64,000 nucleotides of DNA, from the NCBI GenBank assembly GCA_963710435.1, contig CAVQAE010000009.1, positions 21,159-85,158 on the forward strand, given 5' to 3'. A program made the translations under genes and the position numbers. This DNA comes from an uncultured Gammaproteobacteria bacterium. Its GTDB lineage: Bacteria > Pseudomonadota > Gammaproteobacteria > Steroidobacterales > Steroidobacteraceae. Positions 1 through 64,000 of the stretch are shown here, piece by piece (within the stretch, counting starts at the first letter, position 1; each line of letters starts with the position of its first letter). Under the pieces are notes generated by a model, which saw only the letters and a list, made by a program, of their open reading frames with translations, made no database searches and was not told the origin of the DNA.

Positions 1-1712
1 AGATGGCCGCGATTCGGGTCGGCCGGATTGGCCTCAAGCAGGGCGGAGGCAAACCAGCCGTTGTGATATATCCCGCGATTGCCGAAGACCTCGAAATATT
101 GGGTGCTTCGCCGATCCGGGGCAACCGCGTTGTCGAAGGTGTAGATCATGCTGATGCCGTCGAGCGGCTTCTGGGCGATGCCATCGACGCTATAGGGCAT
201 CTCGATGCCGGCCGCCTGCAGGATGGTCGGCGCGACGTCCACGACATCGTGGAACTGCGAGCGCAGGCCGCCGACCTGCTTGATGCGCGTCGGCCAGGAG
301 ATGATCAGGGGATTTCGAATCGCGCCGAGATGCGAGACCACTTGCTTGTAGTACTTGAACGGGGTATCCATCGCCCACGCCCAACCCCAAGCGAAGTGAT
401 TGTTGTACTCATCGCCACCCAGCTTGGCCAGCACCTCGGGCGTAAACTCATTCTTCGGCTGCAGGCCGTTGGCAGGCGCCAGTTCGTCCAGCTCTCCGTC
501 CGGTCCACCCTCAGCGCTGGCGCCATTGTCACCGATGATGTAGATCACCAAGGTGTTGTCGGAATCGGGCAATGCCCTGACTGCATCGAGCAGTCTGCCG
601 ATCTCATCTTCCGCATAAGCACCGTAGGCGGCGAATACCTCCATCTGGCGCTCGAAGACGTGCTGCTGCTCCGGTGTGTAAGAATCCCATGCCCGGATCA
701 AAGACGGTCGCGGCGTGAGCTTGGCGTCCGCCGGGATCACTCCTAATTTCCTCTGCCGCTCGAAGGCGATTTGCCGGTATGTGTCCCAGCCCATATGGAA
801 CTGGCCCCGGAACTTACGAATCCATACCGGAGGCGCCTGATGGGGCGCATGGGTCGCCGGGGCGGCCAGATAGAGGAAGAAGGGCCGGTCGGCGCCGGTA
901 TTGCTGACCGTGCGCATCCAGCGGATGGCGTGATCCACGAGGTCGCCGGTCAGCTGATAATTCGGCTCCTTCGATGGTGGCACTGGGCGAGTGTTCTCAA
1001 ACAGCGCCGGCTGCCATTGGCTGGTGCCCCAGCCGTTAAAGCCATAGAAATAGTCGAACCCCATGCCGGTAGGCCAATGGTCAAATGGACCTGCCGGCCC
1101 ACCCTCCCAGGGCGGGGTGTTATGGTTCTTGCCGAACATTGCCGTGCTGTAGCCGTGTTGCTGCAGGATCTCGGCGATCGTGGCGGTACTGCGCGGTATC
1201 ACACCGGTGTAGCCGTCGTAACCCGTGGATAGCTCGGCGACGTTGCCGAAACCCGCGCTGTGGGGGTTGCGTCCGGTGAGCAAAGCGGCGCGCGTCGGCG
1301 AGCAAATCCCTGCCGTATGGAAGCGATTGTAGCGCAGGCCCTCGTTCGCGAGGCGCTCCATGGCCGGAGACGGTACGGTTCCGCCGAACACGCTGAACTG
1401 TCCAAATCCCACGTCGTCGAGCATGATCAGGACGATATTCGGCGCCCGCAGCGGGGGCCGGACCGTGGGGGGAAATTTGGGTGGGTCCGAGTCCTTAAAA
1501 GTGAGCCCGACGGCACCGGTGAAGTGCGGGTCCGGGGTTGGCAGTTCGGACTGCCCGAAAGCCATGGCACCGAGGGCGAGCAACAGAATCGGCGAGAAGA
1601 GTGCTTGGGGCCAGAGCGGAGCCGGGCGGCACGGAGGAATGTGGGTTGATCGGCGAGCTGCCAATGACTGCTCGGTGCTTCTCCAAAATCGCCCTCGACG
1701 ATGCGAAATCAT
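1..1712 (-). CDS. Type I (formylglycine-dependent) arylsulfatase; C-terminal part runs off the left edge
   Basis: This gene is absent from the ORF track because its frame has no stop inside the window. My reverse-strand translation gives NIVLIMLDDVGFGQFSVFGG (1439-1380) and NRFHTAGICSPTRAALLTGRNPH (1328-1260), which contains the sulfatase C-x-P-x-R signature. A hydrophobic leader ALFSPILLLALGAMA lies at about 1604-1560. The first in-frame ATG is at 1712-1710; the true start is uncertain. The + strand ORF 3..746 is its antisense shadow. Confidence 0.8.
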   Translation of the reverse strand, partial: MISHRRGRFWRSTEQSLAARRSTHIPPCRPAPLWPQALFSPILLLALGAMAFGQSELPTPDPHFTGAVGLTFKDSDPPKFPPTVRPPLRAPNIVLIMLDDVGFGQFSVFGGTVPSPAMERLANEGLRYNRFHTAGICSPTRAALLTGRNPHSAGFGNVAELSTGYDGYTGVIPRSTATIAEILQQHGYSTAMFGKNHNTPPWEGGPAGPFDHWPTGMGFDYFYGFNGWGTSQWQPALFENTRPVPPSKEPNYQLTGDLVDHAIRWMRTVSNTGADRPFFLYLAAPATHAPHQAPPVWIRKFRGQFHMGWDTYRQIAFERQRKLGVIPADAKLTPRPSLIRAWDSYTPEQQHVFERQMEVFAAYGAYAEDEIGRLLDAVRALPDSDNTLVIYIIGDNGASAEGGPDGELDELAPANGLQPKNEFTPEVLAKLGGDEYNNHFAWGWAWAMDTPFKYYKQVVSHLGAIRNPLIISWPTRIKQVGGLRSQFHDVVDVAPTILQAAGIEMPYSVDGIAQKPLDGISMIYTFDNAVAPDRRSTQYFEVFGNRGIYHNGWFASALLEANPADPNRGH

Positions 1713-1740
1713 CTCCGTTGCCCGCAAAAGTCCCGTCAGA

Positions 1741-4068
1741 TCACCTGAATCGGTACTCGACCGTGCCACCGTACATCCTCGGCGGTCCATAGGCGCCAAA
1801 GGTGTTAGGACCAGGCGTCTGATACACGAATTGGGTGTAGCTACGATTGAAGAGATTGTTACCCCAGACCGAGACGTCCAGCTTGCCCGTCCCCAGCGGG
1901 ATGTCGGCGAACGCGAGGCGCGCGTTGGTCAACCAGTAGCTGGCCACCGGAATGCTGACGTTAGGCACTGAGTAGTACGAGGCCGTGCCGTTCACCTGCG
2001 CATTGAGGCGCAGCACGCCGTAATCGGTATGCACCAGGTCATCAACCGCGCCGAGCGAGGTTGCCCAGTGCGGAAGTGCCGCTAGGTGGAAATACGGACT
2101 CACCGGCGGAAAGCCCGCCGGCGGCGGGAATGGATCCGTGACCGGGCCTTGATGACCCGTCTCGAAAGCAGCACTCCAATCGAACGTGAGACCCGCCGTC
2201 GGTTGGTAGGACGAATCGATCTCGAGTCCTTCGATGCCGATCTGCGGGCCGTTGAAGAACTCGACCGTCGAACTCGAAGTGGTCTGGATATTATCCTGCG
2301 GCTGCTTCCAGTCCTCGTAGAACGCAGCCACGTTCACTCGAACCGTGTGCTGCGCGAATTCCGATTTTAGGCCGAGCTCGTAAGACTCGACCGTGCTGGG
2401 CTCGTTGTAGCGAAAGGTCTGCGAGCCAACGCTCAAGCCCGGTCCCTGATAGCCGGTCGAGAAGCGGAAATAGCCCAAGACATCCGGCGTAAACGCGTAT
2501 TTCACGGCCGCGAGCGGCGAAGCCTGATTGTGAACGACGCTCGGCGAACATTGGGGCGATTGCGGGCACGGCAAACCCGGCGCGATCGGCCCGTTCGGAA
2601 AGGCCGGATAAGTTGGGACGAGGTACACATCACCTTGGCCGACCCCCCGCAGCGCCGACTTGTCATCGTGGCTGTAGCGCAAGCCGAGGTCGAATGAGAG
2701 CTTGTCATCAAAGTGATAGGTCACTTGACCGAACACCGCCTTGGAGCTTTGCTCGACATCGGCGCCCGCGAGGGCAACAGGGCCCAACAGTGGCGTAAGC
2801 AACGCGGACGTCGTCGGCGTGGCGGGCAGATACGGGTACGCCGGCGGAATCGAGTTCGGCAAAATCGCGCCAAAGTACGTGGGCTCGGTCTCCTCGGAGG
2901 TCTCCTTGATATAAAAGAGGCCCCCCACCCAGTCGAAGTGCTCGCTGTGGCCGATGAACTGCACCTCCTGCGAGAACTGCCGGTGCGTCTGGATATATTC
3001 CGGGACCGGATCGATGATAAGACTTGTGCAGAGCGGGCCGGCCGCGGGACACGCGCCCGGCGGCAGAAGGAACGGGCCGGGCAGCACCGACGAAGTCGCC
3101 GCGGTGTTATAGAGCGTATCCTTATCGGAGCGCAGCGCCGTGATGGACTTGACCGTAAACGCATCTGTCGGCGACCACTCGAGGTTCAAGCGGTCGCCCC
3201 AGTAGGTCTGCGGATCGAGCGGGCGAAAGGTGTCCCACGGCTCGCTCAACGGGGTCCTGAGTTGATTGGGCCACACCGAGTTCCAGGGGCTGCCGGTGGG
3301 GCTGTAGGCAAGCTGCGCGTTCCAGGCCTCGCTCGTTTTCAGGACCGTGTAGTCACCTGCCATTTCAGCGCGAAAAGTATCGGAAAACTTGAAGAGCAGC
3401 GTGAGCTTGCCCGCATTCGAGTTGGTGACGCCGTAGTTGTACTGCCCTTGACTACTCTCGGCAGGATTGGTCGTCCAGCCGTTGTTGCCGGTCGAGAGCC
3501 CGTCGATTTTCGCCGACATGATGCCGATCGCCGGGAGGTCGATGTGCAACACGCCCTTCCAGTAACCGTAGTTGCCGCCTTCGCCGCGCGCATCGACGCC
3601 GAACTCGCCCGTGGGATCTTTCGAGATGAGCTGGATCGCGCCGCCCTCGGCATTCTTGCCGAACAAGGTTCCCTGGGGTCCGCGCAGCACCTCCATGCGC
3701 TCGAGGTCATTGAGCTCGAGCGCGATCGAGGTCTGCCGGCCGTAGTAAACCCCGTCGACGTAGGTCGGCACCGGATTCTCGTTGGTGATATCCGTGCCGT
3801 TCGGATTGATGAAGCCGCGGATCGCGACCTCGAGCACCGATTGGTTGCCGGCGAACGGCTCGACCTTCACCGAGGGAATGTCCCCTTGCACGAGATCCGC
3901 CACGCTCTCGATGCCGCGCATCTTGAGCTGGTCGGCGTTCATGACGGAAACGGCGACCGGCACCTGCTGCAGGTTCTCGGAGCGTTTCTCCGCCGTGACC
4001 ACGATTTCCGCGAGGGCCGAGGAATTGGCGTCCGCTGCGGCTGCTCCCCGCTTGTTGGGCCGACGCAA
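1741..4068 (-). CDS. TonB-dependent outer-membrane receptor (apparent frameshift at the signal-peptide junction)
   Basis: The 775-aa ORF has plug-domain motifs EIVVTAEKRSENLQQVPVAVSV and DLERMEVLRGPQGTLFGKNAEGGAIQLISK, followed by a long beta-barrel ending ...YGGTVEYRFR. The track start is a TTG with no signal peptide. A typical signal peptide is encoded in the neighbouring frame from ATG 4168 (see finding). Confidence 0.85.
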   Translation of the reverse strand: MRRPNKRGAAAADANSSALAEIVVTAEKRSENLQQVPVAVSVMNADQLKMRGIESVADLVQGDIPSVKVEPFAGNQSVLEVAIRGFINPNGTDITNENPVPTYVDGVYYGRQTSIALELNDLERMEVLRGPQGTLFGKNAEGGAIQLISKDPTGEFGVDARGEGGNYGYWKGVLHIDLPAIGIMSAKIDGLSTGNNGWTTNPAESSQGQYNYGVTNSNAGKLTLLFKFSDTFRAEMAGDYTVLKTSEAWNAQLAYSPTGSPWNSVWPNQLRTPLSEPWDTFRPLDPQTYWGDRLNLEWSPTDAFTVKSITALRSDKDTLYNTAATSSVLPGPFLLPPGACPAAGPLCTSLIIDPVPEYIQTHRQFSQEVQFIGHSEHFDWVGGLFYIKETSEETEPTYFGAILPNSIPPAYPYLPATPTTSALLTPLLGPVALAGADVEQSSKAVFGQVTYHFDDKLSFDLGLRYSHDDKSALRGVGQGDVYLVPTYPAFPNGPIAPGLPCPQSPQCSPSVVHNQASPLAAVKYAFTPDVLGYFRFSTGYQGPGLSVGSQTFRYNEPSTVESYELGLKSEFAQHTVRVNVAAFYEDWKQPQDNIQTTSSSTVEFFNGPQIGIEGLEIDSSYQPTAGLTFDWSAAFETGHQGPVTDPFPPPAGFPPVSPYFHLAALPHWATSLGAVDDLVHTDYGVLRLNAQVNGTASYYSVPNVSIPVASYWLTNARLAFADIPLGTGKLDVSVWGNNLFNRSYTQFVYQTPGPNTFGAYGPPRMYGGTVEYRFR

Positions 4069-4300
4069 CGTGCATACCCGCCAGCGCCGCTGCGCCAGCG
4101 AGCGCGAGCCGCGCGGTGAACTTGATTGCGAAACCGACTAATCCGCCGGAAACGACCTTTGCGTGCATGATTCCCCCGAAGATTGCCGATAAAGCGCGGC
4201 TCTTATTTCCCCGTCCATCGCCGATTTGCCGGGCGACTCCAAGTAAACGGCTGAACCTTTTCATCATTATGAGATAGCATTCGACCTAGGTCAACTACCT

Positions 4301-4357
4301 GCACGACGTTCATATTTCTGTGTGCTCCTCCAGATTCAGATTTGCGCACGACGTTCA
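4301..4357. promoter_or_regulatory. Two direct copies of GCACGACGTTCA (operator-like half-degenerate GAAC-N3-GTTC sites) in the TBDR/PPOX divergent region
   Basis: The copies are at 4301-4312 and 4346-4357, 45 bp apart. Confidence 0.4.
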
Positions 4358-4402
4358 ATGACCGCAAGATAGCCGGCGCCGACCGCCGCGAGTGTGGTTT
4401 AA

Positions 4403-5443
4403 ATGAATAACGCAAACTCTTTGCCCCTGCCGGTGCGACAGCTGATCGAATCGGCGATCGCCATGGAATTCGCCACCGTGAGCGCGGCCGGGATACCCAT
4501 CGACACGCCGGCGTTCTCGTTCTGCGATGCGGCCGGCGCAAGCATCGACGTCGCCACGGGACTTGCGTATCCGGCGAAGGCCGAACGCGCGCGTCGCAAT
4601 CCCAAAGTGGGCCTCTTGATCGAAGGCCTACCGGGCGAGCCCGTGGTGGCGATCGCCGCGCACGCCGCCGTGCGCGATGCCGACATTCAAGCCAATGTCG
4701 ATCGCTACATCGGCGAGACGGTCGCCTATTTCGAGATGTACTCCGGCGGCAACCCCTGGTCGGTCGCACGGCAAGCGACCTGGTACTGGTCGCGGATTTT
4801 TATCCGTTGTCTGCCGCAGCGGATTCTCTGGTGGCCCGATGCCGCCGCCATGGACGAGCCCGCGCGCGAATGGCGGGCGCCTAAGGACACCGTGCCGCCG
4901 CGCTCGGATCCCGCGCCGCGGGGGGCGATCAGCCCGGCGCCGCAATGGCCTGCGCGTCCCTGGCAGGAGCGCGTCAGCGACGCGCTCGCACTCGGGTTGC
5001 CGCATCTCACGGTGTTGGATGGGGAAGGCTATCCCCTGCCCGTGCGCGCTCGCCGGGTGGAGCGCACCGAGGGCGGGTTCTCCCTGGAAGTGCCCGCTGG
5101 CGCTCGTTGGGTGACGGCCGGCCCGGCATCACTCTGCTTCCTCGGCACGATCAACTTCATCGGACAGCTCGAGCCGCGAGCGGGCAACGCGCTGTTTCGC
5201 GTCGCGAGAGTCCTTCCCACATTACCCACCGTCGCGGATCCCCGCGAGCTGTGGCAGCCGAGCGAGGGGACGCGTCAGGCGTTCACGAGCCGGCTCGCTC
5301 GGGAGCTCGAGCGGCGCGGACTGCCGATGCCGCAGGTCCCGATGACGCCTCCCGCCCCGACACCCGGGTCGCTGCGCAGAGCCGAGCGGGTCGCGCAGCT
5401 CGTCGCCGAGGCACAAACGCGCCAAGCCGCCGATCTATCTTGA
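4403..5443 (+). CDS. Pyridoxamine-5'-phosphate-oxidase-like (split-barrel flavin-binding) family protein
   Basis: This is a 346-aa ORF with normal amino-acid composition. The N-terminal half (LPVRQLIESAIAMEFATVSAAGIPIDTP...NPKVGLLIEG) resembles the PPOX/flavin-reductase-like fold. The assignment rests on family resemblance only. Confidence 0.5.
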   Translation: MNNANSLPLPVRQLIESAIAMEFATVSAAGIPIDTPAFSFCDAAGASIDVATGLAYPAKAERARRNPKVGLLIEGLPGEPVVAIAAHAAVRDADIQANVDRYIGETVAYFEMYSGGNPWSVARQATWYWSRIFIRCLPQRILWWPDAAAMDEPAREWRAPKDTVPPRSDPAPRGAISPAPQWPARPWQERVSDALALGLPHLTVLDGEGYPLPVRARRVERTEGGFSLEVPAGARWVTAGPASLCFLGTINFIGQLEPRAGNALFRVARVLPTLPTVADPRELWQPSEGTRQAFTSRLARELERRGLPMPQVPMTPPAPTPGSLRRAERVAQLVAEAQTRQAADLS

Positions 5444-5458
5444 AACGGAGGAACACCC

Positions 5459-6421
5459 ATGAGCACGGTACGCTTCGATGGCAGAGTGGCAGTAATCACC
5501 GGCGCGGGCGGCGGCCTCGGGCGCACCTACGCGCTCGACCTCGCGCAACGCGGCGCCGCGGTTGTCGTGAACGATCTCGGCTGTACCTACGACGGGCAGG
5601 GCCAGTCCGCCAACATGGCCGATCACGTGGTGGAGGAAATCCGCCGCGCGGGCGGCAAGGCGGTCGCATCGTATGACTCGGTGAGTTCCCCCGCCGGTGG
5701 CACCGCCATCGTCGCGAAAGCGATCGAGTCGTTCGGGCGGATCGACGTGCTCATCAACAATGCCGGCACGTTGCGCAATGCGCCCTTCGACGAGCTGCCG
5801 GACGCGACCATCGATGAGATGATCAACGTGCATCTCAAAGGCGCCTTTCACGTCACTCGGGCCGCCTTTCGGCTGATGAAGCAGCAGCGGTATGGGCGCA
5901 TTTTGTTCGCCTCCTCGGCCGCCGGCATGCTCGGCAACGCCACGCAGAGCGCGTACGGCGCGGCCAAAGCGGGCCTCGTCGGCCTCATGAACGTGCTCTC
6001 CCAGGAGGGCCGCGCCTATAACGTCCTCTGCAATGCGCTGCTGCCCACCGCGCAGAGCCGGATGGGCGCCGCCATGCCCGCCGACCAGATGCAGGATATC
6101 GAAGTGCTGTTCGGTGCCGCCGCCGCACAGGTCGGCAACGCGGGCACGCCGCCCTTCGTCACGCCTCTGGTCACTTATCTCGTGAGCGAGGCGTGCCAGT
6201 CGACCCATGGCATCTACTCCGCAAGTTTGGGCCGTTATGCGCGCGCCTTCCTCGCGGTGAGCGATGGTTGGGTCGGACCGCGCGACGCGCCGCCCACGGC
6301 CGATGACATCGCGGCGCATTTCGGCGAGATCTCGAGCACGAAGAGTTTCTGCGTGCCCGAGAGCCTCCGCGATGAGTTCGTCGAGATCATCAAGCTCCTC
6401 AACAGGCATCAGCCCGCTTGA
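5459..6421 (+). CDS. SDR oxidoreductase, MFE-2-type (3R)-hydroxyacyl-CoA dehydrogenase-like
   Basis: It has the Rossmann motif VITGAGGGLGRTYALDLAQRGAAVVVNDLG and catalytic Tyr-x3-Lys in SAYGAAKAG. The N-terminus parallels the dehydrogenase domain of multifunctional enzyme type 2. Confidence 0.8.
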   Translation: MSTVRFDGRVAVITGAGGGLGRTYALDLAQRGAAVVVNDLGCTYDGQGQSANMADHVVEEIRRAGGKAVASYDSVSSPAGGTAIVAKAIESFGRIDVLINNAGTLRNAPFDELPDATIDEMINVHLKGAFHVTRAAFRLMKQQRYGRILFASSAAGMLGNATQSAYGAAKAGLVGLMNVLSQEGRAYNVLCNALLPTAQSRMGAAMPADQMQDIEVLFGAAAAQVGNAGTPPFVTPLVTYLVSEACQSTHGIYSASLGRYARAFLAVSDGWVGPRDAPPTADDIAAHFGEISSTKSFCVPESLRDEFVEIIKLLNRHQPA

Positions 6422-7428
6422 ACGCCGCAGAAATCTTGCTACGCAAGATCTTTCGCTTCGGCGAACCAGGTGGAGACGTATTTGCGGATCCGGGGGCTCA
6501 TATTCACGCGGATGCGCGTATCAGCCTGTTCGGGCCTTCCGGCGACAAGGAAACGCTCGTCGGCCGCGATGCCTTTGTTAAGTTCGTGCATCGCTGCGCG
6601 GAAGCCCTTGCCGGCCGCAGCGACGAGATCGTCGCCATTGAAGGCATCGACGAAGAATGCGCTCTGGTTCATGCGCGAGCGTGGCGCAAGAGCAAGGCGT
6701 CCGGAGAGGAGTTGCACTATGAATGGTGCATGCTCTACCGCGTGGAGAAGGGGATGGTGACATACGCAGCCGACATGTTGGATGCGGATGCCCAAGCCTT
6801 TTGGGGCCGCATACTCCTACCAGGTCCCGCGCCCGGCCCATCGCAGCCACTGATGAACCCACCTCAAGGAGCCCCCATGAACACTCTTCCGCCGGAACTC
6901 GAGCAGCTCATCGACCGCCAACAGATTTACGACTGCATCGTCCGCTACTGCAGCGGCGTCGATCGCTTCGATCGTGAGATGCTGCGCGGCGTCTATCACG
7001 CCGATGCCATGGACGATCACGGCACCTTCGTCGGCACTCGCGATGAGTTCATCGAGTGGGCGATCAGCTACCACCAGAAGTATCAGCATCACCACAAGCA
7101 CTACGTACTGAACCATCGCTGCGAGCTCGACGGGACCACGGCGCATACCGAGACGTACTGGATTTTCTCGGGCAAGAACAAGCTCGGGCCGCCGCTGAGT
7201 CTGTGCGGCGGGCGCTATCTCGATCGCTTCGAGAAGCGCGCCGGTCGATGGGCCATCGCCGCGCGCAAGTGCATCATTGAATGGACCAGTGAGCCGCCCG
7301 AGATGGTGCTGCCGAAAGAGAATGTGGAGGCCGCCCGCCTCACCGGAGAGCCGCTACGCAACAAAGACGATCCCTCCTACGCGCGCCCCCTCACGATCAC
7401 GCGCGCCAAGTTCGTGCTGCCGTTCTGA
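6418..7428 (+). CDS. Tandem NTF2/SnoaL-like domain protein (two domains in one ORF; possible internal start at 6877)
   Basis: The 336-aa ORF contains two NTF2-like halves joined by a Pro/Gly linker (LLPGPAPGPSQPLMNPPQGAP). The second half (MNTLPPELEQLIDRQQIYDCIVRYCSGVDRFD...) is typical of SnoaL-like / ring-hydroxylating-dioxygenase-beta-like proteins. The TTG start overlaps the upstream stop. Confidence 0.65.
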   Translation: MNAAEILLRKIFRFGEPGGDVFADPGAHIHADARISLFGPSGDKETLVGRDAFVKFVHRCAEALAGRSDEIVAIEGIDEECALVHARAWRKSKASGEELHYEWCMLYRVEKGMVTYAADMLDADAQAFWGRILLPGPAPGPSQPLMNPPQGAPMNTLPPELEQLIDRQQIYDCIVRYCSGVDRFDREMLRGVYHADAMDDHGTFVGTRDEFIEWAISYHQKYQHHHKHYVLNHRCELDGTTAHTETYWIFSGKNKLGPPLSLCGGRYLDRFEKRAGRWAIAARKCIIEWTSEPPEMVLPKENVEAARLTGEPLRNKDDPSYARPLTITRAKFVLPF

Positions 7429-7450
7429 CGCGCGGGTCGAGCGCTTTGTC

Positions 7451-8461
7451 TCAACGCGCCTGGGGATCGAGCATCACCTTGCACTGGGCTCGGCTGGTGC
7501 GCATGGACTCGAACACGGCCGGTAGCGTCTCGAAGGTCACGGTGTCGGTGATCATGCTGCGGGCTTCCGCCGCACCCGTGTCGAGCGCCTCGGCCACGAT
7601 CTCGAATTCGCGCGTGCTGTACACGTTGGAATAGAGGAGCTTCAGTTCCTTGAACAGAAAGTCGGACGGACCGATGCTGTCCGCCACGGTGCAGAAGCCG
7701 AGCACGACCACCGTACCCTTGCGCGCCACAGCGTTCATGGCGCGGTTGATCAGCCCCGGCTGACCCACGCACTCGAAGACTACGTCGGGTGCGCCGCCGA
7801 GCGCCGCGGCGGCGGCGGCCGGCAGATCGTCTGCGGCCGTCACGAAGTGCGTCGCGCCCAGGGCGTAGGCGCGGTCCTCCTGCCCGGGGCTCCGTGCCGC
7901 GACCGCAACCCGCGCCGCACCCGCGCGGCGCGCCCAGAAAGCCGCGGCCAGGCCAATGGGACCCGCGCCGATCACCAGCACGCGTGCGCCCGGCCTGAGC
8001 TCCGCCGTGACGACGCCGTGCAGACCGACCGCGAGCGGCTCGATCAGCGCGCCATCCGCGAGCGAGAGCCCGATGGGCATTTTCACGCATTCGCGCCAGC
8101 CGGCGCGGGTATATTCCGCGAAGGCGCTGCCGATCCCCAGCATGCGCGGGCAATGTTTGGGTTCACCCGCGAGGCACGCGGAACATTCGCCGCAACCCGT
8201 CAACGGTTGTGCGGCCACGAGATCGCCGAGCTTGCACTTGTTGACCGCGGCGCCGAGCGCCACGATTTCCCCGGCAAACTCGTGACCCGGGATCGTGCCC
8301 ACGGGATAGGTCATGCCATGACCGCCCGTCATGTGCAGGTCCGTGCCGCAGATCCCGCAGCGTCCGATCCGAATGATGACTTCGTTGGGACCGGGTGTCG
8401 GGTCGGGCACGGTCTCGATACTCAAGGGCTGACCGACGCCCGTGAATATCGCGGCTTTCAC
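7451..8461 (-). CDS. Zinc-dependent alcohol dehydrogenase (MDR family)
   Basis: It carries the zinc-ADH motifs GRCGICGTDLH and GHEFAGEIV and the Rossmann motif VLVIGAGPIGL. It overlaps the upstream gene by 4 nt. Confidence 0.85.
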   Translation of the reverse strand: MKAAIFTGVGQPLSIETVPDPTPGPNEVIIRIGRCGICGTDLHMTGGHGMTYPVGTIPGHEFAGEIVALGAAVNKCKLGDLVAAQPLTGCGECSACLAGEPKHCPRMLGIGSAFAEYTRAGWRECVKMPIGLSLADGALIEPLAVGLHGVVTAELRPGARVLVIGAGPIGLAAAFWARRAGAARVAVAARSPGQEDRAYALGATHFVTAADDLPAAAAAALGGAPDVVFECVGQPGLINRAMNAVARKGTVVVLGFCTVADSIGPSDFLFKELKLLYSNVYSTREFEIVAEALDTGAAEARSMITDTVTFETLPAVFESMRTSRAQCKVMLDPQAR

Positions 8462-8883
8462 AAAAGTCCCCGCTCCTTGGCCGAGGTGGTCGCGATGCCC
8501 CGCTCCTTGAGAACCACGTGCGCGCTCTCGAGTGCCTGCGCGGCCGCCGCAAAACCGCAGTAGGGCACAATCTGCAAGATGGCCTGTTCGAGCTCCTGCA
8601 CCGTGATGCCGTTATTCAGGCCGGCGCGGATATGATTCTTGAGCTCGGCGCCCCAGCCCTGCGCGATCAGGGCACCGATCACCACGAAGCTGCGGCTCTT
8701 GCGATCGAGCGCGGGGTTACCCCAGGTCTCGGCGAATGCGAACTCGAGCGCCATGCGCCCGGCCTCGGCACCAAAGCCATCGCTCTTCATGCCCTCTTCA
8801 TAGCTCGCGAGGAATTTGTCCCCGAACATCTCCTTGAGGACCTGCCGCCCCCGGGCGCGGCGCTCTTCCAAGTTGTTGATCAT
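8458..8883 (-). CDS. Carboxymuconolactone decarboxylase (AhpD-like) family protein
   Basis: The 141-aa product contains ...SRSFVVIGALIAQGWGAELKNHIRAGLNNGITVQELEQAILQIVPYCGF..., which is typical of the CMD family. Confidence 0.75.
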   Translation of the reverse strand: MINNLEERRARGRQVLKEMFGDKFLASYEEGMKSDGFGAEAGRMALEFAFAETWGNPALDRKSRSFVVIGALIAQGWGAELKNHIRAGLNNGITVQELEQAILQIVPYCGFAAAAQALESAHVVLKERGIATTSAKERGLL

Positions 8884-8920
8884 CGGCTCGTATCTCCGGT
8901 TGGGTTTAGAAAGAACATCT

Positions 8921-9718
8921 TCAAGTGATCAGAAAGCCGCCGTCGAGCGTGAGCGACTGCCCGGTGATGTAGCCACCCGAGGGTCCGACGAGATAGAGGA
9001 CGGCTGCGGCGATATCGCGGCCGTCCCCCATGCCAAGCGGCAGGCGGTTGGGATCCGTCCCCGGACCTTCGAGCGCGCCGCCGGCGGCGAGCCGTACCTC
9101 GAGCGTCTCGTGAAAGCGCGTCTTGCCGCGCACGGCACCCGGCAGCACGATATTGCACAGAATGCGATCGCGGGCATGATCGTGCGCGATGGCGCGCGTC
9201 ATCGCGGTCACTCCCGCACGGGAGGCGGCATAGGCGGCATTTCCCTTGAGCGTGGGATGCAGCGAGCCCATCGTCGTCACATTGACGATGCGCCCGCCCT
9301 GGCCTGCCTCGAGCATCCCGCGCACCCCCTCGCGCATCAAGAGGAACGTCGAACGCTGATTCGCCGACTGCAGCGCGTCGAATTGTGCGAGCGTCGTTTC
9401 CGCGAGCGGCTGGTTCGCCACGACGCCCGCGCAATTGACGAGGATATCGAGACGGGCGAACCGTGCACGGATCTTCGTAAACAGGGCGCGCACGGACTCC
9501 TCGGACTCGATATCGGTTGCAATCGCGGTAACGATCTCGCCGGTGGGATCGATCTTGCGGGCGAGCGCCGTGGCCTCGGCGTCTCGGTCGGCGATGACGA
9601 CACGCGCGCCGGCAGCCGCGAGCACCGGCGCGACATCGATACTCGAGCACCCGCCGCTGTCGGTCACGACGGCCACCTGGCCGCCGATGCGAAAGAGCTG
9701 CGCCAGCAGATCGCTCAT
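8921..9718 (-). CDS. Atypical SDR-fold protein (degenerate cofactor and catalytic motifs)
   Basis: The protein has the SDR fold (LDILVNCAG, NVTTMGS). The Gly-rich motif reads VVTDSGGCSSIDV and the catalytic Y-x3-K reads YAASR. I place the start at ATG 9718, which forms an ATGA overlap with the P450 stop, rather than at the track start 9751. Confidence 0.7.
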   Translation of the reverse strand: MSDLLAQLFRIGGQVAVVTDSGGCSSIDVAPVLAAAGARVVIADRDAEATALARKIDPTGEIVTAIATDIESEESVRALFTKIRARFARLDILVNCAGVVANQPLAETTLAQFDALQSANQRSTFLLMREGVRGMLEAGQGGRIVNVTTMGSLHPTLKGNAAYAASRAGVTAMTRAIAHDHARDRILCNIVLPGAVRGKTRFHETLEVRLAAGGALEGPGTDPNRLPLGMGDGRDIAAAVLYLVGPSGGYITGQSLTLDGGFLIT

Positions 9719-10920
9719 ACCGGCCAGCTGAGCACCAATCGCTCCACACAATTGACCTGGCCGGTGCCGAACACCGGTTTCTCACCGCTCTTCAAGTCAA
9801 ACTCGGGAATCCGCTTGAGCCACTCCTCGAGGAAGACTTTGATCTCGAGCTTCGCGAGGAGCGAGCCCGGACAGCGATGCGGACCCGCGCCAAAGCTCTG
9901 ATGGGTCAGATCGCGCCGGTCGAAATCGATGCTCATCGCCTGCGGATAGCGCGACTCATCCATGCCGGCGAGGATCGGCGAGACATATACCTTCTCGCCG
10001 GCCTTGAACTGAATCCCGTGGTACTCGAAGTCCCGTGTGAGAGTGCGCGCGGTTGCCGAGGGCGCGAAGCGGCGCATCAACTCGTCGGTGGCGCGGTCGA
10101 GATCAGCGGCGCGCGCGATCAGCTGCCGGCGATGCTCGGGATGGCGCGCCAGAAAGTGGGCGATGAACCCGAGCGTGGAGGCGACGGTATCGAGTCCGCC
10201 GAACAGCAATATGAGCAGCATGCTCATGAGGTCGTCGTCTTTGAGGGGCTCATCGGCGATGCGCCCGTGCACGATCGCGCTCAACACATCATCGCCCGGT
10301 TGCGCGCGGCGCGCGGCGATGACGGGCTCGAGGTACGCCATCATCAAATGGAACGACTCGCCGCGCTCGGCCGGGGTGCCGCGGGTCGACATCTGCGCGT
10401 AGCGGAGCAGTTGCGATCGATCGGCCATCGGCAAGTTCGTGAGCCGCATGAAAATCGCGATGGGCAAAATCGAGGCGAACTCACTCATGAACTCGCAGCT
10501 GCCGTGCGGTCGGAATCGCTCGATCAGCTTGACGGTGAGCTCCTGCGTGAAACCTTTGAGCGCGGCGATGCGCTTCGGCGCAAACCAGGGGTTCAAGAGC
10601 GCGCGGAACGGGCCGTGCTCCGGCGGATCCGACTCGAGCGGCAAGCCGCGCGTCGGCCGCGTGTTGGCCGGCATCGTCACATCGCGCATCGAGAAGGGAT
10701 CATGGGTGCGTTGGATGTAGTCGATGTCCGCCGCTCGCGTCGGAATCCAATAGCCGCCGTGATACGGGGCCCAGACGAACGCGGGACCGCCCGCCAATCG
10801 ATGCCAGGCCGCGTGCAAATCTTCGCGGCCGCCCGGCGGATTGTAGACGTCGAAGTCGACGACGAGTTCGGCCGGCACGTGCTCAGGGCGTGCTACTTCG
10901 ATGTCCGTCGCGGAATGCAT
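9715..10920 (-). CDS. Cytochrome P450, CYP101 (P450cam)-like class I
   Basis: It has the heme-thiolate loop FGAGPHRCPGSLLAKLE and the I-helix GGLDTV. The N-terminus HVPAELVVDFDVYNP parallels P450cam HVPEHLVFDFDMYNP. Confidence 0.9.
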   Translation of the reverse strand: MHSATDIEVARPEHVPAELVVDFDVYNPPGGREDLHAAWHRLAGGPAFVWAPYHGGYWIPTRAADIDYIQRTHDPFSMRDVTMPANTRPTRGLPLESDPPEHGPFRALLNPWFAPKRIAALKGFTQELTVKLIERFRPHGSCEFMSEFASILPIAIFMRLTNLPMADRSQLLRYAQMSTRGTPAERGESFHLMMAYLEPVIAARRAQPGDDVLSAIVHGRIADEPLKDDDLMSMLLILLFGGLDTVASTLGFIAHFLARHPEHRRQLIARAADLDRATDELMRRFAPSATARTLTRDFEYHGIQFKAGEKVYVSPILAGMDESRYPQAMSIDFDRRDLTHQSFGAGPHRCPGSLLAKLEIKVFLEEWLKRIPEFDLKSGEKPVFGTGQVNCVERLVLSWPV

Positions 10921-10942
10921 TGAACTTCCCTCGGAATGAGCG

Positions 10943-11740
10943 TTAGCCGATCAGATAACCACCATCGACATACAGAATCTGCCCGGTGATGGAGCGCGAG
11001 GCGTCCGAGGACAGAAACAGCACCGCCCGCGCGATCTCGTCCGGGTCGAGGATACCGACCGGCATGGCCATGCGCTTTTGCCAGTCCTCCCCCATGGTGC
11101 GCAGGAGCTCGGGGGAGAAGCTCGCCGGAATGGAGCCCGCACCGCCGGGCGTATTGGTGCCGCCGGGTCCGACGGCATTCACCCGGATCATGTGCGCGCC
11201 GAGCTCGAGCGCGAGCGATTGAGTCATCATCGCAACGCCCGCCTTGGCGGTGTTGTAGTCGACTTTCCAGCGCACCGGATGGGCGGCGGCGGTCGAGGCA
11301 ATGTTGACGATGGCGCCGCCCCGCCGTTGCGCGATCATTTGTCTCGCGACCGCCTGGCTCATGAAGAAGACGCCACGCGTATTGACCGCCATGAACCGGT
11401 CCCAGTCTTCCGGGGTGAGGGTGTCCCAGGTCGACCAGCCGCGCAGCGCCGCGTTGTTCACCAGGATGTCGATGCCGCCGAACGCATCGACCGCGCTCGA
11501 GACGAGCCGGCCGATATCGGCCGTCACCGACACATCGGCGGCCCGCGCATGCGCCTTGCGGCCGCGGAGCGCGATCTCGCCCGTCACACTATCGAGGGGC
11601 GCTTGCTCGAGATCGCAGAGCACCACCGCCGCGCCGGCATCCGCCAGCCGCAACGCGATCGCCCGGCCGATCCCGCGGGCCGCCCCCGTGATGAGCGCGA
11701 CGCGCCCCGTCAGATCGAACAGCTTGGCAGTCGGATCCAC
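10943..11740 (-). CDS. SDR family oxidoreductase
   Basis: Motifs are LITGAARGIGRAIA (Rossmann), NNAA, and YNTAKAG (Y-x3-K). Confidence 0.85.
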   Translation of the reverse strand: MDPTAKLFDLTGRVALITGAARGIGRAIALRLADAGAAVVLCDLEQAPLDSVTGEIALRGRKAHARAADVSVTADIGRLVSSAVDAFGGIDILVNNAALRGWSTWDTLTPEDWDRFMAVNTRGVFFMSQAVARQMIAQRRGGAIVNIASTAAAHPVRWKVDYNTAKAGVAMMTQSLALELGAHMIRVNAVGPGGTNTPGGAGSIPASFSPELLRTMGEDWQKRMAMPVGILDPDEIARAVLFLSSDASRSITGQILYVDGGYLIG

Positions 11741-11795
11741 TGCTTTCCCCCGGATTTGGCACCATGATAACCGGCGCTATTGCGTGCGACAATGG

Positions 11796-11806
11796 GAACG
11801 GTGTAC
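11796..11806. promoter_or_regulatory. Operator-like site GAACGGTGTAC
   Basis: It lies in the divergent region between the SDR operon (start 11740) and the LLM gene (11852). It has one mismatch to GAAC-N3-GTTC. Confidence 0.4.
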
Positions 11807-11851
11807 AACTTCCTGTACGATCAGCTCCGGTGAAGTTGGGAGGGGCCGGCA

Positions 11852-12778
11852 ATGAACATCGGCAAGTTGGGCGTTTGGGCGCTGGTCGATGCGCTCGCCG
11901 CGCCGCACCTCGTCGCGCTCGCGCAAGACATCGAAAGCTGGGGCTATTCGGCGCTCTGGATGGGCGAGGCCTTCGGGCGCGATGTGCTGGTAAGCTCGGC
12001 GCTGCTCTTGGCGCACACCCGCACACTCGGTGTCGCGGCGGGCATCGCGAACCTGTACGCGCGCGACGCCATGGCCATGGCCGCGGCTCGCAACCAGCTC
12101 AATGAGCAGTCGGGCAATCGGTTCCTCTTAGGTATCGGTGTGTCGCACGCGCCGCTCGTCGATCGGGTGCGCGGCCACCACTTCGACAAGCCGCTCGCCA
12201 CCATGAGCGCGTATCTCGCAGCCATGTCGCGCGCCCACTATGGCTCGCCGGCGCCCAGCGAGCGGCCACAGACCGTGATCGCGGCGTTGGGTCCCAAGAT
12301 GCTGGCGTTGGCGCGGGAGGCGGCCGACGGCGCGCATCCCTACAACGTCACGGTGGCCCAAGTGGCCGAAGCCCGCGCGATCTTAGGTCCCGGCAAGCTT
12401 CTCTGCGTCGAGCAAAAGCTATTGCTCGAGCCCGATCCCGAGCGGGCGCGTCACATCGGCCGGCTCAACCTGAAGCCGTATCTGGCGCTCCCCAATTACG
12501 TCAACAGCTGGCGGCGCGCGGGCTACGGCGATGCGGATTTTGCCGGCGATCTGTCGGAACGATTGGTCGACGCGCTCATTGCGTGGGGCGACGCGGACGC
12601 GCTCCGCCAACGCATCCGCGCGCTCTGGGCGGCCGGCGCCGATCATGTGTGCGTCCAGGCGATGGCGGCGAACCCGGCCAAGTCGCTTTTGGACGGTCCG
12701 GACACGGCACTGCTCGAACTCCTCGCACCCTTCGCTCGGCAGAGCAACGCGAGCTCGCCGACGAGCCATGGGCGATGA
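11852..12778 (+). CDS. Luciferase-like monooxygenase (LLM) family oxidoreductase
   Basis: The 308-aa product begins MNIGKLGVWALVDAL...WGYSALWMGEAFGRDVL...FLLGIGVSH, which is typical of the LLM TIM-barrel family. The cofactor (FMN versus F420) cannot be told from the sequence by eye. Confidence 0.75.
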   Translation: MNIGKLGVWALVDALAAPHLVALAQDIESWGYSALWMGEAFGRDVLVSSALLLAHTRTLGVAAGIANLYARDAMAMAAARNQLNEQSGNRFLLGIGVSHAPLVDRVRGHHFDKPLATMSAYLAAMSRAHYGSPAPSERPQTVIAALGPKMLALAREAADGAHPYNVTVAQVAEARAILGPGKLLCVEQKLLLEPDPERARHIGRLNLKPYLALPNYVNSWRRAGYGDADFAGDLSERLVDALIAWGDADALRQRIRALWAAGADHVCVQAMAANPAKSLLDGPDTALLELLAPFARQSNASSPTSHGR

Positions 12779-12800
12779 GAGAAACGCAGCGCGTCGTGCC

Positions 12801-13616
12801 TTACTTCTGCGTCAGAAGCTCGTAGGCCGCAAGCGATCCGACCTCGGTCACACCCCCATCGACGGGCAGCAGGACTGCCGTGATGAACCGCGCGTCATCG
12901 CTCGCCAGAAAGAGCGCCGCCAGCGCCACATCCCACGCGTCGCCCTCGATCGCGAGCGGCCCCGCCCGGCGGCGCAGCTCGCGCGCGGACTCGCCGAGCA
13001 GTCCCATTGCGAGCGGCGTCATCACGTGTCCGGGGGCCACGGCGTTCACCCGGATGCCGCGCGGCCCATAGATGAGCGCGAGCTCGGCCGTCAGGCTGTT
13101 CATGGCCGCCTTCGATGGCCCATAGGCGAGCGTCCCGTAGGCGAGCGTTCCCGCGATCGAGGAGACATTGACGATCGAGCCGCCGCGCCGGAGATGGGGC
13201 AGCACGCTCTTTGACATGAGCAGCGCGCTCTTCACATTGACCGCGATGACCTGATCCCAGGCGGCTTCGTCGAAGTCCTCGAGCCGGCGTGGGCCGGCGG
13301 CGGTGCCGACATTGTTGACGAGAACGTCGACCTCGCCGTAGCGGCCCACCGTTTCCGCGACCACCCGCTCGCAGTCGCCCGCGCGCGTCACGTCGGCCAC
13401 GGTCACGAACGCCTCTCCCCCTTCGGCGGCGATCAGGTCCCGCGTTGCCGCGACTCGCTCCGCGTCGCGGTCCACGAGGCAGGTGCGCGCGCCCTCGCCC
13501 GCGAACACGGCGGCGATGGCCTTGCCGATGCCGACGCCCTGACCCTGGGAGCCCGCTCCCGTGACGATGGCGACCTTGCCCGTCAGACGGGCCCGATAGC
13601 GCTCTGGTTTTGGCAT
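12801..13616 (-). CDS. SDR family oxidoreductase
   Basis: Motifs are IVTGAGSQGQGVGIGKAIA, NNVG, and YGPSKAA. Confidence 0.85.
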   Translation of the reverse strand: MPKPERYRARLTGKVAIVTGAGSQGQGVGIGKAIAAVFAGEGARTCLVDRDAERVAATRDLIAAEGGEAFVTVADVTRAGDCERVVAETVGRYGEVDVLVNNVGTAAGPRRLEDFDEAAWDQVIAVNVKSALLMSKSVLPHLRRGGSIVNVSSIAGTLAYGTLAYGPSKAAMNSLTAELALIYGPRGIRVNAVAPGHVMTPLAMGLLGESARELRRRAGPLAIEGDAWDVALAALFLASDDARFITAVLLPVDGGVTEVGSLAAYELLTQK

Positions 13617-13671
13617 GGCTCACTCCCCTGCTCCGCCTTCACAATTCTGACCGCATTGTCTCACGCGCCGC

Positions 13672-13694
13672 GTTCTACAAAATGAACATCGTTC
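13672..13694. promoter_or_regulatory. Composite operator GTTC-N8-GAAC-N3-GTTC
   Basis: The sequence is GTTCTACAAAATGAACATCGTTC. All three half-sites are perfect. It lies in the divergent region between SDR 13616 and NMO 13855. Confidence 0.55.
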
Positions 13695-13817
13695 AGGCAC
13701 ACTTGGCTCGTCGGTGGCGACCGTCGCGGCCTCATCATCGGCGCGCTCATGATTCTGCCACCGGTCGCGGCGATTGACAGGTCCGAGCCTGGTTCCTACC
13801 ATCAGTCATTATTACCT

Positions 13818-13840
13818 AAACAACGTTCTATTATATGAAC
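13818..13840. promoter_or_regulatory. Composite operator AAAC-N3-GTTC-N8-GAAC
   Basis: The sequence is AAACAACGTTCTATTATATGAAC, 15 bp upstream of the NMO ATG. The spacer TATTATAT is -10-like. Confidence 0.5.
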
Positions 13841-13854
13841 CTCTCTTTTTTTCC

Positions 13855-14847
13855 ATGACACCCATCGAACCTGCGCTCAAGAACCGCGTGACGCGCCTCC
13901 TCGGCATCCGCTACCCCATCGTGCAAGGCGGCATGCAATGGGTAGGCACCGCCGAGCTCGCCGCCGCCGTTTCCAATGCCGGCGGCCTCGGCATTCTCAC
14001 GGCCCTCACCCAGCCCACCCCGGAGGCGCTCGGCCGCGAAATCGAGCGCTGTCGGTCGATGACCGAACAGCCGTTCGGCGTTAACTTGACCATCCTGCCG
14101 ACCACGACGCCGCCGCCGTACGAGGCCTACCTCGATGTGGTAATCGGCTCGGGCGTGAAGATCCTCGAGACCGCCGGCAACAACCCCAAGGCGTTCATTG
14201 CCAAGGCGAAGGCGGCGGGGGTGACGCTGATCCACAAGTGCACGTCATTGCGCCATGGGCTCTCCGCCGAGCGCAACGGCGTCGACATCGTCAGCATGGA
14301 CGGCTTCGAATGCGCCGGCCACCCGGGCGAGGATGAAGTCGGCGGTCTCGTGATATTTCCGCTCGCCGCGCGGCGCCTCAAGGTTCCAATGCTCGCCTCG
14401 GGCGGTATCACCGACGGGCGCGGGCTCGCGGCCGCACTCACGCTGGGCGCCGAGGGCATCAACATGGGTACCCGCTTTTGCGCGACCCGCGAGGCGCCCA
14501 TCCATGACCATATCAAGCAAATGATGGTCGAGCTCACGGAGCGCGATACCAACCTCATTTTCAAAACGCTGCACAACACCGGCCGCGTGCTCAAGAACGC
14601 CGTGTCCGACGAGGTCGTCGCGCTCGAGCGGCGAACCGGGGGCTGCACCTTCGAGGATGTGCGGCCGCTCGTAGCCGGCGCACGCGGCCGCGAGGCCTTG
14701 CTGCGCGGCGATGTTGCCGGCGGCCTGGTCTGGGGCGGTCAAGGGGTGGGCTTGATCGAGGACATCCCGAGCTGCGAGGAGCTGCTGCAGCGAATGATGC
14801 GGGAGTGCCGCGCGGCCGTCGCGCAGGCGGGGAGCTGGTTGGGTTAG
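13855..14847 (+). CDS. Nitronate monooxygenase / enoyl-reductase-like FMN oxidoreductase (NMO family)
   Basis: Motifs are LLGIRYPIVQGGMQWVGTAELAAAVSNAGGLGILTA and DIVSMDGFECAGHPG. I chose the in-frame ATG 13855 (MTPIEPALKN) rather than the track start 13774. Confidence 0.8.
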   Translation: MTPIEPALKNRVTRLLGIRYPIVQGGMQWVGTAELAAAVSNAGGLGILTALTQPTPEALGREIERCRSMTEQPFGVNLTILPTTTPPPYEAYLDVVIGSGVKILETAGNNPKAFIAKAKAAGVTLIHKCTSLRHGLSAERNGVDIVSMDGFECAGHPGEDEVGGLVIFPLAARRLKVPMLASGGITDGRGLAAALTLGAEGINMGTRFCATREAPIHDHIKQMMVELTERDTNLIFKTLHNTGRVLKNAVSDEVVALERRTGGCTFEDVRPLVAGARGREALLRGDVAGGLVWGGQGVGLIEDIPSCEELLQRMMRECRAAVAQAGSWLG

Positions 14848-14893
14848 TTCCTGCGCTCGGCCGCCGCGAGGATCGACAGTCCCTCGAGCCTGC

Positions 14894-16102
14894 TCATGGT
14901 GGGATTTCCCATTCGAGGGGCAGGTATTTCACGCCATTCACGGGACCGCTTTCGGTGCGCGGCCGCTCGCCGGGTATGATGCGAAAGTCGGCGATGCGTG
15001 TCAGCCACTCCTCGAGAAACACCTTGAGCTCGAGCCGCGCCAGGAATGAGCCGGGACAGCGGTGCGGGCCCTCACCGAAGGCCGCGTGGCGCTGCGCGCC
15101 GCGGTTGAAATCGACCCGCAGCGGGTCCGGGTAGCGGCGCTCGTCGAGGCCATGCAAACTCTTCGGCAAGAGGATCTGCTCGCCGGCATGAAACTCGATG
15201 TCCCGGTACTGCAGGTCGCGCGTGATCAGGCGCGCCGTGTTCGGAATGCCGAAGCGCCGCAGAAATTCCTCGATGGCGCGCGGGATGATTGCCGGATTCT
15301 CCCGCAGTTGCACCCGCAGCGCCGGCTGCTCGGCGAGGCAGCGCGTCGTGAATGACAGCGCGGCGGCCACCGTATCGAGGCCGCCGAAGATCACGTTCAC
15401 CATCATGCCCGCGAGCTCGGCCTCGCTGATCGGCCGGCCGCTGATCTGCGCGTTCACCATCCGGCTGAACAAGTCGGGCCCCGGATGACGCCGGCGCTCG
15501 ACGATCCATTGCTGCGTGTACTCCTGCAGGCCGCTGTATGCGGCGATCCGGTCTTCCTCCGAGTGGGGGCGGACGCTTTTCTCGGTAAGCTCGAGCAGAT
15601 GCTCGCGGTCCGTGAGAGGCAAGTCCACCAACCGCAAGAACGTGACGATGGGCAGGCGCTTCGCGAAGGCCTCCACGAACTCACACTCGCCCCGCGGCAC
15701 GATGTCATCGAGCAATTGCCGGGTCAGCTCACGCAGCGAGCCCTCGAGCGCCTGCATCGGCTTGGGGCCGAATGCCGGTGAAATCACGGCGCGCAATGGA
15801 CCGTGCTCCGGCGGATCGAACTCCAACGGCGCGAGATGCGGCTGATCGGGCATGATCGGCACCGTGATGCGCCGATAGGAGAAGCGGTCATGATCGGTCT
15901 GCATCACGTCGATATCCTCGGCGCGGGTGGCGATCCAGTGTCCGCCGTGCCGGGTTGACCAGATGATGTCCGGCCCCTCATGCAGCCGCTTCCAGGCCAG
16001 GTGCACGTCCTCCTCATGGCCCGGCGGTGCGCGATAGTCGAAATCGGTGACGAGATGCGCCGGCACGTGGGCGGGTGCGGACGCGGCGATGACGGCGCTC
16101 AT
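14894..16102 (-). CDS. Cytochrome P450, CYP101 (P450cam)-like class I (paralogue of 9715..10920)
   Basis: It has FGEGPHRCPGSFLARLE, GGLDTV and HVPAHLVTDFDY. It overlaps the upstream gene by 4 nt. Confidence 0.9.
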   Translation of the reverse strand: MSAVIAASAPAHVPAHLVTDFDYRAPPGHEEDVHLAWKRLHEGPDIIWSTRHGGHWIATRAEDIDVMQTDHDRFSYRRITVPIMPDQPHLAPLEFDPPEHGPLRAVISPAFGPKPMQALEGSLRELTRQLLDDIVPRGECEFVEAFAKRLPIVTFLRLVDLPLTDREHLLELTEKSVRPHSEEDRIAAYSGLQEYTQQWIVERRRHPGPDLFSRMVNAQISGRPISEAELAGMMVNVIFGGLDTVAAALSFTTRCLAEQPALRVQLRENPAIIPRAIEEFLRRFGIPNTARLITRDLQYRDIEFHAGEQILLPKSLHGLDERRYPDPLRVDFNRGAQRHAAFGEGPHRCPGSFLARLELKVFLEEWLTRIADFRIIPGERPRTESGPVNGVKYLPLEWEIPP

Positions 16103-16587
16103 TGTGAAGACTCCTCGGTCGCAATGAATTGCCAGCGGCGCTTGGGAGCGCAGCCGGGACGAAACTCGATGACTTGAACATCAATCCAGACGGGCAGGAG
16201 GTAGCGAAAATAAAACGCATGGGTAGAGGTCTGCGGCAGCTCCAGATCCTCGAGCACCCGGATCTCCATGCGTGGGTCGCGAGCCGCCACGGCGCGGCAT
16301 TCCTTCAAGATCTCGTCGACGACGGTGCGGTCCCGCACATGGAAACCTAAGTGATCGTCGCCGCGGATGATCGCCGGGAAATCGTGCTCTGCGACGTAGA
16401 TGAACTGGCTCCCCTCGGGATCGGTCGTGAGGAACAGATGATCGGGGCCGAACGCCTCGACTTGGGTGACGCCAAACCCGAGCGCCTCTTGATAGAAGGC
16501 CAGGAGGTCATTCCGCATCTGGCCCAGCGTGTTGCGCGGGATGGTCACCTGCAAATGATTCAGCCGCAAACCGTCGATGTGTTTCAT
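16099..16587 (-). CDS. VOC (glyoxalase/bleomycin-resistance/dioxygenase) family protein
   Basis: MKHIDGLRLNHLQVTIPRNTL...FYQEALGF...HLGFHV shows the beta-alpha-beta-beta-beta module pattern. I chose the start at internal ATG 16587 because the 29-aa N-terminal extension of the track ORF is Arg/Ala-rich. Confidence 0.55.
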   Translation of the reverse strand: MKHIDGLRLNHLQVTIPRNTLGQMRNDLLAFYQEALGFGVTQVEAFGPDHLFLTTDPEGSQFIYVAEHDFPAIIRGDDHLGFHVRDRTVVDEILKECRAVAARDPRMEIRVLEDLELPQTSTHAFYFRYLLPVWIDVQVIEFRPGCAPKRRWQFIATEESSQ

Positions 16588-16612
16588 AACCCCTCGCTCG
16601 TCGCGCCCACCC

Positions 16613-17536
16613 TCACGCGGGGTCGGTCTTGCCCGCCCAGCGCAACTTGACCATGCCGTCGCCAAACGGCTCATCGCGGTTCTTGAGCGCCACCTTCAAG
16701 CCGTGCGCGGCCATGTCGGCTTTGAACTGCGTGCGCCGCGGTCCCTTGGCGAGGTGGCTGCGGGCGTCGAGCTCCGCGACGAGCCGCTGCATCGTGCGCG
16801 CTCCGGCGAGCTCGAGCGCGAGATTCACCGCGCGCTTGTGCGCCGACAACAGCTCGCTGTCGACGGCGCCGACGCGACGCGCCAGCTCGTCCACCGCGGC
16901 ATCGAGCTCGGCCGCGGGCACCGCATCGAGCACCAGCCCGAGGCGCGCGGCGTCGCGTCCCCACAGGCAGTCTCCGGTCATCAGCATGCGCTTCGCCCAT
17001 TGCGGACCCAAGTGATAGAGCCACATGTTCATGGGCGGCGTGCCGTTGGCCCGCACGGCCGGAAAGCCGATCTTGGCATCTTCGGCGGCGAGCACCATGT
17101 CGCTCATGAGCGCGAGATCCGTCCCGCCGGCGAGACAGTTGCCTTGCACTCGGGCAATGACGGGCTTATGAATATCGAACAAGGTCAGGGTTTCGCGCTG
17201 GGTCTGCTCGAGGTTCCAGCAGTCATCGTCCAGGTTGCCCGCGCTCGTGCGGTACTTGATCTCCTCGCGGTCTTCGGCCTGCGCCGCCGCATCGGCGGCC
17301 CGTCCAGCGTACGCGCCCGCGAGATCGTAGCCTGCGCAAAAATCCTTCCCGGCGCCGCCGAGCACGATGACGTTGACATCGAGGCGCGCATCGGCTTCCA
17401 GCAGGCCATCTCGCAACTCGGCCACCATGGCGGGGCTCAGCGCGTTGCGCTTCTCCGGCCTGTTGAGCGTGATGCGTGCAACCGGCCCCTGCACCTCGAA
17501 GAGGATGTGCTCGGTGGTTCTTAAATATTTGCCCAT
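16613..17536 (-). CDS. Enoyl-CoA hydratase/isomerase (crotonase) family, long (~300 aa) form
   Basis: Motifs are ITLNRPEKRNAL and GAGKDFCAGYDL (oxyanion-hole region). It has a paralogue at 51583..52485. Confidence 0.85.
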   Translation of the reverse strand: MGKYLRTTEHILFEVQGPVARITLNRPEKRNALSPAMVAELRDGLLEADARLDVNVIVLGGAGKDFCAGYDLAGAYAGRAADAAAQAEDREEIKYRTSAGNLDDDCWNLEQTQRETLTLFDIHKPVIARVQGNCLAGGTDLALMSDMVLAAEDAKIGFPAVRANGTPPMNMWLYHLGPQWAKRMLMTGDCLWGRDAARLGLVLDAVPAAELDAAVDELARRVGAVDSELLSAHKRAVNLALELAGARTMQRLVAELDARSHLAKGPRRTQFKADMAAHGLKVALKNRDEPFGDGMVKLRWAGKTDPA

Positions 17537-17561
17537 ATGAGATTCTCCGAAATAGCTACGC

Positions 17562-19124
17562 TCACCCGCCCGTGACGCTGAATTGTCGTCGCAAAGCCAC
17601 TTTGTTGCTCTTGCCGCTCGGCAGCCGGGGAAGCACGGGCACGAACTCGATGCTCTTCGGGCATTTGTAGCCGGCGATCAGCCCGCGGCAATGCGCGATG
17701 AGATCGCTCGCCGCAACGCCCTGCCCCGGCTTTAAGACCACGACCGCCTTTACCGCCTCACCCCATTTGAGGTCGGGCACCCCGATCACGGCGACATCGG
17801 CCACGGCGGGATGCGCCATTAGCGCGCCCTCCACTTCCAGGCTGTAGACGTTCTCGCCGCCGCTGATGATCATGTCCTTTTTCCGGTCGACGAGGTACAC
17901 GAAGCCATCCCTGTCCATGCGCCCAAGGTCCCCTGTGTGCAGCCAACCGCCGCGCAGCGCCTCGATCGTCGCCGCCGAGTTGTTCCAGTATCCGATCATG
18001 TTCTGCCGTGAGCGCAGACAGATCTCACCGACGCTGCCGGCCGCGACCTCCACATCCTCCCCATCGACAATCTTCACGGCCGTGTCGTAGATCGGTTGGC
18101 CCACGGAGGCGAGCCGCGCGAGGTCCTCCTCCGGTCCGTCCACGCGGTGATAGGCCTTGCGCAGACTCAAGCCCGAGCCTTCGGTCTGGCCGTAGCCATT
18201 GATGAGGATCGGGCCGAAGCGGCGCAGCGCGCGCTTGAGTGTCGTCAGCGGCATGGGAGCCGCCGCATAGTTGATGGTGCGCAGCGAGCTGAAGTCGTAG
18301 CGCTCGATGTCGGGCAGATCGAGGACTTGTTGCATCAGGGTCGGTGCGAGATGCAGCTGGCTGATGCGTTCGCGCTCGACCGTCTCGGCCACCACCCGCG
18401 CATCGAAGGAGCGCTGCAGCACCAGCGTCCCGCCCCGCATCGTCATGCTGTAGCCCTGTGAGCGCGCGCCGATGTGGAACAAGGGCATGGCGAGCAAGAT
18501 TCGACCGCCCAAGTCCGCATCGAGCTCCATGGCCCATGCCTCACCCAACGCGAGCATCGCCTCGTGGGTGATCATGACCCCTTTGGGACGCCCCGTAGTG
18601 CCGCTCGTGTACATGAGCGAGTGCACGTCCGAGCCTATCGGCGCCATGCGCGGACCTGTATCGGAGCCACTTTCGAGCAGGGCCTCATACCGAACGGCCC
18701 AGTCGGGCGCGGGATCGTCGATCGCGACGTAATGTTGAATCGCGAGCTCGGCGCGCAGCCCCGCCAGCACGCTCGCATACTGCGATTCGAACAGCAGCAC
18801 CTTGGGCGTTGCGTCCTTGAGAATCCAGGCAATCTCCGGCGGTGCGAGTCGAAAATTGACGGGCGTGGCGATGTAGGGCGCGACCTCGCAGCTGCCGTAG
18901 ACCTCGTGATACTCGGGGCAATTCATCGCGAATATCGCGACGCGGTCCTGGGATTTGAGGCCGAGTCGATCGAGCGCGCTCGCCAGCCGCCGCGACCGTC
19001 GCGCAAACTCAGCGAAGGTCGCGCGGCGCTCGCCGAAGATCCGGTGAAGCTCCTCGGCGTGCAACACGGCGTTGCGCTCGACGAGATCCGCCATCGACTG
19101 CAGAACGCGACCCCGCGGGCTCAT
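17562..19124 (-). CDS. AMP-forming acyl-CoA synthetase (ANL family)
   Basis: Motifs are LMYTSGTTGRPKGV, GYGQTEG, WLHTGDLG and a C-terminal SGKSNKVALR. I placed the start at ATG 19124, 17 nt after the upstream stop; ATG 19094 is an alternative. Confidence 0.85.
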   Translation of the reverse strand: MSPRGRVLQSMADLVERNAVLHAEELHRIFGERRATFAEFARRSRRLASALDRLGLKSQDRVAIFAMNCPEYHEVYGSCEVAPYIATPVNFRLAPPEIAWILKDATPKVLLFESQYASVLAGLRAELAIQHYVAIDDPAPDWAVRYEALLESGSDTGPRMAPIGSDVHSLMYTSGTTGRPKGVMITHEAMLALGEAWAMELDADLGGRILLAMPLFHIGARSQGYSMTMRGGTLVLQRSFDARVVAETVERERISQLHLAPTLMQQVLDLPDIERYDFSSLRTINYAAAPMPLTTLKRALRRFGPILINGYGQTEGSGLSLRKAYHRVDGPEEDLARLASVGQPIYDTAVKIVDGEDVEVAAGSVGEICLRSRQNMIGYWNNSAATIEALRGGWLHTGDLGRMDRDGFVYLVDRKKDMIISGGENVYSLEVEGALMAHPAVADVAVIGVPDLKWGEAVKAVVVLKPGQGVAASDLIAHCRGLIAGYKCPKSIEFVPVLPRLPSGKSNKVALRRQFSVTGG

Positions 19125-19140
19125 GGCGTGCTGGACCCTT

Positions 19141-19950
19141 CTAGGCGTTGGTGTCGGTGGGGAACTCAGGCGGGCGCTTCTGCAGGAACGCATCGATCCC
19201 CTCGCGGCCCTCGGGGCCCGCGAAGCCAATGAATTCGAGCGCGAGCGAGGTATCGAAAATCGGCCCCGCCTGCCGCAGCCAGTGATTCAGCGCGTACTTG
19301 GTCCAGCGCGTGGCCGCGGGCGCGAGTCCGGCCAGGCGCGTGGCGATGGCGACCGCCTTCGCCTCGAGCTCCGCCGCATCGACCGCGAGCGAGACGAGGC
19401 CCATCTGCGCGGCCTGCTCGCCGGTGAAGGGTTCGGAGAGCAAAAGATAATACTTCGCGCGCGCCATGCCACAGAGCAGCGGCCACAGAATCGTGGCGTG
19501 ATCACCCGCCGCGACGCCGATCTTCGCGTGACCGTCGGAGAATTGCGCATCCTTGGCGGCAATCGAGATATCGGCGAGCAGCGCCGCGGCGATACCCGCG
19601 CCGACCGCCCACCCCGACACGGCACTCACGATGGGCTTCGAGCAGTTGATGATGTTGTAGACGAGATTGCGCGACTCCTTCATGGCCTGCATGCGCAGCT
19701 CGTAGTCATCGCACACCTTGCGCTCGTGGTTGAGATCGCCGCCCGCCGAGAAGGCCTTGTCGGAGCCACGGATCAGCGCGACTGACACCGTGGGATCCGC
19801 ATCGACATCCTTCCAGATCTCCGACATCTCGCGGTGCAGAGTCGCCGTCATGGCATTGAGCTTCAAGGGCGAGGCGATGGTGATGCGCAGCACCCGGGGG
19901 TCCGGCCGATCGAATTTGAGTTGCTCATAGCGGGCGTAGCGATCAGTCAT
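19141..19950 (-). CDS. Enoyl-CoA hydratase/isomerase family protein
   Basis: It has GSDKAFSAGGDL. I chose ATG 19950 because a GGAG lies 7 nt upstream; the track start is TTG 19986. Confidence 0.8.
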   Translation of the reverse strand: MTDRYARYEQLKFDRPDPRVLRITIASPLKLNAMTATLHREMSEIWKDVDADPTVSVALIRGSDKAFSAGGDLNHERKVCDDYELRMQAMKESRNLVYNIINCSKPIVSAVSGWAVGAGIAAALLADISIAAKDAQFSDGHAKIGVAAGDHATILWPLLCGMARAKYYLLLSEPFTGEQAAQMGLVSLAVDAAELEAKAVAIATRLAGLAPAATRWTKYALNHWLRQAGPIFDTSLALEFIGFAGPEGREGIDAFLQKRPPEFPTDTNA

Positions 19951-19987
19951 GGCAATCTCCAAGGAAAAAATGAGGTCGTACAGCAAA

Positions 19988-22129
19988 TCATGCGCGGCGC
20001 GCGATCAAGGCGTCCACCGCCACGACGCGGCGGCCGGCACAAATCAGCGGATTCACATCGAGCTCGGCGAGACGCTCGCGCTGGTCAGCCGCGAGCTCGG
20101 ACAACCGGCAGATCACTTCGGCCAACGCGTCCATATCCACGGGCTGCGAGCCACGAAATCCCTTGAGCAAGGCCGCGCCACGCAACCGCTCGAGCATCGC
20201 GCGGGCTTCCGTCGTGGTGACCGGCGCGAGCTCGACCGCGGTATCTTTCAGGAGCTCGACCAGCACGCCGCCGAGACCCACCACCACGAGCGGTCCGAGC
20301 TGCGGATCGACCCGCGCGCCGACCATGATCTCGATACCGGGCGGTACCATCGGTTGCACGAGCACGCCGTTGAGCCGCGCGGGTGGTTGGATCGCTTGGG
20401 CGCGGGCCATGATCGCGGCAAAGCCCGCGCGCACCTCGGCGTCATTCCTGAGATCGAGCCGGATGATTCCGGCGTCGGTCTTGTGGAGAATGTCCGGCGA
20501 TTCGACCTTGAGGGCGACGGGATATCCCATTGCGTTCGCGGCCGCGAGCGCCTGCGCGACCTCGCTCACCAGTTTCTCACCGACCACAGGCACCCCATAG
20601 GCCGCCAGCACTTGCTTCGCCTCGCGCTCGGTGAGGGTGCGCTCCTTCGCCTCGTCGAGAAGCTTCGCGGCGAGCGGCGCGGCCTCCGCTGATGCGAGGC
20701 GCTTTAAGATGCGCGCGCCTGCGCCCATGCGGGCGTGTCGACGATGCCAGGCCGCGAGCGTGCCGAAGCAGCGCTCCATGGAACGAAACAGCGCGACGTG
20801 CGGGTTTTCCTCCGCCTCACGCGTCGCCGGACCTTGCGGCCACTGCGACACCAGCACGTTGCAAGTGATCTTGTCGTACTTGGCCGAGAGCTCACTGAAC
20901 GCGGCAATGCGCGGAATATGAAAATCGAACGCCACCGGCTGCGGCACCACCAGCGCGCCGAAGACGCTGTCGCTCATCAAGGCCTCGCCACAAGCCCACA
21001 ACGAGGCGGGATTGTTGACGACTTGAGCCGTGACATCGCAGGGATTACGGGGCGAGCCGAAGTCGGGCACGTGCTCGAGGAGCACCTCGAGCACGGGCGG
21101 GCTCGGCTGCGGCAAAGGCACGCCATGCCGCTCCGCCTTGTCCGCCGCCATGATGGCCGCGCCACCCGAGGTCGCGACCACCGCCACGCCCGGCGCTTTC
21201 GGCGGGGGTGCTTTAGCGAAAAAGGCCGCGGCTTCCATGAGTCCTTCGAAGTCCGGTACCAGGATCATCCCGGCGCGCTCGAAGGCGGCAAGATAGGCGA
21301 TATTCGAGCCCGCGAGCGAGCCCGTGTGCGAGACCGCCGCTTCGGCCCCGAGCTGGCCGGTCGCGATCTTGTGCACGAGCAGCGGCTTGCCCGCCCGCCA
21401 CGCCAGATCGGCCGCTTCGAGCAGGCGCTCCGGCTCGGACATTCCCTCGAAAACGCAGGCAATGGCTCGGCAAGCCTCATCCTCCACGAGGTATGCCACC
21501 AGATCCGCGACGTCGACATCGCTCTGATTGCCGGCGGAAAAGGCGTGGCTCACGGCGCAGCCGTACTCGACCGCTTGGGCGAGCGACTGCGACAGCGCGC
21601 CGGACTGACTGGCGATGCCAACCGCCGCGGCGCGGGGCGGCCGAGGGGCGGGATAATCCGAGAACGACAACCGCGCCTTGAGGCCATAGTTCACGAAGCC
21701 GAGGCAGTTCGGCCCGATTACGGGCATGGAAGACTCGCGCGCGATCGCGCTGAGGCGTTGCTGCGCGGCGACGCGCTCGGGCTTTCCAGTCTCGGCGTAG
21801 CCTGAGGCAAACAGCACGACGCCCCCCGCGCGACGCGCCGCGGCCTCGGCGACGACCTGCTCGGCCGCCTCGCGCGGCACCGTGATGACGACACAGTCCG
21901 GCGACTCGGGCAATGCCCCAAGATTCGGGTAGCAAGGCTGACCGCCGATCTCTGTGTACTTCGCGTTGACGAGGTGCACGCGCCCCGTGTAGTGGCCGGT
22001 GAGGTTCGCCTGCAGGCGCTCGCCGAAGGAGCCCGCGCGCGGCGACGCCCCGACGATGGCGACGCTCGCCGGCGCAAGGACCCGGCGGAGCTGGGCGTAT
22101 CGGTACAGCGGGCGAGGACTCTCGCGCAT
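19988..22129 (-). CDS. ADP-forming (NDP-forming) acyl-CoA synthetase, acetate--CoA ligase family
   Basis: The 713-aa product has a CoA-binding N-terminus (VAIVGASPRAGSFGERL), a succinyl-CoA-synthetase-like middle region, and a C-terminal ATP-grasp region (EREAKQVLAAYGVPVV...). Confidence 0.8.
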   Translation of the reverse strand: MRESPRPLYRYAQLRRVLAPASVAIVGASPRAGSFGERLQANLTGHYTGRVHLVNAKYTEIGGQPCYPNLGALPESPDCVVITVPREAAEQVVAEAAARRAGGVVLFASGYAETGKPERVAAQQRLSAIARESSMPVIGPNCLGFVNYGLKARLSFSDYPAPRPPRAAAVGIASQSGALSQSLAQAVEYGCAVSHAFSAGNQSDVDVADLVAYLVEDEACRAIACVFEGMSEPERLLEAADLAWRAGKPLLVHKIATGQLGAEAAVSHTGSLAGSNIAYLAAFERAGMILVPDFEGLMEAAAFFAKAPPPKAPGVAVVATSGGAAIMAADKAERHGVPLPQPSPPVLEVLLEHVPDFGSPRNPCDVTAQVVNNPASLWACGEALMSDSVFGALVVPQPVAFDFHIPRIAAFSELSAKYDKITCNVLVSQWPQGPATREAEENPHVALFRSMERCFGTLAAWHRRHARMGAGARILKRLASAEAAPLAAKLLDEAKERTLTEREAKQVLAAYGVPVVGEKLVSEVAQALAAANAMGYPVALKVESPDILHKTDAGIIRLDLRNDAEVRAGFAAIMARAQAIQPPARLNGVLVQPMVPPGIEIMVGARVDPQLGPLVVVGLGGVLVELLKDTAVELAPVTTTEARAMLERLRGAALLKGFRGSQPVDMDALAEVICRLSELAADQRERLAELDVNPLICAGRRVVAVDALIARRA

Positions 22130-22137
22130 CGGCTACG

Positions 22138-22932
22138 TCACTCGCCGGTAAAACTCGGCGTGCGTTTGTCGCGGAAGGCGCTGACCGCCTCTCGATGATC
22201 GGCGCTGAGGTTCGACAGCGCCTCATAGGCAAAGGAGGCCTCGAGCACCGTGGCGAGCACCTGCTTCAAACCGACATTCACGGACAGCTTGGTCCATTGA
22301 ATAGCACGCGCCGCGCCGGCGGCCAAGCGCTGTGCGAACTCATCCACGGTGCGATCCAACTCCTCGGCCGGCACCGAGCGATTGATGAGGCCAATCCGCG
22401 CCGCCTCCTCACCGGTGAGGAGATCACCCGTCAACAGGTACTCCTTGGCGCGCGCATAGCCGATCAGCTGCGGCCAGATCACGGCGCCGCCGTCACCCGC
22501 CGTGAAACCGACTTTGACATGCGGATCGCCGATCTTGGCATGATGGGCCGCAATGATGATGTCGCAGAACAGCGCAATCGTGGCGCCGAGGCCGACCGCG
22601 GCGCCGTTCACCTTGGCGATGATCGGCTTCGGACAATCGAGGATCGAGGAGATGAGTCGCTTGCCCGCTATGAGTCCGTGCATGAACAGGGCCGGACGGT
22701 CGATGAGCGTCTGCATGTGCTCGATGTCCCCACCCGCGCTGAAGGCGCGGCCAGCACCGGTCAGTATGAGGACGCGGGTCGCATCGTCGATGGCAGCGTC
22801 GATGAACAATCGCTCGCATTCGACGTGCAGGTCATCGTCAAAGGCGTTCATGCTGTCCGGACGATTGAAGGTGGCATGCAGCACCGCGCCGTCCCGGTGC
22901 AGCTTGATGGCTTTGTAGCTGGCGAAATCCAT
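22138..22932 (-). CDS. Enoyl-CoA hydratase/isomerase family protein
   Basis: It has LTGAGRAFSAGGDIEHM. I chose the start at ATG 22932, which is preceded by GGGGAGGA. Confidence 0.8.
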   Translation of the reverse strand: MDFASYKAIKLHRDGAVLHATFNRPDSMNAFDDDLHVECERLFIDAAIDDATRVLILTGAGRAFSAGGDIEHMQTLIDRPALFMHGLIAGKRLISSILDCPKPIIAKVNGAAVGLGATIALFCDIIIAAHHAKIGDPHVKVGFTAGDGGAVIWPQLIGYARAKEYLLTGDLLTGEEAARIGLINRSVPAEELDRTVDEFAQRLAAGAARAIQWTKLSVNVGLKQVLATVLEASFAYEALSNLSADHREAVSAFRDKRTPSFTGE

Positions 22933-22965
22933 ATGAGTCCTCCCCAGAAGCGCGGCCGTCGCTGC

Positions 22966-22988
22966 GTTCATTTATTCAAACGGTATTC
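22966..22988. promoter_or_regulatory. Composite operator GTTC-N8-AAAC-N3-ATTC
   Basis: The sequence is GTTCATTTATTCAAACGGTATTC, just upstream of the crotonase-led minus-strand operon (start 22932). Confidence 0.45.
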
Positions 22989-23113
22989 GGATTTTCACAG
23001 ATGCGCTCGCGGGGGTCAACGCGCCGGCCGTGGCGAGCCGGCGCCACGACCGTTGGCGTCAACCCGGGCTCTATGCCGCGGCACGGTATTTTGCAATGGC
23101 GCCGCGGCCGCCT

Positions 23114-24271
23114 TTAGTCCGATAGCGCCGCACGCACGGCATTGGCAATCGGCAGGATCGGATCCTCGGCGGGCGAGCTCGCGTTGAAAAGCCTGTTGTG
23201 GCAGATCGCGACCGCCACTTGGGTATCCGGATCGGCCCAGCCAATGCAGCCGCCTTGGCCGGGATGGCAGAGCGCGCGCGGACTCGCCGCCGAGCAGACC
23301 GGCGTATTCGGGCCGCCCAACCAATAGCCGCCGACGCTGATCGGCAGGGGAATTCCGAACATCACCGCGTCGGGCTCGGTGGCGTTCATACGCGGCTCGT
23401 TGAGCGCCGCCACGCGGGCACGCGACAAAAGGCGGGTGCCGTCGAGCTCTCCGCCGTTCGCGAGCAACGCCCAAAAACGGGCCTCGCTGCGCGCATTGAA
23501 GATGCCGCCGACGCCCGCCACCTCGGCGCGCCGCACATCCGCCCGCTCGAACACCGGCGGGTGGAGCGCCACTTGCGCCGGCATCGAGGCGAGGAACAGC
23601 GGCGGGAGGTACGCCGGGGGGACGGGCACCATCGCATCGGTCTGCTTCGCGATGCGACTCTCGACCGCGTCGGGAATCCCAATCCACAGATCGGTAATGC
23701 CGAGCGGCTCCGCGAGCTCCTCCCGGACAAAACGCCCGAGCGAGCGGTGCGCCGGATCGGTGCGAGACACCAGCTCGCCCACGATCCAGCCATAGGTCAT
23801 CGACAGATACAGGGTCTTGCTGCCGGGCTCTGCCAGGGGCTCGAGGTCGGCGATGGCCGCCGTCATCCACTGCCAATCGCACATGCGCTCCGCAGTGACA
23901 TCCGCGGGCATCTGCGGCACCCCGGCACGATGCGTGAGCACATCGCGCACGGTGGTTTTCTCTTTGCCGTGCTTGCCGTACTCAGGCCAGTAACGGCTGA
24001 CCGGGGCCTCGTACTCGATGTGGCCGCGCTCCGCCTGAATGTGCAGCGCCGTCGCGGCGACCGCCTTGGTCACCGAGTACACATTGAAGAGGGTGTCACC
24101 ATCCACGGCACGCCCGGTGCTCTCATCGGCGAGACCGCCCCACGTGTCCACCACGAGCTCACTGCCACGATAGGCCGCCACTTGGACGCCGATCTCTTGG
24201 CCGGCTGCGATTGCCGCGTCGATGGCTTTGCGGACGACGGCATTAGCCCTTTGCAGAGTCGAGTCGGTCAT
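23114..24271 (-). CDS. Serine hydrolase, class C beta-lactamase/esterase family
   Basis: It has the S-x-x-K nucleophile motif NVYSVTKAV. I chose ATG 24271 (MTDSTLQRAN). The 193-aa upstream extension of the 578-aa track ORF is Arg/Ser/Pro-rich and overlaps the rubredoxin gene on the other strand. Confidence 0.8.
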   Translation of the reverse strand: MTDSTLQRANAVVRKAIDAAIAAGQEIGVQVAAYRGSELVVDTWGGLADESTGRAVDGDTLFNVYSVTKAVAATALHIQAERGHIEYEAPVSRYWPEYGKHGKEKTTVRDVLTHRAGVPQMPADVTAERMCDWQWMTAAIADLEPLAEPGSKTLYLSMTYGWIVGELVSRTDPAHRSLGRFVREELAEPLGITDLWIGIPDAVESRIAKQTDAMVPVPPAYLPPLFLASMPAQVALHPPVFERADVRRAEVAGVGGIFNARSEARFWALLANGGELDGTRLLSRARVAALNEPRMNATEPDAVMFGIPLPISVGGYWLGGPNTPVCSAASPRALCHPGQGGCIGWADPDTQVAVAICHNRLFNASSPAEDPILPIANAVRAALSD

Positions 24272-24346
24272 GGTGCGCGGTCTCGCAAGTGGAACTATTT
24301 GCGCCTCAAAGGCACCGGAGAGCGCGCGTTGACGCTCTGAGGCCGC

Positions 24347-24369
24347 GTTTATATTATTGAATACCATTC
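24347..24369. promoter_or_regulatory. Composite operator GTTT-N8-GAAT-N3-ATTC
   Basis: The sequence is GTTTATATTATTGAATACCATTC, in the divergent region between the hydrolase and rubredoxin genes. Confidence 0.45.
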
Positions 24370-24408
24370 TATATCTCAACCGCGGCTGCCGGGGTCGCTG
24401 GAGATCCG

Positions 24409-24591
24409 ATGAGCGAGCCCTATCGTAAATGGCAATGCTTTTTTTGCGGCCTGATCTACGATGAGGCCGCCGGCATGCCCGAGGAAGGCATTCAAGCGGG
24501 TACGCGTTGGGATGACATTCCGGCTGACTGGTTTTGTCCCGGCTGCGGCGCCGCCAAATCGGATTTCGCCATGATCGAGGTGGCTGCCTGA
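24409..24591 (+). CDS. Rubredoxin
   Basis: The 60-aa product has two Cys knuckles, [12 protein letters not shown] and [14 protein letters not shown], and a conserved aromatic core. Confidence 0.9.
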
Positions 24592-24608
24592 GCTCAGCCA
24601 CGCCGCCG

Positions 24609-25673
24609 ATGCCACTGCCGCTGGTGCCTGAAGAGGTGAACGCCGCATGGCTCACGCAGGCACTGCGCGAGCGCTTCCCGGAAGCGATCGTGGAGGGTGT
24701 GCAAATCCTCAACATCCTTCGAGGCACCTCCACCAAGATCCGCGTGCGACCGACGTATGCGCAAGGGCACGCCGCCGGTCTTCCCCCTACGCTCATCGTG
24801 AAGGGCGGATTCGAGGCGCACGCACCGTCGATGCGGGAGATGTACTTCACCGAGATGCGCTTCTATCGCGACGTGCAGCCTTACGTCGCGATCCCGAGTC
24901 CTGCGTGTTTTTACGCCGGCTCCGACCCGCAATCGCATCAGTCGATTGTCATCTTGGAGGACCTGCGTGCTCGCGGGGTGAGCTTCTGCCATGCACGGAG
25001 GCCCCAGTCACGCGAGCAACTCACGCGCCGTCTCGCGGTCATGGCGCGCTACCACGCCCAGACCTGGAACTCGCCCGAGTTCGAGCGCGGCGGACGCTTC
25101 GATTGGATTGGCGGACGGCACGAGGGCTGGAGTCTCGTCTATCAAGAGCGTTACCTCGCCCCTGAAGTGTGGCAGCACTACATGGACCTGCCGCGCGGTG
25201 CGGCCGTCCCTCGGCGCCTGCGCGATCGCGATTGGATGCGCGCCGCGCTCGCGTACTTGGGCCGATATCACCGAGAGTTTCCGACCTGTCTCTGTCATGG
25301 CGATACTCATCTCGGCAATCTCTACGAGGAACGCGACGGCAGCCCGGGCTTTTTCGACCCGCAAGTCGCGCGCGCTCCCTGGCAATTCGAAGTCGCTTAC
25401 CATCTCGTCGGCGCGTTGGACATGGTCGATCGCCGGCGTTTCGAGGCGGAGCTGTTGCGGCACTATCTCGATGCGCTCACCGCGTACGGGGTTACGGCAC
25501 CCGCGTTCGAAGTCGCTTGGGAAGCCTACCGGCGTGAGATCGCCTATGGTCTGTTCATCTTCCTGATCAACGAGACGCGGTTTCAGACCGAGGCGGTGAA
25601 TACGGCGTACGCGGCACGATTCGCCGCGGCCGCCCTCGATCACGACACGGTGCGATTGACGCAAGGCGCCTGA
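24609..25673 (+). CDS. Phosphotransferase (APH / choline-kinase-like) family protein
   Basis: It has a catalytic loop CHGDTHLGNLY followed by FFDPQ. I chose ATG 24609, which lies just after the rubredoxin stop. Confidence 0.7.
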   Translation: MPLPLVPEEVNAAWLTQALRERFPEAIVEGVQILNILRGTSTKIRVRPTYAQGHAAGLPPTLIVKGGFEAHAPSMREMYFTEMRFYRDVQPYVAIPSPACFYAGSDPQSHQSIVILEDLRARGVSFCHARRPQSREQLTRRLAVMARYHAQTWNSPEFERGGRFDWIGGRHEGWSLVYQERYLAPEVWQHYMDLPRGAAVPRRLRDRDWMRAALAYLGRYHREFPTCLCHGDTHLGNLYEERDGSPGFFDPQVARAPWQFEVAYHLVGALDMVDRRRFEAELLRHYLDALTAYGVTAPAFEVAWEAYRREIAYGLFIFLINETRFQTEAVNTAYAARFAAAALDHDTVRLTQGA

Positions 25674-25792
25674 CGCTGGAACCTCGCGGCGGTGGCCGGG
25701 GAGTGCCGCGCGCCCTGCCCTATCGTCGGCGGCAATGACCAGAAGAAGAGCGTCGCGACTTTCGACTCATGTCCCTTCTTTTTCAAGCCTGC

Positions 25793-25821
25793 TTGCGAAA
25801 GAAGCGACATGCCATTATCAT
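25793..25821 (+). promoter_or_regulatory. Candidate sigma70-type promoter for parAB
   Basis: The elements are TTGCGA (25793-25798), a 17-nt spacer, and TATCAT (25816-25821), about 40 nt upstream of ATG 25860. This is a pattern match only. Confidence 0.3.
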
Positions 25822-25859
25822 CGTTTGGATTATGGTACCTCGCCTGCCCCGTCTTCGCG

Positions 25860-27134
25860 ATGTCGGCTAATCCCGAGGAGATCCTGACCCTCACGCCGGT
25901 GGATCCGGAGATTCGGCGTCGAGTTCCCCGGGCGAGTGCCCGAGAGATACATTCCCTCGCGGATCGGGCTTCCATCATATTGAAGGAGGCCCTCTCGGTC
26001 GCACTCGAACCGAGTGCGAAGAAGACGCTTCGCAAGTGGAATCGCAAGGAAGTTGCCGAGATGCTCGGGATCTCGGTCAAGACGCTGGACCGCGGCATTG
26101 ATGAGGGCAAGCTCCCCGCGGGCGAGCAGGTGGGCCGGGGTCCCCGCTTGTTCTCCCTCGAGCAGATCAACGAGATCCGCGACAAGCTCGGGCTTCGGCC
26201 TTGGCGCAACCCGCGAACGGACCCCGCCAAAGTGATTGCGGTGGCCAATTTCAAGGGCGGCGTCGCCAAGACATCGGTGGCCGTGCACTTGGCGCAATAC
26301 GCGGCCCGCAAGGGCCTGCGCACCCTCCTCGTCGACTTGGACGCTCAAGGCAGCGCCACCACGACGTTCGGACTTCGCCCCGACGCTGATGTCGAGAGCA
26401 GCCAAACGCTCTCGCCCTGGTTGCATGGCAAGGACTTGGCGGACCCCGAGGAGTGGACCGGGACCCTCGCCACGGCCGTGCAGAAAACCTACTGGCCGGG
26501 GCTCGATCTGATCGCCGCGAACCTGCAGCTGTATGGCGCCGAGTTCGCCATTGCCGCGCGCCGCACCCGCGATTCGCAGTTCCTCTTTTATCGCGTGCTC
26601 GCAGATGGCCTCGATACCATCAAGGATCAGTACGACGTCATCGTGCTCGATACCCCGCCGTCGCTCTCCTTCATCACGAGTAACGCCCTCTTTGCCGCCA
26701 ACGGCATTGTCATGCCCGTGCCTCCGGCGACCATGGATTTCGCCTCCTCGGTGAGCTTCTTTCAGTTGCTGGCGGAGCTCATGGACACCATCGACTCAAT
26801 CGAGGGTGAGGCTAAGTACTTTGATTTTCTTGCACTTTTAGTCTCCAAGTACGAACCGAAGAATGATGCCCATGTGGCCATTCATGACTGGTTGCGCGAA
26901 GCCTTCGCGCGTCGCGTGCTGCAGCATCCGATGGGTCAATCGGCGGTCTTGCGCTTCGGTCCGGATATGAAAACCGCGTACGAGATCGAGCGCTACGAAG
27001 GGGATCGTCGCACCCTCGCCCGCGCGCTGGAGTTCATGGACGGGGTCAATGAGGAAATCATTCAACTGATTTTCGATCAATGGCCGTCGAAGCGCGGACG
27101 ACCCGAGTCGCCCCGCAAAGGTAGTGCGACGTGA
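25860..27134 (+). CDS. parA: ParA/SopA/RepA-type partition ATPase (type Ia, with N-terminal HTH)
   Basis: It has the deviant Walker A KVIAVANFKGGVAKTS, LVDLDAQGS, and an N-terminal HTH EVAEMLGISVKTLDRGIDEGKLP. The start is uncertain: the track ORF begins at 25692, and ATG 25860 gives about 424 aa. Confidence 0.85.
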   Translation: MSANPEEILTLTPVDPEIRRRVPRASAREIHSLADRASIILKEALSVALEPSAKKTLRKWNRKEVAEMLGISVKTLDRGIDEGKLPAGEQVGRGPRLFSLEQINEIRDKLGLRPWRNPRTDPAKVIAVANFKGGVAKTSVAVHLAQYAARKGLRTLLVDLDAQGSATTTFGLRPDADVESSQTLSPWLHGKDLADPEEWTGTLATAVQKTYWPGLDLIAANLQLYGAEFAIAARRTRDSQFLFYRVLADGLDTIKDQYDVIVLDTPPSLSFITSNALFAANGIVMPVPPATMDFASSVSFFQLLAELMDTIDSIEGEAKYFDFLALLVSKYEPKNDAHVAIHDWLREAFARRVLQHPMGQSAVLRFGPDMKTAYEIERYEGDRRTLARALEFMDGVNEEIIQLIFDQWPSKRGRPESPRKGSAT

Positions 27135-28189
27135 GCAAACGACAGATCCACGAGCACGTTCTTTCCAAGCTCCGCGCCCTGCCCTCCGCCGATCTCGCCG
27201 AAGAATTACCGGTCGAGACGCGCCGCCCCTCCACCTACATGGGTCAAGTGGGCGTCGAGCTGAAGTCGGGGCTGAAGACACGCATTCAGGAGCTCGAGGC
27301 GCAACTTGCCAAGGGCGAAGTCGTCTTGAAGCTCGACCCGAAGCGTATTCGAGCCTCCACCTTGGCGAATCGCGATGAGCGGTCATTGTCCATCGAGGAC
27401 GAGGACTTCGCGCGCCTCAAGGCGGACATCCGGATCGTCGGCAACCGCACGCCGATCGAGGTGCGCACGTTGCACGATGTCGCCGATTTCGACTATGAGA
27501 TCGTGTCCGGACATCGCCGCCATGCCGCCTGTGTGCAACTCGCCCACGAGCTCGAGGCGGGCTTCCCGGTGCGCGCCCTCCTCGTCGATGCCGCCAAGGA
27601 TCCAATCGAGCTCGTCAAAGGCATGCATCGAGAAAATTTCCTGCGCGCGGACCCCTCCCCGTTCGAGTACGGGATGCTCTATTCCGCCGCCATGCGTGCG
27701 CAGATCTTCTCCACCCAGGCGGACCTTGCCCTGGCGGTGGGCAGCAACCCGACCAGCGTGTCGCATCACATTCAGCTGGTGGAATTGCCCGCCGAGGTCT
27801 TGGCGGCGTTCCGCGACCCTCGGGCGATCTCGCTGCGCTGGATCAAAGAGCTCAGCAAGGCGCTTAAAGAACGCCCCGAGCAGGTCATCGCGACGGCCAA
27901 CGAGATCGCGACCCGCGATGCGCCGACCTCGCCCGAACAGGTCAAAGCTGAGCTCGTTCGCGTGCCTCGGCCGCGGCGCGCCGGCACCGGCCTTGGCAGC
28001 TATGAGCAGACCATCCGCCTCGCCGACAAGAAGACGGTCGGGGCGAAGCTCAAGCGCGACGGCCGCACGCTACGCCTCAGCGTCGGAGCCACCATCACGA
28101 ACCCCGCGCTGCTACGAAAAATGACTGAGCGGGTCGAATCGGCCGTGCGTGAAGTGCTCAAGGAAGACGAGGAATCGCGCCGTGGTTAG
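27131..28189 (+). CDS. parB: ParB-family partition protein
   Basis: It has the ParB N-terminal box YEIVSGHRRHAAC and an HTH region TQADLALAVGSNPTSVSHHIQL. Its GTG start overlaps the parA stop (GTGA). Confidence 0.85.
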   Translation: MSKRQIHEHVLSKLRALPSADLAEELPVETRRPSTYMGQVGVELKSGLKTRIQELEAQLAKGEVVLKLDPKRIRASTLANRDERSLSIEDEDFARLKADIRIVGNRTPIEVRTLHDVADFDYEIVSGHRRHAACVQLAHELEAGFPVRALLVDAAKDPIELVKGMHRENFLRADPSPFEYGMLYSAAMRAQIFSTQADLALAVGSNPTSVSHHIQLVELPAEVLAAFRDPRAISLRWIKELSKALKERPEQVIATANEIATRDAPTSPEQVKAELVRVPRPRRAGTGLGSYEQTIRLADKKTVGAKLKRDGRTLRLSVGATITNPALLRKMTERVESAVREVLKEDEESRRG

Positions 28190-28196
28190 CAGCCAC

Positions 28197-28210
28197 TTTG
28201 CCGCGGCAAA
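28197..28210. promoter_or_regulatory. Candidate parS centromere site, copy 1 (TTTGCCGCGGCAAA)
   Basis: This is a perfect 14-bp palindrome 8 bp after the parB stop. It is repeated 45 bp downstream. Confidence 0.5.
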
Positions 28211-28240
28211 TTGGATCGATGGCGACGCGCCGAGGCGTCG

Positions 28241-28256
28241 ATTTGCCGCGGCAAAT
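28241..28256. promoter_or_regulatory. Candidate parS centromere site, copy 2 (ATTTGCCGCGGCAAAT)
   Basis: This is a perfect 16-bp palindrome with the same 14-bp core as copy 1. Confidence 0.5.
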
Positions 28257-28426
28257 TTCCCCTCGGGGCCACCCCTCGGCGCCCTGCGAAGCTGCGACAC
28301 GAAGGCCGGCATCCCCGGCCTTCGTTGCATCTGGGCCCTGCGAAAAACAGGGATTTTGAATCGGCGGGGCGCGAGCCCTGCCTTGGCCATTGGGGAGGTG
28401 CGCGCTTTGCAACCGACGCCATAAAA

Positions 28427-28453
28427 AAGGCCCCTTGCGGGGCCTTCGTTTTT
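28427..28453. terminator. Bidirectional rho-independent terminator
   Basis: The stem is AAGGCCCC (28427-28434) / GGGGCCTT (28439-28446) with loop TTGC. An A6 tract lies upstream and a T5 tract downstream, so the structure can terminate transcripts from either direction. Confidence 0.6.
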
Positions 28454-28594
28454 CGTCCCGGGAGCCAGGGCAAGAGTGCCTAACCGCCGTTACTAGCAAA
28501 ACCAAGGTTAGGTTGCTCTTCGCAGCCCGTCAAGGCTAATTCCCTCGATATCCCGGTTTTTGAGCAAATCGTCTGTGTGGGCGAGGGGATTGTC

Positions 28595-29533
28595 ATGTCA
28601 GTAGAAACGAGTCGGGATGCGCGCGCGGTACTCGCGCGCGATAAGTATTTTTCGTTGCGACCCAAACCGCTGGAGCGCTGGATTTGGCAGCAGGGCCTTC
28701 CTCAGGCCGCCGAGCGCGTGTTCTGGCTGCATTGGGAGGAGGGTATGCGACGAGGCGACTGGTGCAGCGAGCTCGCGCTCAAGCAAGTCGCCCGGGAATG
28801 CGCCGTGGACACCTCCACCGTCACGCGCGCTTATCAGGTCTTGAAGCGCTTTGGTCTCATCCGTCGCGAAGATCCCGGCCGCGATCCGGCCAACCCCTAT
28901 CGGCAGGCGATCGCCGTCACCGAGGTGCTCGCGCCGCGTGATTTGGTGCTGACGCTCAGTCGCTTCCCGAGTCGCGCCCGAGTCGAGCTCGCGGCACCGT
29001 CCGCCCCGCAAGGCGGACCGATGCCTGTCCCAGCGGCCGCCCGGCTCCCGATCAGCCGCGGCGAGTCCAAGCTCCTCATGAGCAAGCTCTCCGAGAGAGA
29101 ATCGCAGGCGTATTACTGCGCCGCGCGCGACCGGCGCACGGCGATTACATTCGATGAGACCACGGCGCTCTCCCCGGAGGAGCGGGGCCGGGTGCTGGCG
29201 CTGCTCAGCGCAGTCGCGAGCGCGAGGCCCACCTCGGAAAAAGCCACCCAGCCGCCGACCGGCACCAACCCTGCGAAGCCACGCCGACTGTCCGCGCTCG
29301 AGGCCGCCCGCGTGCGCAGCGCGGTGCTATCGCTCGCGCCCGCAAGCGAGGCCGCTGAGCTCTTCCGACAGGTGCTGTGGTCCATGGAGGAGGGGGCCCT
29401 GCGACGCTTCGATCCGCGTCTCGCCCTCAACATCGCGCTCAAGAAGATTCGCGAAGGGGCGTGGACCCGGCCGCATCGCTTGCCGCCCCACTGGTTGACG
29501 GGTGCACGTCGCGAGACCTGCAACGCTGCATAG
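28595..29533 (+). CDS. wHTH DNA-binding protein; candidate replicon initiator (function unproven)
   Basis: The 312-aa product starts at ATG 28595, which is preceded by GAGGGG. It has a winged-helix-like segment ALKQVARECAVDTSTVTRAYQVLKRFGLIRRE. Its position directly after parAB-parS and its flanking by two ~400-bp non-coding tracts suggest a Rep role. I recognise no family signature. Confidence 0.4.
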   Translation: MSVETSRDARAVLARDKYFSLRPKPLERWIWQQGLPQAAERVFWLHWEEGMRRGDWCSELALKQVARECAVDTSTVTRAYQVLKRFGLIRREDPGRDPANPYRQAIAVTEVLAPRDLVLTLSRFPSRARVELAAPSAPQGGPMPVPAAARLPISRGESKLLMSKLSERESQAYYCAARDRRTAITFDETTALSPEERGRVLALLSAVASARPTSEKATQPPTGTNPAKPRRLSALEAARVRSAVLSLAPASEAAELFRQVLWSMEEGALRRFDPRLALNIALKKIREGAWTRPHRLPPHWLTGARRETCNAA

Positions 29534-29950
29534 GGAATAAGGATCTATGCGGAAGCTATGTAGATACGAAGAGAAAGATTCGGGCATGCGCCCGATGGGG
29601 TGAGACACGGACGCGAAGAAAGGCCGGGAGTCGAGTGCTCGAGAGGCCGAGGTCGTGGAACATTCCGTGGAACACTGGTCGATATGAATCATTGAAAATC
29701 ATAGAGTTACGGCATCGGGAGGGCATTCGAAGAGGCCCTAACGGGTCTGGTAACATCCAAGGGAAACATGTTGCCCTTGAGTTCCCTGAATTGCCGCATC
29801 CCGGAGATGGAGGCGTGACGGCGCGCCGAGAGTTCTTGCGACAGGGGTCGGAAGGGGAGGGCGAGACGACACAGGCCCAGGGCGATCTGGTTGCGGGCGA
29901 GGCTATTCGGTACGGTAAGAGGGCCTGTGGCCGCGTTTCGAGGATCCCGC

Positions 29951-30976
29951 ATGTCGGAAGCCGATCTATCACTGACAACGGCAACGCGCCTCGGCGGACT
30001 CCCGCTTGAGTCTCGGTTGCGTATCGGTGTGCAGACACTGCACAGGCGCTCCGAGCCGGCATCGCAACCCTGGTTGCCCACCATCGATGAGCTGCAAGCG
30101 CACGTGCGGCTGGTCGATGCCTGCGGTTACGACTCGATTTGGGTCGGCGATCACGTCGCTTTCGCCATCCCGATTCTCGATCCACTCCTGCAGCTGGCGC
30201 AGGCCGCGGTCGTGAGTCGGCGCCTCATCTTGGGGACTGCCGTCTATCTGGTGCCGCTGCGAGCGCCCGGGCCGATTGCGAAAATGGTGGCCTCGCTCGA
30301 CCATCTCACCGAGGGCCGCCTGATTTTTGGCGTGGGCGTGGGCGGCGAGTTCCCGAAGGAGTTCGAGCTTTGCGGGGTGCCGGTGAATGAGCGCGGTGCG
30401 CGCTTGACGGAGAGCATGGAGGTGCTGCGCAAGATTTGGACTGGCGAGCCCGTGAGCCATCAAGGCCGCCATTTTCAGTTCAGCGAGGTCGCGATGCAGC
30501 CGCCGCCGCGGGAACCGGGCGGCCCGCCGATGTGGTGCGGGGGCCGTTCCGATGCCGCGCTCGCCCGCGCGGCGCGACTCGCCGATGGCTGGATCTCTTA
30601 CGTGGTGACGCCCGCCATGTTTGCAGACTCGCTCGCGAAGATTGCTCGGTTTGCCGCGGCCGCCAAGCCTCGCACGAGGAGCTTCGGCACCGCCCACTTG
30701 CTGTTCCTGCGTCTCGATGACGATCCGGCCGAAGCGTTTCGAGCGGCAAATGAGTGTCTGAGCGTTCGCTATGGCACGGATTTCAGCAAGCCGACGCGAC
30801 GCTATGCGGCCTTGGGGCCCCCGATCGCTGTTGCGGCGCAGGTTCGGGCCTATCACGAGGCCGGTGCTCGGCATGTGATTCTCGACTTCGTGGGCCCCTA
30901 CGAGGACCGCGATCGCCAGATCGAGCGTTTCGCGGCGGACGTGATGCCACTGCTCAAGGACCTCACCCAGGGATGA
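29951..30976 (+). CDS. Luciferase-like monooxygenase (LLM) family oxidoreductase
   Basis: Motifs are ...LVDACGYDSIWVGDHVAF..., LIFGVGVGGEFPKEFELCGVP and WCGGRSDAALARAARLADGW. I chose the in-frame ATG 29951. Confidence 0.75.
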   Translation: MSEADLSLTTATRLGGLPLESRLRIGVQTLHRRSEPASQPWLPTIDELQAHVRLVDACGYDSIWVGDHVAFAIPILDPLLQLAQAAVVSRRLILGTAVYLVPLRAPGPIAKMVASLDHLTEGRLIFGVGVGGEFPKEFELCGVPVNERGARLTESMEVLRKIWTGEPVSHQGRHFQFSEVAMQPPPREPGGPPMWCGGRSDAALARAARLADGWISYVVTPAMFADSLAKIARFAAAAKPRTRSFGTAHLLFLRLDDDPAEAFRAANECLSVRYGTDFSKPTRRYAALGPPIAVAAQVRAYHEAGARHVILDFVGPYEDRDRQIERFAADVMPLLKDLTQG

Positions 30977-31018
30977 CGCGACATTCGGCGATGCCGCGCC
31001 AATGCGCCGCCGCTGCAA

Positions 31019-33082
31019 TCAGATCCGCTGAGCGAGCGCTGTGCCCTCGAGAATCGCGCGGGTGGCATCGAGCTCGCTCGCCGAGCGCGCCCCCCCGATG
31101 ATGTCAAAGGACAAGCCCGCTTCGGCGAGTCGGGCAGGAAGCTCCCGCTCGGGCTCTTGGCCGGCGCACACGACCACCGTGTCGACTTCGGCAACTCGCA
31201 GGTGATGATCGATCCGATAGTGCAACCCGCGCGCATCGATCTTGAGGTACTCGCAGCCGCAGAGCGCTGCGACGCCTCGGGCCTTCAGTTTGCTCTTGAG
31301 GATCCAGCCCGTCGAGACGCCGAGTCGCGCGCCCGCTCGCGCCACACCGCGCTGAAACAGCGTGACTTCGCGTGCGGGGCCGGGCCCGTCCGGCGTCTTC
31401 AGGCCACCGCTCGATCGCAAGGTCGTATCGACGCCCCATTCGGCCAAGAAACGCGCAGCGCTACCACTGTCGCGAACGTCTGATCGATGCGTGTCGGTGA
31501 GAAACTCCGCCACATCGTGCGCGATGCCGCCCGTGCCGATGATCGCGACGCGCCGGCCGGGATTGCACCGTCCGAGAATGATGTCGGTATAAGTGGCCGT
31601 CTTGGCCGCCTCGATCGGCCCGAATTCAAGGCGACGCGCGATGCTGCCGGTGGCGACGATGACGTGATCCACGCCCTCGGCTCGCACGCGATCCACCGTC
31701 GCGCGCGTCGCCAGCCGCAGCTCGACACCCCGGTGGGCGAGCTGCACCTTGAAGTAGCGCAACAGCTCGGCAAATTCGTTCTTGCCGGGGATTCGCCGCG
31801 CGAGATTCAACTGCCCGCCGATGTCCGCTTCCGCCTCGAACAACACGACCGCGTGGCCGCGCGCGGCGGCGTGCACGGCGAAGGCGAGTCCGGCAGGCCC
31901 GGCGCCGACCACGGCGAGTCGTCTGGGGACGCCGGCCGGCACGGCCTCGGCCGCCCACTCGATCTCGCGGCCCGCTCGCGGGTTGACGAGGCAGGAGGCC
32001 GAGCGCTCACTGAAAATAAAGTCGAGGCAGGCCTGATTGCAGGCGATGCACGTGTTGATCTCAGCCGCTCGACCGGCGGCCGCCTTCGCGACAAACTCCG
32101 GATCCGCGAGCAGCGGGCGCGCCAGGGAAATGAGGTCCGCCTCGCCGCGACCCAAGATCTCCTCCGCCAACTCGGGCGTGTTGATGCGGTTCGAGGCCAC
32201 CACCGGAATGTCGACCGCGGCCTTCAAGTGTGCGGTGGCAAAGCGCCAAGTCCCGCGCGGCACGTGATAGGCGATCGTCGGCACCGGTGACTCATGCCAG
32301 CCGATGCCTGTGGAGAGGAAGTCGGCCCCCGCCGACTCGACCAGCCGCGCGAGGTAAGCCGTCTCCTCACCGCTCAGTCCCTCGGGAACCAAGTCGAGCG
32401 CGGAAATCCGATAAGCGAGTAGGGGCTCTCGCCCCAGGCGAGCGCGCACGCGCCGCACGATCTCGCCGGCCAGATGGCAGCGATTCTCCAGCGTACCGCC
32501 CCAGCGATCTTCGCGTCGATTCGAGCGCGAAGCGCAGAACTGGGTCAGCAAGTAGCCTTCCGAGCCCATGATCTCCACGCCATCGTAGCCACCCTGGATC
32601 GCAAGCTCGGCGGTCCTCGCGAAATCCTCGATGGTGCGCTCGATGTCCGCTTCATCCATGGCGCGCGGTGTGCGTGGGTTGATGGGGGAGGGGAGGGGCG
32701 AGGGGCCCACGAGGCGGTGATGCTTGGCATAGCGGCCCGCATGCAGGATCTGCAGCAGCATTTTGCAGCCGAATGCGTGTACGGCCGCCGTGACCGGCCG
32801 ATGCTCGGCCAGCTGCTCGGGTCGGTCGAGGCCCTGGGCATCGTCCTCCAGGCGGCCTTCCTCGTTTGGCGCATAGCCGGCCGTCACGATCAGTGCCGCG
32901 CCGCCGCGCGCACGCGCGGCGTAAAAGGCGATGCGACGTTCCAGCGAGCGGGACGCTTGCTCGAGACGCGTGTGCATGGACCCCATCACGACGCGATTGC
33001 GCAACGTGTGCTGTCCCACTTGGAGCGGCGACAGGAGGTGCGGATAGCGCGATGCGCTCGAGTCACTCACAGGGATTGGCAC
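31019..33082 (-). CDS. fadH: NADPH-dependent 2,4-dienoyl-CoA reductase (FadH-type OYE/Fe-S/FAD flavoprotein)
   Basis: The 687-aa product has an OYE barrel N-terminus LLSPLQVGQHTLRNRVVMGSMHT, a Cys cluster CIACNQACLD, and two dinucleotide folds VVGAGPAGLAFA and IIGTGGIAHD. Confidence 0.8.
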   Translation of the reverse strand: MPIPVSDSSASRYPHLLSPLQVGQHTLRNRVVMGSMHTRLEQASRSLERRIAFYAARARGGAALIVTAGYAPNEEGRLEDDAQGLDRPEQLAEHRPVTAAVHAFGCKMLLQILHAGRYAKHHRLVGPSPLPSPINPRTPRAMDEADIERTIEDFARTAELAIQGGYDGVEIMGSEGYLLTQFCASRSNRREDRWGGTLENRCHLAGEIVRRVRARLGREPLLAYRISALDLVPEGLSGEETAYLARLVESAGADFLSTGIGWHESPVPTIAYHVPRGTWRFATAHLKAAVDIPVVASNRINTPELAEEILGRGEADLISLARPLLADPEFVAKAAAGRAAEINTCIACNQACLDFIFSERSASCLVNPRAGREIEWAAEAVPAGVPRRLAVVGAGPAGLAFAVHAAARGHAVVLFEAEADIGGQLNLARRIPGKNEFAELLRYFKVQLAHRGVELRLATRATVDRVRAEGVDHVIVATGSIARRLEFGPIEAAKTATYTDIILGRCNPGRRVAIIGTGGIAHDVAEFLTDTHRSDVRDSGSAARFLAEWGVDTTLRSSGGLKTPDGPGPAREVTLFQRGVARAGARLGVSTGWILKSKLKARGVAALCGCEYLKIDARGLHYRIDHHLRVAEVDTVVVCAGQEPERELPARLAEAGLSFDIIGGARSASELDATRAILEGTALAQRI

Positions 33083-33162
33083 GCCTCACGGCAGGCTTTC
33101 GCCCGCTCGCCGCAGGCTCGCCCGAGGTCGATTGACCAGGCGGCCGGCATCTGTAAAAATCA

Positions 33163-33185
33163 GAATAACGTTCATATAAGTGAAT
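33163..33185. promoter_or_regulatory. Composite operator GAAT-N3-GTTC-N8-GAAT
   Basis: The sequence is GAATAACGTTCATATAAGTGAAT, in the divergent region between fadH and the acyl-CoA dehydrogenase genes. Confidence 0.5.
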
Positions 33186-33242
33186 ATAGCTCGGCGGCCG
33201 CAGGTGTGCACCCGGCCTGTCCTGCGAGGGTATCATCCGCGC

Positions 33243-34445
33243 ATGAATTTCGAGTTCAGCCCCGAAGACCAGGCGTTTCGCGCCGAGGTGCGTGCGTTCG
33301 TGCGGGCGAAGCTCCCGGCGAGCATCGCGCTCGATGTGAAGCGTTGGCATGACCCGCTGATGAAGAATTTCCGCGCCTGGCAACGCATCCTCAACGAGCA
33401 CGGCTGGGGCGCGCCGCATTGGCCGAAGGAGTATGGCGGCAGCGATTGGGGGCCGATGCGCAAGCACATCTACATGCAGGAGATGTACGCGGCCAACGCA
33501 CCGGATTTTGGCTGGCAGGGTCTGCACATGCTCGCCCCCGTGCTCATCGCGTTCGGCTCCGCGGCGCAGCGGGCGCGGTTCTTGCCGCCGATGCTGAGGG
33601 GCGATGAGATCTGGTGTCAGGGTTTCTCGGAGCCGGGGGCGGGATCCGATCTCGCGCATCTCAAGACCTCCGCCACGCTCGACGGCGACTCGTACGTCAT
33701 CCAAGGACAGAAGATCTGGACGAGTGATGCGGCCGATAGCGATTGGGGCTTTTTCCTCTGCCGCACGGATGCGACCGTCAAGCCGCAGCGGGGATTGTCC
33801 TTCTTGCTGGTGCCGATGAACTCCCCGGGCGTCACGGTTCGTCCCATCCGCGCGATCAGCGGCCGCTCGGATCTTAACGAGGTCTTTCTAGATCACGTCA
33901 AAGTGCCGCGCGAGAATCTGGTCGGTGAGCCCGACATGGGGTGGACCTATGCCAAATATCTCCTCGAGAAAGAGCGGACCACGAGCGCGTTCCTTTATTT
34001 CAATTGGCGCGAGCTCGACAAGGCCAAAGCGATCGCGCGGCAGATCCGCGTTGGCACGGTGCCGCTGCTGGATACCCCGACGTTTGCCCTCAAGGTCGCG
34101 CGCGTCGAGGCGGATTTGCTGGCGTTGGAGTGGTCGGTGCTGCGCATCCTCGCGGGTGAGAAGAACAAGTACAACCTGGACGCGGTCGTCTCGGCCCTGA
34201 AGATCCGCGGATCGGAAATGCAGCAACGTGTGACCGAGCTGCAGATGGAGGCGCTGGGCCCGCTCGGCATTCGGCATTTCCAACATGGAGATGCGACGCT
34301 CGACGATCCGACGCAGGCGCCCAGCTGGCCCGAGTATTCGATTGGCCCGGCCGGCGTCTTTTTGCACACCCGGGCCGCCACGATCTACGGCGGGACACGC
34401 GAAGTGCAGAAGAACATCATCGCCAAGCTGGCCTTCGGCGTGTAG
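33243..34445 (+). CDS. Acyl-CoA dehydrogenase (first of an adjacent pair)
   Basis: Motifs are MNFEFSPEDQAFRAEVRAF..., WCQGFSEPGAGSDLA and a C-terminal IYGGTREVQKNIIAK. Confidence 0.9.
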   Translation: MNFEFSPEDQAFRAEVRAFVRAKLPASIALDVKRWHDPLMKNFRAWQRILNEHGWGAPHWPKEYGGSDWGPMRKHIYMQEMYAANAPDFGWQGLHMLAPVLIAFGSAAQRARFLPPMLRGDEIWCQGFSEPGAGSDLAHLKTSATLDGDSYVIQGQKIWTSDAADSDWGFFLCRTDATVKPQRGLSFLLVPMNSPGVTVRPIRAISGRSDLNEVFLDHVKVPRENLVGEPDMGWTYAKYLLEKERTTSAFLYFNWRELDKAKAIARQIRVGTVPLLDTPTFALKVARVEADLLALEWSVLRILAGEKNKYNLDAVVSALKIRGSEMQQRVTELQMEALGPLGIRHFQHGDATLDDPTQAPSWPEYSIGPAGVFLHTRAATIYGGTREVQKNIIAKLAFGV

Positions 34446-34452
34446 GGGCGCG

Positions 34453-35595
34453 GTGGTGGATTTAACCCTCACCGACGAGCAGCAAATGTTGCGCGATGGC
34501 GTACAACGCTTCGTGGCGCAGCACTACGAGTTCGAGAAGCGCCGCGCGCTGGTCGCGAGCGAGTTGGGCTACAGCCCGGATCATTGGCGGCTGTTCGCCG
34601 AGCTCGGCTGGCTGGCCGTGGGGCTGCCCGAGGACGCGGGCGGGCTCGGCGGCAGTTGCATCGATACGGCGCTCGTCATGGAAGCTTTCGGGGCCGGTCT
34701 GGTACTCGAGCCGTACGCCGCGAACGTCGTGCTCTCGGGCAGAATCCTCGAGCGCATCGAGAATCCACAGCTCCGCGCAAGCCTGCTCACGGCCTTGGCG
34801 GAGGGGCGAGCGCGAATCGCGCTCGCGCATTTCGAGCCCGCGGCGCGCTATTCGCTGAGGGCGATCGACACGTCGGCCGAGCGGCGCGACGGCGCCTACG
34901 TGATTCGCGGCACGAAATCCCTGGTGCTCGATGGCGCCACCGCCGATCAGTTGATCGTGTCCGCGCGTCTCGACGGTTCGCTCGCGCTCTTCTTGATCGA
35001 TCGGCGCGCCGCCGGGATCGCGGTCGAGAGCTACCGGCTGATGGACGATAGCGTGGCGGCGGACGTGATCCTGCGGGACGTGAAGGTCGGCGATGCGGCG
35101 CTCCTCATGAGCGGCCCGGGCGTGGTCGGGGTGCTCGAGGAGGCGACCGACCGCTTCATTCTCGCGAAGGTGGCCGAATCGCTCGGTGCGGTCGAAGCCG
35201 TGCTCGAGATCACCAGCGAGTACGTCAAGTCGCGCGTTCAATTCGGACAGCCGCTGAGCAAGTTCCAGGCCACCCAACACCGCCTCGCGGAAATGTTTGT
35301 CGAGGTCCAGGAGATGCGTTCGATTCTCTATTGCGGGCTCGCGCATATCGACGCGGAGCCCGCGGAACGCCGCCGCGCGGTGTCTGCGGCCAAGGTGGTC
35401 GCCTGCGGCGGCGGCCGTTTGGTGACGGGCCTTGGCATTCAGCTGCACGGCGGTATGGGGATGACCGATGAGTATCGGGTCGGCCACTATTTCAAAAAGC
35501 TGGTGACCACGGAGAAGCTGTTCGGCGATGTCGACTACCATCTGACGCGCTTGGCCTTCGGGCTCGGCGAACCTTCGATCGGAGCGCCGTCATGA
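34453..35595 (+). CDS. Acyl-CoA dehydrogenase (second of the pair)
   Basis: Motifs are VVDLTLTDEQQMLRDGVQRF... and QLHGGMGMTDEYRVGHYFKKL. I chose the GTG start at 34453, 8 nt after the upstream stop. The earlier part of the track ORF overlaps the preceding gene. Confidence 0.85.
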   Translation: MVDLTLTDEQQMLRDGVQRFVAQHYEFEKRRALVASELGYSPDHWRLFAELGWLAVGLPEDAGGLGGSCIDTALVMEAFGAGLVLEPYAANVVLSGRILERIENPQLRASLLTALAEGRARIALAHFEPAARYSLRAIDTSAERRDGAYVIRGTKSLVLDGATADQLIVSARLDGSLALFLIDRRAAGIAVESYRLMDDSVAADVILRDVKVGDAALLMSGPGVVGVLEEATDRFILAKVAESLGAVEAVLEITSEYVKSRVQFGQPLSKFQATQHRLAEMFVEVQEMRSILYCGLAHIDAEPAERRRAVSAAKVVACGGGRLVTGLGIQLHGGMGMTDEYRVGHYFKKLVTTEKLFGDVDYHLTRLAFGLGEPSIGAPS

Positions 35596-36356
35596 TTGAC
35601 CTGTCCCGGCGCGGACGCGTCGCGATCATGACCTTGGCACGGCCCCCGGTGAATGCGATCGACGATACCCTGATCGCGACGTTCCACGGCTTGCTCGATC
35701 AACTGCGCGACGGCGAGCCGTTTCAGATCCTGCATATCCGCAGCGCCCAGAAGGTTTTTGCGGCCGGCGCCGACCTCGATCTCATTCGCTCCTGGAAGAA
35801 CGCGCCTTCGCCGGGACGGGCCCTATCCGCCTATGTCGAGCGGCTGCAGGGCCTGTACCACCGCATCGAGCAGTTGCCGCAGGTGACCTTGTGTGAAATC
35901 GCCGGGGCCGCCATGGGCGGCGGCTTTGAGCTCGCCCTCGCATGCGATCTGCGGCTCGCCGCGAATGAGGCGAAGATCGGACTGCCGGAGGTGGGCATTG
36001 GCCTGATCCCCGGGGCGGGCGGGACGCAGCGGCTGACCCGGCTTTGCGGACGCGGCGTGGCCTCGCGGATCATTCTCGGCTGCGAGCCGGTGGACGGGCA
36101 GACGGCCGCCGCTTTGGGGATGGTGCAGTGGTCGGTGCCCCGCGTTGAGATTGAAGAGAAGGCGCGCACGATCGCCGATCGCATCGCGGGCTTGCCGGCG
36201 CATGCCCTGCGAGTCGCGAAGCAATGCATCGCGGCCTTCGGCGGCACGGAGCTGCACGGCTATGGCCTCGAGCGGGAACTCGGCGGCGCGCTGCTCGACT
36301 CGCGTGAGACTCAGGATCTGATTGCGGCGTTCTTGGACCGCAATGCGTCCCGATAG
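35592..36356 (+). CDS. Enoyl-CoA hydratase/isomerase family protein
   Basis: Motifs are MTLARPPVNAI and QKVFAAGADLDLI. It overlaps the upstream gene by 4 nt. Confidence 0.85.
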   Translation: MIDLSRRGRVAIMTLARPPVNAIDDTLIATFHGLLDQLRDGEPFQILHIRSAQKVFAAGADLDLIRSWKNAPSPGRALSAYVERLQGLYHRIEQLPQVTLCEIAGAAMGGGFELALACDLRLAANEAKIGLPEVGIGLIPGAGGTQRLTRLCGRGVASRIILGCEPVDGQTAAALGMVQWSVPRVEIEEKARTIADRIAGLPAHALRVAKQCIAAFGGTELHGYGLERELGGALLDSRETQDLIAAFLDRNASR

Positions 36357-36367
36357 GAGAGGGATCA

Positions 36368-37159
36368 ATGTCGGAAGCGATGCAGATGAGTTGGAAACAG
36401 GCGACTGAATTGGCCGGCCGGACGGCCGTGCTCACGGGATGCGCTTCAGGAATCGGCCGAGCCACCGCCCAGCAGTTCGCCGCGGCGGGCGTCAAGGTCT
36501 ACGGCGGCGATATCAACGAACAGGACGGCGCCGCCACCATCGACGCCATCCGTAAGAGCGGCGGTCAGGCGGAATTCGTGCGCCTGGATCTCACCCAGGC
36601 GAGCTCCATCGACGCATTCGTCGATGAGGTGAAGCGGCACAGCGCCGGGGAGATCGACATCATCGCGAGCATCGCGGGAATCGATCGCATCGAGCCTTTT
36701 CTCAAGAACACGCCCGAGGTCTGGGACAAGATCCTCGGGGTGAATTATCTCGGCCCCGTGCGCATGATCCATCGGCTGCTGCCGACGATGATCGAGCGCG
36801 GCGCCGGAGGGCGGATCGTCACCGTCTCGAGTGACGCCGGTCGCGTCGGCAGCACCGGCGAAGTCTTTTATTCGGGCACCAAAGGGGCCGTGATCAGCTT
36901 CACCAAGGCCCTCGCCCGCGAGATGGCGCGCTATGGCATCAAGTGCAACTGCGTCGCCCCGGGCCCGACGGACACCCCGCTGTTCACCGTCGCCATGGAA
37001 GAGAAACTGCGCGAAGCCTTGGTGAAGGCCATTCCGCTGCGGCGTATGGCGGATCCCGTGGAGATCGCCAATGTGATCTTATTCTTCGCGAGCCCCGCCG
37101 CTGACTACATTACCGGGCAGGTGCTGAGCGTGAGCGGCGGCCTCACGATGCACGGCTGA
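36368..37159 (+). CDS. SDR family oxidoreductase (3-hydroxyacyl-CoA / 3-oxoacyl reductase-like)
   Basis: Motifs are VLTGCASGIGRATA and YSGTKGA. Confidence 0.85.
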   Translation: MSEAMQMSWKQATELAGRTAVLTGCASGIGRATAQQFAAAGVKVYGGDINEQDGAATIDAIRKSGGQAEFVRLDLTQASSIDAFVDEVKRHSAGEIDIIASIAGIDRIEPFLKNTPEVWDKILGVNYLGPVRMIHRLLPTMIERGAGGRIVTVSSDAGRVGSTGEVFYSGTKGAVISFTKALAREMARYGIKCNCVAPGPTDTPLFTVAMEEKLREALVKAIPLRRMADPVEIANVILFFASPAADYITGQVLSVSGGLTMHG

Positions 37160-37164
37160 TCGGC

Positions 37165-37533
37165 ATGGCGGGCAGCACGCACCCGGAAGAGCAGTTCTTC
37201 GCCTTTTTGGCCGAGGGCCGCTTCATGCTCCAGCGCAGCGCCGAGACCGGCCGGGTGTTCTTTTATCCGCGCGTGGCCGAGCCGCTGACTGGATGCACCG
37301 ACCTCGAATGGGTCGAGGCGCGCGGCCGCGGCACGGTGTATTCCACCACGGTGGTGCGGCAGAAACCACCGGCGCCGAGCTACAACCTCGCGTTGATCGA
37401 CCTCGAGGAAGGGCCGCGGCTCATGAGCCGCGTCGAGGGCCTGCCCCCCGAAGAGGTGCGCATCGGTATGTCGGTGACCGCGCGCATCATCCGCGAGAAC
37501 GACAAGCCGCTGCTCGTGTTCGAGCCGGCGTGA
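37165..37533 (+). CDS. DUF35-type OB-fold protein (thiolase/aldolase partner)
   Basis: The 122-aa product (FMLQRSAETGRVFFYPR...GTVYSTTVV...LIDLEEGPRLMSRV) has the usual OB-fold pattern. It lies directly upstream of a thiolase-like gene, which is the usual arrangement. Confidence 0.7.
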   Translation: MAGSTHPEEQFFAFLAEGRFMLQRSAETGRVFFYPRVAEPLTGCTDLEWVEARGRGTVYSTTVVRQKPPAPSYNLALIDLEEGPRLMSRVEGLPPEEVRIGMSVTARIIRENDKPLLVFEPA

Positions 37534-37561
37534 TGTCGAGCGAGCGCGTGAGAGGATTCTC

Positions 37562-38719
37562 GTGAAAGATGCGTTTCCTCGCGGCGCCACTGCGATCGTG
37601 GGCGCGGCGACCTTGGGTCTCGACGAGACGCCGGGGTTGAGCAATTTTGATCTGGCGGCGCATGCCGGCGTCCGCGCGCTGGCGGCGGCGGGCCTCAAGC
37701 CGCGCGATGTGGACGGACTGTTCGTGGTGGTCATGGACGAGGCCTTGGCGGCGCTCAACTTTGCGGACTACCTCGGGATTCAGCCGCGCTTTACCGACAA
37801 TTGCCGCACCGGCGGCTCCTCGTTTCAGATCCAGGCTTCGATCGCCGCGCTCGCGCTCGCCGCGGGGCAGTGCGACGTGGCACTGATCGCCTACGGGAGC
37901 AATCAGCGCTCGGCGGCCGGCAAGCTGGTTTCGAGCACGTCGCGGCCGTCGCCTTGGGAGTCGCCTTATCGGCCGCTGCGCCCCATCTCGCAGTACGCGC
38001 TCGCCGCGGCCCGGCACATGCATCAGTACGGCACCACCAAGGAGCAGTTGGGTGAGGTGGCGATTGCGGCGCGCCAATGGGCACGCCTGAATCCCGAGGC
38101 CTTCGCGCGCGAGGAGCTGACCATGGAGGCGTATCTGGGCTCCCGCATGATCTGTGATCCGTTCAGTGCGCGCGACTGCTGCCTGGTGACGGACGGCGCC
38201 GCGGCCGTGGTGATGGTGCGCAGCGAGCGTGCGCGTGAGCTGTGTGCGCGGCCGGCGTATTTGTTGGGCGCGGCCGCCGAGACCACGCACCGGGAAATGT
38301 CGAGCATGGCGGATTTGACCGTGACGGGCGTTGCGCGCGCGGCGCAACGCGCTTTTGCCCAGGCGCGCTTGAGTCCGGCGGACGTCGATGTGGTCGAGCT
38401 CTACGACGCATTCACGATCAACACCATCCTGTTCCTGGAAGATATGGGCTTTTGTCCGAAGGGGGAGGGGGGGCGGTTTGTCTCCGGCGGGTCGATCGCC
38501 CCGGGCGGACGTTTACCCGTCAATACCAATGGCGGCGGGCTCTCGTGCATGCATCCGGGTATGTATGGCCTGTTCACGATCGTGGAGGCGGTGCGCCAGA
38601 TCGCGGGGAGTTGCGGCGAGCGGCAAATTCCCGAGGTGAATGTGGCGATCGCGCAGGGGAACGGCGGCGAGCTCTCGAGTGAGGCGGTGCTGGTCTTGGG
38701 CTCGGCGGCGACCTTGTAG
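37562..38719 (+). CDS. Thiolase-fold lipid-transfer-protein (SCP-x / Ltp-type) enzyme
   Basis: The 385-aa product has DCCLVTDGAAAVVM and a C-terminal NTNGGGLSCMHPGMYG, both typical of nsLTP-type thiolases/aldolases. Confidence 0.8.
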   Translation: MKDAFPRGATAIVGAATLGLDETPGLSNFDLAAHAGVRALAAAGLKPRDVDGLFVVVMDEALAALNFADYLGIQPRFTDNCRTGGSSFQIQASIAALALAAGQCDVALIAYGSNQRSAAGKLVSSTSRPSPWESPYRPLRPISQYALAAARHMHQYGTTKEQLGEVAIAARQWARLNPEAFAREELTMEAYLGSRMICDPFSARDCCLVTDGAAAVVMVRSERARELCARPAYLLGAAAETTHREMSSMADLTVTGVARAAQRAFAQARLSPADVDVVELYDAFTINTILFLEDMGFCPKGEGGRFVSGGSIAPGGRLPVNTNGGGLSCMHPGMYGLFTIVEAVRQIAGSCGERQIPEVNVAIAQGNGGELSSEAVLVLGSAATL

Positions 38720-38721
38720 CC

Positions 38722-39591
38722 ATGCTCGATTACCACGCGGTCAAGAACTGGGACTTCGGCGAGATCGTGCATCAGTACACTACGCGGGATGTGATGCTGT
38801 ACGCCCTCGGGGTCGGCATCGGCAGCGATCCGTTGCACGAGGGTCAGCTGCGCTTCGTCTACGAGAAGGACCTGCAGACCGTGCCGAGCATGGCCTCGGT
38901 GCTCGGCAGCCCCGGTTTTTGGTGGAAGGATCCGCGTACGGGGGCGGACTCGGTCAAGCTCGTGCACGGCGAGCAACATCTGCAGCTCTTGAAGCCGTTA
39001 CCGACCGCGGCCACGGTGCTTGCCCGCAACCGGGTACTCTCGATCACGGACAAAGGCCCCGGCAAGGGGGCCATCGCGGTGATTCGGCGCGAGCTCATCG
39101 ATCAAGCGAGCGGTGATGCGCTGGCGCAATTGACCAATGTCACTTTTCTGCGGGGCGATGGCGGCTACAGCGCGTCGTCGGGCTCGAGCGATCCGGCTCC
39201 GCCGCCGTTGCCCGCCGTACCCGATCGTGCGCCCGACATCGAGGTCGACCTCGGAAGCCTCGCCCAGCAGGCGCTGATCTATCGCTTGAGCGGCGATTAC
39301 AACGTGCTGCATGCCGACCCCGCGGTGGCGCGGGCCGCCGGCTTCTCCCGTCCGATCCTGCATGGACTCTGCACCTATGGCATGGCGGCACACGCGCTCC
39401 TGAGCACGGTCTGCGACTACGAGGCGGGGGCGATCCGCCGCTTGGCGGTGCGCTTCACCGCCCCGGTCTACCCGGGGGAGAGCGTGCGCTTCCAACTGTG
39501 GCGCGCGGCAGCAGGGTCGCTGCACTTACGGGCGCGGGTCGAAGCGCGCGATGCGGTGGTGCTGAATAACGGCATCGTGGAGCTCGCCTGA
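38722..39591 (+). CDS. MaoC-like (R)-specific enoyl-CoA hydratase, double hot-dog
   Basis: The 289-aa product has two hot-dog halves. The second half carries a hydratase-2-like motif, YRLSGDYNVLHADP. Confidence 0.8.
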   Translation: MLDYHAVKNWDFGEIVHQYTTRDVMLYALGVGIGSDPLHEGQLRFVYEKDLQTVPSMASVLGSPGFWWKDPRTGADSVKLVHGEQHLQLLKPLPTAATVLARNRVLSITDKGPGKGAIAVIRRELIDQASGDALAQLTNVTFLRGDGGYSASSGSSDPAPPPLPAVPDRAPDIEVDLGSLAQQALIYRLSGDYNVLHADPAVARAAGFSRPILHGLCTYGMAAHALLSTVCDYEAGAIRRLAVRFTAPVYPGESVRFQLWRAAAGSLHLRARVEARDAVVLNNGIVELA

Positions 39592-39710
39592 GCGACCAGG
39601 CCATCGCTTTCCCTGCGCTTTTCGGTACACTAGCGCCGATCCAACCGTGATAACGGAGCCCGCGGCTCATCGCGCGCCGGTCCGGCCATATTATGGCTGG
39701 ACTAATATCT

Positions 39711-39733
39711 GAACGTTGGTCTAATATATAAAC
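39711..39733. promoter_or_regulatory. Composite operator GAAC-N3-GGTC-N8-AAAC
   Basis: The sequence is GAACGTTGGTCTAATATATAAAC, 27 bp upstream of the IclR ATG. Confidence 0.45.
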
Positions 39734-39759
39734 CTCACCTTGGCTTGGACGGGATCACC

Positions 39760-40626
39760 ATGGCCAAAAGCGGCTCGACCAAAAACCTCGCGGCGGAGGT
39801 CAGCGGGCCGCGCTCCCTGACCCGCGTGCTCGGGCTCTTCGACGCCTTGGCGAAGTCGGCGAACGGACTCACGTTGGCGGAACTCAACACGGTGCTCGAG
39901 TCGCCGAAGAGCAGCTTGCTGAATTTATTGCGTCCGCTCGTCGCCGATGGCTATCTCAATCATGACAACGGTCGCTACCGGCTCGGGCCGACCATTTTCC
40001 GCCTGGCTGCGAACATCGTCTCGGTGTGGAATTTCTCGAATTTGGTCCGTCCGTATCTCGAGGAGTTGGCGCGGCGCTCGCACGAGTCGGTCTATATCGG
40101 TGTCCTCGACCGGGTCGCCAAGGTGATCACCTATGTGGACAGCATCGATAGTCCGCACTCCGTGCGCTACTCGGTTCCGGTTGGTGCGGTGCGGCCGCTT
40201 TACTGCACGGCCGCCGGCCGCGTTCTGCTCGCCTTCGCAGATGAGCAATTTCAAGAGGAGTATCTGCGCTCGACCAAGCTCGAGGCGCGCACCGAGCGGA
40301 CCATCAGCACCCGCAAGGCCCTGCGCGCGGAGCTCGACAAGGTCGTCAAGACCCGCTTGTCCGTGAGCATCGGCGAGATGTTTCCGGAATCCGCGGCGGT
40401 GTCAGCACCGATTTTCGGAGCCAATGGCAAGATCGTGGCCGCGATGGCCGTGGGTGGACCGTCCGAGCGGCTGCAAAGCCGGCTGGCGGAGCTCAAGCTC
40501 ATCATGGCCGACGTCGCGACGCGCGCTTCGGGCATCACGGCGCGCAAGGTCAACGGCGATCAGATCGGCACCGACCCGGTCGTGAACGCAGCCGGCCGGT
40601 CGGGCGCCGCCTCCTCACGGCTCTGA
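39760..40626 (+). CDS. IclR family transcriptional regulator
   Basis: It has an N-terminal wHTH SLTRVLGLFDALAKSANGLTLAELNTVLESPKSSLLNLLRPLVADGYL and a C-terminal IclR effector domain. I chose the in-frame ATG 39760. Confidence 0.85.
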   Translation: MAKSGSTKNLAAEVSGPRSLTRVLGLFDALAKSANGLTLAELNTVLESPKSSLLNLLRPLVADGYLNHDNGRYRLGPTIFRLAANIVSVWNFSNLVRPYLEELARRSHESVYIGVLDRVAKVITYVDSIDSPHSVRYSVPVGAVRPLYCTAAGRVLLAFADEQFQEEYLRSTKLEARTERTISTRKALRAELDKVVKTRLSVSIGEMFPESAAVSAPIFGANGKIVAAMAVGGPSERLQSRLAELKLIMADVATRASGITARKVNGDQIGTDPVVNAAGRSGAASSRL

Positions 40627-41184
40627 GGACAGCTCGCGCAGCAGGGTCGGGTCACTTTTCTCCCAGAAGGCCCGCCAGCTCGGAAACGCCTGAGGGAGCT
40701 CCGGCTTGCGATCCGCCCATTCCGGCCAGCGCTGGAAATTCGGCCCCTGAGGTCGCTCGAGGATATCGGTCGAATACCAATGCTTCTCGCGGCGTTTGAC
40801 GAAGTACCAGCGACCGTCACGCCGCTCGTAGGTGTCGAAGTAGCAGATGAGCATGATGTACCAGCGGTCGCCCTGCTCATGCTCTGCGCGGCAGTAGACT
40901 TTGCCGGTGGCGTGATCCGGATCGACGAAATCGACGGCGTGTCCGCAGATCTGGTGGTGCGAGCGGTAGAAGGTGCGCACCGCGGGATCGATGAACTGGC
41001 GTAGCGCCTCACGGCCCCGGCCATACTTGCCGCAGTCGACGTCCGCGACGAATAAACCGACCCAGGTATCGATATCGCGGGCGTCGATGGCCAAGGCATA
41101 GCGCACGGGCAGCTCTTGAATGGCGAGACGGGACTCGAGCCGCTCGAGGCGCGTGGCGAGGTCAGAGGTGTCGTTCGTGGTCAT
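40615..41184 (-). CDS. NTF2/SnoaL-like family protein
   Basis: LAIQELPVRYALAIDARDIDTWVGLFVADV... shows the SnoaL_4-like pattern. I chose the start at ATG 41184. Confidence 0.7.
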   Translation of the reverse strand: MTTNDTSDLATRLERLESRLAIQELPVRYALAIDARDIDTWVGLFVADVDCGKYGRGREALRQFIDPAVRTFYRSHHQICGHAVDFVDPDHATGKVYCRAEHEQGDRWYIMLICYFDTYERRDGRWYFVKRREKHWYSTDILERPQGPNFQRWPEWADRKPELPQAFPSWRAFWEKSDPTLLRELSSEP

Positions 41185-41250
41185 GGCGCTGGTTAACTCC
41201 CGCGGTCTGTTCCGCGTACAAGGCCGCGGATCCGTATTGGCCGTCAATGT

Positions 41251-41273
41251 AAATGACATTCATATATAGGAAC
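41251..41273. promoter_or_regulatory. Composite operator AAAT-N3-ATTC-N8-GAAC
   Basis: The sequence is AAATGACATTCATATATAGGAAC, upstream of the NTF2 gene (start 41184, minus strand). Confidence 0.4.
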
Positions 41274-41280
41274 CCGATGT

Positions 41281-42465
41281 CTAGGCGAGAACGCCGCTCG
41301 CGCGCCAGGCTGCAATCTCCTCGGGCGACGACCACTCGGCGAGCTCGTTGCCCTCGCCGGGTGCGGACGGCGGAGAAGGATCCTGCGGCGGTGTACGGCT
41401 GAAGCGCGGCGCGGGGGCGGGCTGGGTGATTCCGTCGATGGTCACGAACGTGCGCCGCGCCGCCAGATGCGGATGGTGCGGCGCTTCATCCCAGCGCAGG
41501 ACCGGCGCCACACAGGCGTCGCTATCGGCAAAAATACGCGTCCATTCATCGCGCGTGCGGGTGCGGAACTTGGCCGCGAGGATGGCCTTGGCGCGCGGCC
41601 AGCTCGCCGCATCCAATTGCTCGCCGAGCTCCGCGGGCTCGATGCCGAGCTCTTTCAGCAAGAGCCGGTAAAAGCGTGTCTCGATCGGTCCGACCGAAAT
41701 CCACGCGCCATCGGCGCACTCGTACACATCGTAGAAATGCGACCCCGAGTCGGTGAGATTCGAGCCACGCTCGGGTCTGAGCATGCCCGCCGCCTGCATG
41801 CCGAAGAACGTGGTCGCGAGCGATGCGGTGCCATCCACGATCGCCGCGTCGACCACCTGTCCTTGACCTGAGCTGCGGGCCTCGAGGAGGGCGGCGAGCA
41901 GACCCATGACGAGATAGAGTCCGCCGCCCGCGTAGTCGCCGATCAAATTGAGCGGTACCGAGGGCGCCGCGTCGCGGCGGCCGATGGCATGCAGCACGCC
42001 CGTGATGGCGATATACCCGAGATCGTGTCCTGCCGTATGCGCGAGCGGTCCGGATTGTCCCCAGCCGGTGATTCGTCCATACACGAGTCGCGGATTGCGC
42101 TCGAGGCATGTATCGGGCCCGAGTCCGAGTCGCTCCATCACGCCCGGACGAAATCCCTCGATGAGGGCGTCTGCCTTGCCGATGAGTTGCAGCGCCATCG
42201 ACACCGCGCGCGAATCCTTCAAATCGAGCGCGATGGACGCGCGGTTGCGCAGCAGCAGATCGTACTGCCGCGGTCGCTTGAGACCGAGCTCGACGGGCTC
42301 GCGACGCTCGATGCGCAGTACCGTCGCGCCGAGGTCGGCGAGCAGCATGGCCGCCATCGGACCCGGGCCCGCGCCGGCAAACTCGATGATGCGCACGCCT
42401 CGCAGGGGGCCCGTGCGCGGCGGCCTCAGCGCTTGCGAATCGCGTTCCACTGCTCTTCGGTCCAA
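41281..42465 (-). CDS. Family III CoA-transferase (CaiB/BaiF type)
   Basis: It has GPLRGVRIIEFAGAGPGPMAAMLLADLGATVLRIER. The start is uncertain: TTG 42465 or GTG 42450, and both overlap the upstream gene. Confidence 0.85.
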   Translation of the reverse strand: MDRRAVERDSQALRPPRTGPLRGVRIIEFAGAGPGPMAAMLLADLGATVLRIERREPVELGLKRPRQYDLLLRNRASIALDLKDSRAVSMALQLIGKADALIEGFRPGVMERLGLGPDTCLERNPRLVYGRITGWGQSGPLAHTAGHDLGYIAITGVLHAIGRRDAAPSVPLNLIGDYAGGGLYLVMGLLAALLEARSSGQGQVVDAAIVDGTASLATTFFGMQAAGMLRPERGSNLTDSGSHFYDVYECADGAWISVGPIETRFYRLLLKELGIEPAELGEQLDAASWPRAKAILAAKFRTRTRDEWTRIFADSDACVAPVLRWDEAPHHPHLAARRTFVTIDGITQPAPAPRFSRTPPQDPSPPSAPGEGNELAEWSSPEEIAAWRASGVLA

Positions 42466-43265
42466 TCTTGCATGGCGCGCACGCTCGGGCCGCCCACCCC
42501 CTGCATCCAGCGTCCGCCGTCCATGACGATGAGATCGCCGGTGATGTAGCCGGACTCATCCGAGGCGAGATAGGCGAACAGGTTCGCGAGCTCGATGTGC
42601 TCCCCGACTCGGCGCAAAGGAACGTTGCGCTCCTGCGGCTCGACTTGCGAGCCCGGCGGATAGAGCCGCTCCCAGGCGCCCTCGGTGGGAAACAGCCCCG
42701 GCGCAACGGCGTTGAGACGAATCCCTTTCGGGCCCCACTCGACGGCGAGACTGCGTGTCATGGCGACGATGCCCGCCTTGGCGGCGGCGGAGGGTGCGGT
42801 GAATGCCATGCCGGTGAACGAGGGTGTCGTGGCGACGCTCAGCACGGTGCCCGCACGCTGTGCCTCGATCCAGCGCCGCCCGCAGGCGACGGTGCAATAG
42901 AATGCGCCGTGCAGCACGATGTTGAGCACCGCGTCGATCGCGCGCGGCGAGAGCTGGTCGGTGCGCGCGATGAAATTGGCGGCGGCGTTGTTGACCAGCA
43001 CATCGAGGGGCGCGCGTTGCCAGATGCGCTCCATCATCGCCTCCACCTGGGCGCTGTCGCGGATGTCGCACGGGACGGTGTCCACGCGTCCGCCGGTGGC
43101 CGCGGAAAGCTCGTGTGCGCTCGCCTCGAGCACCTCGGCGCGCCGGCCGCAGATGACCACCTCCGCGCCGAGCTCGAGGTAACGCTTCGCGAGGCTCTTG
43201 CCGAGACCGGTACCGCCGCCGGTTACCAGAATCCGCTTGGTCTTGAGCAGATCAGTTCTGAACAT
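42426..43265 (-). CDS. SDR oxidoreductase, 2,4-dienoyl-CoA-reductase (DECR)-like
   Basis: It has ILVTGGGTGLGKSLA and NNAAANF. The overall pattern resembles DECR-type SDRs, which lack a classical Y-x3-K. Confidence 0.75.
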   Translation of the reverse strand: MFRTDLLKTKRILVTGGGTGLGKSLAKRYLELGAEVVICGRRAEVLEASAHELSAATGGRVDTVPCDIRDSAQVEAMMERIWQRAPLDVLVNNAAANFIARTDQLSPRAIDAVLNIVLHGAFYCTVACGRRWIEAQRAGTVLSVATTPSFTGMAFTAPSAAAKAGIVAMTRSLAVEWGPKGIRLNAVAPGLFPTEGAWERLYPPGSQVEPQERNVPLRRVGEHIELANLFAYLASDESGYITGDLIVMDGGRWMQGVGGPSVRAMQDWTEEQWNAIRKR

Positions 43266-43342
43266 GCAATGTGGTCACCGGACTGCGCGTCCCAGGAGTT
43301 AGTCTCGGCCATTGCGCTTCGAGGCGCATCATTAATATAATC

Positions 43343-43353
43343 GAACGGCGTTC
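43343..43353. promoter_or_regulatory. Operator GAACGGCGTTC (perfect)
   Basis: It lies in the divergent region between the DECR-like SDR (43265) and the KstD-like gene (43414). It is flanked by AT-rich ATTAATATAATC and AAAAACAC. Confidence 0.55.
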
Positions 43354-43413
43354 AAAAACACAGCCAGTGCGTGTCCGGCGCGGACAGGCAGTTCCCGAGG
43401 GAAATCGGATTGC

Positions 43414-45138
43414 ATGCAGGACTGGGACGAAAGCTATGACTTCGTGATTGTCGGCAGCGGTGGCGCCTCCATGTGCGCGGCCCTGGTCGCGAGCTCGCTC
43501 GGCAGAAAACCCCTCATCATCGAGAAGTTGGACAAAGTGGGCGGCTCGACGGGATTCTCGGGAGGCGTCTGGTGGATCCCCAACAATCCCGTGATGAAGC
43601 GCGCGGGTGTCGCGGACTCTTACGAGCGCGCCCGCCAGTACCTCGACGCGGTCGCCAGCTATCACGGGGCCGGAAGCTCGGACGCGCGGCGCACGGCGTT
43701 TCTCAAGACCGGCCCGGAGATGGTCGAGTTTCTCGAGCGTGCGGGCATGGTCTTTAAGTACGCCGACGGCTGGTCGGACTACTACGATACGCTGCCGGGC
43801 GGCGAGCCCCGCGGCCGCTCGCTGGTGGCCGCGCTCTTTGATATCAATGAGCTCGGCGAATGGAAAAGCCGCCTGTCCATGTATCCGGGCGTGCACATGC
43901 CGATGGGCTCGGAGGACTTTCCAATCCTGTTTCTCGCCAAGCGCACCTGGGCCGGCAAGCGCATGGCGCTGAAGCTCGCTTGGCGCATGCTCTACGCGAA
44001 ACTCACCGGCAAGGACCTGCGGGCGAACGGCGCCGCGATCCAGGGCCGCATGCTGCAAATCGCGCTGCGCGAGCAGCTGCCGATCTGGACTCGCGCCCCG
44101 GTCGTCGATCTCATCGTCAACCAAGGTCGCGTCGAGGGCGTGCTCGTGATGCGCGAGGGCCGCAAGCTCCGCGTGCAAGCGCGCGATGGCGTGCTCATCA
44201 ACTCCGGCGGCTTCTCGCGAAGTCAGGAAATGCGCGAGGAGTTTCAGGCGCGCCCGAACCCTTGGCGCTGGACCAACGCCAACCCCGGCGACACCGGTGA
44301 AATGATTCAGGCGGCAATGCGCCTCGGCGCGGCGGTTGATTGCATGAATGAGGCCTGGTGGGTGATTACCTCACTCGGTCCGGGTGAGTCGCTGCCCGAG
44401 GGAGCGGTGGCGGCGGACGGCACCGCAATACCCTTCATGCATCATCTCGATTTGTCACTGCCTTACTCGATCATGGTCGACCAGCAGGGGCAGCGGTATT
44501 GCGACGAGGCGGGCGCCTACATGGAGATCGGGCAACGCATGTATCGGCGGCATTCTGAAACCGGCAAGGCGGTGCCGAGCTGGGTGATCATGGACAGCCG
44601 GCAGCGGCAATACTACCCGTGGGGTACCGCGGCGCCGGGACAAGTGCCGGAGAAGTGGCTTCAAAGCGGCTATCTCAAGCGGGCGGATGATCTGGCCTCG
44701 CTCGCCGCCCAATGCGGCATCGATGCCGCGGGTTTGGCCGGCACGGTCGAGCGCTACAATGGCTTCTGCCGCGCCGGGAAAGACGAGGACTTCGGGCGCG
44801 GCGGGCGAGCGTTCGATCGCGCGCACGGCGATCCGACCGTGAAGCCCAACCCGAGCTTAGGTCCCATCGAACGTCCGCCGTTTTACGCCGTCGCCATGTA
44901 CCCGGGCGATGTGGGCACGGCGGGCGGCGTCGTCACCGACGAATTTGGCCGCGTGTTGCGTGCCGACGGCTCGGTCATCGACGGGCTGTATGCGACGGGC
45001 AACTCGACGGCGTCGGTCATGGGACGCTGTTATCCGGGAGCGGGCGCGAGCATCGCCGCATCGTTCGTCTTTGGCTATATCGCCGCGCATCATGCGGCGC
45101 AGCCGCAGAGCAAAGCATCGGTCGGGAGAGCGGCATGA
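43414..45138 (+). CDS. FAD-dependent dehydrogenase, 3-ketosteroid-delta1-dehydrogenase (KstD)/fumarate-reductase-flavoprotein-like
   Basis: Motifs are YDFVIVGSGGASMCAALVAS...IIEKLDKVGGSTGFSGGVWWIPNN and a C-terminal GLYATGNSTASVMGRCYPGAGASIAASFVFGY. Confidence 0.75.
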   Translation: MQDWDESYDFVIVGSGGASMCAALVASSLGRKPLIIEKLDKVGGSTGFSGGVWWIPNNPVMKRAGVADSYERARQYLDAVASYHGAGSSDARRTAFLKTGPEMVEFLERAGMVFKYADGWSDYYDTLPGGEPRGRSLVAALFDINELGEWKSRLSMYPGVHMPMGSEDFPILFLAKRTWAGKRMALKLAWRMLYAKLTGKDLRANGAAIQGRMLQIALREQLPIWTRAPVVDLIVNQGRVEGVLVMREGRKLRVQARDGVLINSGGFSRSQEMREEFQARPNPWRWTNANPGDTGEMIQAAMRLGAAVDCMNEAWWVITSLGPGESLPEGAVAADGTAIPFMHHLDLSLPYSIMVDQQGQRYCDEAGAYMEIGQRMYRRHSETGKAVPSWVIMDSRQRQYYPWGTAAPGQVPEKWLQSGYLKRADDLASLAAQCGIDAAGLAGTVERYNGFCRAGKDEDFGRGGRAFDRAHGDPTVKPNPSLGPIERPPFYAVAMYPGDVGTAGGVVTDEFGRVLRADGSVIDGLYATGNSTASVMGRCYPGAGASIAASFVFGYIAAHHAAQPQSKASVGRAA

Positions 45139-46121
45139 GCCCAGAGTACACCCCTTCGCGCGCCACGCTGGTCGAGCTGTACCGCAAGATGGACCTCATC
45201 AAGCAAAACGATGAGCGCTTCCGCGCGGTGATCAAGTCAGGCAGGATCGTCGCGCCCTATTACTCCCCCAGAGGACAAGAAGTCATCCCTTCGGCCGTAT
45301 CGGTGAACCTCACGCAAGAGGACTACATCTGCACGATCTATCGCGGCATTCACGACATGTTGGCGAAGGGCGTGCCCGTAAAGCTCCTGTGGGCCGAGAT
45401 TGCCGGCAAGGTGACCGGGACCTGCAAGGGTAAGGGCGGTCCGATGCACGTCACGCACCCGGCGAGCGGCGTCATGGTCACTACTGGTATCGTCGGCAGC
45501 TCGATGCCCATCGCCAACGGTCTCGCACTGGCGTCCCAGGTACGCGGCGAGAAACGCGTGACCGTCGCGTATTTCGGTGACGGCGCCTCGAACATCGGCG
45601 CCTTCCATGAATCGCTCAATATGGCGGCGGTGTGGAAATTGCCGGTGGTCTTCGTATGTCAGAACAATCAGTATGGCGAGCACACCCGCTACGAGATAAC
45701 CACCGCCGCACGGCAGATCGCCGATCGGGCCGCGGGTTACCAGATGCCGGGCGTGCGTGTCGATGGGAACGATCCGCTCGCCATGTACGCGGCCGCCAGG
45801 CAAGCGATCGAGCGCGCGCGCGCCGGCGAGGGGCCGACGCTCATCGAGGCCATGACCTTCCGCTTCTTCGGTCACGTGTTCGGCGACGCGGACGCGTACA
45901 TGCGCCCGGGCGAAAAGGAGACGGCGATGGCGAGCGACCCCGTGCCCGCCTTCCGCGGCTGGCTGATCGAACACGGTCATGCCACGGAGAGTGAGCTCAA
46001 GCAGATCGAAGCGGCCATCGCGCGTGAGCTCGACGAGGCCGTCGACTTCGCCTTGAATAGCGGCGAACCCGAGTTGGCCGAGTTGCAACGCGATGTGTTT
46101 GCGGCGGAGGTGCCGGGATGA
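45135..46121 (+). CDS. TPP-dependent 2-oxoacid/acetoin dehydrogenase E1 alpha subunit
   Basis: It has the TPP motif YFGDGASNIGAFHESLNMAAVWKLPVVFVCQNNQYG. Its ATG 45135 overlaps the upstream stop (ATGA). Confidence 0.85.
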   Translation: MSPEYTPSRATLVELYRKMDLIKQNDERFRAVIKSGRIVAPYYSPRGQEVIPSAVSVNLTQEDYICTIYRGIHDMLAKGVPVKLLWAEIAGKVTGTCKGKGGPMHVTHPASGVMVTTGIVGSSMPIANGLALASQVRGEKRVTVAYFGDGASNIGAFHESLNMAAVWKLPVVFVCQNNQYGEHTRYEITTAARQIADRAAGYQMPGVRVDGNDPLAMYAAARQAIERARAGEGPTLIEAMTFRFFGHVFGDADAYMRPGEKETAMASDPVPAFRGWLIEHGHATESELKQIEAAIARELDEAVDFALNSGEPELAELQRDVFAAEVPG

Positions 46122-47119
46122 GCGCGGTCAAGTCTGAAAGCTCGAAGCTCAACACCATTCAGGCGATCAACCTGGCGCTCGATGAGGCCTTGGGGCTTGA
46201 TCCGAGCGTCATTCTGCTCGGCGAGGATATCGGCGATGAGGAGGAGGGAGGCGTCGTCGGCGTGACGCGGGGCCTGTCGAGCAAGTATGGCAAGAGTCGT
46301 GTGCGCACCACGCCGATCTCGGAGCAAGCCATCATCGGCGCAGCGCTCGGTGCGGCCATTGTCGGCATGCGGCCGGTGGCCGAGATCATGTTGATGAACT
46401 TCACCGCCGTGGCGATGGACATGATCGTGAACCACGCGGCGAAGCTGCGTTTTATGTCGGGCGGACAGACCCATGCACCGCTCACGATTCGAACCATGAC
46501 GGGCGCCGGATTCGGCACCGGCGGTCAGCACGCCGACTATCTCGAGGCCTGGTTCGCGCATACCGCGGGCATCAAGGTGGTCGCGCCATCCTCGCCGGCG
46601 GATGCATATGGGCTCATGCTGTCCTGCATCTTCGATGATGATCCGTGCCTTTTTATCGAGAACATGCCGAGCTATTGGACGCCGGGTCCGGCGCCCGCGC
46701 TCGGCAAGCGCACACCGCTGGGGCAAGCACACATCCTGCGCTCCGGTAAGGACCTCACGCTCGTGAGCTACAGCCGTACGGTGAGCGATTGCATGGCGGT
46801 CGCCGAGAAGCTCGCGGCCGAAGGCATCCAGGCCGAGGTGATTGATCTTCGGACCATTGCACCGTTCGATGCGCAGACCATCATCGCCTCGGTCGCGCGC
46901 ACCCGTCGCGCGGTCATCGTGCACGAGGCGGTGAAGCCCTTCGGCGTGGGCGCGGAAATCGCCTCGCGGATCAACGAGGAGCTGTTCGGCCAACTTGCCG
47001 CGCCGGTGCAGCGAGTCGGCGCGTATCACTGCGCCGTGCCATTTTCCAAGAAGCTGGAAACCGAATATGCACCGACCCACGCGCGCATTGAGGCCGCGAT
47101 GCGCGCCACCCTGAAATAG
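46118..47119 (+). CDS. 2-oxoacid/acetoin dehydrogenase E1 beta subunit
   Basis: Motifs are LLGEDIG...RVRTTPISEQAIIGAALGAAIVGMRPVAEIM and IDLRTIAPFD. It overlaps E1 alpha by 4 nt. Confidence 0.9.
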   Translation: MSAVKSESSKLNTIQAINLALDEALGLDPSVILLGEDIGDEEEGGVVGVTRGLSSKYGKSRVRTTPISEQAIIGAALGAAIVGMRPVAEIMLMNFTAVAMDMIVNHAAKLRFMSGGQTHAPLTIRTMTGAGFGTGGQHADYLEAWFAHTAGIKVVAPSSPADAYGLMLSCIFDDDPCLFIENMPSYWTPGPAPALGKRTPLGQAHILRSGKDLTLVSYSRTVSDCMAVAEKLAAEGIQAEVIDLRTIAPFDAQTIIASVARTRRAVIVHEAVKPFGVGAEIASRINEELFGQLAAPVQRVGAYHCAVPFSKKLETEYAPTHARIEAAMRATLK

Positions 47120-47145
47120 GACTCAAAAGGACTCAAGGTAAGCAG

Positions 47146-47382
47146 ATGTCAACGCAAGTGCTGTTACCCAAGATCGGCTTTAGCATGAATGAAGGTGTCT
47201 TGGCCCGTTGGCTCGTCGCGGACGGCGCCCCGGTGCAAGCCGGGCAAGCCCTGTACGAGATGGAAAGCGATAAATCCGTCCAGGAAGTGGAGGCCCCCGC
47301 GTCGGGGACCCTGCGGATCATCGCGGCGGAGGGCGAGACCTACGCCGTCGGTGCCGTGCTCGGCGAGATCGTCGCGGCGTAA
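47146..47382 (+). CDS. Free-standing lipoyl (biotin/lipoyl attachment) domain protein
   Basis: The 78-aa product has the lipoyl-lysine motif in LYEMESDKSVQEVEAPASGTL. It ends with a clean stop, with no catalytic E2 domain downstream. Confidence 0.8.
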   Translation: MSTQVLLPKIGFSMNEGVLARWLVADGAPVQAGQALYEMESDKSVQEVEAPASGTLRIIAAEGETYAVGAVLGEIVAA

Positions 47383-47408
47383 CTCGATCTGCGACGCTGC
47401 GAACACCG

Positions 47409-47849
47409 CTAGCTTTTGCTGATATCAACGCGCAATCGCGTCAATCTGAGGGTTTTGATGTGCCAACGGCCGGCGATGCGCTCATAACTCTCGACGTAAT
47501 GGCCGTACCCGTGCAGTGTTTGATTGGGCGTGGCTGAATCGGCCGACCAGCGCAACTTATCTTCCATGGCCCAGATGCCCGTGGCGTGAGTGGGCGAGGT
47601 GATCTCGATCTCCGGGCAGTGGCCGTGGTGCACGCTGACACAGCCCGTGAGCGGAACGCTCGCCGCCTGCGCGATCTGCTCGGGACCGGTAAGCACGCAA
47701 CCCGGAACGTCCTGACTGATGTCGAATACGGCATCGGCTGCAAACAGGGATTTGAAGCCCTCCCAGTCTTTCGTGTCGACGTAGCGAAAGTAGCGCGCCT
47801 TGAGGCACTTGATCTCTTCGATCGCGATGAGCTTATGCAGAGCGTCCAT
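47409..47849 (-). CDS. NTF2/SnoaL-like family protein
   Basis: IAIEEIKCLKARYFRYVDTKDWEGFKSLFAADAVFD... shows the SnoaL_4-like pattern. Confidence 0.7.
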   Translation of the reverse strand: MDALHKLIAIEEIKCLKARYFRYVDTKDWEGFKSLFAADAVFDISQDVPGCVLTGPEQIAQAASVPLTGCVSVHHGHCPEIEITSPTHATGIWAMEDKLRWSADSATPNQTLHGYGHYVESYERIAGRWHIKTLRLTRLRVDISKS

Positions 47850-47873
47850 GGGGCCTCGCAGCGGATCAAACCT

Positions 47874-48716
47874 TCAGTTGACGGAGCGGCACTGACCGCC
47901 ATCGACTCGGTAGTTGGCGCCCGTCATGTAGGCGGAGAGCGGACTCGCCAGTAGCGCCACCATGCGCCCGATGTCCTCCGGTTGACCGAAATGATCGGCG
48001 GCGATGGGGATCAGCTCGGTGGTGAAGCGCCGCTCGATTTCGCTCCAGTCGGCGCTCTTCCAGCCCATCTGGGCGGCGATGCCGGTGAAGGCTGCGACGA
48101 CCGCCGGGGTGAGAATGGCCCCGGGACTCACCGTGTTGACGGTGATGCCGGTGTGCGCGAGCGTCTTCGCGAGCGAGGCCGTCATGTTCACCATCGCGGC
48201 CTTGACCGCCTGATATTCGGCCAAGTCGCGCTCGGGTTGCGTAGCCGCCGCGCTTGCGATGTGGATGATGCGCCCCCACTGGCGCGCCTTCATGTCCGGC
48301 ACAAAGCGCTGGATCAGGCGCACCGCGGCGCCCACGTTCTGCTCGAACGTCCACAGCCAATCCGACCAGGGTGTCTCGAGCCATGGGGGATTGGGGGGGC
48401 CGGCCGCGCCGTCGGTGCGATGCGAGCTCGCGCGACCGCCGGCATTGTTGACCAGAATATCGACGCCGCCGAGTTGTGCCAGCACGGCATCGCCCACGCT
48501 CGCGCACCCCGCCTCCGTGGCGAGATCGCCCACGACGACGACCGCCGTGCCACCGGCTTGCCGAATGCCCGCGGCGACGGCCTCGCATCGCTCGCTGTCG
48601 CGGCCGTGAATCACCACCGCTGCCCCCTCGGCGGCGAGGACTCGGGCGATGCCGGCCCCAATGCCGGAATTACTGCCGGTGATGAGGGCGCGCTTTCCGC
48701 TCAGTTGTAATTCCAT
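47874..48716 (-). CDS. SDR family oxidoreductase
   Basis: Motifs are LITGSNSGIGAGIA, NNAG and YQAVKAA. Confidence 0.85.
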   Translation of the reverse strand: MELQLSGKRALITGSNSGIGAGIARVLAAEGAAVVIHGRDSERCEAVAAGIRQAGGTAVVVVGDLATEAGCASVGDAVLAQLGGVDILVNNAGGRASSHRTDGAAGPPNPPWLETPWSDWLWTFEQNVGAAVRLIQRFVPDMKARQWGRIIHIASAAATQPERDLAEYQAVKAAMVNMTASLAKTLAHTGITVNTVSPGAILTPAVVAAFTGIAAQMGWKSADWSEIERRFTTELIPIAADHFGQPEDIGRMVALLASPLSAYMTGANYRVDGGQCRSVN

Positions 48717-48770
48717 GTGTTTTCTCGATGGCGGCTTGGTGACAGGGGCGTTGACGCGGCATGGCGGCTC

Positions 48771-48793
48771 GTTTAAAAGCTTGAACGGCGTTT
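48771..48793. promoter_or_regulatory. Composite operator GTTT-N8-GAAC-N3-GTTT
   Basis: The sequence is GTTTAAAAGCTTGAACGGCGTTT followed by AGAATATAA, in the divergent region between SDR 48716 and AMP-ligase 48860. Confidence 0.5.
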
Positions 48794-48859
48794 AGAATAT
48801 AAGCTCGCGGCGCGGCGGATCCAAGATCCACGCGCCCTTTGGCATCGCGGAATTCGAGT

Positions 48860-50395
48860 ATGCGTACCGTCAAAGACCTGTGGGAGCGCAACGCGCATTA
48901 CTTCCCGAACCGGGAAGCGCTGATTTATGGCGATCGGCGTCTCACCCACGCCGAATTCGCGTCGCGGGCGCGGCGCCTCGCGAGCGCCCTGTATGGAATA
49001 GGGCTGCGGCCCCGGGGCCGATTTGCGGTTCTCGCCATGAACTGCGTCGAGTACTACGAAGCCTTCGCGGCGGCCGAATACGGCGGCTATCTCATGGTGC
49101 CCTTGAACTTTCGCCTGGCGCCTCCGGAACTCGCCCATGTGCTGAAGGACTCGGGCGCCACGGTGTTGATCTACGAGCCGCAATACGCGGCGACCGTCGC
49201 CACGCTGCGCGCGCAGGCGAGCTCGGTGCAGCATTATGTCTGTCTCGGCTCTGCCGAGGGGGACCCCGATTATGAGACCCTGCTGTCCGAAGGCCGGGAA
49301 TCGGGCCCACCCGTCGAGCCCGAGCCCGAGCATGTCTCGGTGCTCTGGTACACGAGCGGCACCACCGGCAAGCCCAAGGGCGCTCTCTGGTCGCAGCGGG
49401 CGATCCTGGCTGCTGCACGGATGAACGCCCACGTATCCTCGATCGACGGTGCGAGTCGGATTCTGCAGGTCACCCCCGCTTTTCATGTGGGCGGCCGAGG
49501 GTTCGTGATGGGCGCCGCGTGGGACGGTGGCTCTACGGTGCTGCACCGAGCCTTCGATCCACGCGCCATGCTGGCGACCATTGAGCGCGAGAAGATTACG
49601 CACACCTTCATGGTGGCGGCCATGGTGCAGGCCGTGCTCGCGCTTCCCGACGTGGCCTCGTTCGATCTCTCGAGCCTGCGCGCGGTATTTTCCGCAGCCG
49701 CGCCCATCCCGGTCCCCGTCTTGCGCCGCGCGATGGAGCTCATGGGCCCCGTCTTCTCGCTCCAGTACGGCTGCACCGAGGTGGGCAGCATCACCTCGCT
49801 GCCGCGCTTCGCCCTCGCTACGCAAGGGCCGCCCGAGGTGGTGAAACGGCTCGGGTCGACCGGTTATCCGGTGCCCGAGATCGATTTTCGGTTGGTGGAT
49901 GAGTCGGGACAGAGCTGCGCCGCGGGCGTGCCTGGAGAGGTGGCGGTGCGCTCGCCTTCGATGTTCTCCGGATACTGGAACAACAGCGGCGCAACGCTCG
50001 AGGCGTTGCGGGAGGGTTGGTACTTCACCGGCGACATCGGTGTGCAGGATGCCGAAGGGTGCTTGTACCTGGTGGATCGCAAGAAGGACATGATTATTTC
50101 GGGTGGCGAGAACATCTACAGCCGCGAAGTGGAAGAGGCCTTGGCTGCGCACGCCGAAGTGCACGACTGCGCCGTGATCGGCGTGCCGGATCCGAAGTGG
50201 GTGGAGAGCGTAAAGGCCGTGGTGGTGCGCAAGCCCGGAAGCACCATTGAGGAAGCAGCCCTCATCGAGCACTGCCGGGCGCTGATCGCGCGCTATAAGT
50301 GTCCGCGCAGTATCGCCTTCGTCCCCGAGTTGCCGCGGCTCGCGACGGGCAAGATCGACAAGCCGACGCTGCGCGCGCGTTACGGCTCCGCTTGA
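48860..50395 (+). CDS. AMP-forming acyl-CoA synthetase (ANL family)
   Basis: Motifs are LWYTSGTTGKPKGA, YGCTE, WYFTGDIG and a C-terminal TGKIDKPTLR. I chose the in-frame ATG 48860. Confidence 0.85.
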   Translation: MRTVKDLWERNAHYFPNREALIYGDRRLTHAEFASRARRLASALYGIGLRPRGRFAVLAMNCVEYYEAFAAAEYGGYLMVPLNFRLAPPELAHVLKDSGATVLIYEPQYAATVATLRAQASSVQHYVCLGSAEGDPDYETLLSEGRESGPPVEPEPEHVSVLWYTSGTTGKPKGALWSQRAILAAARMNAHVSSIDGASRILQVTPAFHVGGRGFVMGAAWDGGSTVLHRAFDPRAMLATIEREKITHTFMVAAMVQAVLALPDVASFDLSSLRAVFSAAAPIPVPVLRRAMELMGPVFSLQYGCTEVGSITSLPRFALATQGPPEVVKRLGSTGYPVPEIDFRLVDESGQSCAAGVPGEVAVRSPSMFSGYWNNSGATLEALREGWYFTGDIGVQDAEGCLYLVDRKKDMIISGGENIYSREVEEALAAHAEVHDCAVIGVPDPKWVESVKAVVVRKPGSTIEEAALIEHCRALIARYKCPRSIAFVPELPRLATGKIDKPTLRARYGSA

Positions 50396-50478
50396 TCGCC
50401 GAGCCACGCCGCGGCGGTTTTCACCCTCGCTAAATTTGTCGGGGATTCCCGAACTGCTGCGATCCCATCGCGTGCAAT

Positions 50479-51447
50479 TCAACGGGAGTTTCGGCCGGGC
50501 CGCCCGGCGATATCCAGCGGGTTGCTTCCCTTGAGCTTGTCGAGCAAGAAGTCAATCAACGCCCGCACGTTCGCTGCAACCAACTCCCTGCGCGCGTACT
50601 GCATGATGATCGTGGAGCTCAGCTCGTTCTGTCCCTCGATTTCGTAGTTCGGCAGTACGCGGACCAGGGAACCATCTCGCAAGGGGCCGAGGACGTTCTC
50701 GATCGAAATGACCGTGATGCCGAGACCGGCGAGCGCAGCGTCGTGGACGGCGTCGAGCTCGTCTTGAACCGTCACGCGGCCTTTGGGCGCCACGACGACG
50801 TGTCGACGGCTGCGGCGGGAGGCACTTAGATCCACGAAGGTCCAGCGTCCGTGTGCGCCGTTTGGCAGCACGACATTGATGCAATCGTGCCGCTTGAGCT
50901 CCTCCGGGGAGCCCGGCATTCCGCGCTTCGCCAGATAGCCGGGGCTCGCGACCGCTATGAGCGGCATTCGGCAGAGCGTATGCGAGATCTTGTCTTTTTC
51001 TCGCTCTTCGCCCCAATTGATGCGGATGTCGTAGGCTTGCCGCGTGAGCCCGCGCGCGCCATCGTGAAAGCTGATCAGCACATCCACGGTGGGGTAGCGC
51101 TCGAGAAACTCCGGTAGCAGCGGCAGTAGGCAGTGTTTGCCGTAAGCGGTGACGGTGGAGACTCGAACGGTGCCGGAAGGTTTGCTACTGCGCTCCCGCA
51201 GCCACCCTACCGAGTCCTCGACGCTCGTAAATGCCTCGTTCAGCCGGCCGAATAAGGTGGCTCCCGCGCTGGTGAGCTGCAGTTGCCGTGTCGTGCGCAC
51301 GAACAGGCGTGTACCGGTCATTTGCTCCAAGCGAGCGACGCTTTTGCTAAGCGCCGCAGTGCTGACACCCAGGCGCGTCGCGGCTTGCGTCAAGCTGCCT
51401 GCTCGGGCAGCCTGCACGAAGTGCCAGAGTCCGTGAAGTTCCTGCAT
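50479..51447 (-). CDS. LysR family transcriptional regulator
   Basis: It has an N-terminal HTH FVQAARAGSLTQAATRLGVSTAALSKSVARLE and a LysR substrate-binding domain. Confidence 0.9.
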   Translation of the reverse strand: MQELHGLWHFVQAARAGSLTQAATRLGVSTAALSKSVARLEQMTGTRLFVRTTRQLQLTSAGATLFGRLNEAFTSVEDSVGWLRERSSKPSGTVRVSTVTAYGKHCLLPLLPEFLERYPTVDVLISFHDGARGLTRQAYDIRINWGEEREKDKISHTLCRMPLIAVASPGYLAKRGMPGSPEELKRHDCINVVLPNGAHGRWTFVDLSASRRSRRHVVVAPKGRVTVQDELDAVHDAALAGLGITVISIENVLGPLRDGSLVRVLPNYEIEGQNELSSTIIMQYARRELVAANVRALIDFLLDKLKGSNPLDIAGRPGRNSR

Positions 51448-51582
51448 CGTAGGACAAGACCCGGGTTAAGACTGGCATTAACATATCATGCCGGGCGCTA
51501 AACACAGCGGGCGAATGGCAAGCTTCGGCCGTATTGATCCCGGGAAAATCGATCATGAAATCCGCTCACTGTGCTTCTGTTC

Positions 51583-52485
51583 TCATGACGATTCCCTCGA
51601 AGCCACGCGGACCATGCCATCGCCGAACGGCGCATCGCGATTCCGCAAGGCGGCCTTGAGGCCCTGCTCGGCCATATCCCGCTTAAACTGCGCGCGTCGC
51701 GGACCCACCGAAAGATGCGCGCGAGCGTCAAGCTCGGCATCGAGACGCTGCAGTGTCTTGGCGCCCATCAACTCGAGTCCCAGGTTGATCGCGCGTTTGT
51801 GTGCCGCGAGCAGCTCGCTATCCACGCAGGCAATGCGCCGCACGAGCTCTTGCGCCTCGGCGTCCAAGCGGGCGGGTGGATACGCATCGAGCACCAGACC
51901 GACTCGGGCCGCATCGGTGCCCGATAGACGGTCCCCCGTGAACATGAGTCGCTTGGCCCATTGTGGACCCAGATGGTAGAGCCATAGATTGCTCAGCGGC
52001 ATGCCGTTGGCGCGCACGGCCGGAAAGCCGATGCGCGCATCCTCAGAGGCGATCACGATGTCGCATGCGAAGGCGATGTCGGTGCCCCCGGCAAGACAGT
52101 TGCCGTGCACCTTGGCGACAATGGGCTTGTGCACCGTCCAGGGCAGAAGGAGCGAGTCCTGCTGACGTTCCATGTACCAGCAATCATCGTCGAAGCTGGT
52201 CACCATGCCGCGATAGCGGTCTTCGTCACCGTGGGCTTGTTCCTCCGCGACGCCCGCATAGCGACCGGCGAGGTCAAAACCCGCGCAGAAATCTTTCCCG
52301 GCGCCTTCGATCAGAAGGACACTGACGTCGCGCTGATCGTCGGCTTCGAGCAGCGCCTGATGAAACTCACGCAGCATGATCTGACTGATCGCGTTGCGCT
52401 TTTCCGGACGGTTTAGGGTGATAGTGGCAATGCGATCCTGAACCTTGAATTGAACGTGTTCGGTCGACTGAAGCCATTTATTCAT
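51583..52485 (-). CDS. Enoyl-CoA hydratase/isomerase family, long form (paralogue of 16613..17536)
   Basis: It has ITLNRPEKRNAI and GAGKDFCAGFDL. By eye it is about 60% identical to the 16613 product. I chose the start at ATG 52485. Confidence 0.85.
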   Translation of the reverse strand: MNKWLQSTEHVQFKVQDRIATITLNRPEKRNAISQIMLREFHQALLEADDQRDVSVLLIEGAGKDFCAGFDLAGRYAGVAEEQAHGDEDRYRGMVTSFDDDCWYMERQQDSLLLPWTVHKPIVAKVHGNCLAGGTDIAFACDIVIASEDARIGFPAVRANGMPLSNLWLYHLGPQWAKRLMFTGDRLSGTDAARVGLVLDAYPPARLDAEAQELVRRIACVDSELLAAHKRAINLGLELMGAKTLQRLDAELDARAHLSVGPRRAQFKRDMAEQGLKAALRNRDAPFGDGMVRVASRESS

Positions 52486-52625
52486 CGGCGGGCTCTCCGC
52501 AATCCAGTGCAAAGCGGTTGAAGTATCTGCGGCAAAACCTGGACTTCGGGCAGGCGGGGGGCGCAAAGGTCATGCCCGGCCGAATCGAGCCCGCGCCGTG
52601 CCCACCGCACACCATGGCGCGCGTC

Positions 52626-53801
52626 TCAGGCCGCGGCCTTCGATTCCCGCCAGCACTGCTGCGCGGCAGGCGTTTGTGCGAGCTTGTCGATGTCAAAGCC
52701 GAAAATGCGCTGCGCGTTGCCTGCGACGATGGCCCATTGGTCCTCTTTACTCAAATGCGCCAGGAGCTTCGCAAGATGCACGCGGGTGTGGGGCCACGTA
52801 CCCTCGGTATGAATGTCATCAGAGCCGAATGCCAGGTTGCGTACGCCGACCTGACCCACACAGCTGATCTCGGTCGCATCGAGGGGGCCCGCTGCGAAGC
52901 CTTGCCGTGCCCACTGTTCGCTTGGTTTCATCTTGAGCTTGTGCTCTGGATTGACCGTGGGTGCCGCAAAGTATCGATCCAGTTGGACGAGGATCGGCAC
53001 GATCCAAGTAGAGCCGCTCTCGATGTAGCCGAATTTCAAGTTCGGATGCCGTTCCGGAACGCCGGAGAGAAGCAGGTACTTGAGCGTTGAATGATGCAGG
53101 CCTTCGATGTCGAGAAACAGCAATGCTTCCCAGCCGCGCTCCGTTCCGTCCCAGCGCCACAACGGCTTTTCGCGGCCCACGGACGAATGCCACACCGCGG
53201 CCATACCGCGCTCGTCAAGCGCCTGCCACATGGGCTCATACATCCGGTGGTTGTAATCGGGTAGCGACGGATCCGCTTGCCGCGGTGTCGGGGGTAGGTG
53301 GATTGCCCGCAACCCATGCTCCCAGGCCATGCTGATTTCCTTGATCACGGTCTCCTGCCCAGCGGCGAGAGACACGGCGAGGGCTGCGGTAAAGCGATGC
53401 GGCGCCGAGGCCGTGTAGTCCTTGAACCAGCGGCAGTAGCTCTGAGAGATCTCGTGCTGCAGCTTGGGGTCGCTGGTAATGGCGCCGAAGCCATCCACCA
53501 GCAACTCGGCGGCGACGCCGTCCGCATCGATGCGCGCGAGGCGCTCGGCGCACGTCAAGACCTGGTGGTAACGGGTAAGATCCACCTCATGAAGATCGTT
53601 GGCAGCCTGCCAGGCCATTTCGGCACCCGCATACATGAGATCGGCGAAGTAACGGCTGCCGCCCGTGAACGTGCGCTGGCCCTCCGCGGTCGCCTCATCA
53701 AAGGCCCGATGACACTTTGCGGGCAGCCACGGTTTGAGGTCTAGGAAACACTCAGTGTGTCCGTCCAGCGAGATGACGACGTTTTCCTGGCTCATACGCA
53801 C
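52626..53801 (-). CDS. Amidohydrolase-2 (metal-dependent hydrolase/decarboxylase) family protein
   Basis: The 391-aa product has N-terminal ISLDGHTE and C-terminal LAFGSDDIHTEG, which fit the TIM-barrel amidohydrolase pattern. The assignment rests on resemblance. Confidence 0.6.
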   Translation of the reverse strand: MRMSQENVVISLDGHTECFLDLKPWLPAKCHRAFDEATAEGQRTFTGGSRYFADLMYAGAEMAWQAANDLHEVDLTRYHQVLTCAERLARIDADGVAAELLVDGFGAITSDPKLQHEISQSYCRWFKDYTASAPHRFTAALAVSLAAGQETVIKEISMAWEHGLRAIHLPPTPRQADPSLPDYNHRMYEPMWQALDERGMAAVWHSSVGREKPLWRWDGTERGWEALLFLDIEGLHHSTLKYLLLSGVPERHPNLKFGYIESGSTWIVPILVQLDRYFAAPTVNPEHKLKMKPSEQWARQGFAAGPLDATEISCVGQVGVRNLAFGSDDIHTEGTWPHTRVHLAKLLAHLSKEDQWAIVAGNAQRIFGFDIDKLAQTPAAQQCWRESKAAA

Positions 53802-53840
53802 TCCTCAAGGCAGATGGGGGCTCGTGCAAGATCGATCGGG

Positions 53841-54626
53841 CTAGCGGCCGCCGGTACCCTTGATCGGCGGGGTCTGCAGAGCGCCCACCGCCAGTCCTTC
53901 GAGCGCCAGGCCGAAGGCGAGATCGCGCTGAAAAGATTCTTTGATCGGCTGAGTGAACAAGAGCCGCGAATACCGCAGCGATTGCACAGGCGCGGCAGCC
54001 AATTTGTCGGCAAGCTCCCGGGCGCGTGGCATGAGGCGGTCGGGAGCGAGAATTTCGTGGACGATGCCGAAACGATGCGCGTCCTTGACCGAGAGTATCT
54101 CCGAAGTCAGCAAGTAATAGTGTCCGCGAGAGTGACCCAGAAGTAGATTCCATACGGAGTGACAGCCGTCGCCGGGAACGACGCCGATGCCCATGTGGCT
54201 ATCGCGGAATGTAGCCGTATCGGCGGCGAGCACGATATCGGCGAGCACCGCAAGCTCTGAATGCAAGAGCGCCGGGCCGTTCACGGCCGAGATCACGGGC
54301 ACGTCCACCTCGAGCAGATTTAGGAGCATGTCGCGCCCCTCGCGTGAAATGCGATACCAGTACTCGGGGCTGTAGCTTTGCGAGTACTCCGCCGAATTAC
54401 GCTCCTTGCAAAAGGTATCTCCCGTACCGGTGAGGATGAGCACCTTGTTGTCGCGGTCGTGTGCGATGTCGTAGAACGCATGCCCGAGCTGCTCGTGGAT
54501 GGATCCGGGATCCGAGCCCCATTGCAAGGGGCCACCGTTGGTGTGCAAGGTCATCTCGAGAACGCCATCGCGGCGCTCGAGGCGAATGTTGCGATAGCTT
54601 TCGGCGTATTGCTGGAGAGTTTTCAT
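53841..54626 (-). CDS. Enoyl-CoA hydratase/isomerase family protein (divergent)
   Basis: It has the crotonase-fold pattern LERRDGVLEMTLHTNGGPL...ILTGTGDTFC. Confidence 0.7.
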   Translation of the reverse strand: MKTLQQYAESYRNIRLERRDGVLEMTLHTNGGPLQWGSDPGSIHEQLGHAFYDIAHDRDNKVLILTGTGDTFCKERNSAEYSQSYSPEYWYRISREGRDMLLNLLEVDVPVISAVNGPALLHSELAVLADIVLAADTATFRDSHMGIGVVPGDGCHSVWNLLLGHSRGHYYLLTSEILSVKDAHRFGIVHEILAPDRLMPRARELADKLAAAPVQSLRYSRLLFTQPIKESFQRDLAFGLALEGLAVGALQTPPIKGTGGR

Positions 54627-54766
54627 GGGTGTTGCGAGGGCTGGTTTCTATGGATTGTCGCTCATGCCATCCGTGTCACCAAGAGCGTACGGGTTAAGGC
54701 GATCGTTGAACTCAGGTTAAGCGCCCTCGGACGCACGAGGCGTCAGCTGAGCGCGCCACTCGGGCG

Positions 54767-55777
54767 CTATACCGTCGAGGCGTAGAGCACCCAGTCAAGG
54801 ACCGGTTCGGGTTCCTTCGGCTCCGCGCGCTCCGCCCCCGTGCGCACATGCAATTTCAAGAGCATGCCACGCTCGAGCGGCAGTGCCTCGAGGACGTCGA
54901 ATGCCGTGCTGAGCCGATCCTGCTCGAAGACGGGGCCGATGTGGTCACAGCGTTCCCACGCCAGCACAGTGACGAGATCCGGCAGCGCACGGGTGAGCTG
55001 CGCAAAGGCGATTCCAATGGTATGGCCGCCATAGACCAGGCGCTGTCCGGTGTGCGACGCCGTGCCATCCAAGTGAGCCATCGCCATGTTGGTGGTCAAA
55101 CGCACGAGTTCCGGTGCGCACGTGACGGTGTCGCGCGCCGCGATCCGGACGTGCTCACCGGCTTGAGGCCGCGGGGCCGGCGGCAGCGAGCGCGGGAAAG
55201 CGCCGATGTCCCAGGCCGGGACGGACGCGAGGATTTCTTCGCGCGCAGGATTCGCACCCAGCTCGAGGATGTCGGCGTCCGCGCCCGCGGATGCCGCAGG
55301 GTGCGTGCGGCAGGGAATCATGGGAAAGCGCCAGGCGGTCATGACCTCGGCGCCCTGTTGATTGACGGTGCGCATCTCGAGCGCGACCACCCCAGTGGGT
55401 GCGCGCCCCGGCTTCGATTGGTTGCGGCGGGCGCCAACCACGCGGGTGCGGGTGTAGAGCGTGTCGCCGAGGAACGTGGGCCGCTTGAGCTGCACGCCGC
55501 GATAGGCGAGGTTGGCTTTGACCCGCTGCGAGGCCCAGGTGCTCTGACCGATGGCGATGTTGATCGCGAGCAAGGGATGCGCCAGTGGCGTGGGCGCACC
55601 CGTCACGCGCGCGGCGGCCGCATGATCGAGCGGCAAGCGCATGCGATCGCCCGTGAGTGCCTGGTACCAGGCCGCATGGGCGGTGGTGAGCGTGATGCCG
55701 GGCGAGTCGAACTCGATACCGGGTTCGAGATCTTCGAAGCTGGGCCCTTCAACGACCCGATGGAGCGGCTCGTTCAT
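54767..55777 (-). CDS. MaoC-like acyl dehydratase, double hot-dog (mesaconyl-CoA-hydratase-like)
   Basis: The 336-aa product has FEDLEPGIEFDSPGITLTTAHAAWYQALTGDR and a second hot-dog half. It overlaps the upstream GMC gene by 4 nt. Confidence 0.65.
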   Translation of the reverse strand: MNEPLHRVVEGPSFEDLEPGIEFDSPGITLTTAHAAWYQALTGDRMRLPLDHAAAARVTGAPTPLAHPLLAINIAIGQSTWASQRVKANLAYRGVQLKRPTFLGDTLYTRTRVVGARRNQSKPGRAPTGVVALEMRTVNQQGAEVMTAWRFPMIPCRTHPAASAGADADILELGANPAREEILASVPAWDIGAFPRSLPPAPRPQAGEHVRIAARDTVTCAPELVRLTTNMAMAHLDGTASHTGQRLVYGGHTIGIAFAQLTRALPDLVTVLAWERCDHIGPVFEQDRLSTAFDVLEALPLERGMLLKLHVRTGAERAEPKEPEPVLDWVLYASTV

Positions 55778-57378
55778 CGGTTATCCTCCAGGATCAGATC
55801 GGCGCCGCGCGCCGCGGCAGCCATGACCGGCGCGTTGGTATTGCCCGACACCAGTGTGGGGAACGAAGACAGATCGACGACTCGCAGCGCCTGCACACCG
55901 CGCACGCGCAAGCGCGCATCGAGCACCGCGCGCGCATCGACGCCCATGCGGCAGGTTCCGGCGGCGTGATACCCCGCCTGACCCTTTTGCTTGAACGCCT
56001 CGAGAATTTGCGCATCGCTCTGCACGCCGGCGCCCGGCGTCGTTTCTTCACCGATGAACGGCGCCAGGGCGGGCTGCGACATCCAGCGCCGCATCCAGCG
56101 CAGCAGCCCCACCGCGGTGCGGCAGTCGGCCTCGGCGGAGAGATAGTTCGGACGGATCAGCGGCAACTCCAGGGGATTCGCCGAGCGCGCCATGACGCTG
56201 CCGTGACTCTCCGGCCGCAGCGGGTAGCCGAATACCTGCATGCCGGGAAAGTGCTCGAACGCGAACTCCTGCGCGCTGAAGTCGAGCGAATAGGGGGCCA
56301 TCATGATTTGCGCGTCGGGACGATTGAGCATGCCGTCGGTGCGAATGAAGCCGCCGACGTCATAGGAGCCTGCGGCCATCTCGCCGCCGCGGGTCAACAG
56401 GTAGCGCGCCGTGTTGAATAGCAGCGGGAGCCCCGAAAAGGCGCGATTGAGCCCGCGACCGCGACGCAGCCGGTATTGCAGAAACAGGAGCAGGTGCTCG
56501 CGCATGTTCTGCCCGACGTCGGGACTGTCGACCGCAACGTCGATGCCGAGCGAGCGCAGGTGTCCGGCGGGGCCGATCCCGGAGAGCTGCAGCAAATGGG
56601 GGGAGTTGAGTCCGCCGGCGGACACGATGACCTCGCGTCGCGCGCGAAACTCTAACGCGCCGTCGCGTTGGGTCATGACGCCCACCGCGCGCCGGTCTTC
56701 GAGGGCCACCCGCGTCACGGTCGTGTCGGTGAGAACTCTGAGATTGGAGCGACGCCGAGCCGGCGTCAGAAACGCCGTGGCCGCGCTTTGCCGGCGTCCG
56801 TTCTTGATATTCCAGCTGAGGTAGGCGATGCCCTCCTGTTCGGGCCGGTTAAGATCCTGCTTGACCGGCAGACCCATCGCCTCGCCGGCCGCGAGCACCG
56901 CATCCCCCAGGGGGTAATGCGCCGAACGCGGGGTGATGCCGAGCGGGCCGCCGCCGCCGCGCACCTCGTCGGCACCGAGGGAATGATCCTCCATGCGGCG
57001 GAAGTAGGGCGATAGGCTCTGCCAGCCCCAGCCACTCAAACCGGCGCGTTCCCAAGCGTCATAATCCTCGGGCTGGCCTCGCATGTAGATCATGCCGTTG
57101 ATGGAGCTGGAGCCGCCGAGCATCTTGCCGCGCGCCCAATACTGGGGTCGATTACCGGTCGAAGGCTCGGGCTCCGTGGCGAAAATCCAGGCGTGGGTCG
57201 GGTCTGAGAGGAGCTTGCCGAAGCCCTTGGGCAGATGGATGAGGGGATTGCGGTCGTCGGGCCCGGCTTCGATCAGCAACACGCTGTGGCGGCTGTCCTC
57301 GCTCAGCCGCGCGGCGAGCACGCACCCGGCGGAGCCGGCGCCGACGATGATGTAGTCGAAGGTTTCAAGGTCGCTCAT
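55774..57378 (-). CDS. GMC family oxidoreductase (choline/alcohol dehydrogenase-like)
   Basis: Motifs are FDYIIVGAGSAGCVLAARLSED and GGSSSINGMIY, plus a C-terminal active-site region. Confidence 0.9.
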   Translation of the reverse strand: MSDLETFDYIIVGAGSAGCVLAARLSEDSRHSVLLIEAGPDDRNPLIHLPKGFGKLLSDPTHAWIFATEPEPSTGNRPQYWARGKMLGGSSSINGMIYMRGQPEDYDAWERAGLSGWGWQSLSPYFRRMEDHSLGADEVRGGGGPLGITPRSAHYPLGDAVLAAGEAMGLPVKQDLNRPEQEGIAYLSWNIKNGRRQSAATAFLTPARRRSNLRVLTDTTVTRVALEDRRAVGVMTQRDGALEFRARREVIVSAGGLNSPHLLQLSGIGPAGHLRSLGIDVAVDSPDVGQNMREHLLLFLQYRLRRGRGLNRAFSGLPLLFNTARYLLTRGGEMAAGSYDVGGFIRTDGMLNRPDAQIMMAPYSLDFSAQEFAFEHFPGMQVFGYPLRPESHGSVMARSANPLELPLIRPNYLSAEADCRTAVGLLRWMRRWMSQPALAPFIGEETTPGAGVQSDAQILEAFKQKGQAGYHAAGTCRMGVDARAVLDARLRVRGVQALRVVDLSSFPTLVSGNTNAPVMAAAARGADLILEDNR

Positions 57379-57444
57379 GCAGGCGCCATCGTCTCGTAGT
57401 CAAATCTGCCAACGGACAAGCATTTCCGTATAATGCGATAATGT

Positions 57445-57467
57445 GAACAGCGTACGCAAATGTGAAT
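57445..57467. promoter_or_regulatory. Composite operator GAAC-N3-GTAC-N8-GAAT
   Basis: The sequence is GAACAGCGTACGCAAATGTGAAT, preceded by TATAAT at 57428-57433, in the divergent region between the GMC and AMP-ligase genes. Confidence 0.5.
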
Positions 57468-57502
57468 CCAACTTACCCGAAGCGGGCCGGATCCAATTAC
57501 CG

Positions 57503-59017
57503 ATGCAGGATGGCCGCGCCGCCCGGTTGAGCGACATACCGCGCTACTGGGCACGCCAGACCCGGGCGCGCGCCGCCTTGTGGCAACGTGCTGAGCCCGT
57601 CTCGTTCAGCGAGCTCGCGACGGCAATCGACAGCGCGCGGGGCTTGCTCGTGCGAAACGGCGTCGGGCCCGGCGATCGCGTGATGATCGTCGCCGAGAAT
57701 TCGTTGGCCGAAGTGGCCTTGCTGTTCGCTGCGGGCGAGCTGGGCGCATGGCCCGTATTGACCAATGCGCGCTTGAGCGGGCGCGAGGTGGAATCGATCC
57801 TTACTCACTGCCGGCCGCGGCTTTCCGTGTTCACGAGCGCGGATTCCGCCGAGGCGGCGGTGCACGCGAGCGAGTCCCGCGCGAGCGAGGTGACGCTACC
57901 GGGCCTTGGCAGGGTGGCGGTCAGCGACAGGGATCGGTCGACGCCCGCCGAGCAGGGTGCTCACGCCGCGCAGGTGGCGGCGCTCATTTATACCTCGGGC
58001 ACGACCGGTTCGCCGAAAGGGGTCATGCTGACGCACGCGGGACTGCTGCACTTCTGTCGGGTCTCCGCGAGCTTGCGCCGGATTGTCCCCGCCGACGTGG
58101 TTTACGGCGCGTTGCCGCTGTCGCACATCTTCGGCTTCGTCACCATCCTGCTGAGCAGTCTCTACGGCGGCGCGAGCGTGTATCTCGAGCCACGCTTCAC
58201 CCCCGCGGCGGCCTGTGCGGCCTTCGCCGAGCGCGGCATTTCATTGCTCCAAGGCGTGCCGACGCTGTTCACGCGGCTGCTGAGCCACCTGGCGGAGCAG
58301 GATCGCGCGCCTGCGTTTCCGCGCCTGCGGTATCTCTACATCGGGGGCGGCGCGCTCGATCTGACGCTCAAGGAGCGCATCGAACGGGCGTTCGGACTGC
58401 CCGCCCATCACGGCTACGGCATGACGGAGTATGCCGGCTCGATGTGCGTCACCCGCATCGAGCGTCCGCGAGGCGATGCCTCCTGCGGCGAGTTGAATCC
58501 GGATTGCGAGATCCGGATCCTCGGGGCGAACGGCCCGCTGCCCGAGGGGCAGACCGGCGAGATCGAGGTGCGCGGCCCGGGCACCATGCTCGGCTACTAT
58601 CGGGATCCCGAGCTCACGCGCGCAGTGCTCCGGCCCGACGGCTGGCTCGCCACCGGCGATCGGGGACGGCTCGATGCGAGCGGTCATCTGTTCGTCGTGG
58701 GCCGCACCCGGGACCTCATCAAGCGCGCGGGTTTCAGCGTCTACCCGATCGAGATCGAGACCGAGCTCAATCGGCACCCCGGGGTCAAGCTGGCGGCGGT
58801 CGTCGGCTGGCCCGATGCCAGCGGCGAGGAACGGATCGTGGCCTTTGTCGAGCCGCGCGCGGGGGCGCAAGTCGATCCGCAGGAGTTGCTGGACTACGCG
58901 GCCGAGCGGCTTGCCCCGTACAAGCGGCCGGTTCGCGTGATCGTGCTCGAGTCGCTGCCGCTCACCGCCAACGGCAAGGTGCGCAAGGCGGAGCTGCGCG
59001 CCGGACTTGCCCGATAG
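57503..59017 (+). CDS. AMP-forming acyl-CoA synthetase / adenylating enzyme (ANL family)
   Basis: Motifs are LIYTSGTTGSPKGV, GYGMTE, WLATGDRG and a C-terminal NGKVRKAELR. I chose the in-frame ATG 57503. Confidence 0.85.
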   Translation: MQDGRAARLSDIPRYWARQTRARAALWQRAEPVSFSELATAIDSARGLLVRNGVGPGDRVMIVAENSLAEVALLFAAGELGAWPVLTNARLSGREVESILTHCRPRLSVFTSADSAEAAVHASESRASEVTLPGLGRVAVSDRDRSTPAEQGAHAAQVAALIYTSGTTGSPKGVMLTHAGLLHFCRVSASLRRIVPADVVYGALPLSHIFGFVTILLSSLYGGASVYLEPRFTPAAACAAFAERGISLLQGVPTLFTRLLSHLAEQDRAPAFPRLRYLYIGGGALDLTLKERIERAFGLPAHHGYGMTEYAGSMCVTRIERPRGDASCGELNPDCEIRILGANGPLPEGQTGEIEVRGPGTMLGYYRDPELTRAVLRPDGWLATGDRGRLDASGHLFVVGRTRDLIKRAGFSVYPIEIETELNRHPGVKLAAVVGWPDASGEERIVAFVEPRAGAQVDPQELLDYAAERLAPYKRPVRVIVLESLPLTANGKVRKAELRAGLAR

Positions 59018-59030
59018 ACCCGAGGGTCGC

Positions 59031-59053
59031 GTTCGAATATGCTAACAGCGTTC
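59031..59053. promoter_or_regulatory. Composite operator GTTC-N8-TAAC-N3-GTTC
   Basis: The sequence is GTTCGAATATGCTAACAGCGTTC, 53 bp upstream of the luxE-like ATG. Confidence 0.5.
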
Positions 59054-59105
59054 TATTTCGTCGGGCAGCCAAGTCGACGCACTTGAGCCGCCGGGGGGTC
59101 AGCTC

Positions 59106-60479
59106 ATGTCAGCATCCACGATCACGACGCCGGCGCGCGCCGAGCTCCTCGACTTCATCGACGATCCCGACCATGCCTACGATCAGAAGCCGGCCGATCT
59201 CGCGGCGCTGCAGCTCGCGGCGGCGCAGGAGTTGTTTGCCGTGCGTCGAGAGCAGATTCCGCTTTTGGCGAGGCGCGCGGAGCAAGCCGCCATTGCCCGC
59301 ATCGGCGCATTCGACGACCTCGTGCCGCTGCTGTTCGCGCACACGGTGTACAAGTCCTACCCCCAGTCCTTCGTCGATCAGAATCGCTGGGACCGGATGC
59401 TGCAGTGGCTGCAGACTTTGTCCGTCGCGAAAGTCACCGACGTCGAGGTGTCGAACGTCAAGGATGTCGATGACTGGCTGGAAGCCTTGTGGGCGGCGGG
59501 TCATGCGGTGCTGGCCACCAGCGGCAGCAGCGGCAAATGCTCATTTCTCAACCACACGATGGGTGATCGGGCACTCAAGACGGAGCATTTCAAGTACACG
59601 GTAGGTTGGCCACAGATTCGCTCGAGCCCAGACCGGGAACTCTTCTGGCTCGGCCCCGCGTCGGGTCGCAACAGCGCCGTCGAGGCGTTCCTGAGCAATG
59701 CCGAGAACTGGGGCCGTCCCGGACATGTCCACGCCCTCACCGGTCAGCCGCTCTTGATTTCAGAGGTGAGCCGCATGGCGGCGCTGCGCAAGAGGATGGC
59801 GGATGGCACGGCGACCCCGAGTGAGATCGAGGCGTACGAGCTCGAGGGCGCCCGCAAGGCCGCCGCGGCTCGGGCGGAGTTCGAGCGCCTCGTGGACCTC
59901 GTGCTGGATCATCGGCACGAGCCGATCTACATCACGGGTATGTGGTCGCAGCACATGCTGATCATGCAACGCGCTCGCGAGCGCGGCATTGGCGATGGGG
60001 AGTTTCATCCGAGGAGCGTCGTGGGCGCCGGCGGCGGGGTCAAGGGGATCTCGCTGCCGCCCGACTACAAGGAGCAGGTGACGAGGTTTTATGCGCAGGC
60101 CATCCGCCCCTATAGCTATGGGATGACCGAGCTTGCGCTGCTGTTGCCGCGATGTGAGGCCGAGCGCTATCACATTCCGCCGGCGCTCATCGCGCTGCCG
60201 CTCGATGCACCCGGCGAGCGGCTGCTGACGCGCGAGGACGGGTCGAACAGCATCGTGGAGGGGCGCTTCGGCTTCGTCGATCTGGTGTACGAGGGCCGCT
60301 GGGGCGGAATCATCACCGGCGATAAAGTCACCATGGATCTCAGTGGCCGCTGTCCTTGTGGACGCTTTGGAAATACCCTGTTCGATAACATCACCCGCTT
60401 CGCGCAGATCGGGCAAAACGATCACATCGGTTGCGCGGGCACCATCGACGCCTACATTCGGGGAGCGGTCGACTCATGA
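59106..60479 (+). CDS. LuxE-like acyl-protein synthetase
   Basis: Several segments parallel Vibrio LuxE as I recall it. VPLLFAHTVYKSYP matches IPVFPTSVFKYKK. LATSGSSGKCSF matches YTSSGTSGVKSH. GAGGGVKG matches ITGGGWKS. YGMTELALLLPRCEAERYHIPP matches FNQVELNTCFFE...HVPP. A Cys near the C-terminus (HIGCAGTID) matches KGCALSMA. Confidence 0.7.
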   Translation: MSASTITTPARAELLDFIDDPDHAYDQKPADLAALQLAAAQELFAVRREQIPLLARRAEQAAIARIGAFDDLVPLLFAHTVYKSYPQSFVDQNRWDRMLQWLQTLSVAKVTDVEVSNVKDVDDWLEALWAAGHAVLATSGSSGKCSFLNHTMGDRALKTEHFKYTVGWPQIRSSPDRELFWLGPASGRNSAVEAFLSNAENWGRPGHVHALTGQPLLISEVSRMAALRKRMADGTATPSEIEAYELEGARKAAAARAEFERLVDLVLDHRHEPIYITGMWSQHMLIMQRARERGIGDGEFHPRSVVGAGGGVKGISLPPDYKEQVTRFYAQAIRPYSYGMTELALLLPRCEAERYHIPPALIALPLDAPGERLLTREDGSNSIVEGRFGFVDLVYEGRWGGIITGDKVTMDLSGRCPCGRFGNTLFDNITRFAQIGQNDHIGCAGTIDAYIRGAVDS

Positions 60480-61864
60480 GTGCACGTCCTCAGACCATCG
60501 CGGTTCCGCTCTGCCACGTCATCAAGGGCGAAACGGTCAGCGGCGCCGCTCACACCTATGGCCCCGCCGACGCTCCCTTTACGACTCCCCGGCTCGATCT
60601 CGATCCGCTCGTCTGGCCACGCAGTGTCGCGGGACCTGCCTTTGATGTGCCGATCGCCGAGATCATGGACGTGCTGGTGGCCACCGGCGAGTGGCTGACG
60701 GCCGACCCGCAGGGGTTGCTGGCCGAGGCCCTGGCGTACACCGTGCGCTCGAGCCCCTTGCCCGCCGGGGTGCTGGAGCGTTCCTACGCATCGCTCGGCA
60801 AGCCATTCAATCGGCGCAGTCTCGAGTTCCAGATCCAGAATGAGTTGGGCGGAGCCGATGTCCTCGACGGCTGGCGCGAGATCGCGGTACCGAGCGGACG
60901 CAAGGTGCGGGTGCGGGCCTTTCCGCCGCGACTGATTCACATCATTGCCGGCAATGCGCCCGGCGTGGCGGCGGTGTCGGTGATCCGCGGCGCCCTCACC
61001 AAGGGCGTTCATCTCCTCAAGATTCCATCGAACGACCTGTTCACCGCGACTGCCATTCTGCGCGCGATGGCGGCGGTGGCCCCGGGGCATCCCCTCACTC
61101 GGTCCTTCTCGGCCGTCTACTGGCGCGGCGGTGATGCGCGTGTGGAGGGAACTCTGTTCCGCGCACAATTCTTCGACAAGCTCGTCGCCTGGGGCGGGGA
61201 GTCGGCGCTGCGCAGCGCCAAGAACTATATTGGGCCGGGCTTTGAGCTGGTGGCCTTTGATCCGAAGACCTCGATATCGCTATTGGGCTGCGAGATTTTC
61301 AGCTCGGCGGCGACGCTAGCGGACGCGGCCGAACGGGCGGCGACCGATGCGACGATCTTGAATCAGCAGGCCTGCTCCTCGAGCCGTATCCAGTTCATCG
61401 AGGGGAGTCTCGAGCAAATCGATCGCTACTGTGCGCTCTTGCAGCAGCGTCTGGGCGTCGAGCGCGAGACCGCCTCCGCGGTGGGACGGCCGGTCGCGAC
61501 CGAGCTACGCGAGGAGATTGAAGGCCTGCGCGACCTGGCGCCCGATTATCGGGTGTGGGGCGAGTGCGAAGGGCGTGGGCTCGTGATTCGCTCGGCCGAG
61601 CCCGTGGACTTTTATCCCGACGGCAAGATCGTCAACGTCGTGCCGGTCAAGGATTTGTCGGACGCCGTGCGCCACGTCAATGTGGCGACCCAGACCGTTG
61701 GCGTCTTCCCGGCATCGCGCAAACAAGCGCTGCGCAATGCGCTCGCCTCCGCGGGTGCACAGCGCGTGGTCGAGCTCGGCAGCGCCGTGTCGGTCGAGAT
61801 GGGCATCCCGCACGATGGATTCTTGCCGCTGGCCCGCTTCGTGCGCTGGGTCAACGACGAATAG
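60476..61864 (+). CDS. LuxC-like acyl-CoA/acyl-protein reductase (aldehyde-forming)
   Basis: HIIAGNAPGVAAVSVIRGALTKGVHLLKIPSNDLFTATAI...LTRSFSAVYW...LVAWGGESA...NQQACSS parallels LuxC HVLAGNVPLSGIMSILRAILTK...ITRSLSVIYW...VIVAWGG...DQRACFS. Its ATG 60476 overlaps the luxE-like stop (ATGA). Confidence 0.7.
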   Translation: MSARPQTIAVPLCHVIKGETVSGAAHTYGPADAPFTTPRLDLDPLVWPRSVAGPAFDVPIAEIMDVLVATGEWLTADPQGLLAEALAYTVRSSPLPAGVLERSYASLGKPFNRRSLEFQIQNELGGADVLDGWREIAVPSGRKVRVRAFPPRLIHIIAGNAPGVAAVSVIRGALTKGVHLLKIPSNDLFTATAILRAMAAVAPGHPLTRSFSAVYWRGGDARVEGTLFRAQFFDKLVAWGGESALRSAKNYIGPGFELVAFDPKTSISLLGCEIFSSAATLADAAERAATDATILNQQACSSSRIQFIEGSLEQIDRYCALLQQRLGVERETASAVGRPVATELREEIEGLRDLAPDYRVWGECEGRGLVIRSAEPVDFYPDGKIVNVVPVKDLSDAVRHVNVATQTVGVFPASRKQALRNALASAGAQRVVELGSAVSVEMGIPHDGFLPLARFVRWVNDE

Positions 61865-61906
61865 CGCACACGCCCGAGGCGGCTGCGCCGCGCGGTTGAG
61901 CTGTGC

Positions 61907-62956
61907 TCAGGCCTCGAGTGAGGCCAAGTCGATCACGAATCGATATTTCACATCGTTACCCAGCACGCGCTCGTAGGCCTCGTGCACCTGCTGCATCGCG
62001 ATACATTCGATGTCCGCGACGATGCCGTGCGTGCCGCAGAAGTCGAGCATTTCCTGCGTCTCCGGCAGGCCGCCGATCATCGAACTCGCGAGCCGCCGGC
62101 GCCGCGCGGCAAGCACCATCGCCGAAATCGCGAGGGGCTGCGCCGCCATCCCCATTTGCAGGAGCGTCCCGTCGCGCGCCAAGAGGGCGAGGTAGGCATT
62201 GACGTCATGCGCCGCGGACACGGTATCGAGGATGAGATCGAAACTGCCGGCCTGTCGTCGCAGCTGGTTGGCATCGCTGGATAGCACCACCTCATGCGCA
62301 CCGAGTTGTCGGACATCGTCGAATTTGCCCGGGGAACTGGTGAAGCCGACCACGTGGGCCCCCATGGCGCGCGCCAGTTTCACCCCCACGTGACCGAGGC
62401 CGCCGATGCCGACCACGCCGATCTTCATCCCCGGGGCCGCCTGCCAATGCCGCAACGGCGAATACATGGTGATGCCGGCGCAGAGGAGCGGCGCCACGGC
62501 GGCCGGGTCGAGCCGCGGCGGGACCCGCAAGGCGAAGCGCTCATCGACCACATAATTGTTGGAATAGCCGCCGTGGGTGGGACGTTTGCTGCCGCGCTCG
62601 AGACCGGCGTAAGTCGGCGTCGGATGCTCATCGCAGAAGTGCTCCTCACCCGCCTCGCAAGGACTGCAGCGGCGGCATGAATCCACCAGGCACCCGATGG
62701 CGGCTCGATCCCCGATCTTGAATTTGCTGACCTTCGCGCCGATGCGTGCGACGCGACCGACGATCTCGTGGCCGGGCACGACCGGAAACCGCGTCATGTG
62801 CCAGTCATCGTTGACGTAGTGGATGTCGGAGTGGCAAATGCCACAATGCGTCAGATCGAGCACCACATCGTGCTCGCCCGGGTCGCGTCGCTCGAACTCG
62901 AACGGGGCGAGGCGTCCCTTCGCTTCGCGAGCGGCCCAGCCGTGAGCGTTGATCAT
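61907..62956 (-). CDS. NAD(P)-dependent alcohol dehydrogenase, cinnamyl-alcohol-dehydrogenase (CAD/YjgB)-like
   Basis: Motifs are CGICHSDIHYV, GHEIVGRV and VVGIGGLGHVGV. I chose the start at ATG 62956 (MINAHGWAA). Confidence 0.85.
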   Translation of the reverse strand: MINAHGWAAREAKGRLAPFEFERRDPGEHDVVLDLTHCGICHSDIHYVNDDWHMTRFPVVPGHEIVGRVARIGAKVSKFKIGDRAAIGCLVDSCRRCSPCEAGEEHFCDEHPTPTYAGLERGSKRPTHGGYSNNYVVDERFALRVPPRLDPAAVAPLLCAGITMYSPLRHWQAAPGMKIGVVGIGGLGHVGVKLARAMGAHVVGFTSSPGKFDDVRQLGAHEVVLSSDANQLRRQAGSFDLILDTVSAAHDVNAYLALLARDGTLLQMGMAAQPLAISAMVLAARRRRLASSMIGGLPETQEMLDFCGTHGIVADIECIAMQQVHEAYERVLGNDVKYRFVIDLASLEA

Positions 62957-63051
62957 TGCACGGAACTCCATTTGGCCATGCCGGCCAGCAACTGCGCGCG
63001 CGGCCACTATGCGGCAGATTTGACACGCCGAACCCGCGCATTAAGATACTC

Positions 63052-63062
63052 GAACAGTGTTC
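63052..63062. promoter_or_regulatory. Operator GAACAGTGTTC (perfect)
   Basis: It lies in the divergent region between the CAD-like ADH (62956) and the QOR-like gene (63081), and is followed by A7. Confidence 0.55.
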
Positions 63063-63080
63063 AAAAAAACAGGCAGCGCG

Positions 63081-64000
63081 GTGCGCGTCTATCGATGGCG
63101 GCAATTCGGCGACATGGCCGGGCTGAAGCTCGAGACGGCCGAGGCGTCCCGACCGGGGCCCACCGAGGTCAAGCTGCGGGTCCGGGCCAATTCATTGAAT
63201 CATCGCGACCTGCTGGTCGCCCGCGGCATGCCGCTGGGCGGACCGCTGCCGTCGGGGCTCGTACCGCTCTCGGATGGCGCCGGCGAGGTCCTCGAGGTCG
63301 GATCGCAAGTCACGCGCTTTCGCGCCGGGGACCGGGCGGTTGCGACGTTTCGTCAGGGATGGATCGACGGCGAGATGCGCGCGGAGCAGGTGAGTGGCGA
63401 TCTCGGTGGCCTCAAGGATGGCGTGCTGGCCGATGAAGTGGTGCTGAGTGAGGAGGGCCTCGTCAGCCTCCCCGCCCATTTAGGCTTCGAGGAGGCGGCC
63501 ACACTGCCGTGCGCCGCCGTCACCGCTTGGAATGCCGTCATCGTCAAAGGCGCGGTCAAGCCCGGCGACACGGTGCTCGTGCAAGGGACTGGCGGAGTCG
63601 CCATCTTTGCCTTGCAATTCGCGAAACTGGCGGGTGCAGAAGTGCTGGCGACCACGAGCTCGCCCGCCAAGGCCGCGCGGCTCGCCGAGCTCGGGGCCGA
63701 TGCCACCGTCGATCGACACGTCCATGCCGACTGGGATGCGGAGGTGCTGCGGCTGACGGGCGGGCGTGGCGTCGACTTGACGGTGGAGCTTGGCGGGGCG
63801 GGGACGATCAACCGCTCGCTCGCCGCGACGCGCATCGGCGGACGCTTGTGCATCGTCGGACTCTTGACGACGCCGACGGACGAGACGGCTTCCATGTTCA
63901 TGACCGCGTTCATGCGCAACGTGACCATCGCCTCGGTGCATACCGGCAGCCGTACGTCCTTCGAGGCGATGAATCGGGCGATCGTCCAAGCGCGCCTCCG
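63081..64000 (+). CDS. Quinone-oxidoreductase-like MDR dehydrogenase (partial; runs off the right edge)
   Basis: It is not in the track because there is no stop inside the window. My translation is VRVYRWRQFGDMAGLKLETAEASRPGPTEVKLRVRANSLNHRDLL...VLVQGTGGVAIFALQFAKLAGAEVLATTSS... The start is GTG 63081, with GTG 63057 as an alternative. The minus ORFs 63353..63928 and 63480..63989 are its antisense shadows. Confidence 0.75.
   Translation, partial: MRVYRWRQFGDMAGLKLETAEASRPGPTEVKLRVRANSLNHRDLLVARGMPLGGPLPSGLVPLSDGAGEVLEVGSQVTRFRAGDRAVATFRQGWIDGEMRAEQVSGDLGGLKDGVLADEVVLSEEGLVSLPAHLGFEEAATLPCAAVTAWNAVIVKGAVKPGDTVLVQGTGGVAIFALQFAKLAGAEVLATTSSPAKAARLAELGADATVDRHVHADWDAEVLRLTGGRGVDLTVELGGAGTINRSLAATRIGGRLCIVGLLTTPTDETASMFMTAFMRNVTIASVHTGSRTSFEAMNRAIVQARL

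Follow-up and report, generated by a model that had tools for sequence, protein, structure and literature searches.

Regulators of steroid and alicyclic-lipid catabolism are, to our knowledge, poorly defined in Proteobacteria, and no IclR-type regulator was found described in the literature for genes of this kind. In Actinobacteria, the TetR proteins KstR and KstR2 repress a large steroid and lipid gene set from one short palindromic operator repeated before many operons; the KstR operator is TnnAACnnGTTnnA, 14 bp long with a two-base centre (N2). Another actinobacterial TetR protein, BioQ of Corynebacterium, governs biotin genes, and we know of no third box in its operator. For the IclR family, two types of motif have been described, GTYC-RAW4TY-GRAC and TGRAACA-N1-2-TGTTYCA, which are united in 32 orthologous groups as sites of three boxes alternating in direction, with experimental precedents in PcaU, PobR and HmgR; SDR genes (COG1028) are over-represented in the NGT-12-ACN subgroup, and over half of the published regulogs comprise no more than ten COGs (Suvorova and Gelfand 2021, PMC8222616).

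In the stretch of 64,000 nucleotides analysed here (the window), fifteen promoter regions of a 64-kb lipid/steroid-type catabolic island share one 23-bp element. The gene set of this island includes KstD, P450s, igr-like side-chain genes, ACADs, ECHs, SDRs and CoA ligases/transferases. Every four-base half-site (256 in all) was screened at spacers 0-8 in the non-coding DNA against 200 dinucleotide shuffles; GAAC-N3-GTTC ranked first among the 2,304 palindrome/spacer combinations (13 versus 1.75 expected, z = 8.7), and GTTC-N8-GAAC was likewise enriched (7 versus 1.6). The exact core GAACNNNGTTC was found five times in the whole window versus 0.89 expected, a count reached in none of 100 shuffles; three copies are intergenic (13684, 43343 and 63052) and two, absent from the original prediction, are located within genes (3661 and 61149). 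Cores with at most one mismatch showed no significant excess over the whole window (26 versus 20.6 expected), and 13 of these 26 fall in the non-coding DNA that makes up 8.6% of it, with a density ratio of 10.7 (Fisher p = 5e-8). When the window was scanned with a matrix trained on the non-coding matches, a bias of which the k-mer screens are free, the top 15 matches (14.4-21.9 bits) were every one intergenic or 5', and the best match clearly within a gene scored 11.8 bits. These are exactly the loci of the original prediction, whose coordinates were all correct and whose recurrent intergenic motif passed both the formal enrichment screen and the comparison of coding with non-coding density; its count of one or two mismatches for the imperfect cores also holds, except at 41251, where there are three.

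The full form of the element is GTTC-N8-GAAC-N3-GTTC, with an A/T-rich N8, or its mirror image, so that GTYC-N8-GRAC and GRAC-N3-GTYC together make three boxes of alternating direction. The consensus, tAttT-GAACGnCGTTC-AnAAATnT-GAACg, combines a 19-bp palindrome with a single further half-site next to it, and that of the N8 spacer is a.aaAT.T. The third box is everted and nearly always one-sided, and 13 of the 15 window sites have it at exactly N8, amounting to 14 of 30 flanks versus 2.3% at control spacings (p = 1e-15), the other spacings examined (2-15) being at background. An extension of most cores at N8 had been predicted correctly, with the boxes at 4301, 4346 and 11796 overlooked; sites 43343 and 63052 have no N8 third box. 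The view that a fixed 3/8 spacing points to a multimeric regulator is upheld statistically, and this spacing also holds in related genomes.

Operators 1 (4289..4311, 16.6 bits) and 2 (4334..4356, 16.9 bits) carry the same 11-mer core 45 bp apart, as GGTC-N8-GCACGACGTTC and ATTC-N8-GCACGACGTTC, and the first is located between a TonB-dependent receptor gene (-) and a 346-aa PNPOx-like operon (+). Operator 3 (11784..11818, 15.0 bits), GTGC-N8-GAACGGTGTAC-N8-GTAC, is the sole window site boxed on both sides and separates an SDR/P450 operon (-) from a luciferase-like monooxygenase gene (+). Both an exact core and an exact third box are found in operator 4 (13672..13694, GTTC-tacaaaat-GAACATCGTTC, 18.5 bits), upstream of the SDR gene 12801-13616 (-), and operator 5 (13818..13840, AAACAACGTTC-tattatat-GAAC, 14.7 bits) is upstream of an NMO/FabK-like gene (+). 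Operator 6 (22966..22988, GTTC-atttattc-AAACGGTATTC, 14.9 bits) heads the 8-kb operon 22971..14894 (-), which encodes an ECH, an acyl-CoA synthetase, an ECH, an AMP-ligase, an ECH and a P450; by consensus match, a predicted TTGACC-17-GAAAAT promoter puts its core at -4..+6. Operator 7 (24347..24369, GTTT-atattatt-GAATACCATTC, 17.8 bits) is placed between genes for a beta-lactamase-family hydrolase (-) and an EcKL/APH kinase (+), with the core at -5..+5 of a TTGACG-17-TATTAT promoter and at -25..-15 on the opposite strand, both predicted by consensus match.

Operator 8 (33163..33185, GAATAACGTTC-atataagt-GAAT, 20.0 bits), between a FadH-like OYE gene (-) and the ACAD/igr-like side-chain operon (+), is conserved in the related locus L002 as a block from the -35 to the third box, with diverged flanks. 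Operator 9 (39711..39733, GAACGTTGGTC-taatatat-AAAC, 18.0 bits) lies in the IclR gene's own promoter, for which a -35 TGGACT at 39698 and a -10 TAATAT at 39722 are predicted by consensus match; it is identical in L002, and its layout is kept in Steroidobacteraceae-like orthologues. Operator 10 (41251..41273, AAATGACATTC-atatatag-GAAC, 16.3 bits), with an exact third box, is within the SDR/CoA-transferase/SnoaL unit (-), upstream of the SnoaL gene (start 41184 in the gene calls of locus L001). Two perfect cores lack a third box: operator 11 (43343..43353, GAACGGCGTTC, 21.7 bits), between an SDR gene (-) and the KstD-E1 operon (+), and operator 15 (63052..63062, GAACAGTGTTC, 21.9 bits), between an ADH gene (-) and an ADH/QOR gene (+), where a predicted TTGACA-16-TAAGAT promoter (consensus match) puts the core at -2..+8. 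Operator 12 (48771..48793, GTTT-aaaagctt-GAACGGCGTTT, 18.5 bits) is found between SDR/SnoaL genes (-) and an AMP-ligase gene (+). Operator 13 (57445..57467, GAACAGCGTAC-gcaaatgt-GAAT, 14.4 bits), between the GMC-oxidoreductase operon 57378..51583 (-) and another AMP-ligase gene (+), is overlapped by promoters predicted on both strands by consensus match, and operator 14 (59031..59053, GTTC-gaatatgc-TAACAGCGTTC, 14.9 bits) precedes a gene pair (+) for a 457-aa unknown protein and a LuxC acyl-CoA reductase. About 21 of the 24 transcription units of the window carry the operator, in line with the predicted single site ahead of almost every unit; those without it are parAB, a rep-like gene and the LysR gene, and the empty parA upstream region had already been pointed out.

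The surroundings of the operators are A/T-rich and adjoin -10-like hexamers, and by consensus promoter scans the cores fall at about -7..+8 or -25..-13 relative to the predicted starts. The idea that the 8-bp spacers double as -10 hexamers is plausible at only about half of the sites, and an A/T-rich spacer (RAW4TY) is intrinsic to the IclR operator class. At the IclR promoter the idea is convincing: a conserved TAGACA-N18-TAATAT encloses the operator there.

The IclR gene (39760..40626, +) encodes 288 aa from an ATG at 39760, a start codon confirmed by exact protein match. The protein belongs to the IclR family, with Pfam domains HTH_IclR (E = 7e-8) and IclR_C (E = 1e-34), and its nearest solved structures are IclR-family proteins. 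The best-scoring NCBIfam model was TIGR02431 (PcaR/PcaU/PobR), and the 137.3 bits obtained are far under the cut-off of 284.75, so that the protein is a relative rather than a member of that subfamily. Its orthologues share 36-97% identity with it.

The motif recurs in 76 loci around these orthologues in Steroidobacteraceae, Paraburkholderia and other Proteobacteria, as the original prediction required of related genomes; all of these loci were retrieved via the IclR gene by its recognition-helix peptide, and the motif was sampled around IclR genes only. Its density in the non-coding DNA of these loci is 12-15 times that in coding DNA, and matrix matches in non-coding DNA exceeded those in shuffles in three groups of loci (39 versus 1.2, 43 versus 4.9 and 52 versus 6.1). 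An unbiased screen of 17 Steroidobacteraceae-like loci ranked GTTC-N8-GAAC first (69 versus 17.8, z = 16.9), with GAAC-N3-GTTC also at the top (63 versus 18.3). The third box occurs at N8 on one side only in 13/15 sites of the window and in 42/53 and 50/74 other sites, and all five matches of at least 14 bits on a PGAP-annotated Paraburkholderia sprentiae plasmid are in divergent intergenic regions. Orthologous promoters in distant taxa retain the sites, and flanks are not conserved between copies. The upstream region of the IclR orthologue itself carries a site in most orthologues of at least 60% identity, and overall in 30 of 68 orthologues versus 164 of 1,158 other genes (p = 1e-8), which is the association of motif and regulator gene across genomes that characterises the three-box class. 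From 3.2 sites per 10 kb in the first kilobase around the IclR gene, the density drops to 0.5-0.8 per 10 kb at distances of 7-10 kb, and among regulator-sized families IclR alone is common to the related loci (70 loci). On these sequence data, the element quite probably serves as operator for the IclR-family protein of gene 39760-40626, the proposed cognate repressor. This gene had been one of two candidates in the original prediction, and its own promoter site, the density peak, its being the sole common family and the three-box layout favour it over a TetR/PsrA-like protein encoded elsewhere.

Like the IclR three-box class, the window system has three boxes of alternating direction and a site in the regulator's own promoter. 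The outward-facing pair GTYC-RAW4TY-GRAC is matched by GTTC-N8-GAAC, enriched in the window and first in its relatives, and the inward-facing overlapping pair GRAAC-N3/4-GTTYC by the top motif GAAC-N3-GTTC; the outward pair corresponds to subgroup NGT-12-ACN, and SDR genes are frequent in the window regulon too. However, the window boxes read TGAAC(G) rather than as in the published examples, the regulon, with 15 operators and about 45 genes, is among the larger ones, and its targets are lipid/steroid-type whereas the published ones are aromatic or sugar-acid genes. With the KdgR/IclR type TGRAACA-N1-2-TGTTYCA, the element shares an odd-length palindrome of inward-facing GRAAC boxes, but its boxes have four to five bases (GAAC, not GAAAC), there is an extra N8 box and the target genes are others. 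The recognition helix PKSSLLNLLRPL had no match in the portion of the supplements of Suvorova and Gelfand (2021) that was searched.

The best surviving alternative, though an improbable one, is a TetR-family acyl-CoA or steroid sensor (BioQ-, KstR-, FadR- or PsrA-like) encoded outside the window, with the IclR gene as one target among others. TetR proteins (KstR, KstR2, FadR) do run lipid and steroid regulons in other phyla, the window sites are scattered over 60 kb, and genes for TetR and MarR regulators are also found in the Paraburkholderia forms of the island. No TetR gene is present in the 64-kb window, however, and none of the Steroidobacteraceae-like loci has one within 10 kb of its IclR gene; TetR was found only in Paraburkholderia-type loci, where 17 of 18 cases lack an upstream site of at least 13.5 bits. 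A cognate TetR gene co-occurring with the motif and usually preceded by it, as expected of a TetR-type operator, was therefore not seen in the loci examined. A fixed N8 third box of alternating direction is an IclR-family feature, and site density is highest at the IclR gene. The core is nearly identical to the 13-bp TGAAC-N3-GTTCA published for BioQ, and because this TetR protein uses it, the core alone does not identify the regulator family (PMC3398298). Unlike the BioQ system, the window has no TetR gene. Nor is the operator of the KstR type, since the window centre has three bases and GAAC at spacer 2 was not among the enriched combinations.

Binding by another regulator, either the window LysR (50479-51447) or a paralogous IclR encoded elsewhere, is less probable still. 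The LysR gene is present in the window, but its own upstream region has no site, it is not common to the related loci, and the motif is not of the T-N11-A type of LysR proteins. Two IclR paralogues of the same clade occur in some genomes (L003/L028, L048/L066, L068/L069), and if such a paralogue had the same recognition helix, the explanation would not differ in kind. It is very improbable that the sites are no regulator sites at all but a compositional by-product of A/T-rich promoter DNA, a promoter element of an alternative sigma factor or a small repeated mobile element. They do lie in A/T-rich stretches beside -10-like hexamers, and GGAAC-type -35 boxes occur in ECF-sigma promoters, but dinucleotide shuffles gave 1.75 versus 13 observed in the window and 1.2 versus 39 in relatives, the element is a palindrome found in both orientations, box spacings of 3 and 8 do not match -35/-10 geometry, flanks differ between copies, and the sites persist at orthologous promoters in distant taxa.

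As operator of the IclR protein, the element would be bound by an oligomer, presumably a dimer of dimers, at sites that cover the -35/-10 spacer, the -10 box or the start of transcription in about 15 promoter regions, many of them divergent. Since binding would overlap promoter elements, IclR would repress about 21 transcription units (about 45 genes) as well as its own gene, and a pathway intermediate may release it from DNA. The mechanism class is already known, and the window regulon is an unusually large, well conserved example of it. The system resembles KstR/KstR2 in its single short palindrome before many operons, in its gene set (KstD, P450s, igr-like side-chain genes, ACADs, ECHs) and in a repressor logic that we infer here, and is possibly their proteobacterial counterpart; it differs in its probable IclR regulator, proteobacterial host, third box and only putative steroid substrate.

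More tentatively, and with rather less confidence, these elements may be joined in one reading, in which a deeply conserved IclR clade with the invariant recognition helix, found across Gamma-, Beta- and some Alphaproteobacteria, would act as master repressor of a large catabolic island that is shared horizontally, and as the functional counterpart of actinobacterial KstR. The island, with KstD, P450/rubredoxin, igr-like side-chain genes, LuxC/LuxE-like genes and an EcKL kinase, would serve the catabolism of steroid-like or other alicyclic lipids. Perfect palindromes would be bound without a third box and degenerate ones rescued by the N8 box, two binding modes that could set promoter-specific thresholds. 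The analysis provides a specific candidate for the regulator, an exact model of the 23-bp operator and a list of about 21 putatively co-regulated units, whose conservation extends from Steroidobacteraceae to plasmids of nodulating Paraburkholderia. The regulon is directly testable and could help to find the substrate or inducer. Because it includes perfect two-box and degenerate three-box operators, the site set is also a rich natural series for the alternative dimerisation proposed for IclR proteins at three-box sites. Some sites lie as much as 35 kb away from the IclR gene, a long distance for a local regulator of this family.

The regulon signal is real, statistically strong and evolutionarily conserved. 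The original prediction had described one operator, with a GAAC-N3-GTTC core usually extended by a third half-site, shared by most operons of the window, and all its coordinates were found to be correct. The exact sequence GAACNNNGTTC is present in five copies versus 0.89 expected, three of them intergenic and two in coding DNA (3661 and 61149), the latter not listed in that prediction. The number of cores with at most one mismatch is unremarkable over the whole window (26 versus 20.6 expected); half of these 26 cores lie in the non-coding 8.6% of the window, with a non-coding to coding density ratio of 10.7 (p = 5e-8), so that the similar density in coding DNA that had been named as one ground for refutation was not observed.

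In order to avoid circularity, an unbiased half-site screen was carried out, in which all 256 four-base half-sites with spacers of 0-8 were counted in non-coding DNA and compared with 200 dinucleotide-preserving shuffles. GAAC-N3-GTTC ranked first (13 versus 1.75, z = 8.7), confirming the enrichment of the proposed motif, and it was followed by its own frame-shifted versions and by GTTC-N8-GAAC (7 versus 1.6). The top 15 matches of a 17-bp matrix scan (14.4-21.9 bits) were the loci already proposed; 14 of them belong to the non-coding set and the only coding sequence around the remaining one (13818) is an over-long ORF, while the best clearly intragenic match scored 11.8 bits. Weak matches at 29670 (13.5 bits), 46150 (13.6 bits), 6420 (13.1 bits) and 11877 (12.7 bits) were excluded from the operator set. 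The longest ORFs starting at 13774, 33180, 41259, 57443 and 63057 overrun operators; homologue gene calls and footprints place the true starts downstream, at 41184 for the SnoaL gene and at about 33253 for the acyl-CoA dehydrogenase (ACAD) gene, and the NMO gene probably starts at the ATG near 13860. The possibility that these intergenic elements are known RNAs was ruled out by an Rfam scan of the window, which gave no match.

In 13 of the 15 sites, an everted third box (GTTC-N8-core or core-N8-GAAC) lies exactly 8 bp from the core, on both sides in one site only. Such boxes were found on 14 of 30 flanks versus a control rate of 2.3% (p = 1e-15), with spacings of 2-7 and 9-15 at background level. 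The two sites without a third box (43343-43353 and 63052-63062) are perfect palindromic cores located in divergent regions, whereas the core is degenerate in almost all sites with the box, which suggests either compensation or the existence of two modes of binding. Across the window and related loci, 116 unique three-box elements gave the consensus tAttT-GAACGnCGTTC-AnAAATnT-GAACg, a 19-bp palindrome with an adjacent extra half-site. The third box showed no preference for pointing towards the regulated gene (66 versus 67 of 117), and its orientation is mixed in the single-direction cases of the window. The gap that separates the TonB-dependent receptor gene from the PNPOx-like operon contains identical 11-mers GCACGACGTTC at 4301-4311 and 4346-4356, 45 bp apart; each copy has its own N8 box, and they therefore form a tandem operator pair.

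This architecture corresponds exactly to a three-box class described for IclR-family regulators (Suvorova and Gelfand 2021, PMC8222616). In that work, the motifs of the family are two arrangements of similar boxes, GKTYCRYW3-4RYGRAMC, including the subgroup NGTYCRAW4TYGRACN (GTYC-N8-GRAC), and TGRAACAN1-2TGTTYCA. Both arrangements are combined in the three-box sites of alternating direction reported for 32 orthologous groups, with PcaU, PobR and HmgR as experimental precedents, and tandem binding at 18-22 bp fits tetramers (PMC8222616); the outer boxes of the element in the window are 19 bp apart. The IclR protein encoded at 39760-40626 matched best the NCBIfam model PcaR/PcaU/PobR, with 137 bits versus a cut-off of 285 bits, and it is thus a relative and not a member of this group. 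Its recognition helix was absent from the portion searched of the supplements to the IclR motif catalogue (PMC8222616). The operator set is best explained as an unusually large, new instance of the known IclR three-box operator class.

The core alone is ambiguous as to the regulator because BioQ, a TetR protein of Corynebacterium, uses an almost identical motif, TGAAC-N3-GTTCA (PMC3398298, the only paper retrieved in a literature search for the exact motif). A TetR repressor encoded elsewhere had also been considered originally. Only two regulators, IclR and LysR, are encoded in the window, with no TetR gene in the Pfam/NCBIfam gene map, and clustering of all ORFs in the related loci revealed IclR as the sole common regulator-sized family; an AefR-like TetR was restricted to Paraburkholderia-type loci and, with one exception, lacked an upstream site. 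The IclR gene is itself associated with the operator. Most IclR orthologues with at least 60% identity carry the motif in their own upstream region, an upstream site precedes 30 of 68 IclR orthologues versus 164 of 1,158 other genes (p = 1e-8), and site density peaks within 1 kb of the IclR gene, declining about five-fold by 7-10 kb. In Steroidobacteraceae-like genomes the IclR promoter consists of TAGACA (-35), N7, GAACnnCGTAC, TAATAT (-10), two bases and GAAC, a layout kept while the flanks diverge, and a footprint of this kind is also seen at the ACAD promoter. The three-box geometry together with this genomic association tips the balance to IclR, and the protein of 39760-40626 is proposed, with fairly high confidence, as the regulator that would recognize the operator. 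Literature searches on IclR proteins and steroid catabolism gave nothing specific, and an IclR regulator from an RB-TnSeq study on dicarboxylates was discarded as belonging to a different system. Steroid-like catabolism in Proteobacteria has in this IclR protein a testable candidate for a master regulator.

Many orthologues of the IclR protein were found (36-97% identity), and a scan of genome contigs yielded 79 loci, all of them retrieved through the IclR gene by its recognition-helix peptide. Their hosts are Steroidobacteraceae and other gammaproteobacterial MAGs, Paraburkholderia, Trinickia, Rhodocyclaceae, Comamonadaceae and a few Alphaproteobacteria. The density of sites scoring 14 bits or more was 12-15 times as high in non-coding DNA as in coding DNA, an enrichment that is probably understated because gene calls in these loci are crude. 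Matrix sites exceeded those in shuffled non-coding DNA in three groups of loci (39 versus 1.2, 43 versus 4.9 and 52 versus 6.1), and the third box at N8 was present in 42 of 53, 29 of 61 and 50 of 74 sites, so that the proposed spacing also holds in related genomes. In the Steroidobacteraceae-like group, GTTC-N8-GAAC (z = 16.9) and GAAC-N3-GTTC (z = 11.4) were the top k-mers. A locus from a Steroidobacteraceae MAG (L002) is syntenic with window positions 29995-41052 and 79-84% identical in DNA, and its IclR promoter is identical to that of the window from -35 through -10. On the strength of this synteny and identity, the window derives from a Steroidobacteraceae-like bacterium. In the RefSeq-annotated plasmid pl1WSM5005 of the nodulating Paraburkholderia sprentiae WSM5005 (locus L081, 538073-568813), the five sites that reach 14 bits are all located within annotated divergent intergenic regions. 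This locus has much of the gene set of the window (P450-rubredoxin, NMO, CoA-transferases, ECHs, IclR, MFS, an amidohydrolase, an OYE, a 454-aa hypothetical protein with LuxC, and an EcKL 'ecdysteroid 22-kinase family' protein), and also encodes TetR and MarR regulators.

Promoters located by consensus promoter scans place the core across the predicted start (-7 to +8) at 11796, 13684, 22978, 24359, 33163, 57445, 59043 and 63052, and in the predicted -35/-10 spacer (-25 to -13) at 39711 and 43343, as well as at 24359 and 57445 on the opposite strand. These predicted core positions are those of a repressor, and in divergent regions one operator could cover both promoters. The proposal that the 8-bp spacers serve as -10 boxes holds for the IclR promoter and for roughly half of the other sites, although an A/T-rich spacer is in itself intrinsic to this operator class. 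Of the 24 transcription units, about 21 would thus be repressed by an IclR oligomer, which would also repress its own gene and be released by a pathway metabolite; repression as the sign of regulation is proposed less firmly than the identity of the regulator.

The parA module (25692-29533), which lies inside the island, contains no operator, in line with the original remark on the region upstream of parA. None was found at the LysR gene (50479-51447) either, which seems not to belong to the IclR regulon that surrounds it. A search of these site-less promoters for GTTC-N8-GAAC lacking an N3 partner gave no match. The module resembles a partition/replication system, with ParA (N-terminal HTH), a RepB/ParB-like protein and a 318-aa unknown protein, and an EcKL/APH kinase gene upstream ends just 18 bp before parA. 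A megablast search of 24 kb against PLSDB gave only short gene-level matches and no near relative among plasmids.

According to a gene map based on G+C content at third codon positions and on matches to Pfam and NCBIfam models, the window (65% G+C) is a dense island of predicted lipid/steroid-type catabolic genes. They encode a TonB-dependent receptor and a sulfatase, two P450s, many SDRs and SnoaL/NTF2 proteins, an NMO/FabK-like reductase, several enoyl-CoA hydratases (ECHs), AMP-ligases, an ADP-forming acyl-CoA synthetase, a FadH-like OYE, a family III CoA-transferase, a GMC oxidoreductase with an amidohydrolase_2 protein, a LuxC acyl-CoA reductase with alcohol dehydrogenases, and the IclR (true start ATG 39760) and LysR regulators. 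An igr-like, side-chain-type block comprises two ACADs, an ECH, an SDR, a ChsH2-type OB protein, an Ltp2-type thiolase and a MaoC hydratase. KstD scored above its NCBIfam equivalog cut-off (854 versus 789 bits), and the putative steroid assignment of the island is based only on KstD and the igr-like genes. At 43414-47382, KstD is followed by the 2-oxoacid dehydrogenase subunits E1alpha and E1beta and by a free-standing 78-aa lipoyl protein, with no E2 catalytic domain present. At 59106-61864, a 457-aa protein without Pfam or NCBIfam match adjoins the LuxC-type acyl-CoA reductase; the pair is kept in 27 related loci, including that of P. sprentiae (25338-28183 of L081), and this conserved place fits the earlier description of the 457-aa protein as LuxE-like.

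Follow-up and report, generated by a model that had tools for sequence, protein, structure and literature searches.

Gene organization of the locus

The window is the whole stretch of DNA that was analysed, 64,000 nucleotides from an uncultured gammaproteobacterium. The genes and signals of interest lie at its downstream end:

55774-57378, minus strand: GMC-family gene, choline-dehydrogenase-like flavoprotein oxidoreductase, divergent from the ligase gene
57406-57434, plus strand: sigma-70-like promoter CTGCCA-17-TATAAT for the ligase/LuxE-like/LuxC unit, a consensus match only (10/12)
57445-57455, no strand assigned: operator GAACAGCGTAC of the GAAC-N3-GTTC type, 10 bp downstream of the -10 hexamer
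57503-59017, plus strand: acyl-CoA ligase gene from the ORF list, class I adenylate-forming, with AMP-binding and AMP-binding_C domains
59043-59053, no strand assigned: operator TAACAGCGTTC, 53 bp upstream of the LuxE-like start codon
59106-60479, plus strand: LuxE-like gene (457 aa), putative adenylating acyl-protein synthetase of an unannotated family
60476-61864, plus strand: LuxC-family gene (462 aa), putative acyl-thioester reductase
61907-62956, minus strand: Zn-dependent medium-chain alcohol dehydrogenase (ADH) gene of the Ahr/YjgB/cinnamyl-ADH type, convergent on LuxC
63020-63047, plus strand: promoter-like site TTGACA-16-TAAGAT in the divergent ADH/QOR intergenic region, from a consensus scan
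63052-63062, plus strand: perfect operator GAACAGTGTTC, following this promoter-like site in the same intergenic region
63081-64000, plus strand: QOR-like medium-chain reductase gene with a GTG start at 63081, cut by the window end

The four open reading frames from the ligase to the ADH are those of the original prediction, and all were recovered. The longest frame of the ligase begins at GTG 57443, but ATG 57503 is favoured as the start because of the promoter-like site at 57406-57434. The LuxE-like and LuxC genes are translationally coupled, and the predicted ATGA stop/start overlap is seen in the sequence at 60476-60479. The QOR-like reductase expected after the ADH is also present. Its frame stays open for 306 codons up to the window end, and its orthologue in the 98%-identical relative L083 has 341 aa and ADH_N/ADH_zinc_N domains. 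On the other side, the GMC gene heads a minus-strand operon that continues with MaoC, ECH, amidohydrolase_2 and ECH genes. Its product matches GMC_oxred_N (4.8e-55) and GMC_oxred_C (6.3e-34) in Pfam, and a choline dehydrogenase subfamily in NCBIfam with 539.5 bits, under the cutoff of 605.

As the original prediction held, neither a luxA/B pair nor luxD adjoins the LuxE-like/LuxC pair. The window contains two genes of the luciferase-like monooxygenase (LLM) family (11852-12778 and 29891-30976), but both encode F420-type LLM oxidoreductases and lie 28-47 kb from the pair. None of the genes annotated in the window encodes an ACP.

The GAAC-N3-GTTC operator is real. The pattern GAACRNYGTTY, with at most one mismatch, has 45 matches in the window, compared to 21.1 +/- 6.7 in shuffles, and 13 of the 26 distinct sites fall into non-coding DNA, which makes up 8.7% of the window (binomial P = 6e-8). 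Operators had been proposed at 57445 and 59031. Both exist, but position 59031 falls in the AT-rich flank to the left of a core that starts at 59043. The window also encodes a KstD equivalog that passes its NCBIfam cutoff, together with FadE-like ACAD pairs, a ChsH2-OB/Ltp-type aldolase and P450s. Judged from the operator sites, the LuxE-like/LuxC module is tied to the KstD-containing regulon.

The LuxC-like protein

By profile comparison, the product of 60476-61864 is a clear member of the Pfam LuxC family (PF05893, 1.5e-47; 162.9 bits, with the cutoff at 21), as predicted. It scores 144.9 bits with the NCBIfam LuxC equivalog, under the cutoff of 750. The closest solved relative in the PDB is Photobacterium LuxC (7xc6_A, 3.4e-29). 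The AGNAP (158-162), AWGG (238-241) and QQACSS (297-302) motifs align with LLAGNVP, SWGG and DQQACFST of this protein, and the catalytic cysteine is retained as C300 of the QQACSS block (nt 61364-61381).

The LuxE-like protein

The product of 59106-60479 is more difficult to place. It is labelled "hypothetical protein" in databases, and no Pfam or NCBIfam model, PF04443 included, matched it even at E = 10. A profile built from 39 diverse family members nevertheless finds LuxE (7xc6_E) as the best PDB match (3.1e-11), ahead of PaaK (4e-7). A comparison with LuxE fragments in hhalign gives 96.6% (E = 5.7e-10), and 12 of the 39 members match Pfam LuxE weakly. The AlphaFold2 model (pLDDT 81, tail 433-457 disordered) has the predicted fold of an ANL/PaaK-type adenylating enzyme. 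Foldseek returned PaaK-family enzymes as top matches (E ~1e-9, TM ~0.52). The 50 matches listed contain no LuxE chain, despite the presence of 7xc6_E in the PDB, so that the kinship with LuxE was not seen by structure search.

Functional residues of LuxE are K238, R355 and C364 (PMC9157457). GGGWK238 aligns with the GGGVK313 loop of the LuxE-like protein (nt 60030-60047), R355 with R431, and C364 with C443 in HIGCAG (nt 60423-60440), so that the catalytic cysteine assumed originally has a counterpart in LuxE. C443 lies in the C-terminal tail (pLDDT < 50) and is near-invariant, being found in about 37 of 39 family members; the exceptions are two C-terminally truncated members and P0208. The P-loop TSGSSGK (138-144, nt 59517-59537), the YGMTE motif (338-342), K313 and R431 are conserved across the family. 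All sequence motifs quoted for the two proteins in the original prediction are thus present. After D406, the LuxE-like protein has no PaaK-type C-terminal subdomain.

The family, which comprises ~840 clusters at 50% identity, has an invariant Cys3/His cluster (C350, H356, C416, C418). H356 aligns with a LuxE histidine, but there is no cysteine at the positions of C350, C416 and C418 in the LuxE sequences compared. In view of this cluster and the outright failure of Pfam LuxE, the mechanism may differ in detail from that of LuxE. The LuxE-like protein is a very divergent LuxE relative that belongs to a separate, unannotated sister family, with a kinship visible only in the profile comparison and the conserved functional residues. 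The original assignment to LuxE holds in the sense of homology, but not in the sense of membership in PF04443 or any NCBIfam family.

Conservation and neighbourhood of the pair

The pair is widespread among non-luminous soil bacteria, with hosts in the Proteobacteria and Actinobacteria. Of 73 loci, 55 have LuxC directly downstream of the LuxE-like gene, 12 have it elsewhere within 10 kb, and 6 lack it within this range. The ATGA overlap is found in 61 of 78 loci. Pairing is still kept at 27-29% identity, and the two proteins diverge in step (r = 0.90 between their identities, n = 68). Conservation is confined to the two genes, which are inherited together, while everything else around them varies. 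CoA-dependent enzymes (ECH, ACAD, CoA-transferase III) predominate in the neighbourhoods. Enzymes acting on carbonyls or aldehydes also recur there, and their presence fits an aldehyde-forming pair: SDR genes are found in 37 loci, AKR genes in 14 and ALDH genes also in 14. A distant Sphingobium pair has a GMC gene ~4 kb away that is 47% identical to the one in the window. In P. citronellolis, a gene with CAR architecture is located 3 kb from the pair.

The window ligase matches PF00501 (2.8e-76) and PF13193 (3.9e-18), and its best NCBIfam match is the long-chain-fatty-acid-CoA ligase PRK06187 (340 bits, under the cutoff of 476). The ADH matches ADH_N (3.8e-24), ADH_zinc_N (1e-22) and the NCBIfam Ahr aldehyde reductase (2.8e-95, 319 bits, under the cutoff of 470), and is thus a candidate aldehyde reductase. 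Of 81 related loci, 5 have a ligase homologue of at least 40% identity near the pair, and 1 has such a homologue of the ADH. The two genes are local additions, not conserved partners of the pair.

Proposed function and alternatives

Starting from the observed gene structure, family placement, catalytic residues, synteny and shared operator, we infer the chemical steps by homology to LuxCE, and likewise the substrate class and the direction of flux. With moderate confidence, we consider the pair most likely to be a two-subunit LuxCE-type carboxylic acid reductase, which would convert an acid to an aldehyde at the expense of ATP and NADPH. The LuxE-like subunit would adenylate the carboxylate with ATP, using the P-loop, K313 and R431, and would then move the acyl group onto its own Cys443. 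The flexible tail could swing into the LuxC-like subunit and hand the acyl group to Cys300, where the thioester would be reduced by NADPH to the free aldehyde. The adjacent Ahr/CAD-type ADH would probably take the aldehyde to the alcohol, so that a route from acid via aldehyde to alcohol is plausible. The locally recruited ligase could feed LuxC via acyl-CoA, or direct this acid into beta-oxidation. The pair would be repressed via the same operator as the plasmid- or chromid-borne steroid-type catabolic island, and because it shares this operator, the substrate is probably not myristate but a lipophilic acid resembling steroids or isoprenoids.

The expenditure of ATP and NADPH inside a catabolic regulon is counter-intuitive, and argues against a reductase. 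From standard potentials, the overall LuxCE reaction is estimated to lie near thermodynamic equilibrium, so that the physiological flux could go either way. The pair might work chiefly as an oxidative enzyme, carrying out a non-hydrolytic aldehyde dehydrogenase step in a catabolic route. The GMC oxidase or the ADH would oxidize a primary alcohol to the aldehyde, which Cys300 and NADP+ would convert to an acyl-thioester. The acyl group would pass to the LuxE-like tail cysteine, and then to CoA, saving the ATP of the ligase, or back through acyl-AMP. The catabolic context, the divergent GMC alcohol oxidase-type gene with its counterpart near the Sphingobium pair, and the CoA-dependent neighbours would fit this scheme. 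Moreover, according to a review, LuxC-type enzymes retain only the cysteine, without the hydrolytic Glu/Asn, so that the acyl-enzyme must be resolved by a thiol (PMC12041015). However, the family-wide adenylation machinery (P-loop, YGMTE, K313, R431) is hard to explain without selection for ATP-dependent activation, characterised LuxCE is reductive and reportedly protects the aldehyde from re-oxidation by sequestering it (PMC12041015), and 14 loci have ordinary ALDH genes as well. We regard the oxidative role as rather unlikely.

More doubtful is a dedicated four-enzyme pathway, with the ligase as a required third component that supplies substrate like LuxD. The original prediction treated the extra ligase and the ADH as parts of one module, and their adjacency and common operator agree with this. 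The arrangement is retained in L083, flagellin-island luxE-luxC pairs likewise have an extra ligase, and a distant Caballeronia locus (p1) groups LuxE-like, LuxC, ADH and AMP-binding genes, with the ADH directly downstream of LuxC and 49% identical to that of the window. However, the Caballeronia ligase is just 32% identical over 298 aligned residues (~60% of the length), and the scarcity of homologues among the 81 loci and the high variability of the other neighbours speak against a fixed pathway.

It is improbable that the 59106-60479 product is a truncated PaaK-type acyl-CoA (or acyl-AMP) ligase next to a stand-alone acyl-CoA reductase, which would need neither an acyl-protein intermediate nor an obligatory complex. 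In favour of this reading, every top structural match is a PaaK-family ligase, Pfam LuxE is not matched, LuxC is able to use acyl-CoA directly, as is its relative TabE (PMC9157457; bioRxiv 10.1101/2025.08.11.669332), and a bona fide CoA ligase is immediately upstream. Against it, the sequence profile ranks LuxE, whose chain is missing from the 50 Foldseek matches listed, above PaaK, the lysine is on a LuxE-type GGGxK loop instead of a PaaK C-terminal subdomain, the tail cysteine is near-invariant, and coupling with LuxC is tight.

Comparison with known systems

Like the LuxCE of bioluminescence, the proposed reductase consists of two proteins, a predicted adenylating acyl-protein synthetase and a LuxC-family thioester reductase. 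The LuxC cysteine, the GGGxK-loop lysine, the arginine and the C-terminal tail cysteine of LuxE are shared, as is the missing ANL C-terminal subdomain. In contrast to the luminescence system, the window pair lacks luxA/B, luxD and luxG, has the order E then C with the ATGA overlap, and belongs to a catabolic regulon in non-luminous hosts. The LuxE-like protein is longer (457 aa compared to 373 aa for LuxE), with an extra helical insertion (~218-268) and the Cys3/His cluster, and fails Pfam LuxE; the LuxC-like protein stays under the NCBIfam equivalog cutoff.

In Aeromonas and Enterobacteriaceae, flagellin glycosylation islands have been described that carry orphan luxE-luxC together with an additional AMP-ligase, ACP and FabG (PMC7874193, PMC4875605). 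The original statement that such an arrangement is not what LuxCE is known for was thus too strong. Both systems lack luciferase and have an additional AMP-dependent synthetase, but the flagellin islands are biosynthetic, with ACP, FabG and glycosyltransferases, and their genes are annotated as LuxE. The window pair is in a setting of beta-oxidation and steroid-type catabolism, without annotated ACP, and involves an unannotated LuxE-like family. We found no literature description of orphan LuxE/LuxC in a catabolic setting.

The best structural matches, the PaaK-family enzymes PaaK1/2, AjiA1, ClxA, NatL2 and BT_0428, have the P-loop and YGxTE in common with the LuxE-like protein. PaaK enzymes have a C-terminal subdomain of ~100 aa with the catalytic lysine (Lys422 in PaaK1; PMC9157457) and release acyl-CoA. 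The LuxE-like protein has the LuxE-type loop lysine and tail cysteine instead of this subdomain, and in profile comparison it is closer to LuxE than to PaaK.

Type I CARs (A-PCP-R, e.g. Nocardia CAR) convert acid, ATP and NADPH to the aldehyde through a thioester, which is the same overall chemistry as proposed here. CARs are single polypeptides whose carrier is phosphopantetheine and whose reductase domain is of the SDR type, whereas the window pair would use two proteins, a cysteine tail in place of phosphopantetheine, and an ALDH-fold reductase. Finally, TabE, an acyl-ACP/CoA reductase from the LuxC cluster that acts in the pathway for the tambjamine BE-18591 (bioRxiv 10.1101/2025.08.11.669332), is another LuxC-related reductase outside bioluminescence. 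TabE stands alone, without a LuxE partner, and is ATP-independent, whereas the LuxC-like protein of the window is coupled to its LuxE-like partner.

Gene layout at the locus

The LuxE-like and LuxC-like genes lie between a ligase gene and a convergent alcohol dehydrogenase (ADH) gene:

57503-59017, forward strand: ligase; Pfam AMP-binding (2.8e-76) and AMP-binding_C (3.9e-18)
59106-60479, forward strand: LuxE-like protein, 457 residues
60476-61864, forward strand: LuxC-like protein, 462 residues; Pfam LuxC PF05893 (1.5e-47, 162.9 bits against a gathering score of 21)
61907-62956, reverse strand: ADH; Zn-dependent medium-chain (MDR) ADH domains, top NCBIfam match Ahr aldehyde reductase

All four ORFs of the original prediction are present at its coordinates, and so is the ATGA overlap at 60476-60479, in which the stop codon of the LuxE-like gene lies over the ATG of the LuxC-like gene. 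The motifs that it quoted were also found, namely TSGSSGK (residues 138-144) and the tail cysteine C443 in the LuxE-like protein, and AGNAP, AWGG and QQAC300SS in the LuxC-like protein. The ADH stays below the cutoff of the Ahr/YjgB NADPH-dependent aldehyde reductase equivalog (NCBIfam NF047908; 319 bits against 470), which is still its best match by far.

The locus lacks the composition of a lux operon (luxCDABE). As predicted, neither the luxA/luxB luciferase genes nor the luxD acyl-transferase gene were found within the 12 kb surrounding the two genes. The sole genes of the Bac_luciferase family in the window encode two F420-type oxidoreductases of the LLM (luciferase-like) class, at 11852-12778 and 29891-30976. 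They score over the cutoffs of their families (TIGR03620 and TIGR03619) and are unrelated to LuxAB function.

The catabolic island and its operator

The window encodes a 3-ketosteroid-delta-1-dehydrogenase (KstD), which passes its equivalog model (854.5 bits, cutoff 789), together with the following genes:

33180-35595: acyl-CoA dehydrogenase (ACAD) pairs, two in the window
37165-37533: ChsH2-type OB-fold protein
37562-38719: Ltp-like (Ltp-type) thiolase-like protein
38722-39591: MFE-2/MaoC hydratase
43414-45138: KstD

These genes make up a set of the steroid type for side-chain and ring degradation. A flavoprotein similar to 2,4-dienoyl-CoA reductase, two P450s, many SDRs and enoyl-CoA hydratases (ECHs), a TonB receptor, IclR and LysR regulators, and three CoA ligases or synthetases besides 57503-59017 are also present. 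Genes for a ParA-like ATPase and a RepB/ParB partition protein are located mid-window (25692-28189), and the island is therefore probably carried on a plasmid or chromid. By its gene content, this is a catabolic island of the steroid type (or for related alicyclic lipids), probably on a plasmid or secondary replicon. Two further ORFs deserve mention. The one next after the partition genes (28577-29533) has no family match. A stand-alone ORF of 81 aa (47146-47390), right after a transketolase-like E1-beta gene (46118-47119), resembles a lipoyl/biotinyl-attachment domain by eye (ESDK motif), with no catalytic E2 domain attached.

The original prediction had assigned the module to an island-wide regulon on the basis of a shared operator, and this holds up. 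The palindrome GAAC-N3-GTTC with AT-rich flanks is enriched in the window (45 matches against 21 +/- 6.7) and concentrated in intergenic DNA, with 13 of 26 sites within 8.7% of the sequence (P = 6e-8). Most of the island's transcription units have a copy upstream:

4301, 4346, 11796, 13684, 33163, 39711, 43343, 48783, 57445, 59043, 63052: operator copies

The copy at 11796 belongs to the LLM gene 11852-12778, and those at 57445, 59043 and 63052 frame the module. The copies at 57445 and 63052 sit 10 bp and 4 bp, respectively, 3' of promoter-like -10 hexamers, a placement with the geometry expected for a repressor. The IclR gene (39745-40626) is a candidate for an autoregulated repressor, because an operator copy is located 34 bp upstream of it.

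The LuxC-like protein

The predicted membership in the LuxC family was confirmed with Pfam PF05893, at 162.9 bits. The protein also matches Photobacterium phosphoreum LuxC (PDB 7xc6_A) with an E-value of 3.4e-29, and the catalytic cysteine is kept, with QQAC300SS in register with DQQACFST of 7xc6_A. The NCBIfam equivalog for bioluminescence LuxC (NF052251) is missed by a wide margin (144.9 bits against a cutoff of 750). By these scores, the protein is a member of the LuxC family, and not an orthologue of the lux-operon LuxC.

A LuxE-like family outside Pfam LuxE

The placement of the LuxE-like protein is less direct. It has no Pfam or NCBIfam match, even at E = 10, so that the predicted membership in Pfam LuxE (PF04443) did not stand; among 39 diverse relatives, 12 have weak matches to this family, the best at 3.5e-6. 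A phmmer search of the PDB returned only noise (Ski-like proteins at E = 0.45), and a profile of close relatives (A1) had no match there. Of the sequence searches against the PDB, only the one with a profile of the 39 diverse members (A2; 24-65% identity) reached LuxE, which is the top match (7xc6_E, E = 3.1e-11), followed by PaaK2 as the best PaaK at 4.1e-7. An hhalign comparison of the family with LuxE gave 96.6% probability and E = 5.7e-10, with a thin template of four LuxE fragments that leaves the tail uncovered. The homology to LuxE is stronger than to other ANL enzymes.

A rival assignment is to the PaaK-type ligases. In the AlphaFold2 model (mean pLDDT 81, pTM 0.81), residues 433-457 form a disordered tail, and a Foldseek search with this model finds PaaK-family adenylating enzymes (AjiA1, ClxA, BT_0428, PaaK1/2; E about 1e-9, TM about 0.52), the LuxE chain not being among the 50 matches listed. 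The resemblance to PaaK is at the level of the fold only, and the protein has neither a PF00501 match nor the C-terminal subdomain that bears the catalytic lysine of PaaK-type enzymes.

According to the cryo-EM study of the LuxC-LuxE structure (PMC9157457), LuxE is without the C-terminal subdomain of other adenylate-forming enzymes, the loop GGGWKTKQKQ provides its catalytic Lys238, Arg355 belongs to the active site, and Cys364 is located within the flexible C-terminal motif TRxxKGCxLS. All four hallmarks have counterparts in the window protein. Like LuxE, it is an ANL N-terminal domain without the C-terminal subdomain: past the conserved D406, the model has just about 50 residues, which form two strands and the disordered tail. 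The lysine is likewise on a GGGxK-type loop, and GGGVK313 is in register with GGGWK238 in both the profile and the hhalign alignments. R431 and C443 match R355 and C364 of a Photorhabdus LuxE fragment in a MAFFT alignment, in which the tail has no statistical support of its own. The predicted C-terminal cysteine is thus kept opposite C364. C443 is near-invariant, being carried by 37 of the 39 family members, as is the tail motif DDK(I)xC(A/S), in a region with pLDDT below 50.

There are also differences from LuxE. The window protein exceeds LuxE in length by about 84 residues, contains a helical insertion near residues 218-268, and belongs to a family with an invariant C350/H356/C416/C418 cluster (C...RYH...CxCGR). 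The three cysteines are missing at the aligned positions of the LuxE sequences compared, whereas H356 aligns with a LuxE histidine. The Cys3/His cluster may be a structural metal (Zn) site.

Of the original LuxE assignment, the homology and the functional residues were borne out by the A2 profile, hhalign and the alignment, while membership in Pfam LuxE was not. We therefore file the protein as a sister family of LuxE, outside Pfam LuxE, which very probably works like LuxE. The family is large. A word-indexed search returned 915 relatives, all without a precomputed Pfam domain and, where named, termed "hypothetical protein"; an exhaustive HMMER search found 842 clusters (50% identity) at E up to 1e-3 and 533 at E up to 1e-10. 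In the PGAP-annotated plasmid records that we examined, the LuxE-like gene is a "hypothetical protein" next to a LuxC annotated as "acyl-CoA reductase, GO: bioluminescence". The closest match among species representatives is 69% identical, and a 98% identical copy is found on an ENA metagenome contig.

Conservation of the pair across genomes

The gene pair was surveyed in 78 loci from species-representative genomes, a sample that is skewed towards close relatives because the A1 profile served for the locus search. The loci span Alpha-, Beta- and Gammaproteobacteria as well as Nocardioides, Nocardia and Streptomyces. Since ORF calling missed LuxC in many high-GC loci, antisense ORFs being called in its place, synteny counts are based on tblastn. 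Of the 73 loci whose sequence extends far enough, 55 have the LuxC gene immediately 3' in the same orientation, and 12 more have it elsewhere within 10 kb. The ATGA overlap is present in 61/78 loci. Pairing is kept at 27-29% identity, in a JGI contig, Mycobacterium avium pP7a, Pseudonocardia pLS1-1, Caballeronia p1 and Sphingobium plasmids. Relative to the window pair, the LuxE-like and LuxC identities rise and fall together (r = 0.90, n = 68), a figure to which shared phylogeny adds. The conserved unit is the LuxE-like/LuxC pair. Gene order and the ATGA overlap link the two proteins genetically; a complex between them, and self-acylation, are putative.

A Paraburkholderia sprentiae plasmid (3119-8248) carries a single LuxC gene with two LuxE-like paralogues after it. 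These share 41% and 40% identity with the protein of the window, and an oxidoreductase gene lies between them. The paralogues may represent two acid specificities that feed one reductase.

Neighbouring genes

The original prediction had counted the ligase and the ADH as members of the module. Homologues with at least 40% identity are present in only 5/81 and 1/81 loci, respectively, which rules them out as conserved partners; both are local additions. Other families recur near the pair, thiolase-like proteins, amidohydrolase_2, P450 and NMO are likewise recurrent, and the gene right after LuxC often encodes an SDR or an aldo-keto reductase (AKR).

Families found within 10 kb of the pair (tblastn with cluster representatives, labels checked)
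SDR: 37 loci
Enoyl-CoA hydratase (ECH): 29 loci
TauD-type dioxygenase: 24 loci
AMP-ligase: 22 loci
Acyl-CoA dehydrogenase (ACAD): 18 loci
CoA-transferase III: 16 loci
AraC regulator: 15 loci
ArsR/MarR double-wHTH regulator: 15 loci
Aldo-keto reductase (AKR): 14 loci
ALDH: 14 loci

Individual loci vary considerably. On Caballeronia p1, the LuxE-like and LuxC genes are followed by an ADH gene (product 49% identical to the window ADH) and a convergent AMP-binding gene, and a GMC oxidoreductase 47% identical to that of the window is found near the Sphingobium pair. In Pseudomonas citronellolis, a gene with CAR architecture (AMP-binding, PP-binding, NAD_binding_4; 1177 aa; 14380-17913) is 3 kb from the pair, which would make neighbours of two putative acid-reducing systems of different types. 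Fe(II)/2-oxoglutarate dioxygenases of the TauD/TfdA family adjoin the pair in 24/78 loci (including L027, L059, L074, L078, L022, L036 and L042), and sulfotransferase or sulfatase genes are present in some (L002, L089). Both may be a hint that some family members act on sulfated or sulfonated lipids.

On the M. avium plasmid pP7a (5625-11595), an F420-type LLM gene, the LuxE-like gene (4-bp overlap), LuxC, a phosphotransferase and an SDR form an operon. The LLM protein as a hidden partner of the pair was rejected as a general rule, direct coupling being confined to this plasmid; among the other surveyed loci, one weak match (27% identity, L076) was the only LLM near the pair. On the Pseudonocardia sp. 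plasmid pLS1-1 (1509-13206), genes for a type I PKS, LuxE-like protein, LuxC, a hypothetical protein, P450 and MFS all overlap, and the pair serves a biosynthetic cluster of this ant-associated actinomycete. As the pair family also adjoins a type I PKS, it is not confined to catabolism.

Reaction and direction

The evidence best fits a LuxCE-type reaction on a lipophilic acid, all chemical steps of which we infer by homology. The acid would be adenylated, Cys443 would be self-acylated, and the LuxC-like subunit would receive the acyl group on Cys300. Reduction with NADPH would then release the aldehyde, which neighbouring ADH, SDR or AKR enzymes could reduce further. The original interpretation was right in outline, with corrections to the family membership, the gene set of the module and the absence of precedents.

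The main rival is the oxidative direction, in which the pair would act as a non-hydrolytic aldehyde dehydrogenase that supplies a thioester pool. LuxC-type enzymes are without the hydrolytic residues of ordinary ALDHs, according to a review (PMC12041015), and by our estimate the overall LuxCE reaction is near equilibrium. However, the whole adenylation machinery is conserved, which argues for the ATP-dependent direction.

We tentatively suggest, as a somewhat doubtful composite proposal, that 59106-60479 represents an extensive family of LuxE-type acyl-protein synthetases that has gone unrecognised, which forms with dedicated LuxC partners a widespread two-component carboxylate reductase of non-luminous Proteobacteria and Actinobacteria, and that this reductase serves, in catabolic islands for lipids of the steroid or terpenoid kind, for a step undescribed in such pathways. 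This step could possibly be the ATP- and NADPH-dependent reduction, to the aldehyde or alcohol, of a carboxyl group that is not beta-oxidisable, which would allow breakdown to proceed. Alternatively, it could be the reverse, a thioester-conserving aldehyde oxidation. If true, lipid and steroid catabolism would gain a step, namely acid reduction of this kind, or its reverse, within a regulon that includes KstD.

Comparison with known systems

With about 840 clusters at 50% identity, the LuxE-like partner family is a sizeable annotation gap. Once the partner is read as a LuxE-type synthetase, orphan reductases become interpretable as two-component acid reductases. LuxCE-type systems also give biocatalysis an option besides CAR enzymes, one that works without phosphopantetheinylation, and a family that occurs in steroid, terpenoid and PKS settings probably takes bulky acids other than fatty acids.

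In the open-access literature, we found nothing on LuxC/LuxE homologues in steroid or other catabolic clusters, or on the "hypothetical" LuxE-like family. Biochemical characterisation of LuxCE is confined to bioluminescence (PMC9157457, PMC12041015). The original remark that the arrangement is not what LuxCE is known for nevertheless has to be revised, since flagellin glycosylation islands have been described, by annotation only, in which orphan luxE-luxC genes occur together with ACP, FabG and an additional AMP-ligase (PMC7874193, PMC4875605). TabE, for comparison, is a stand-alone LuxC relative. Next to these systems, the LuxE-like family offers a view of the evolution of LuxE/LuxC relatives beyond light production.
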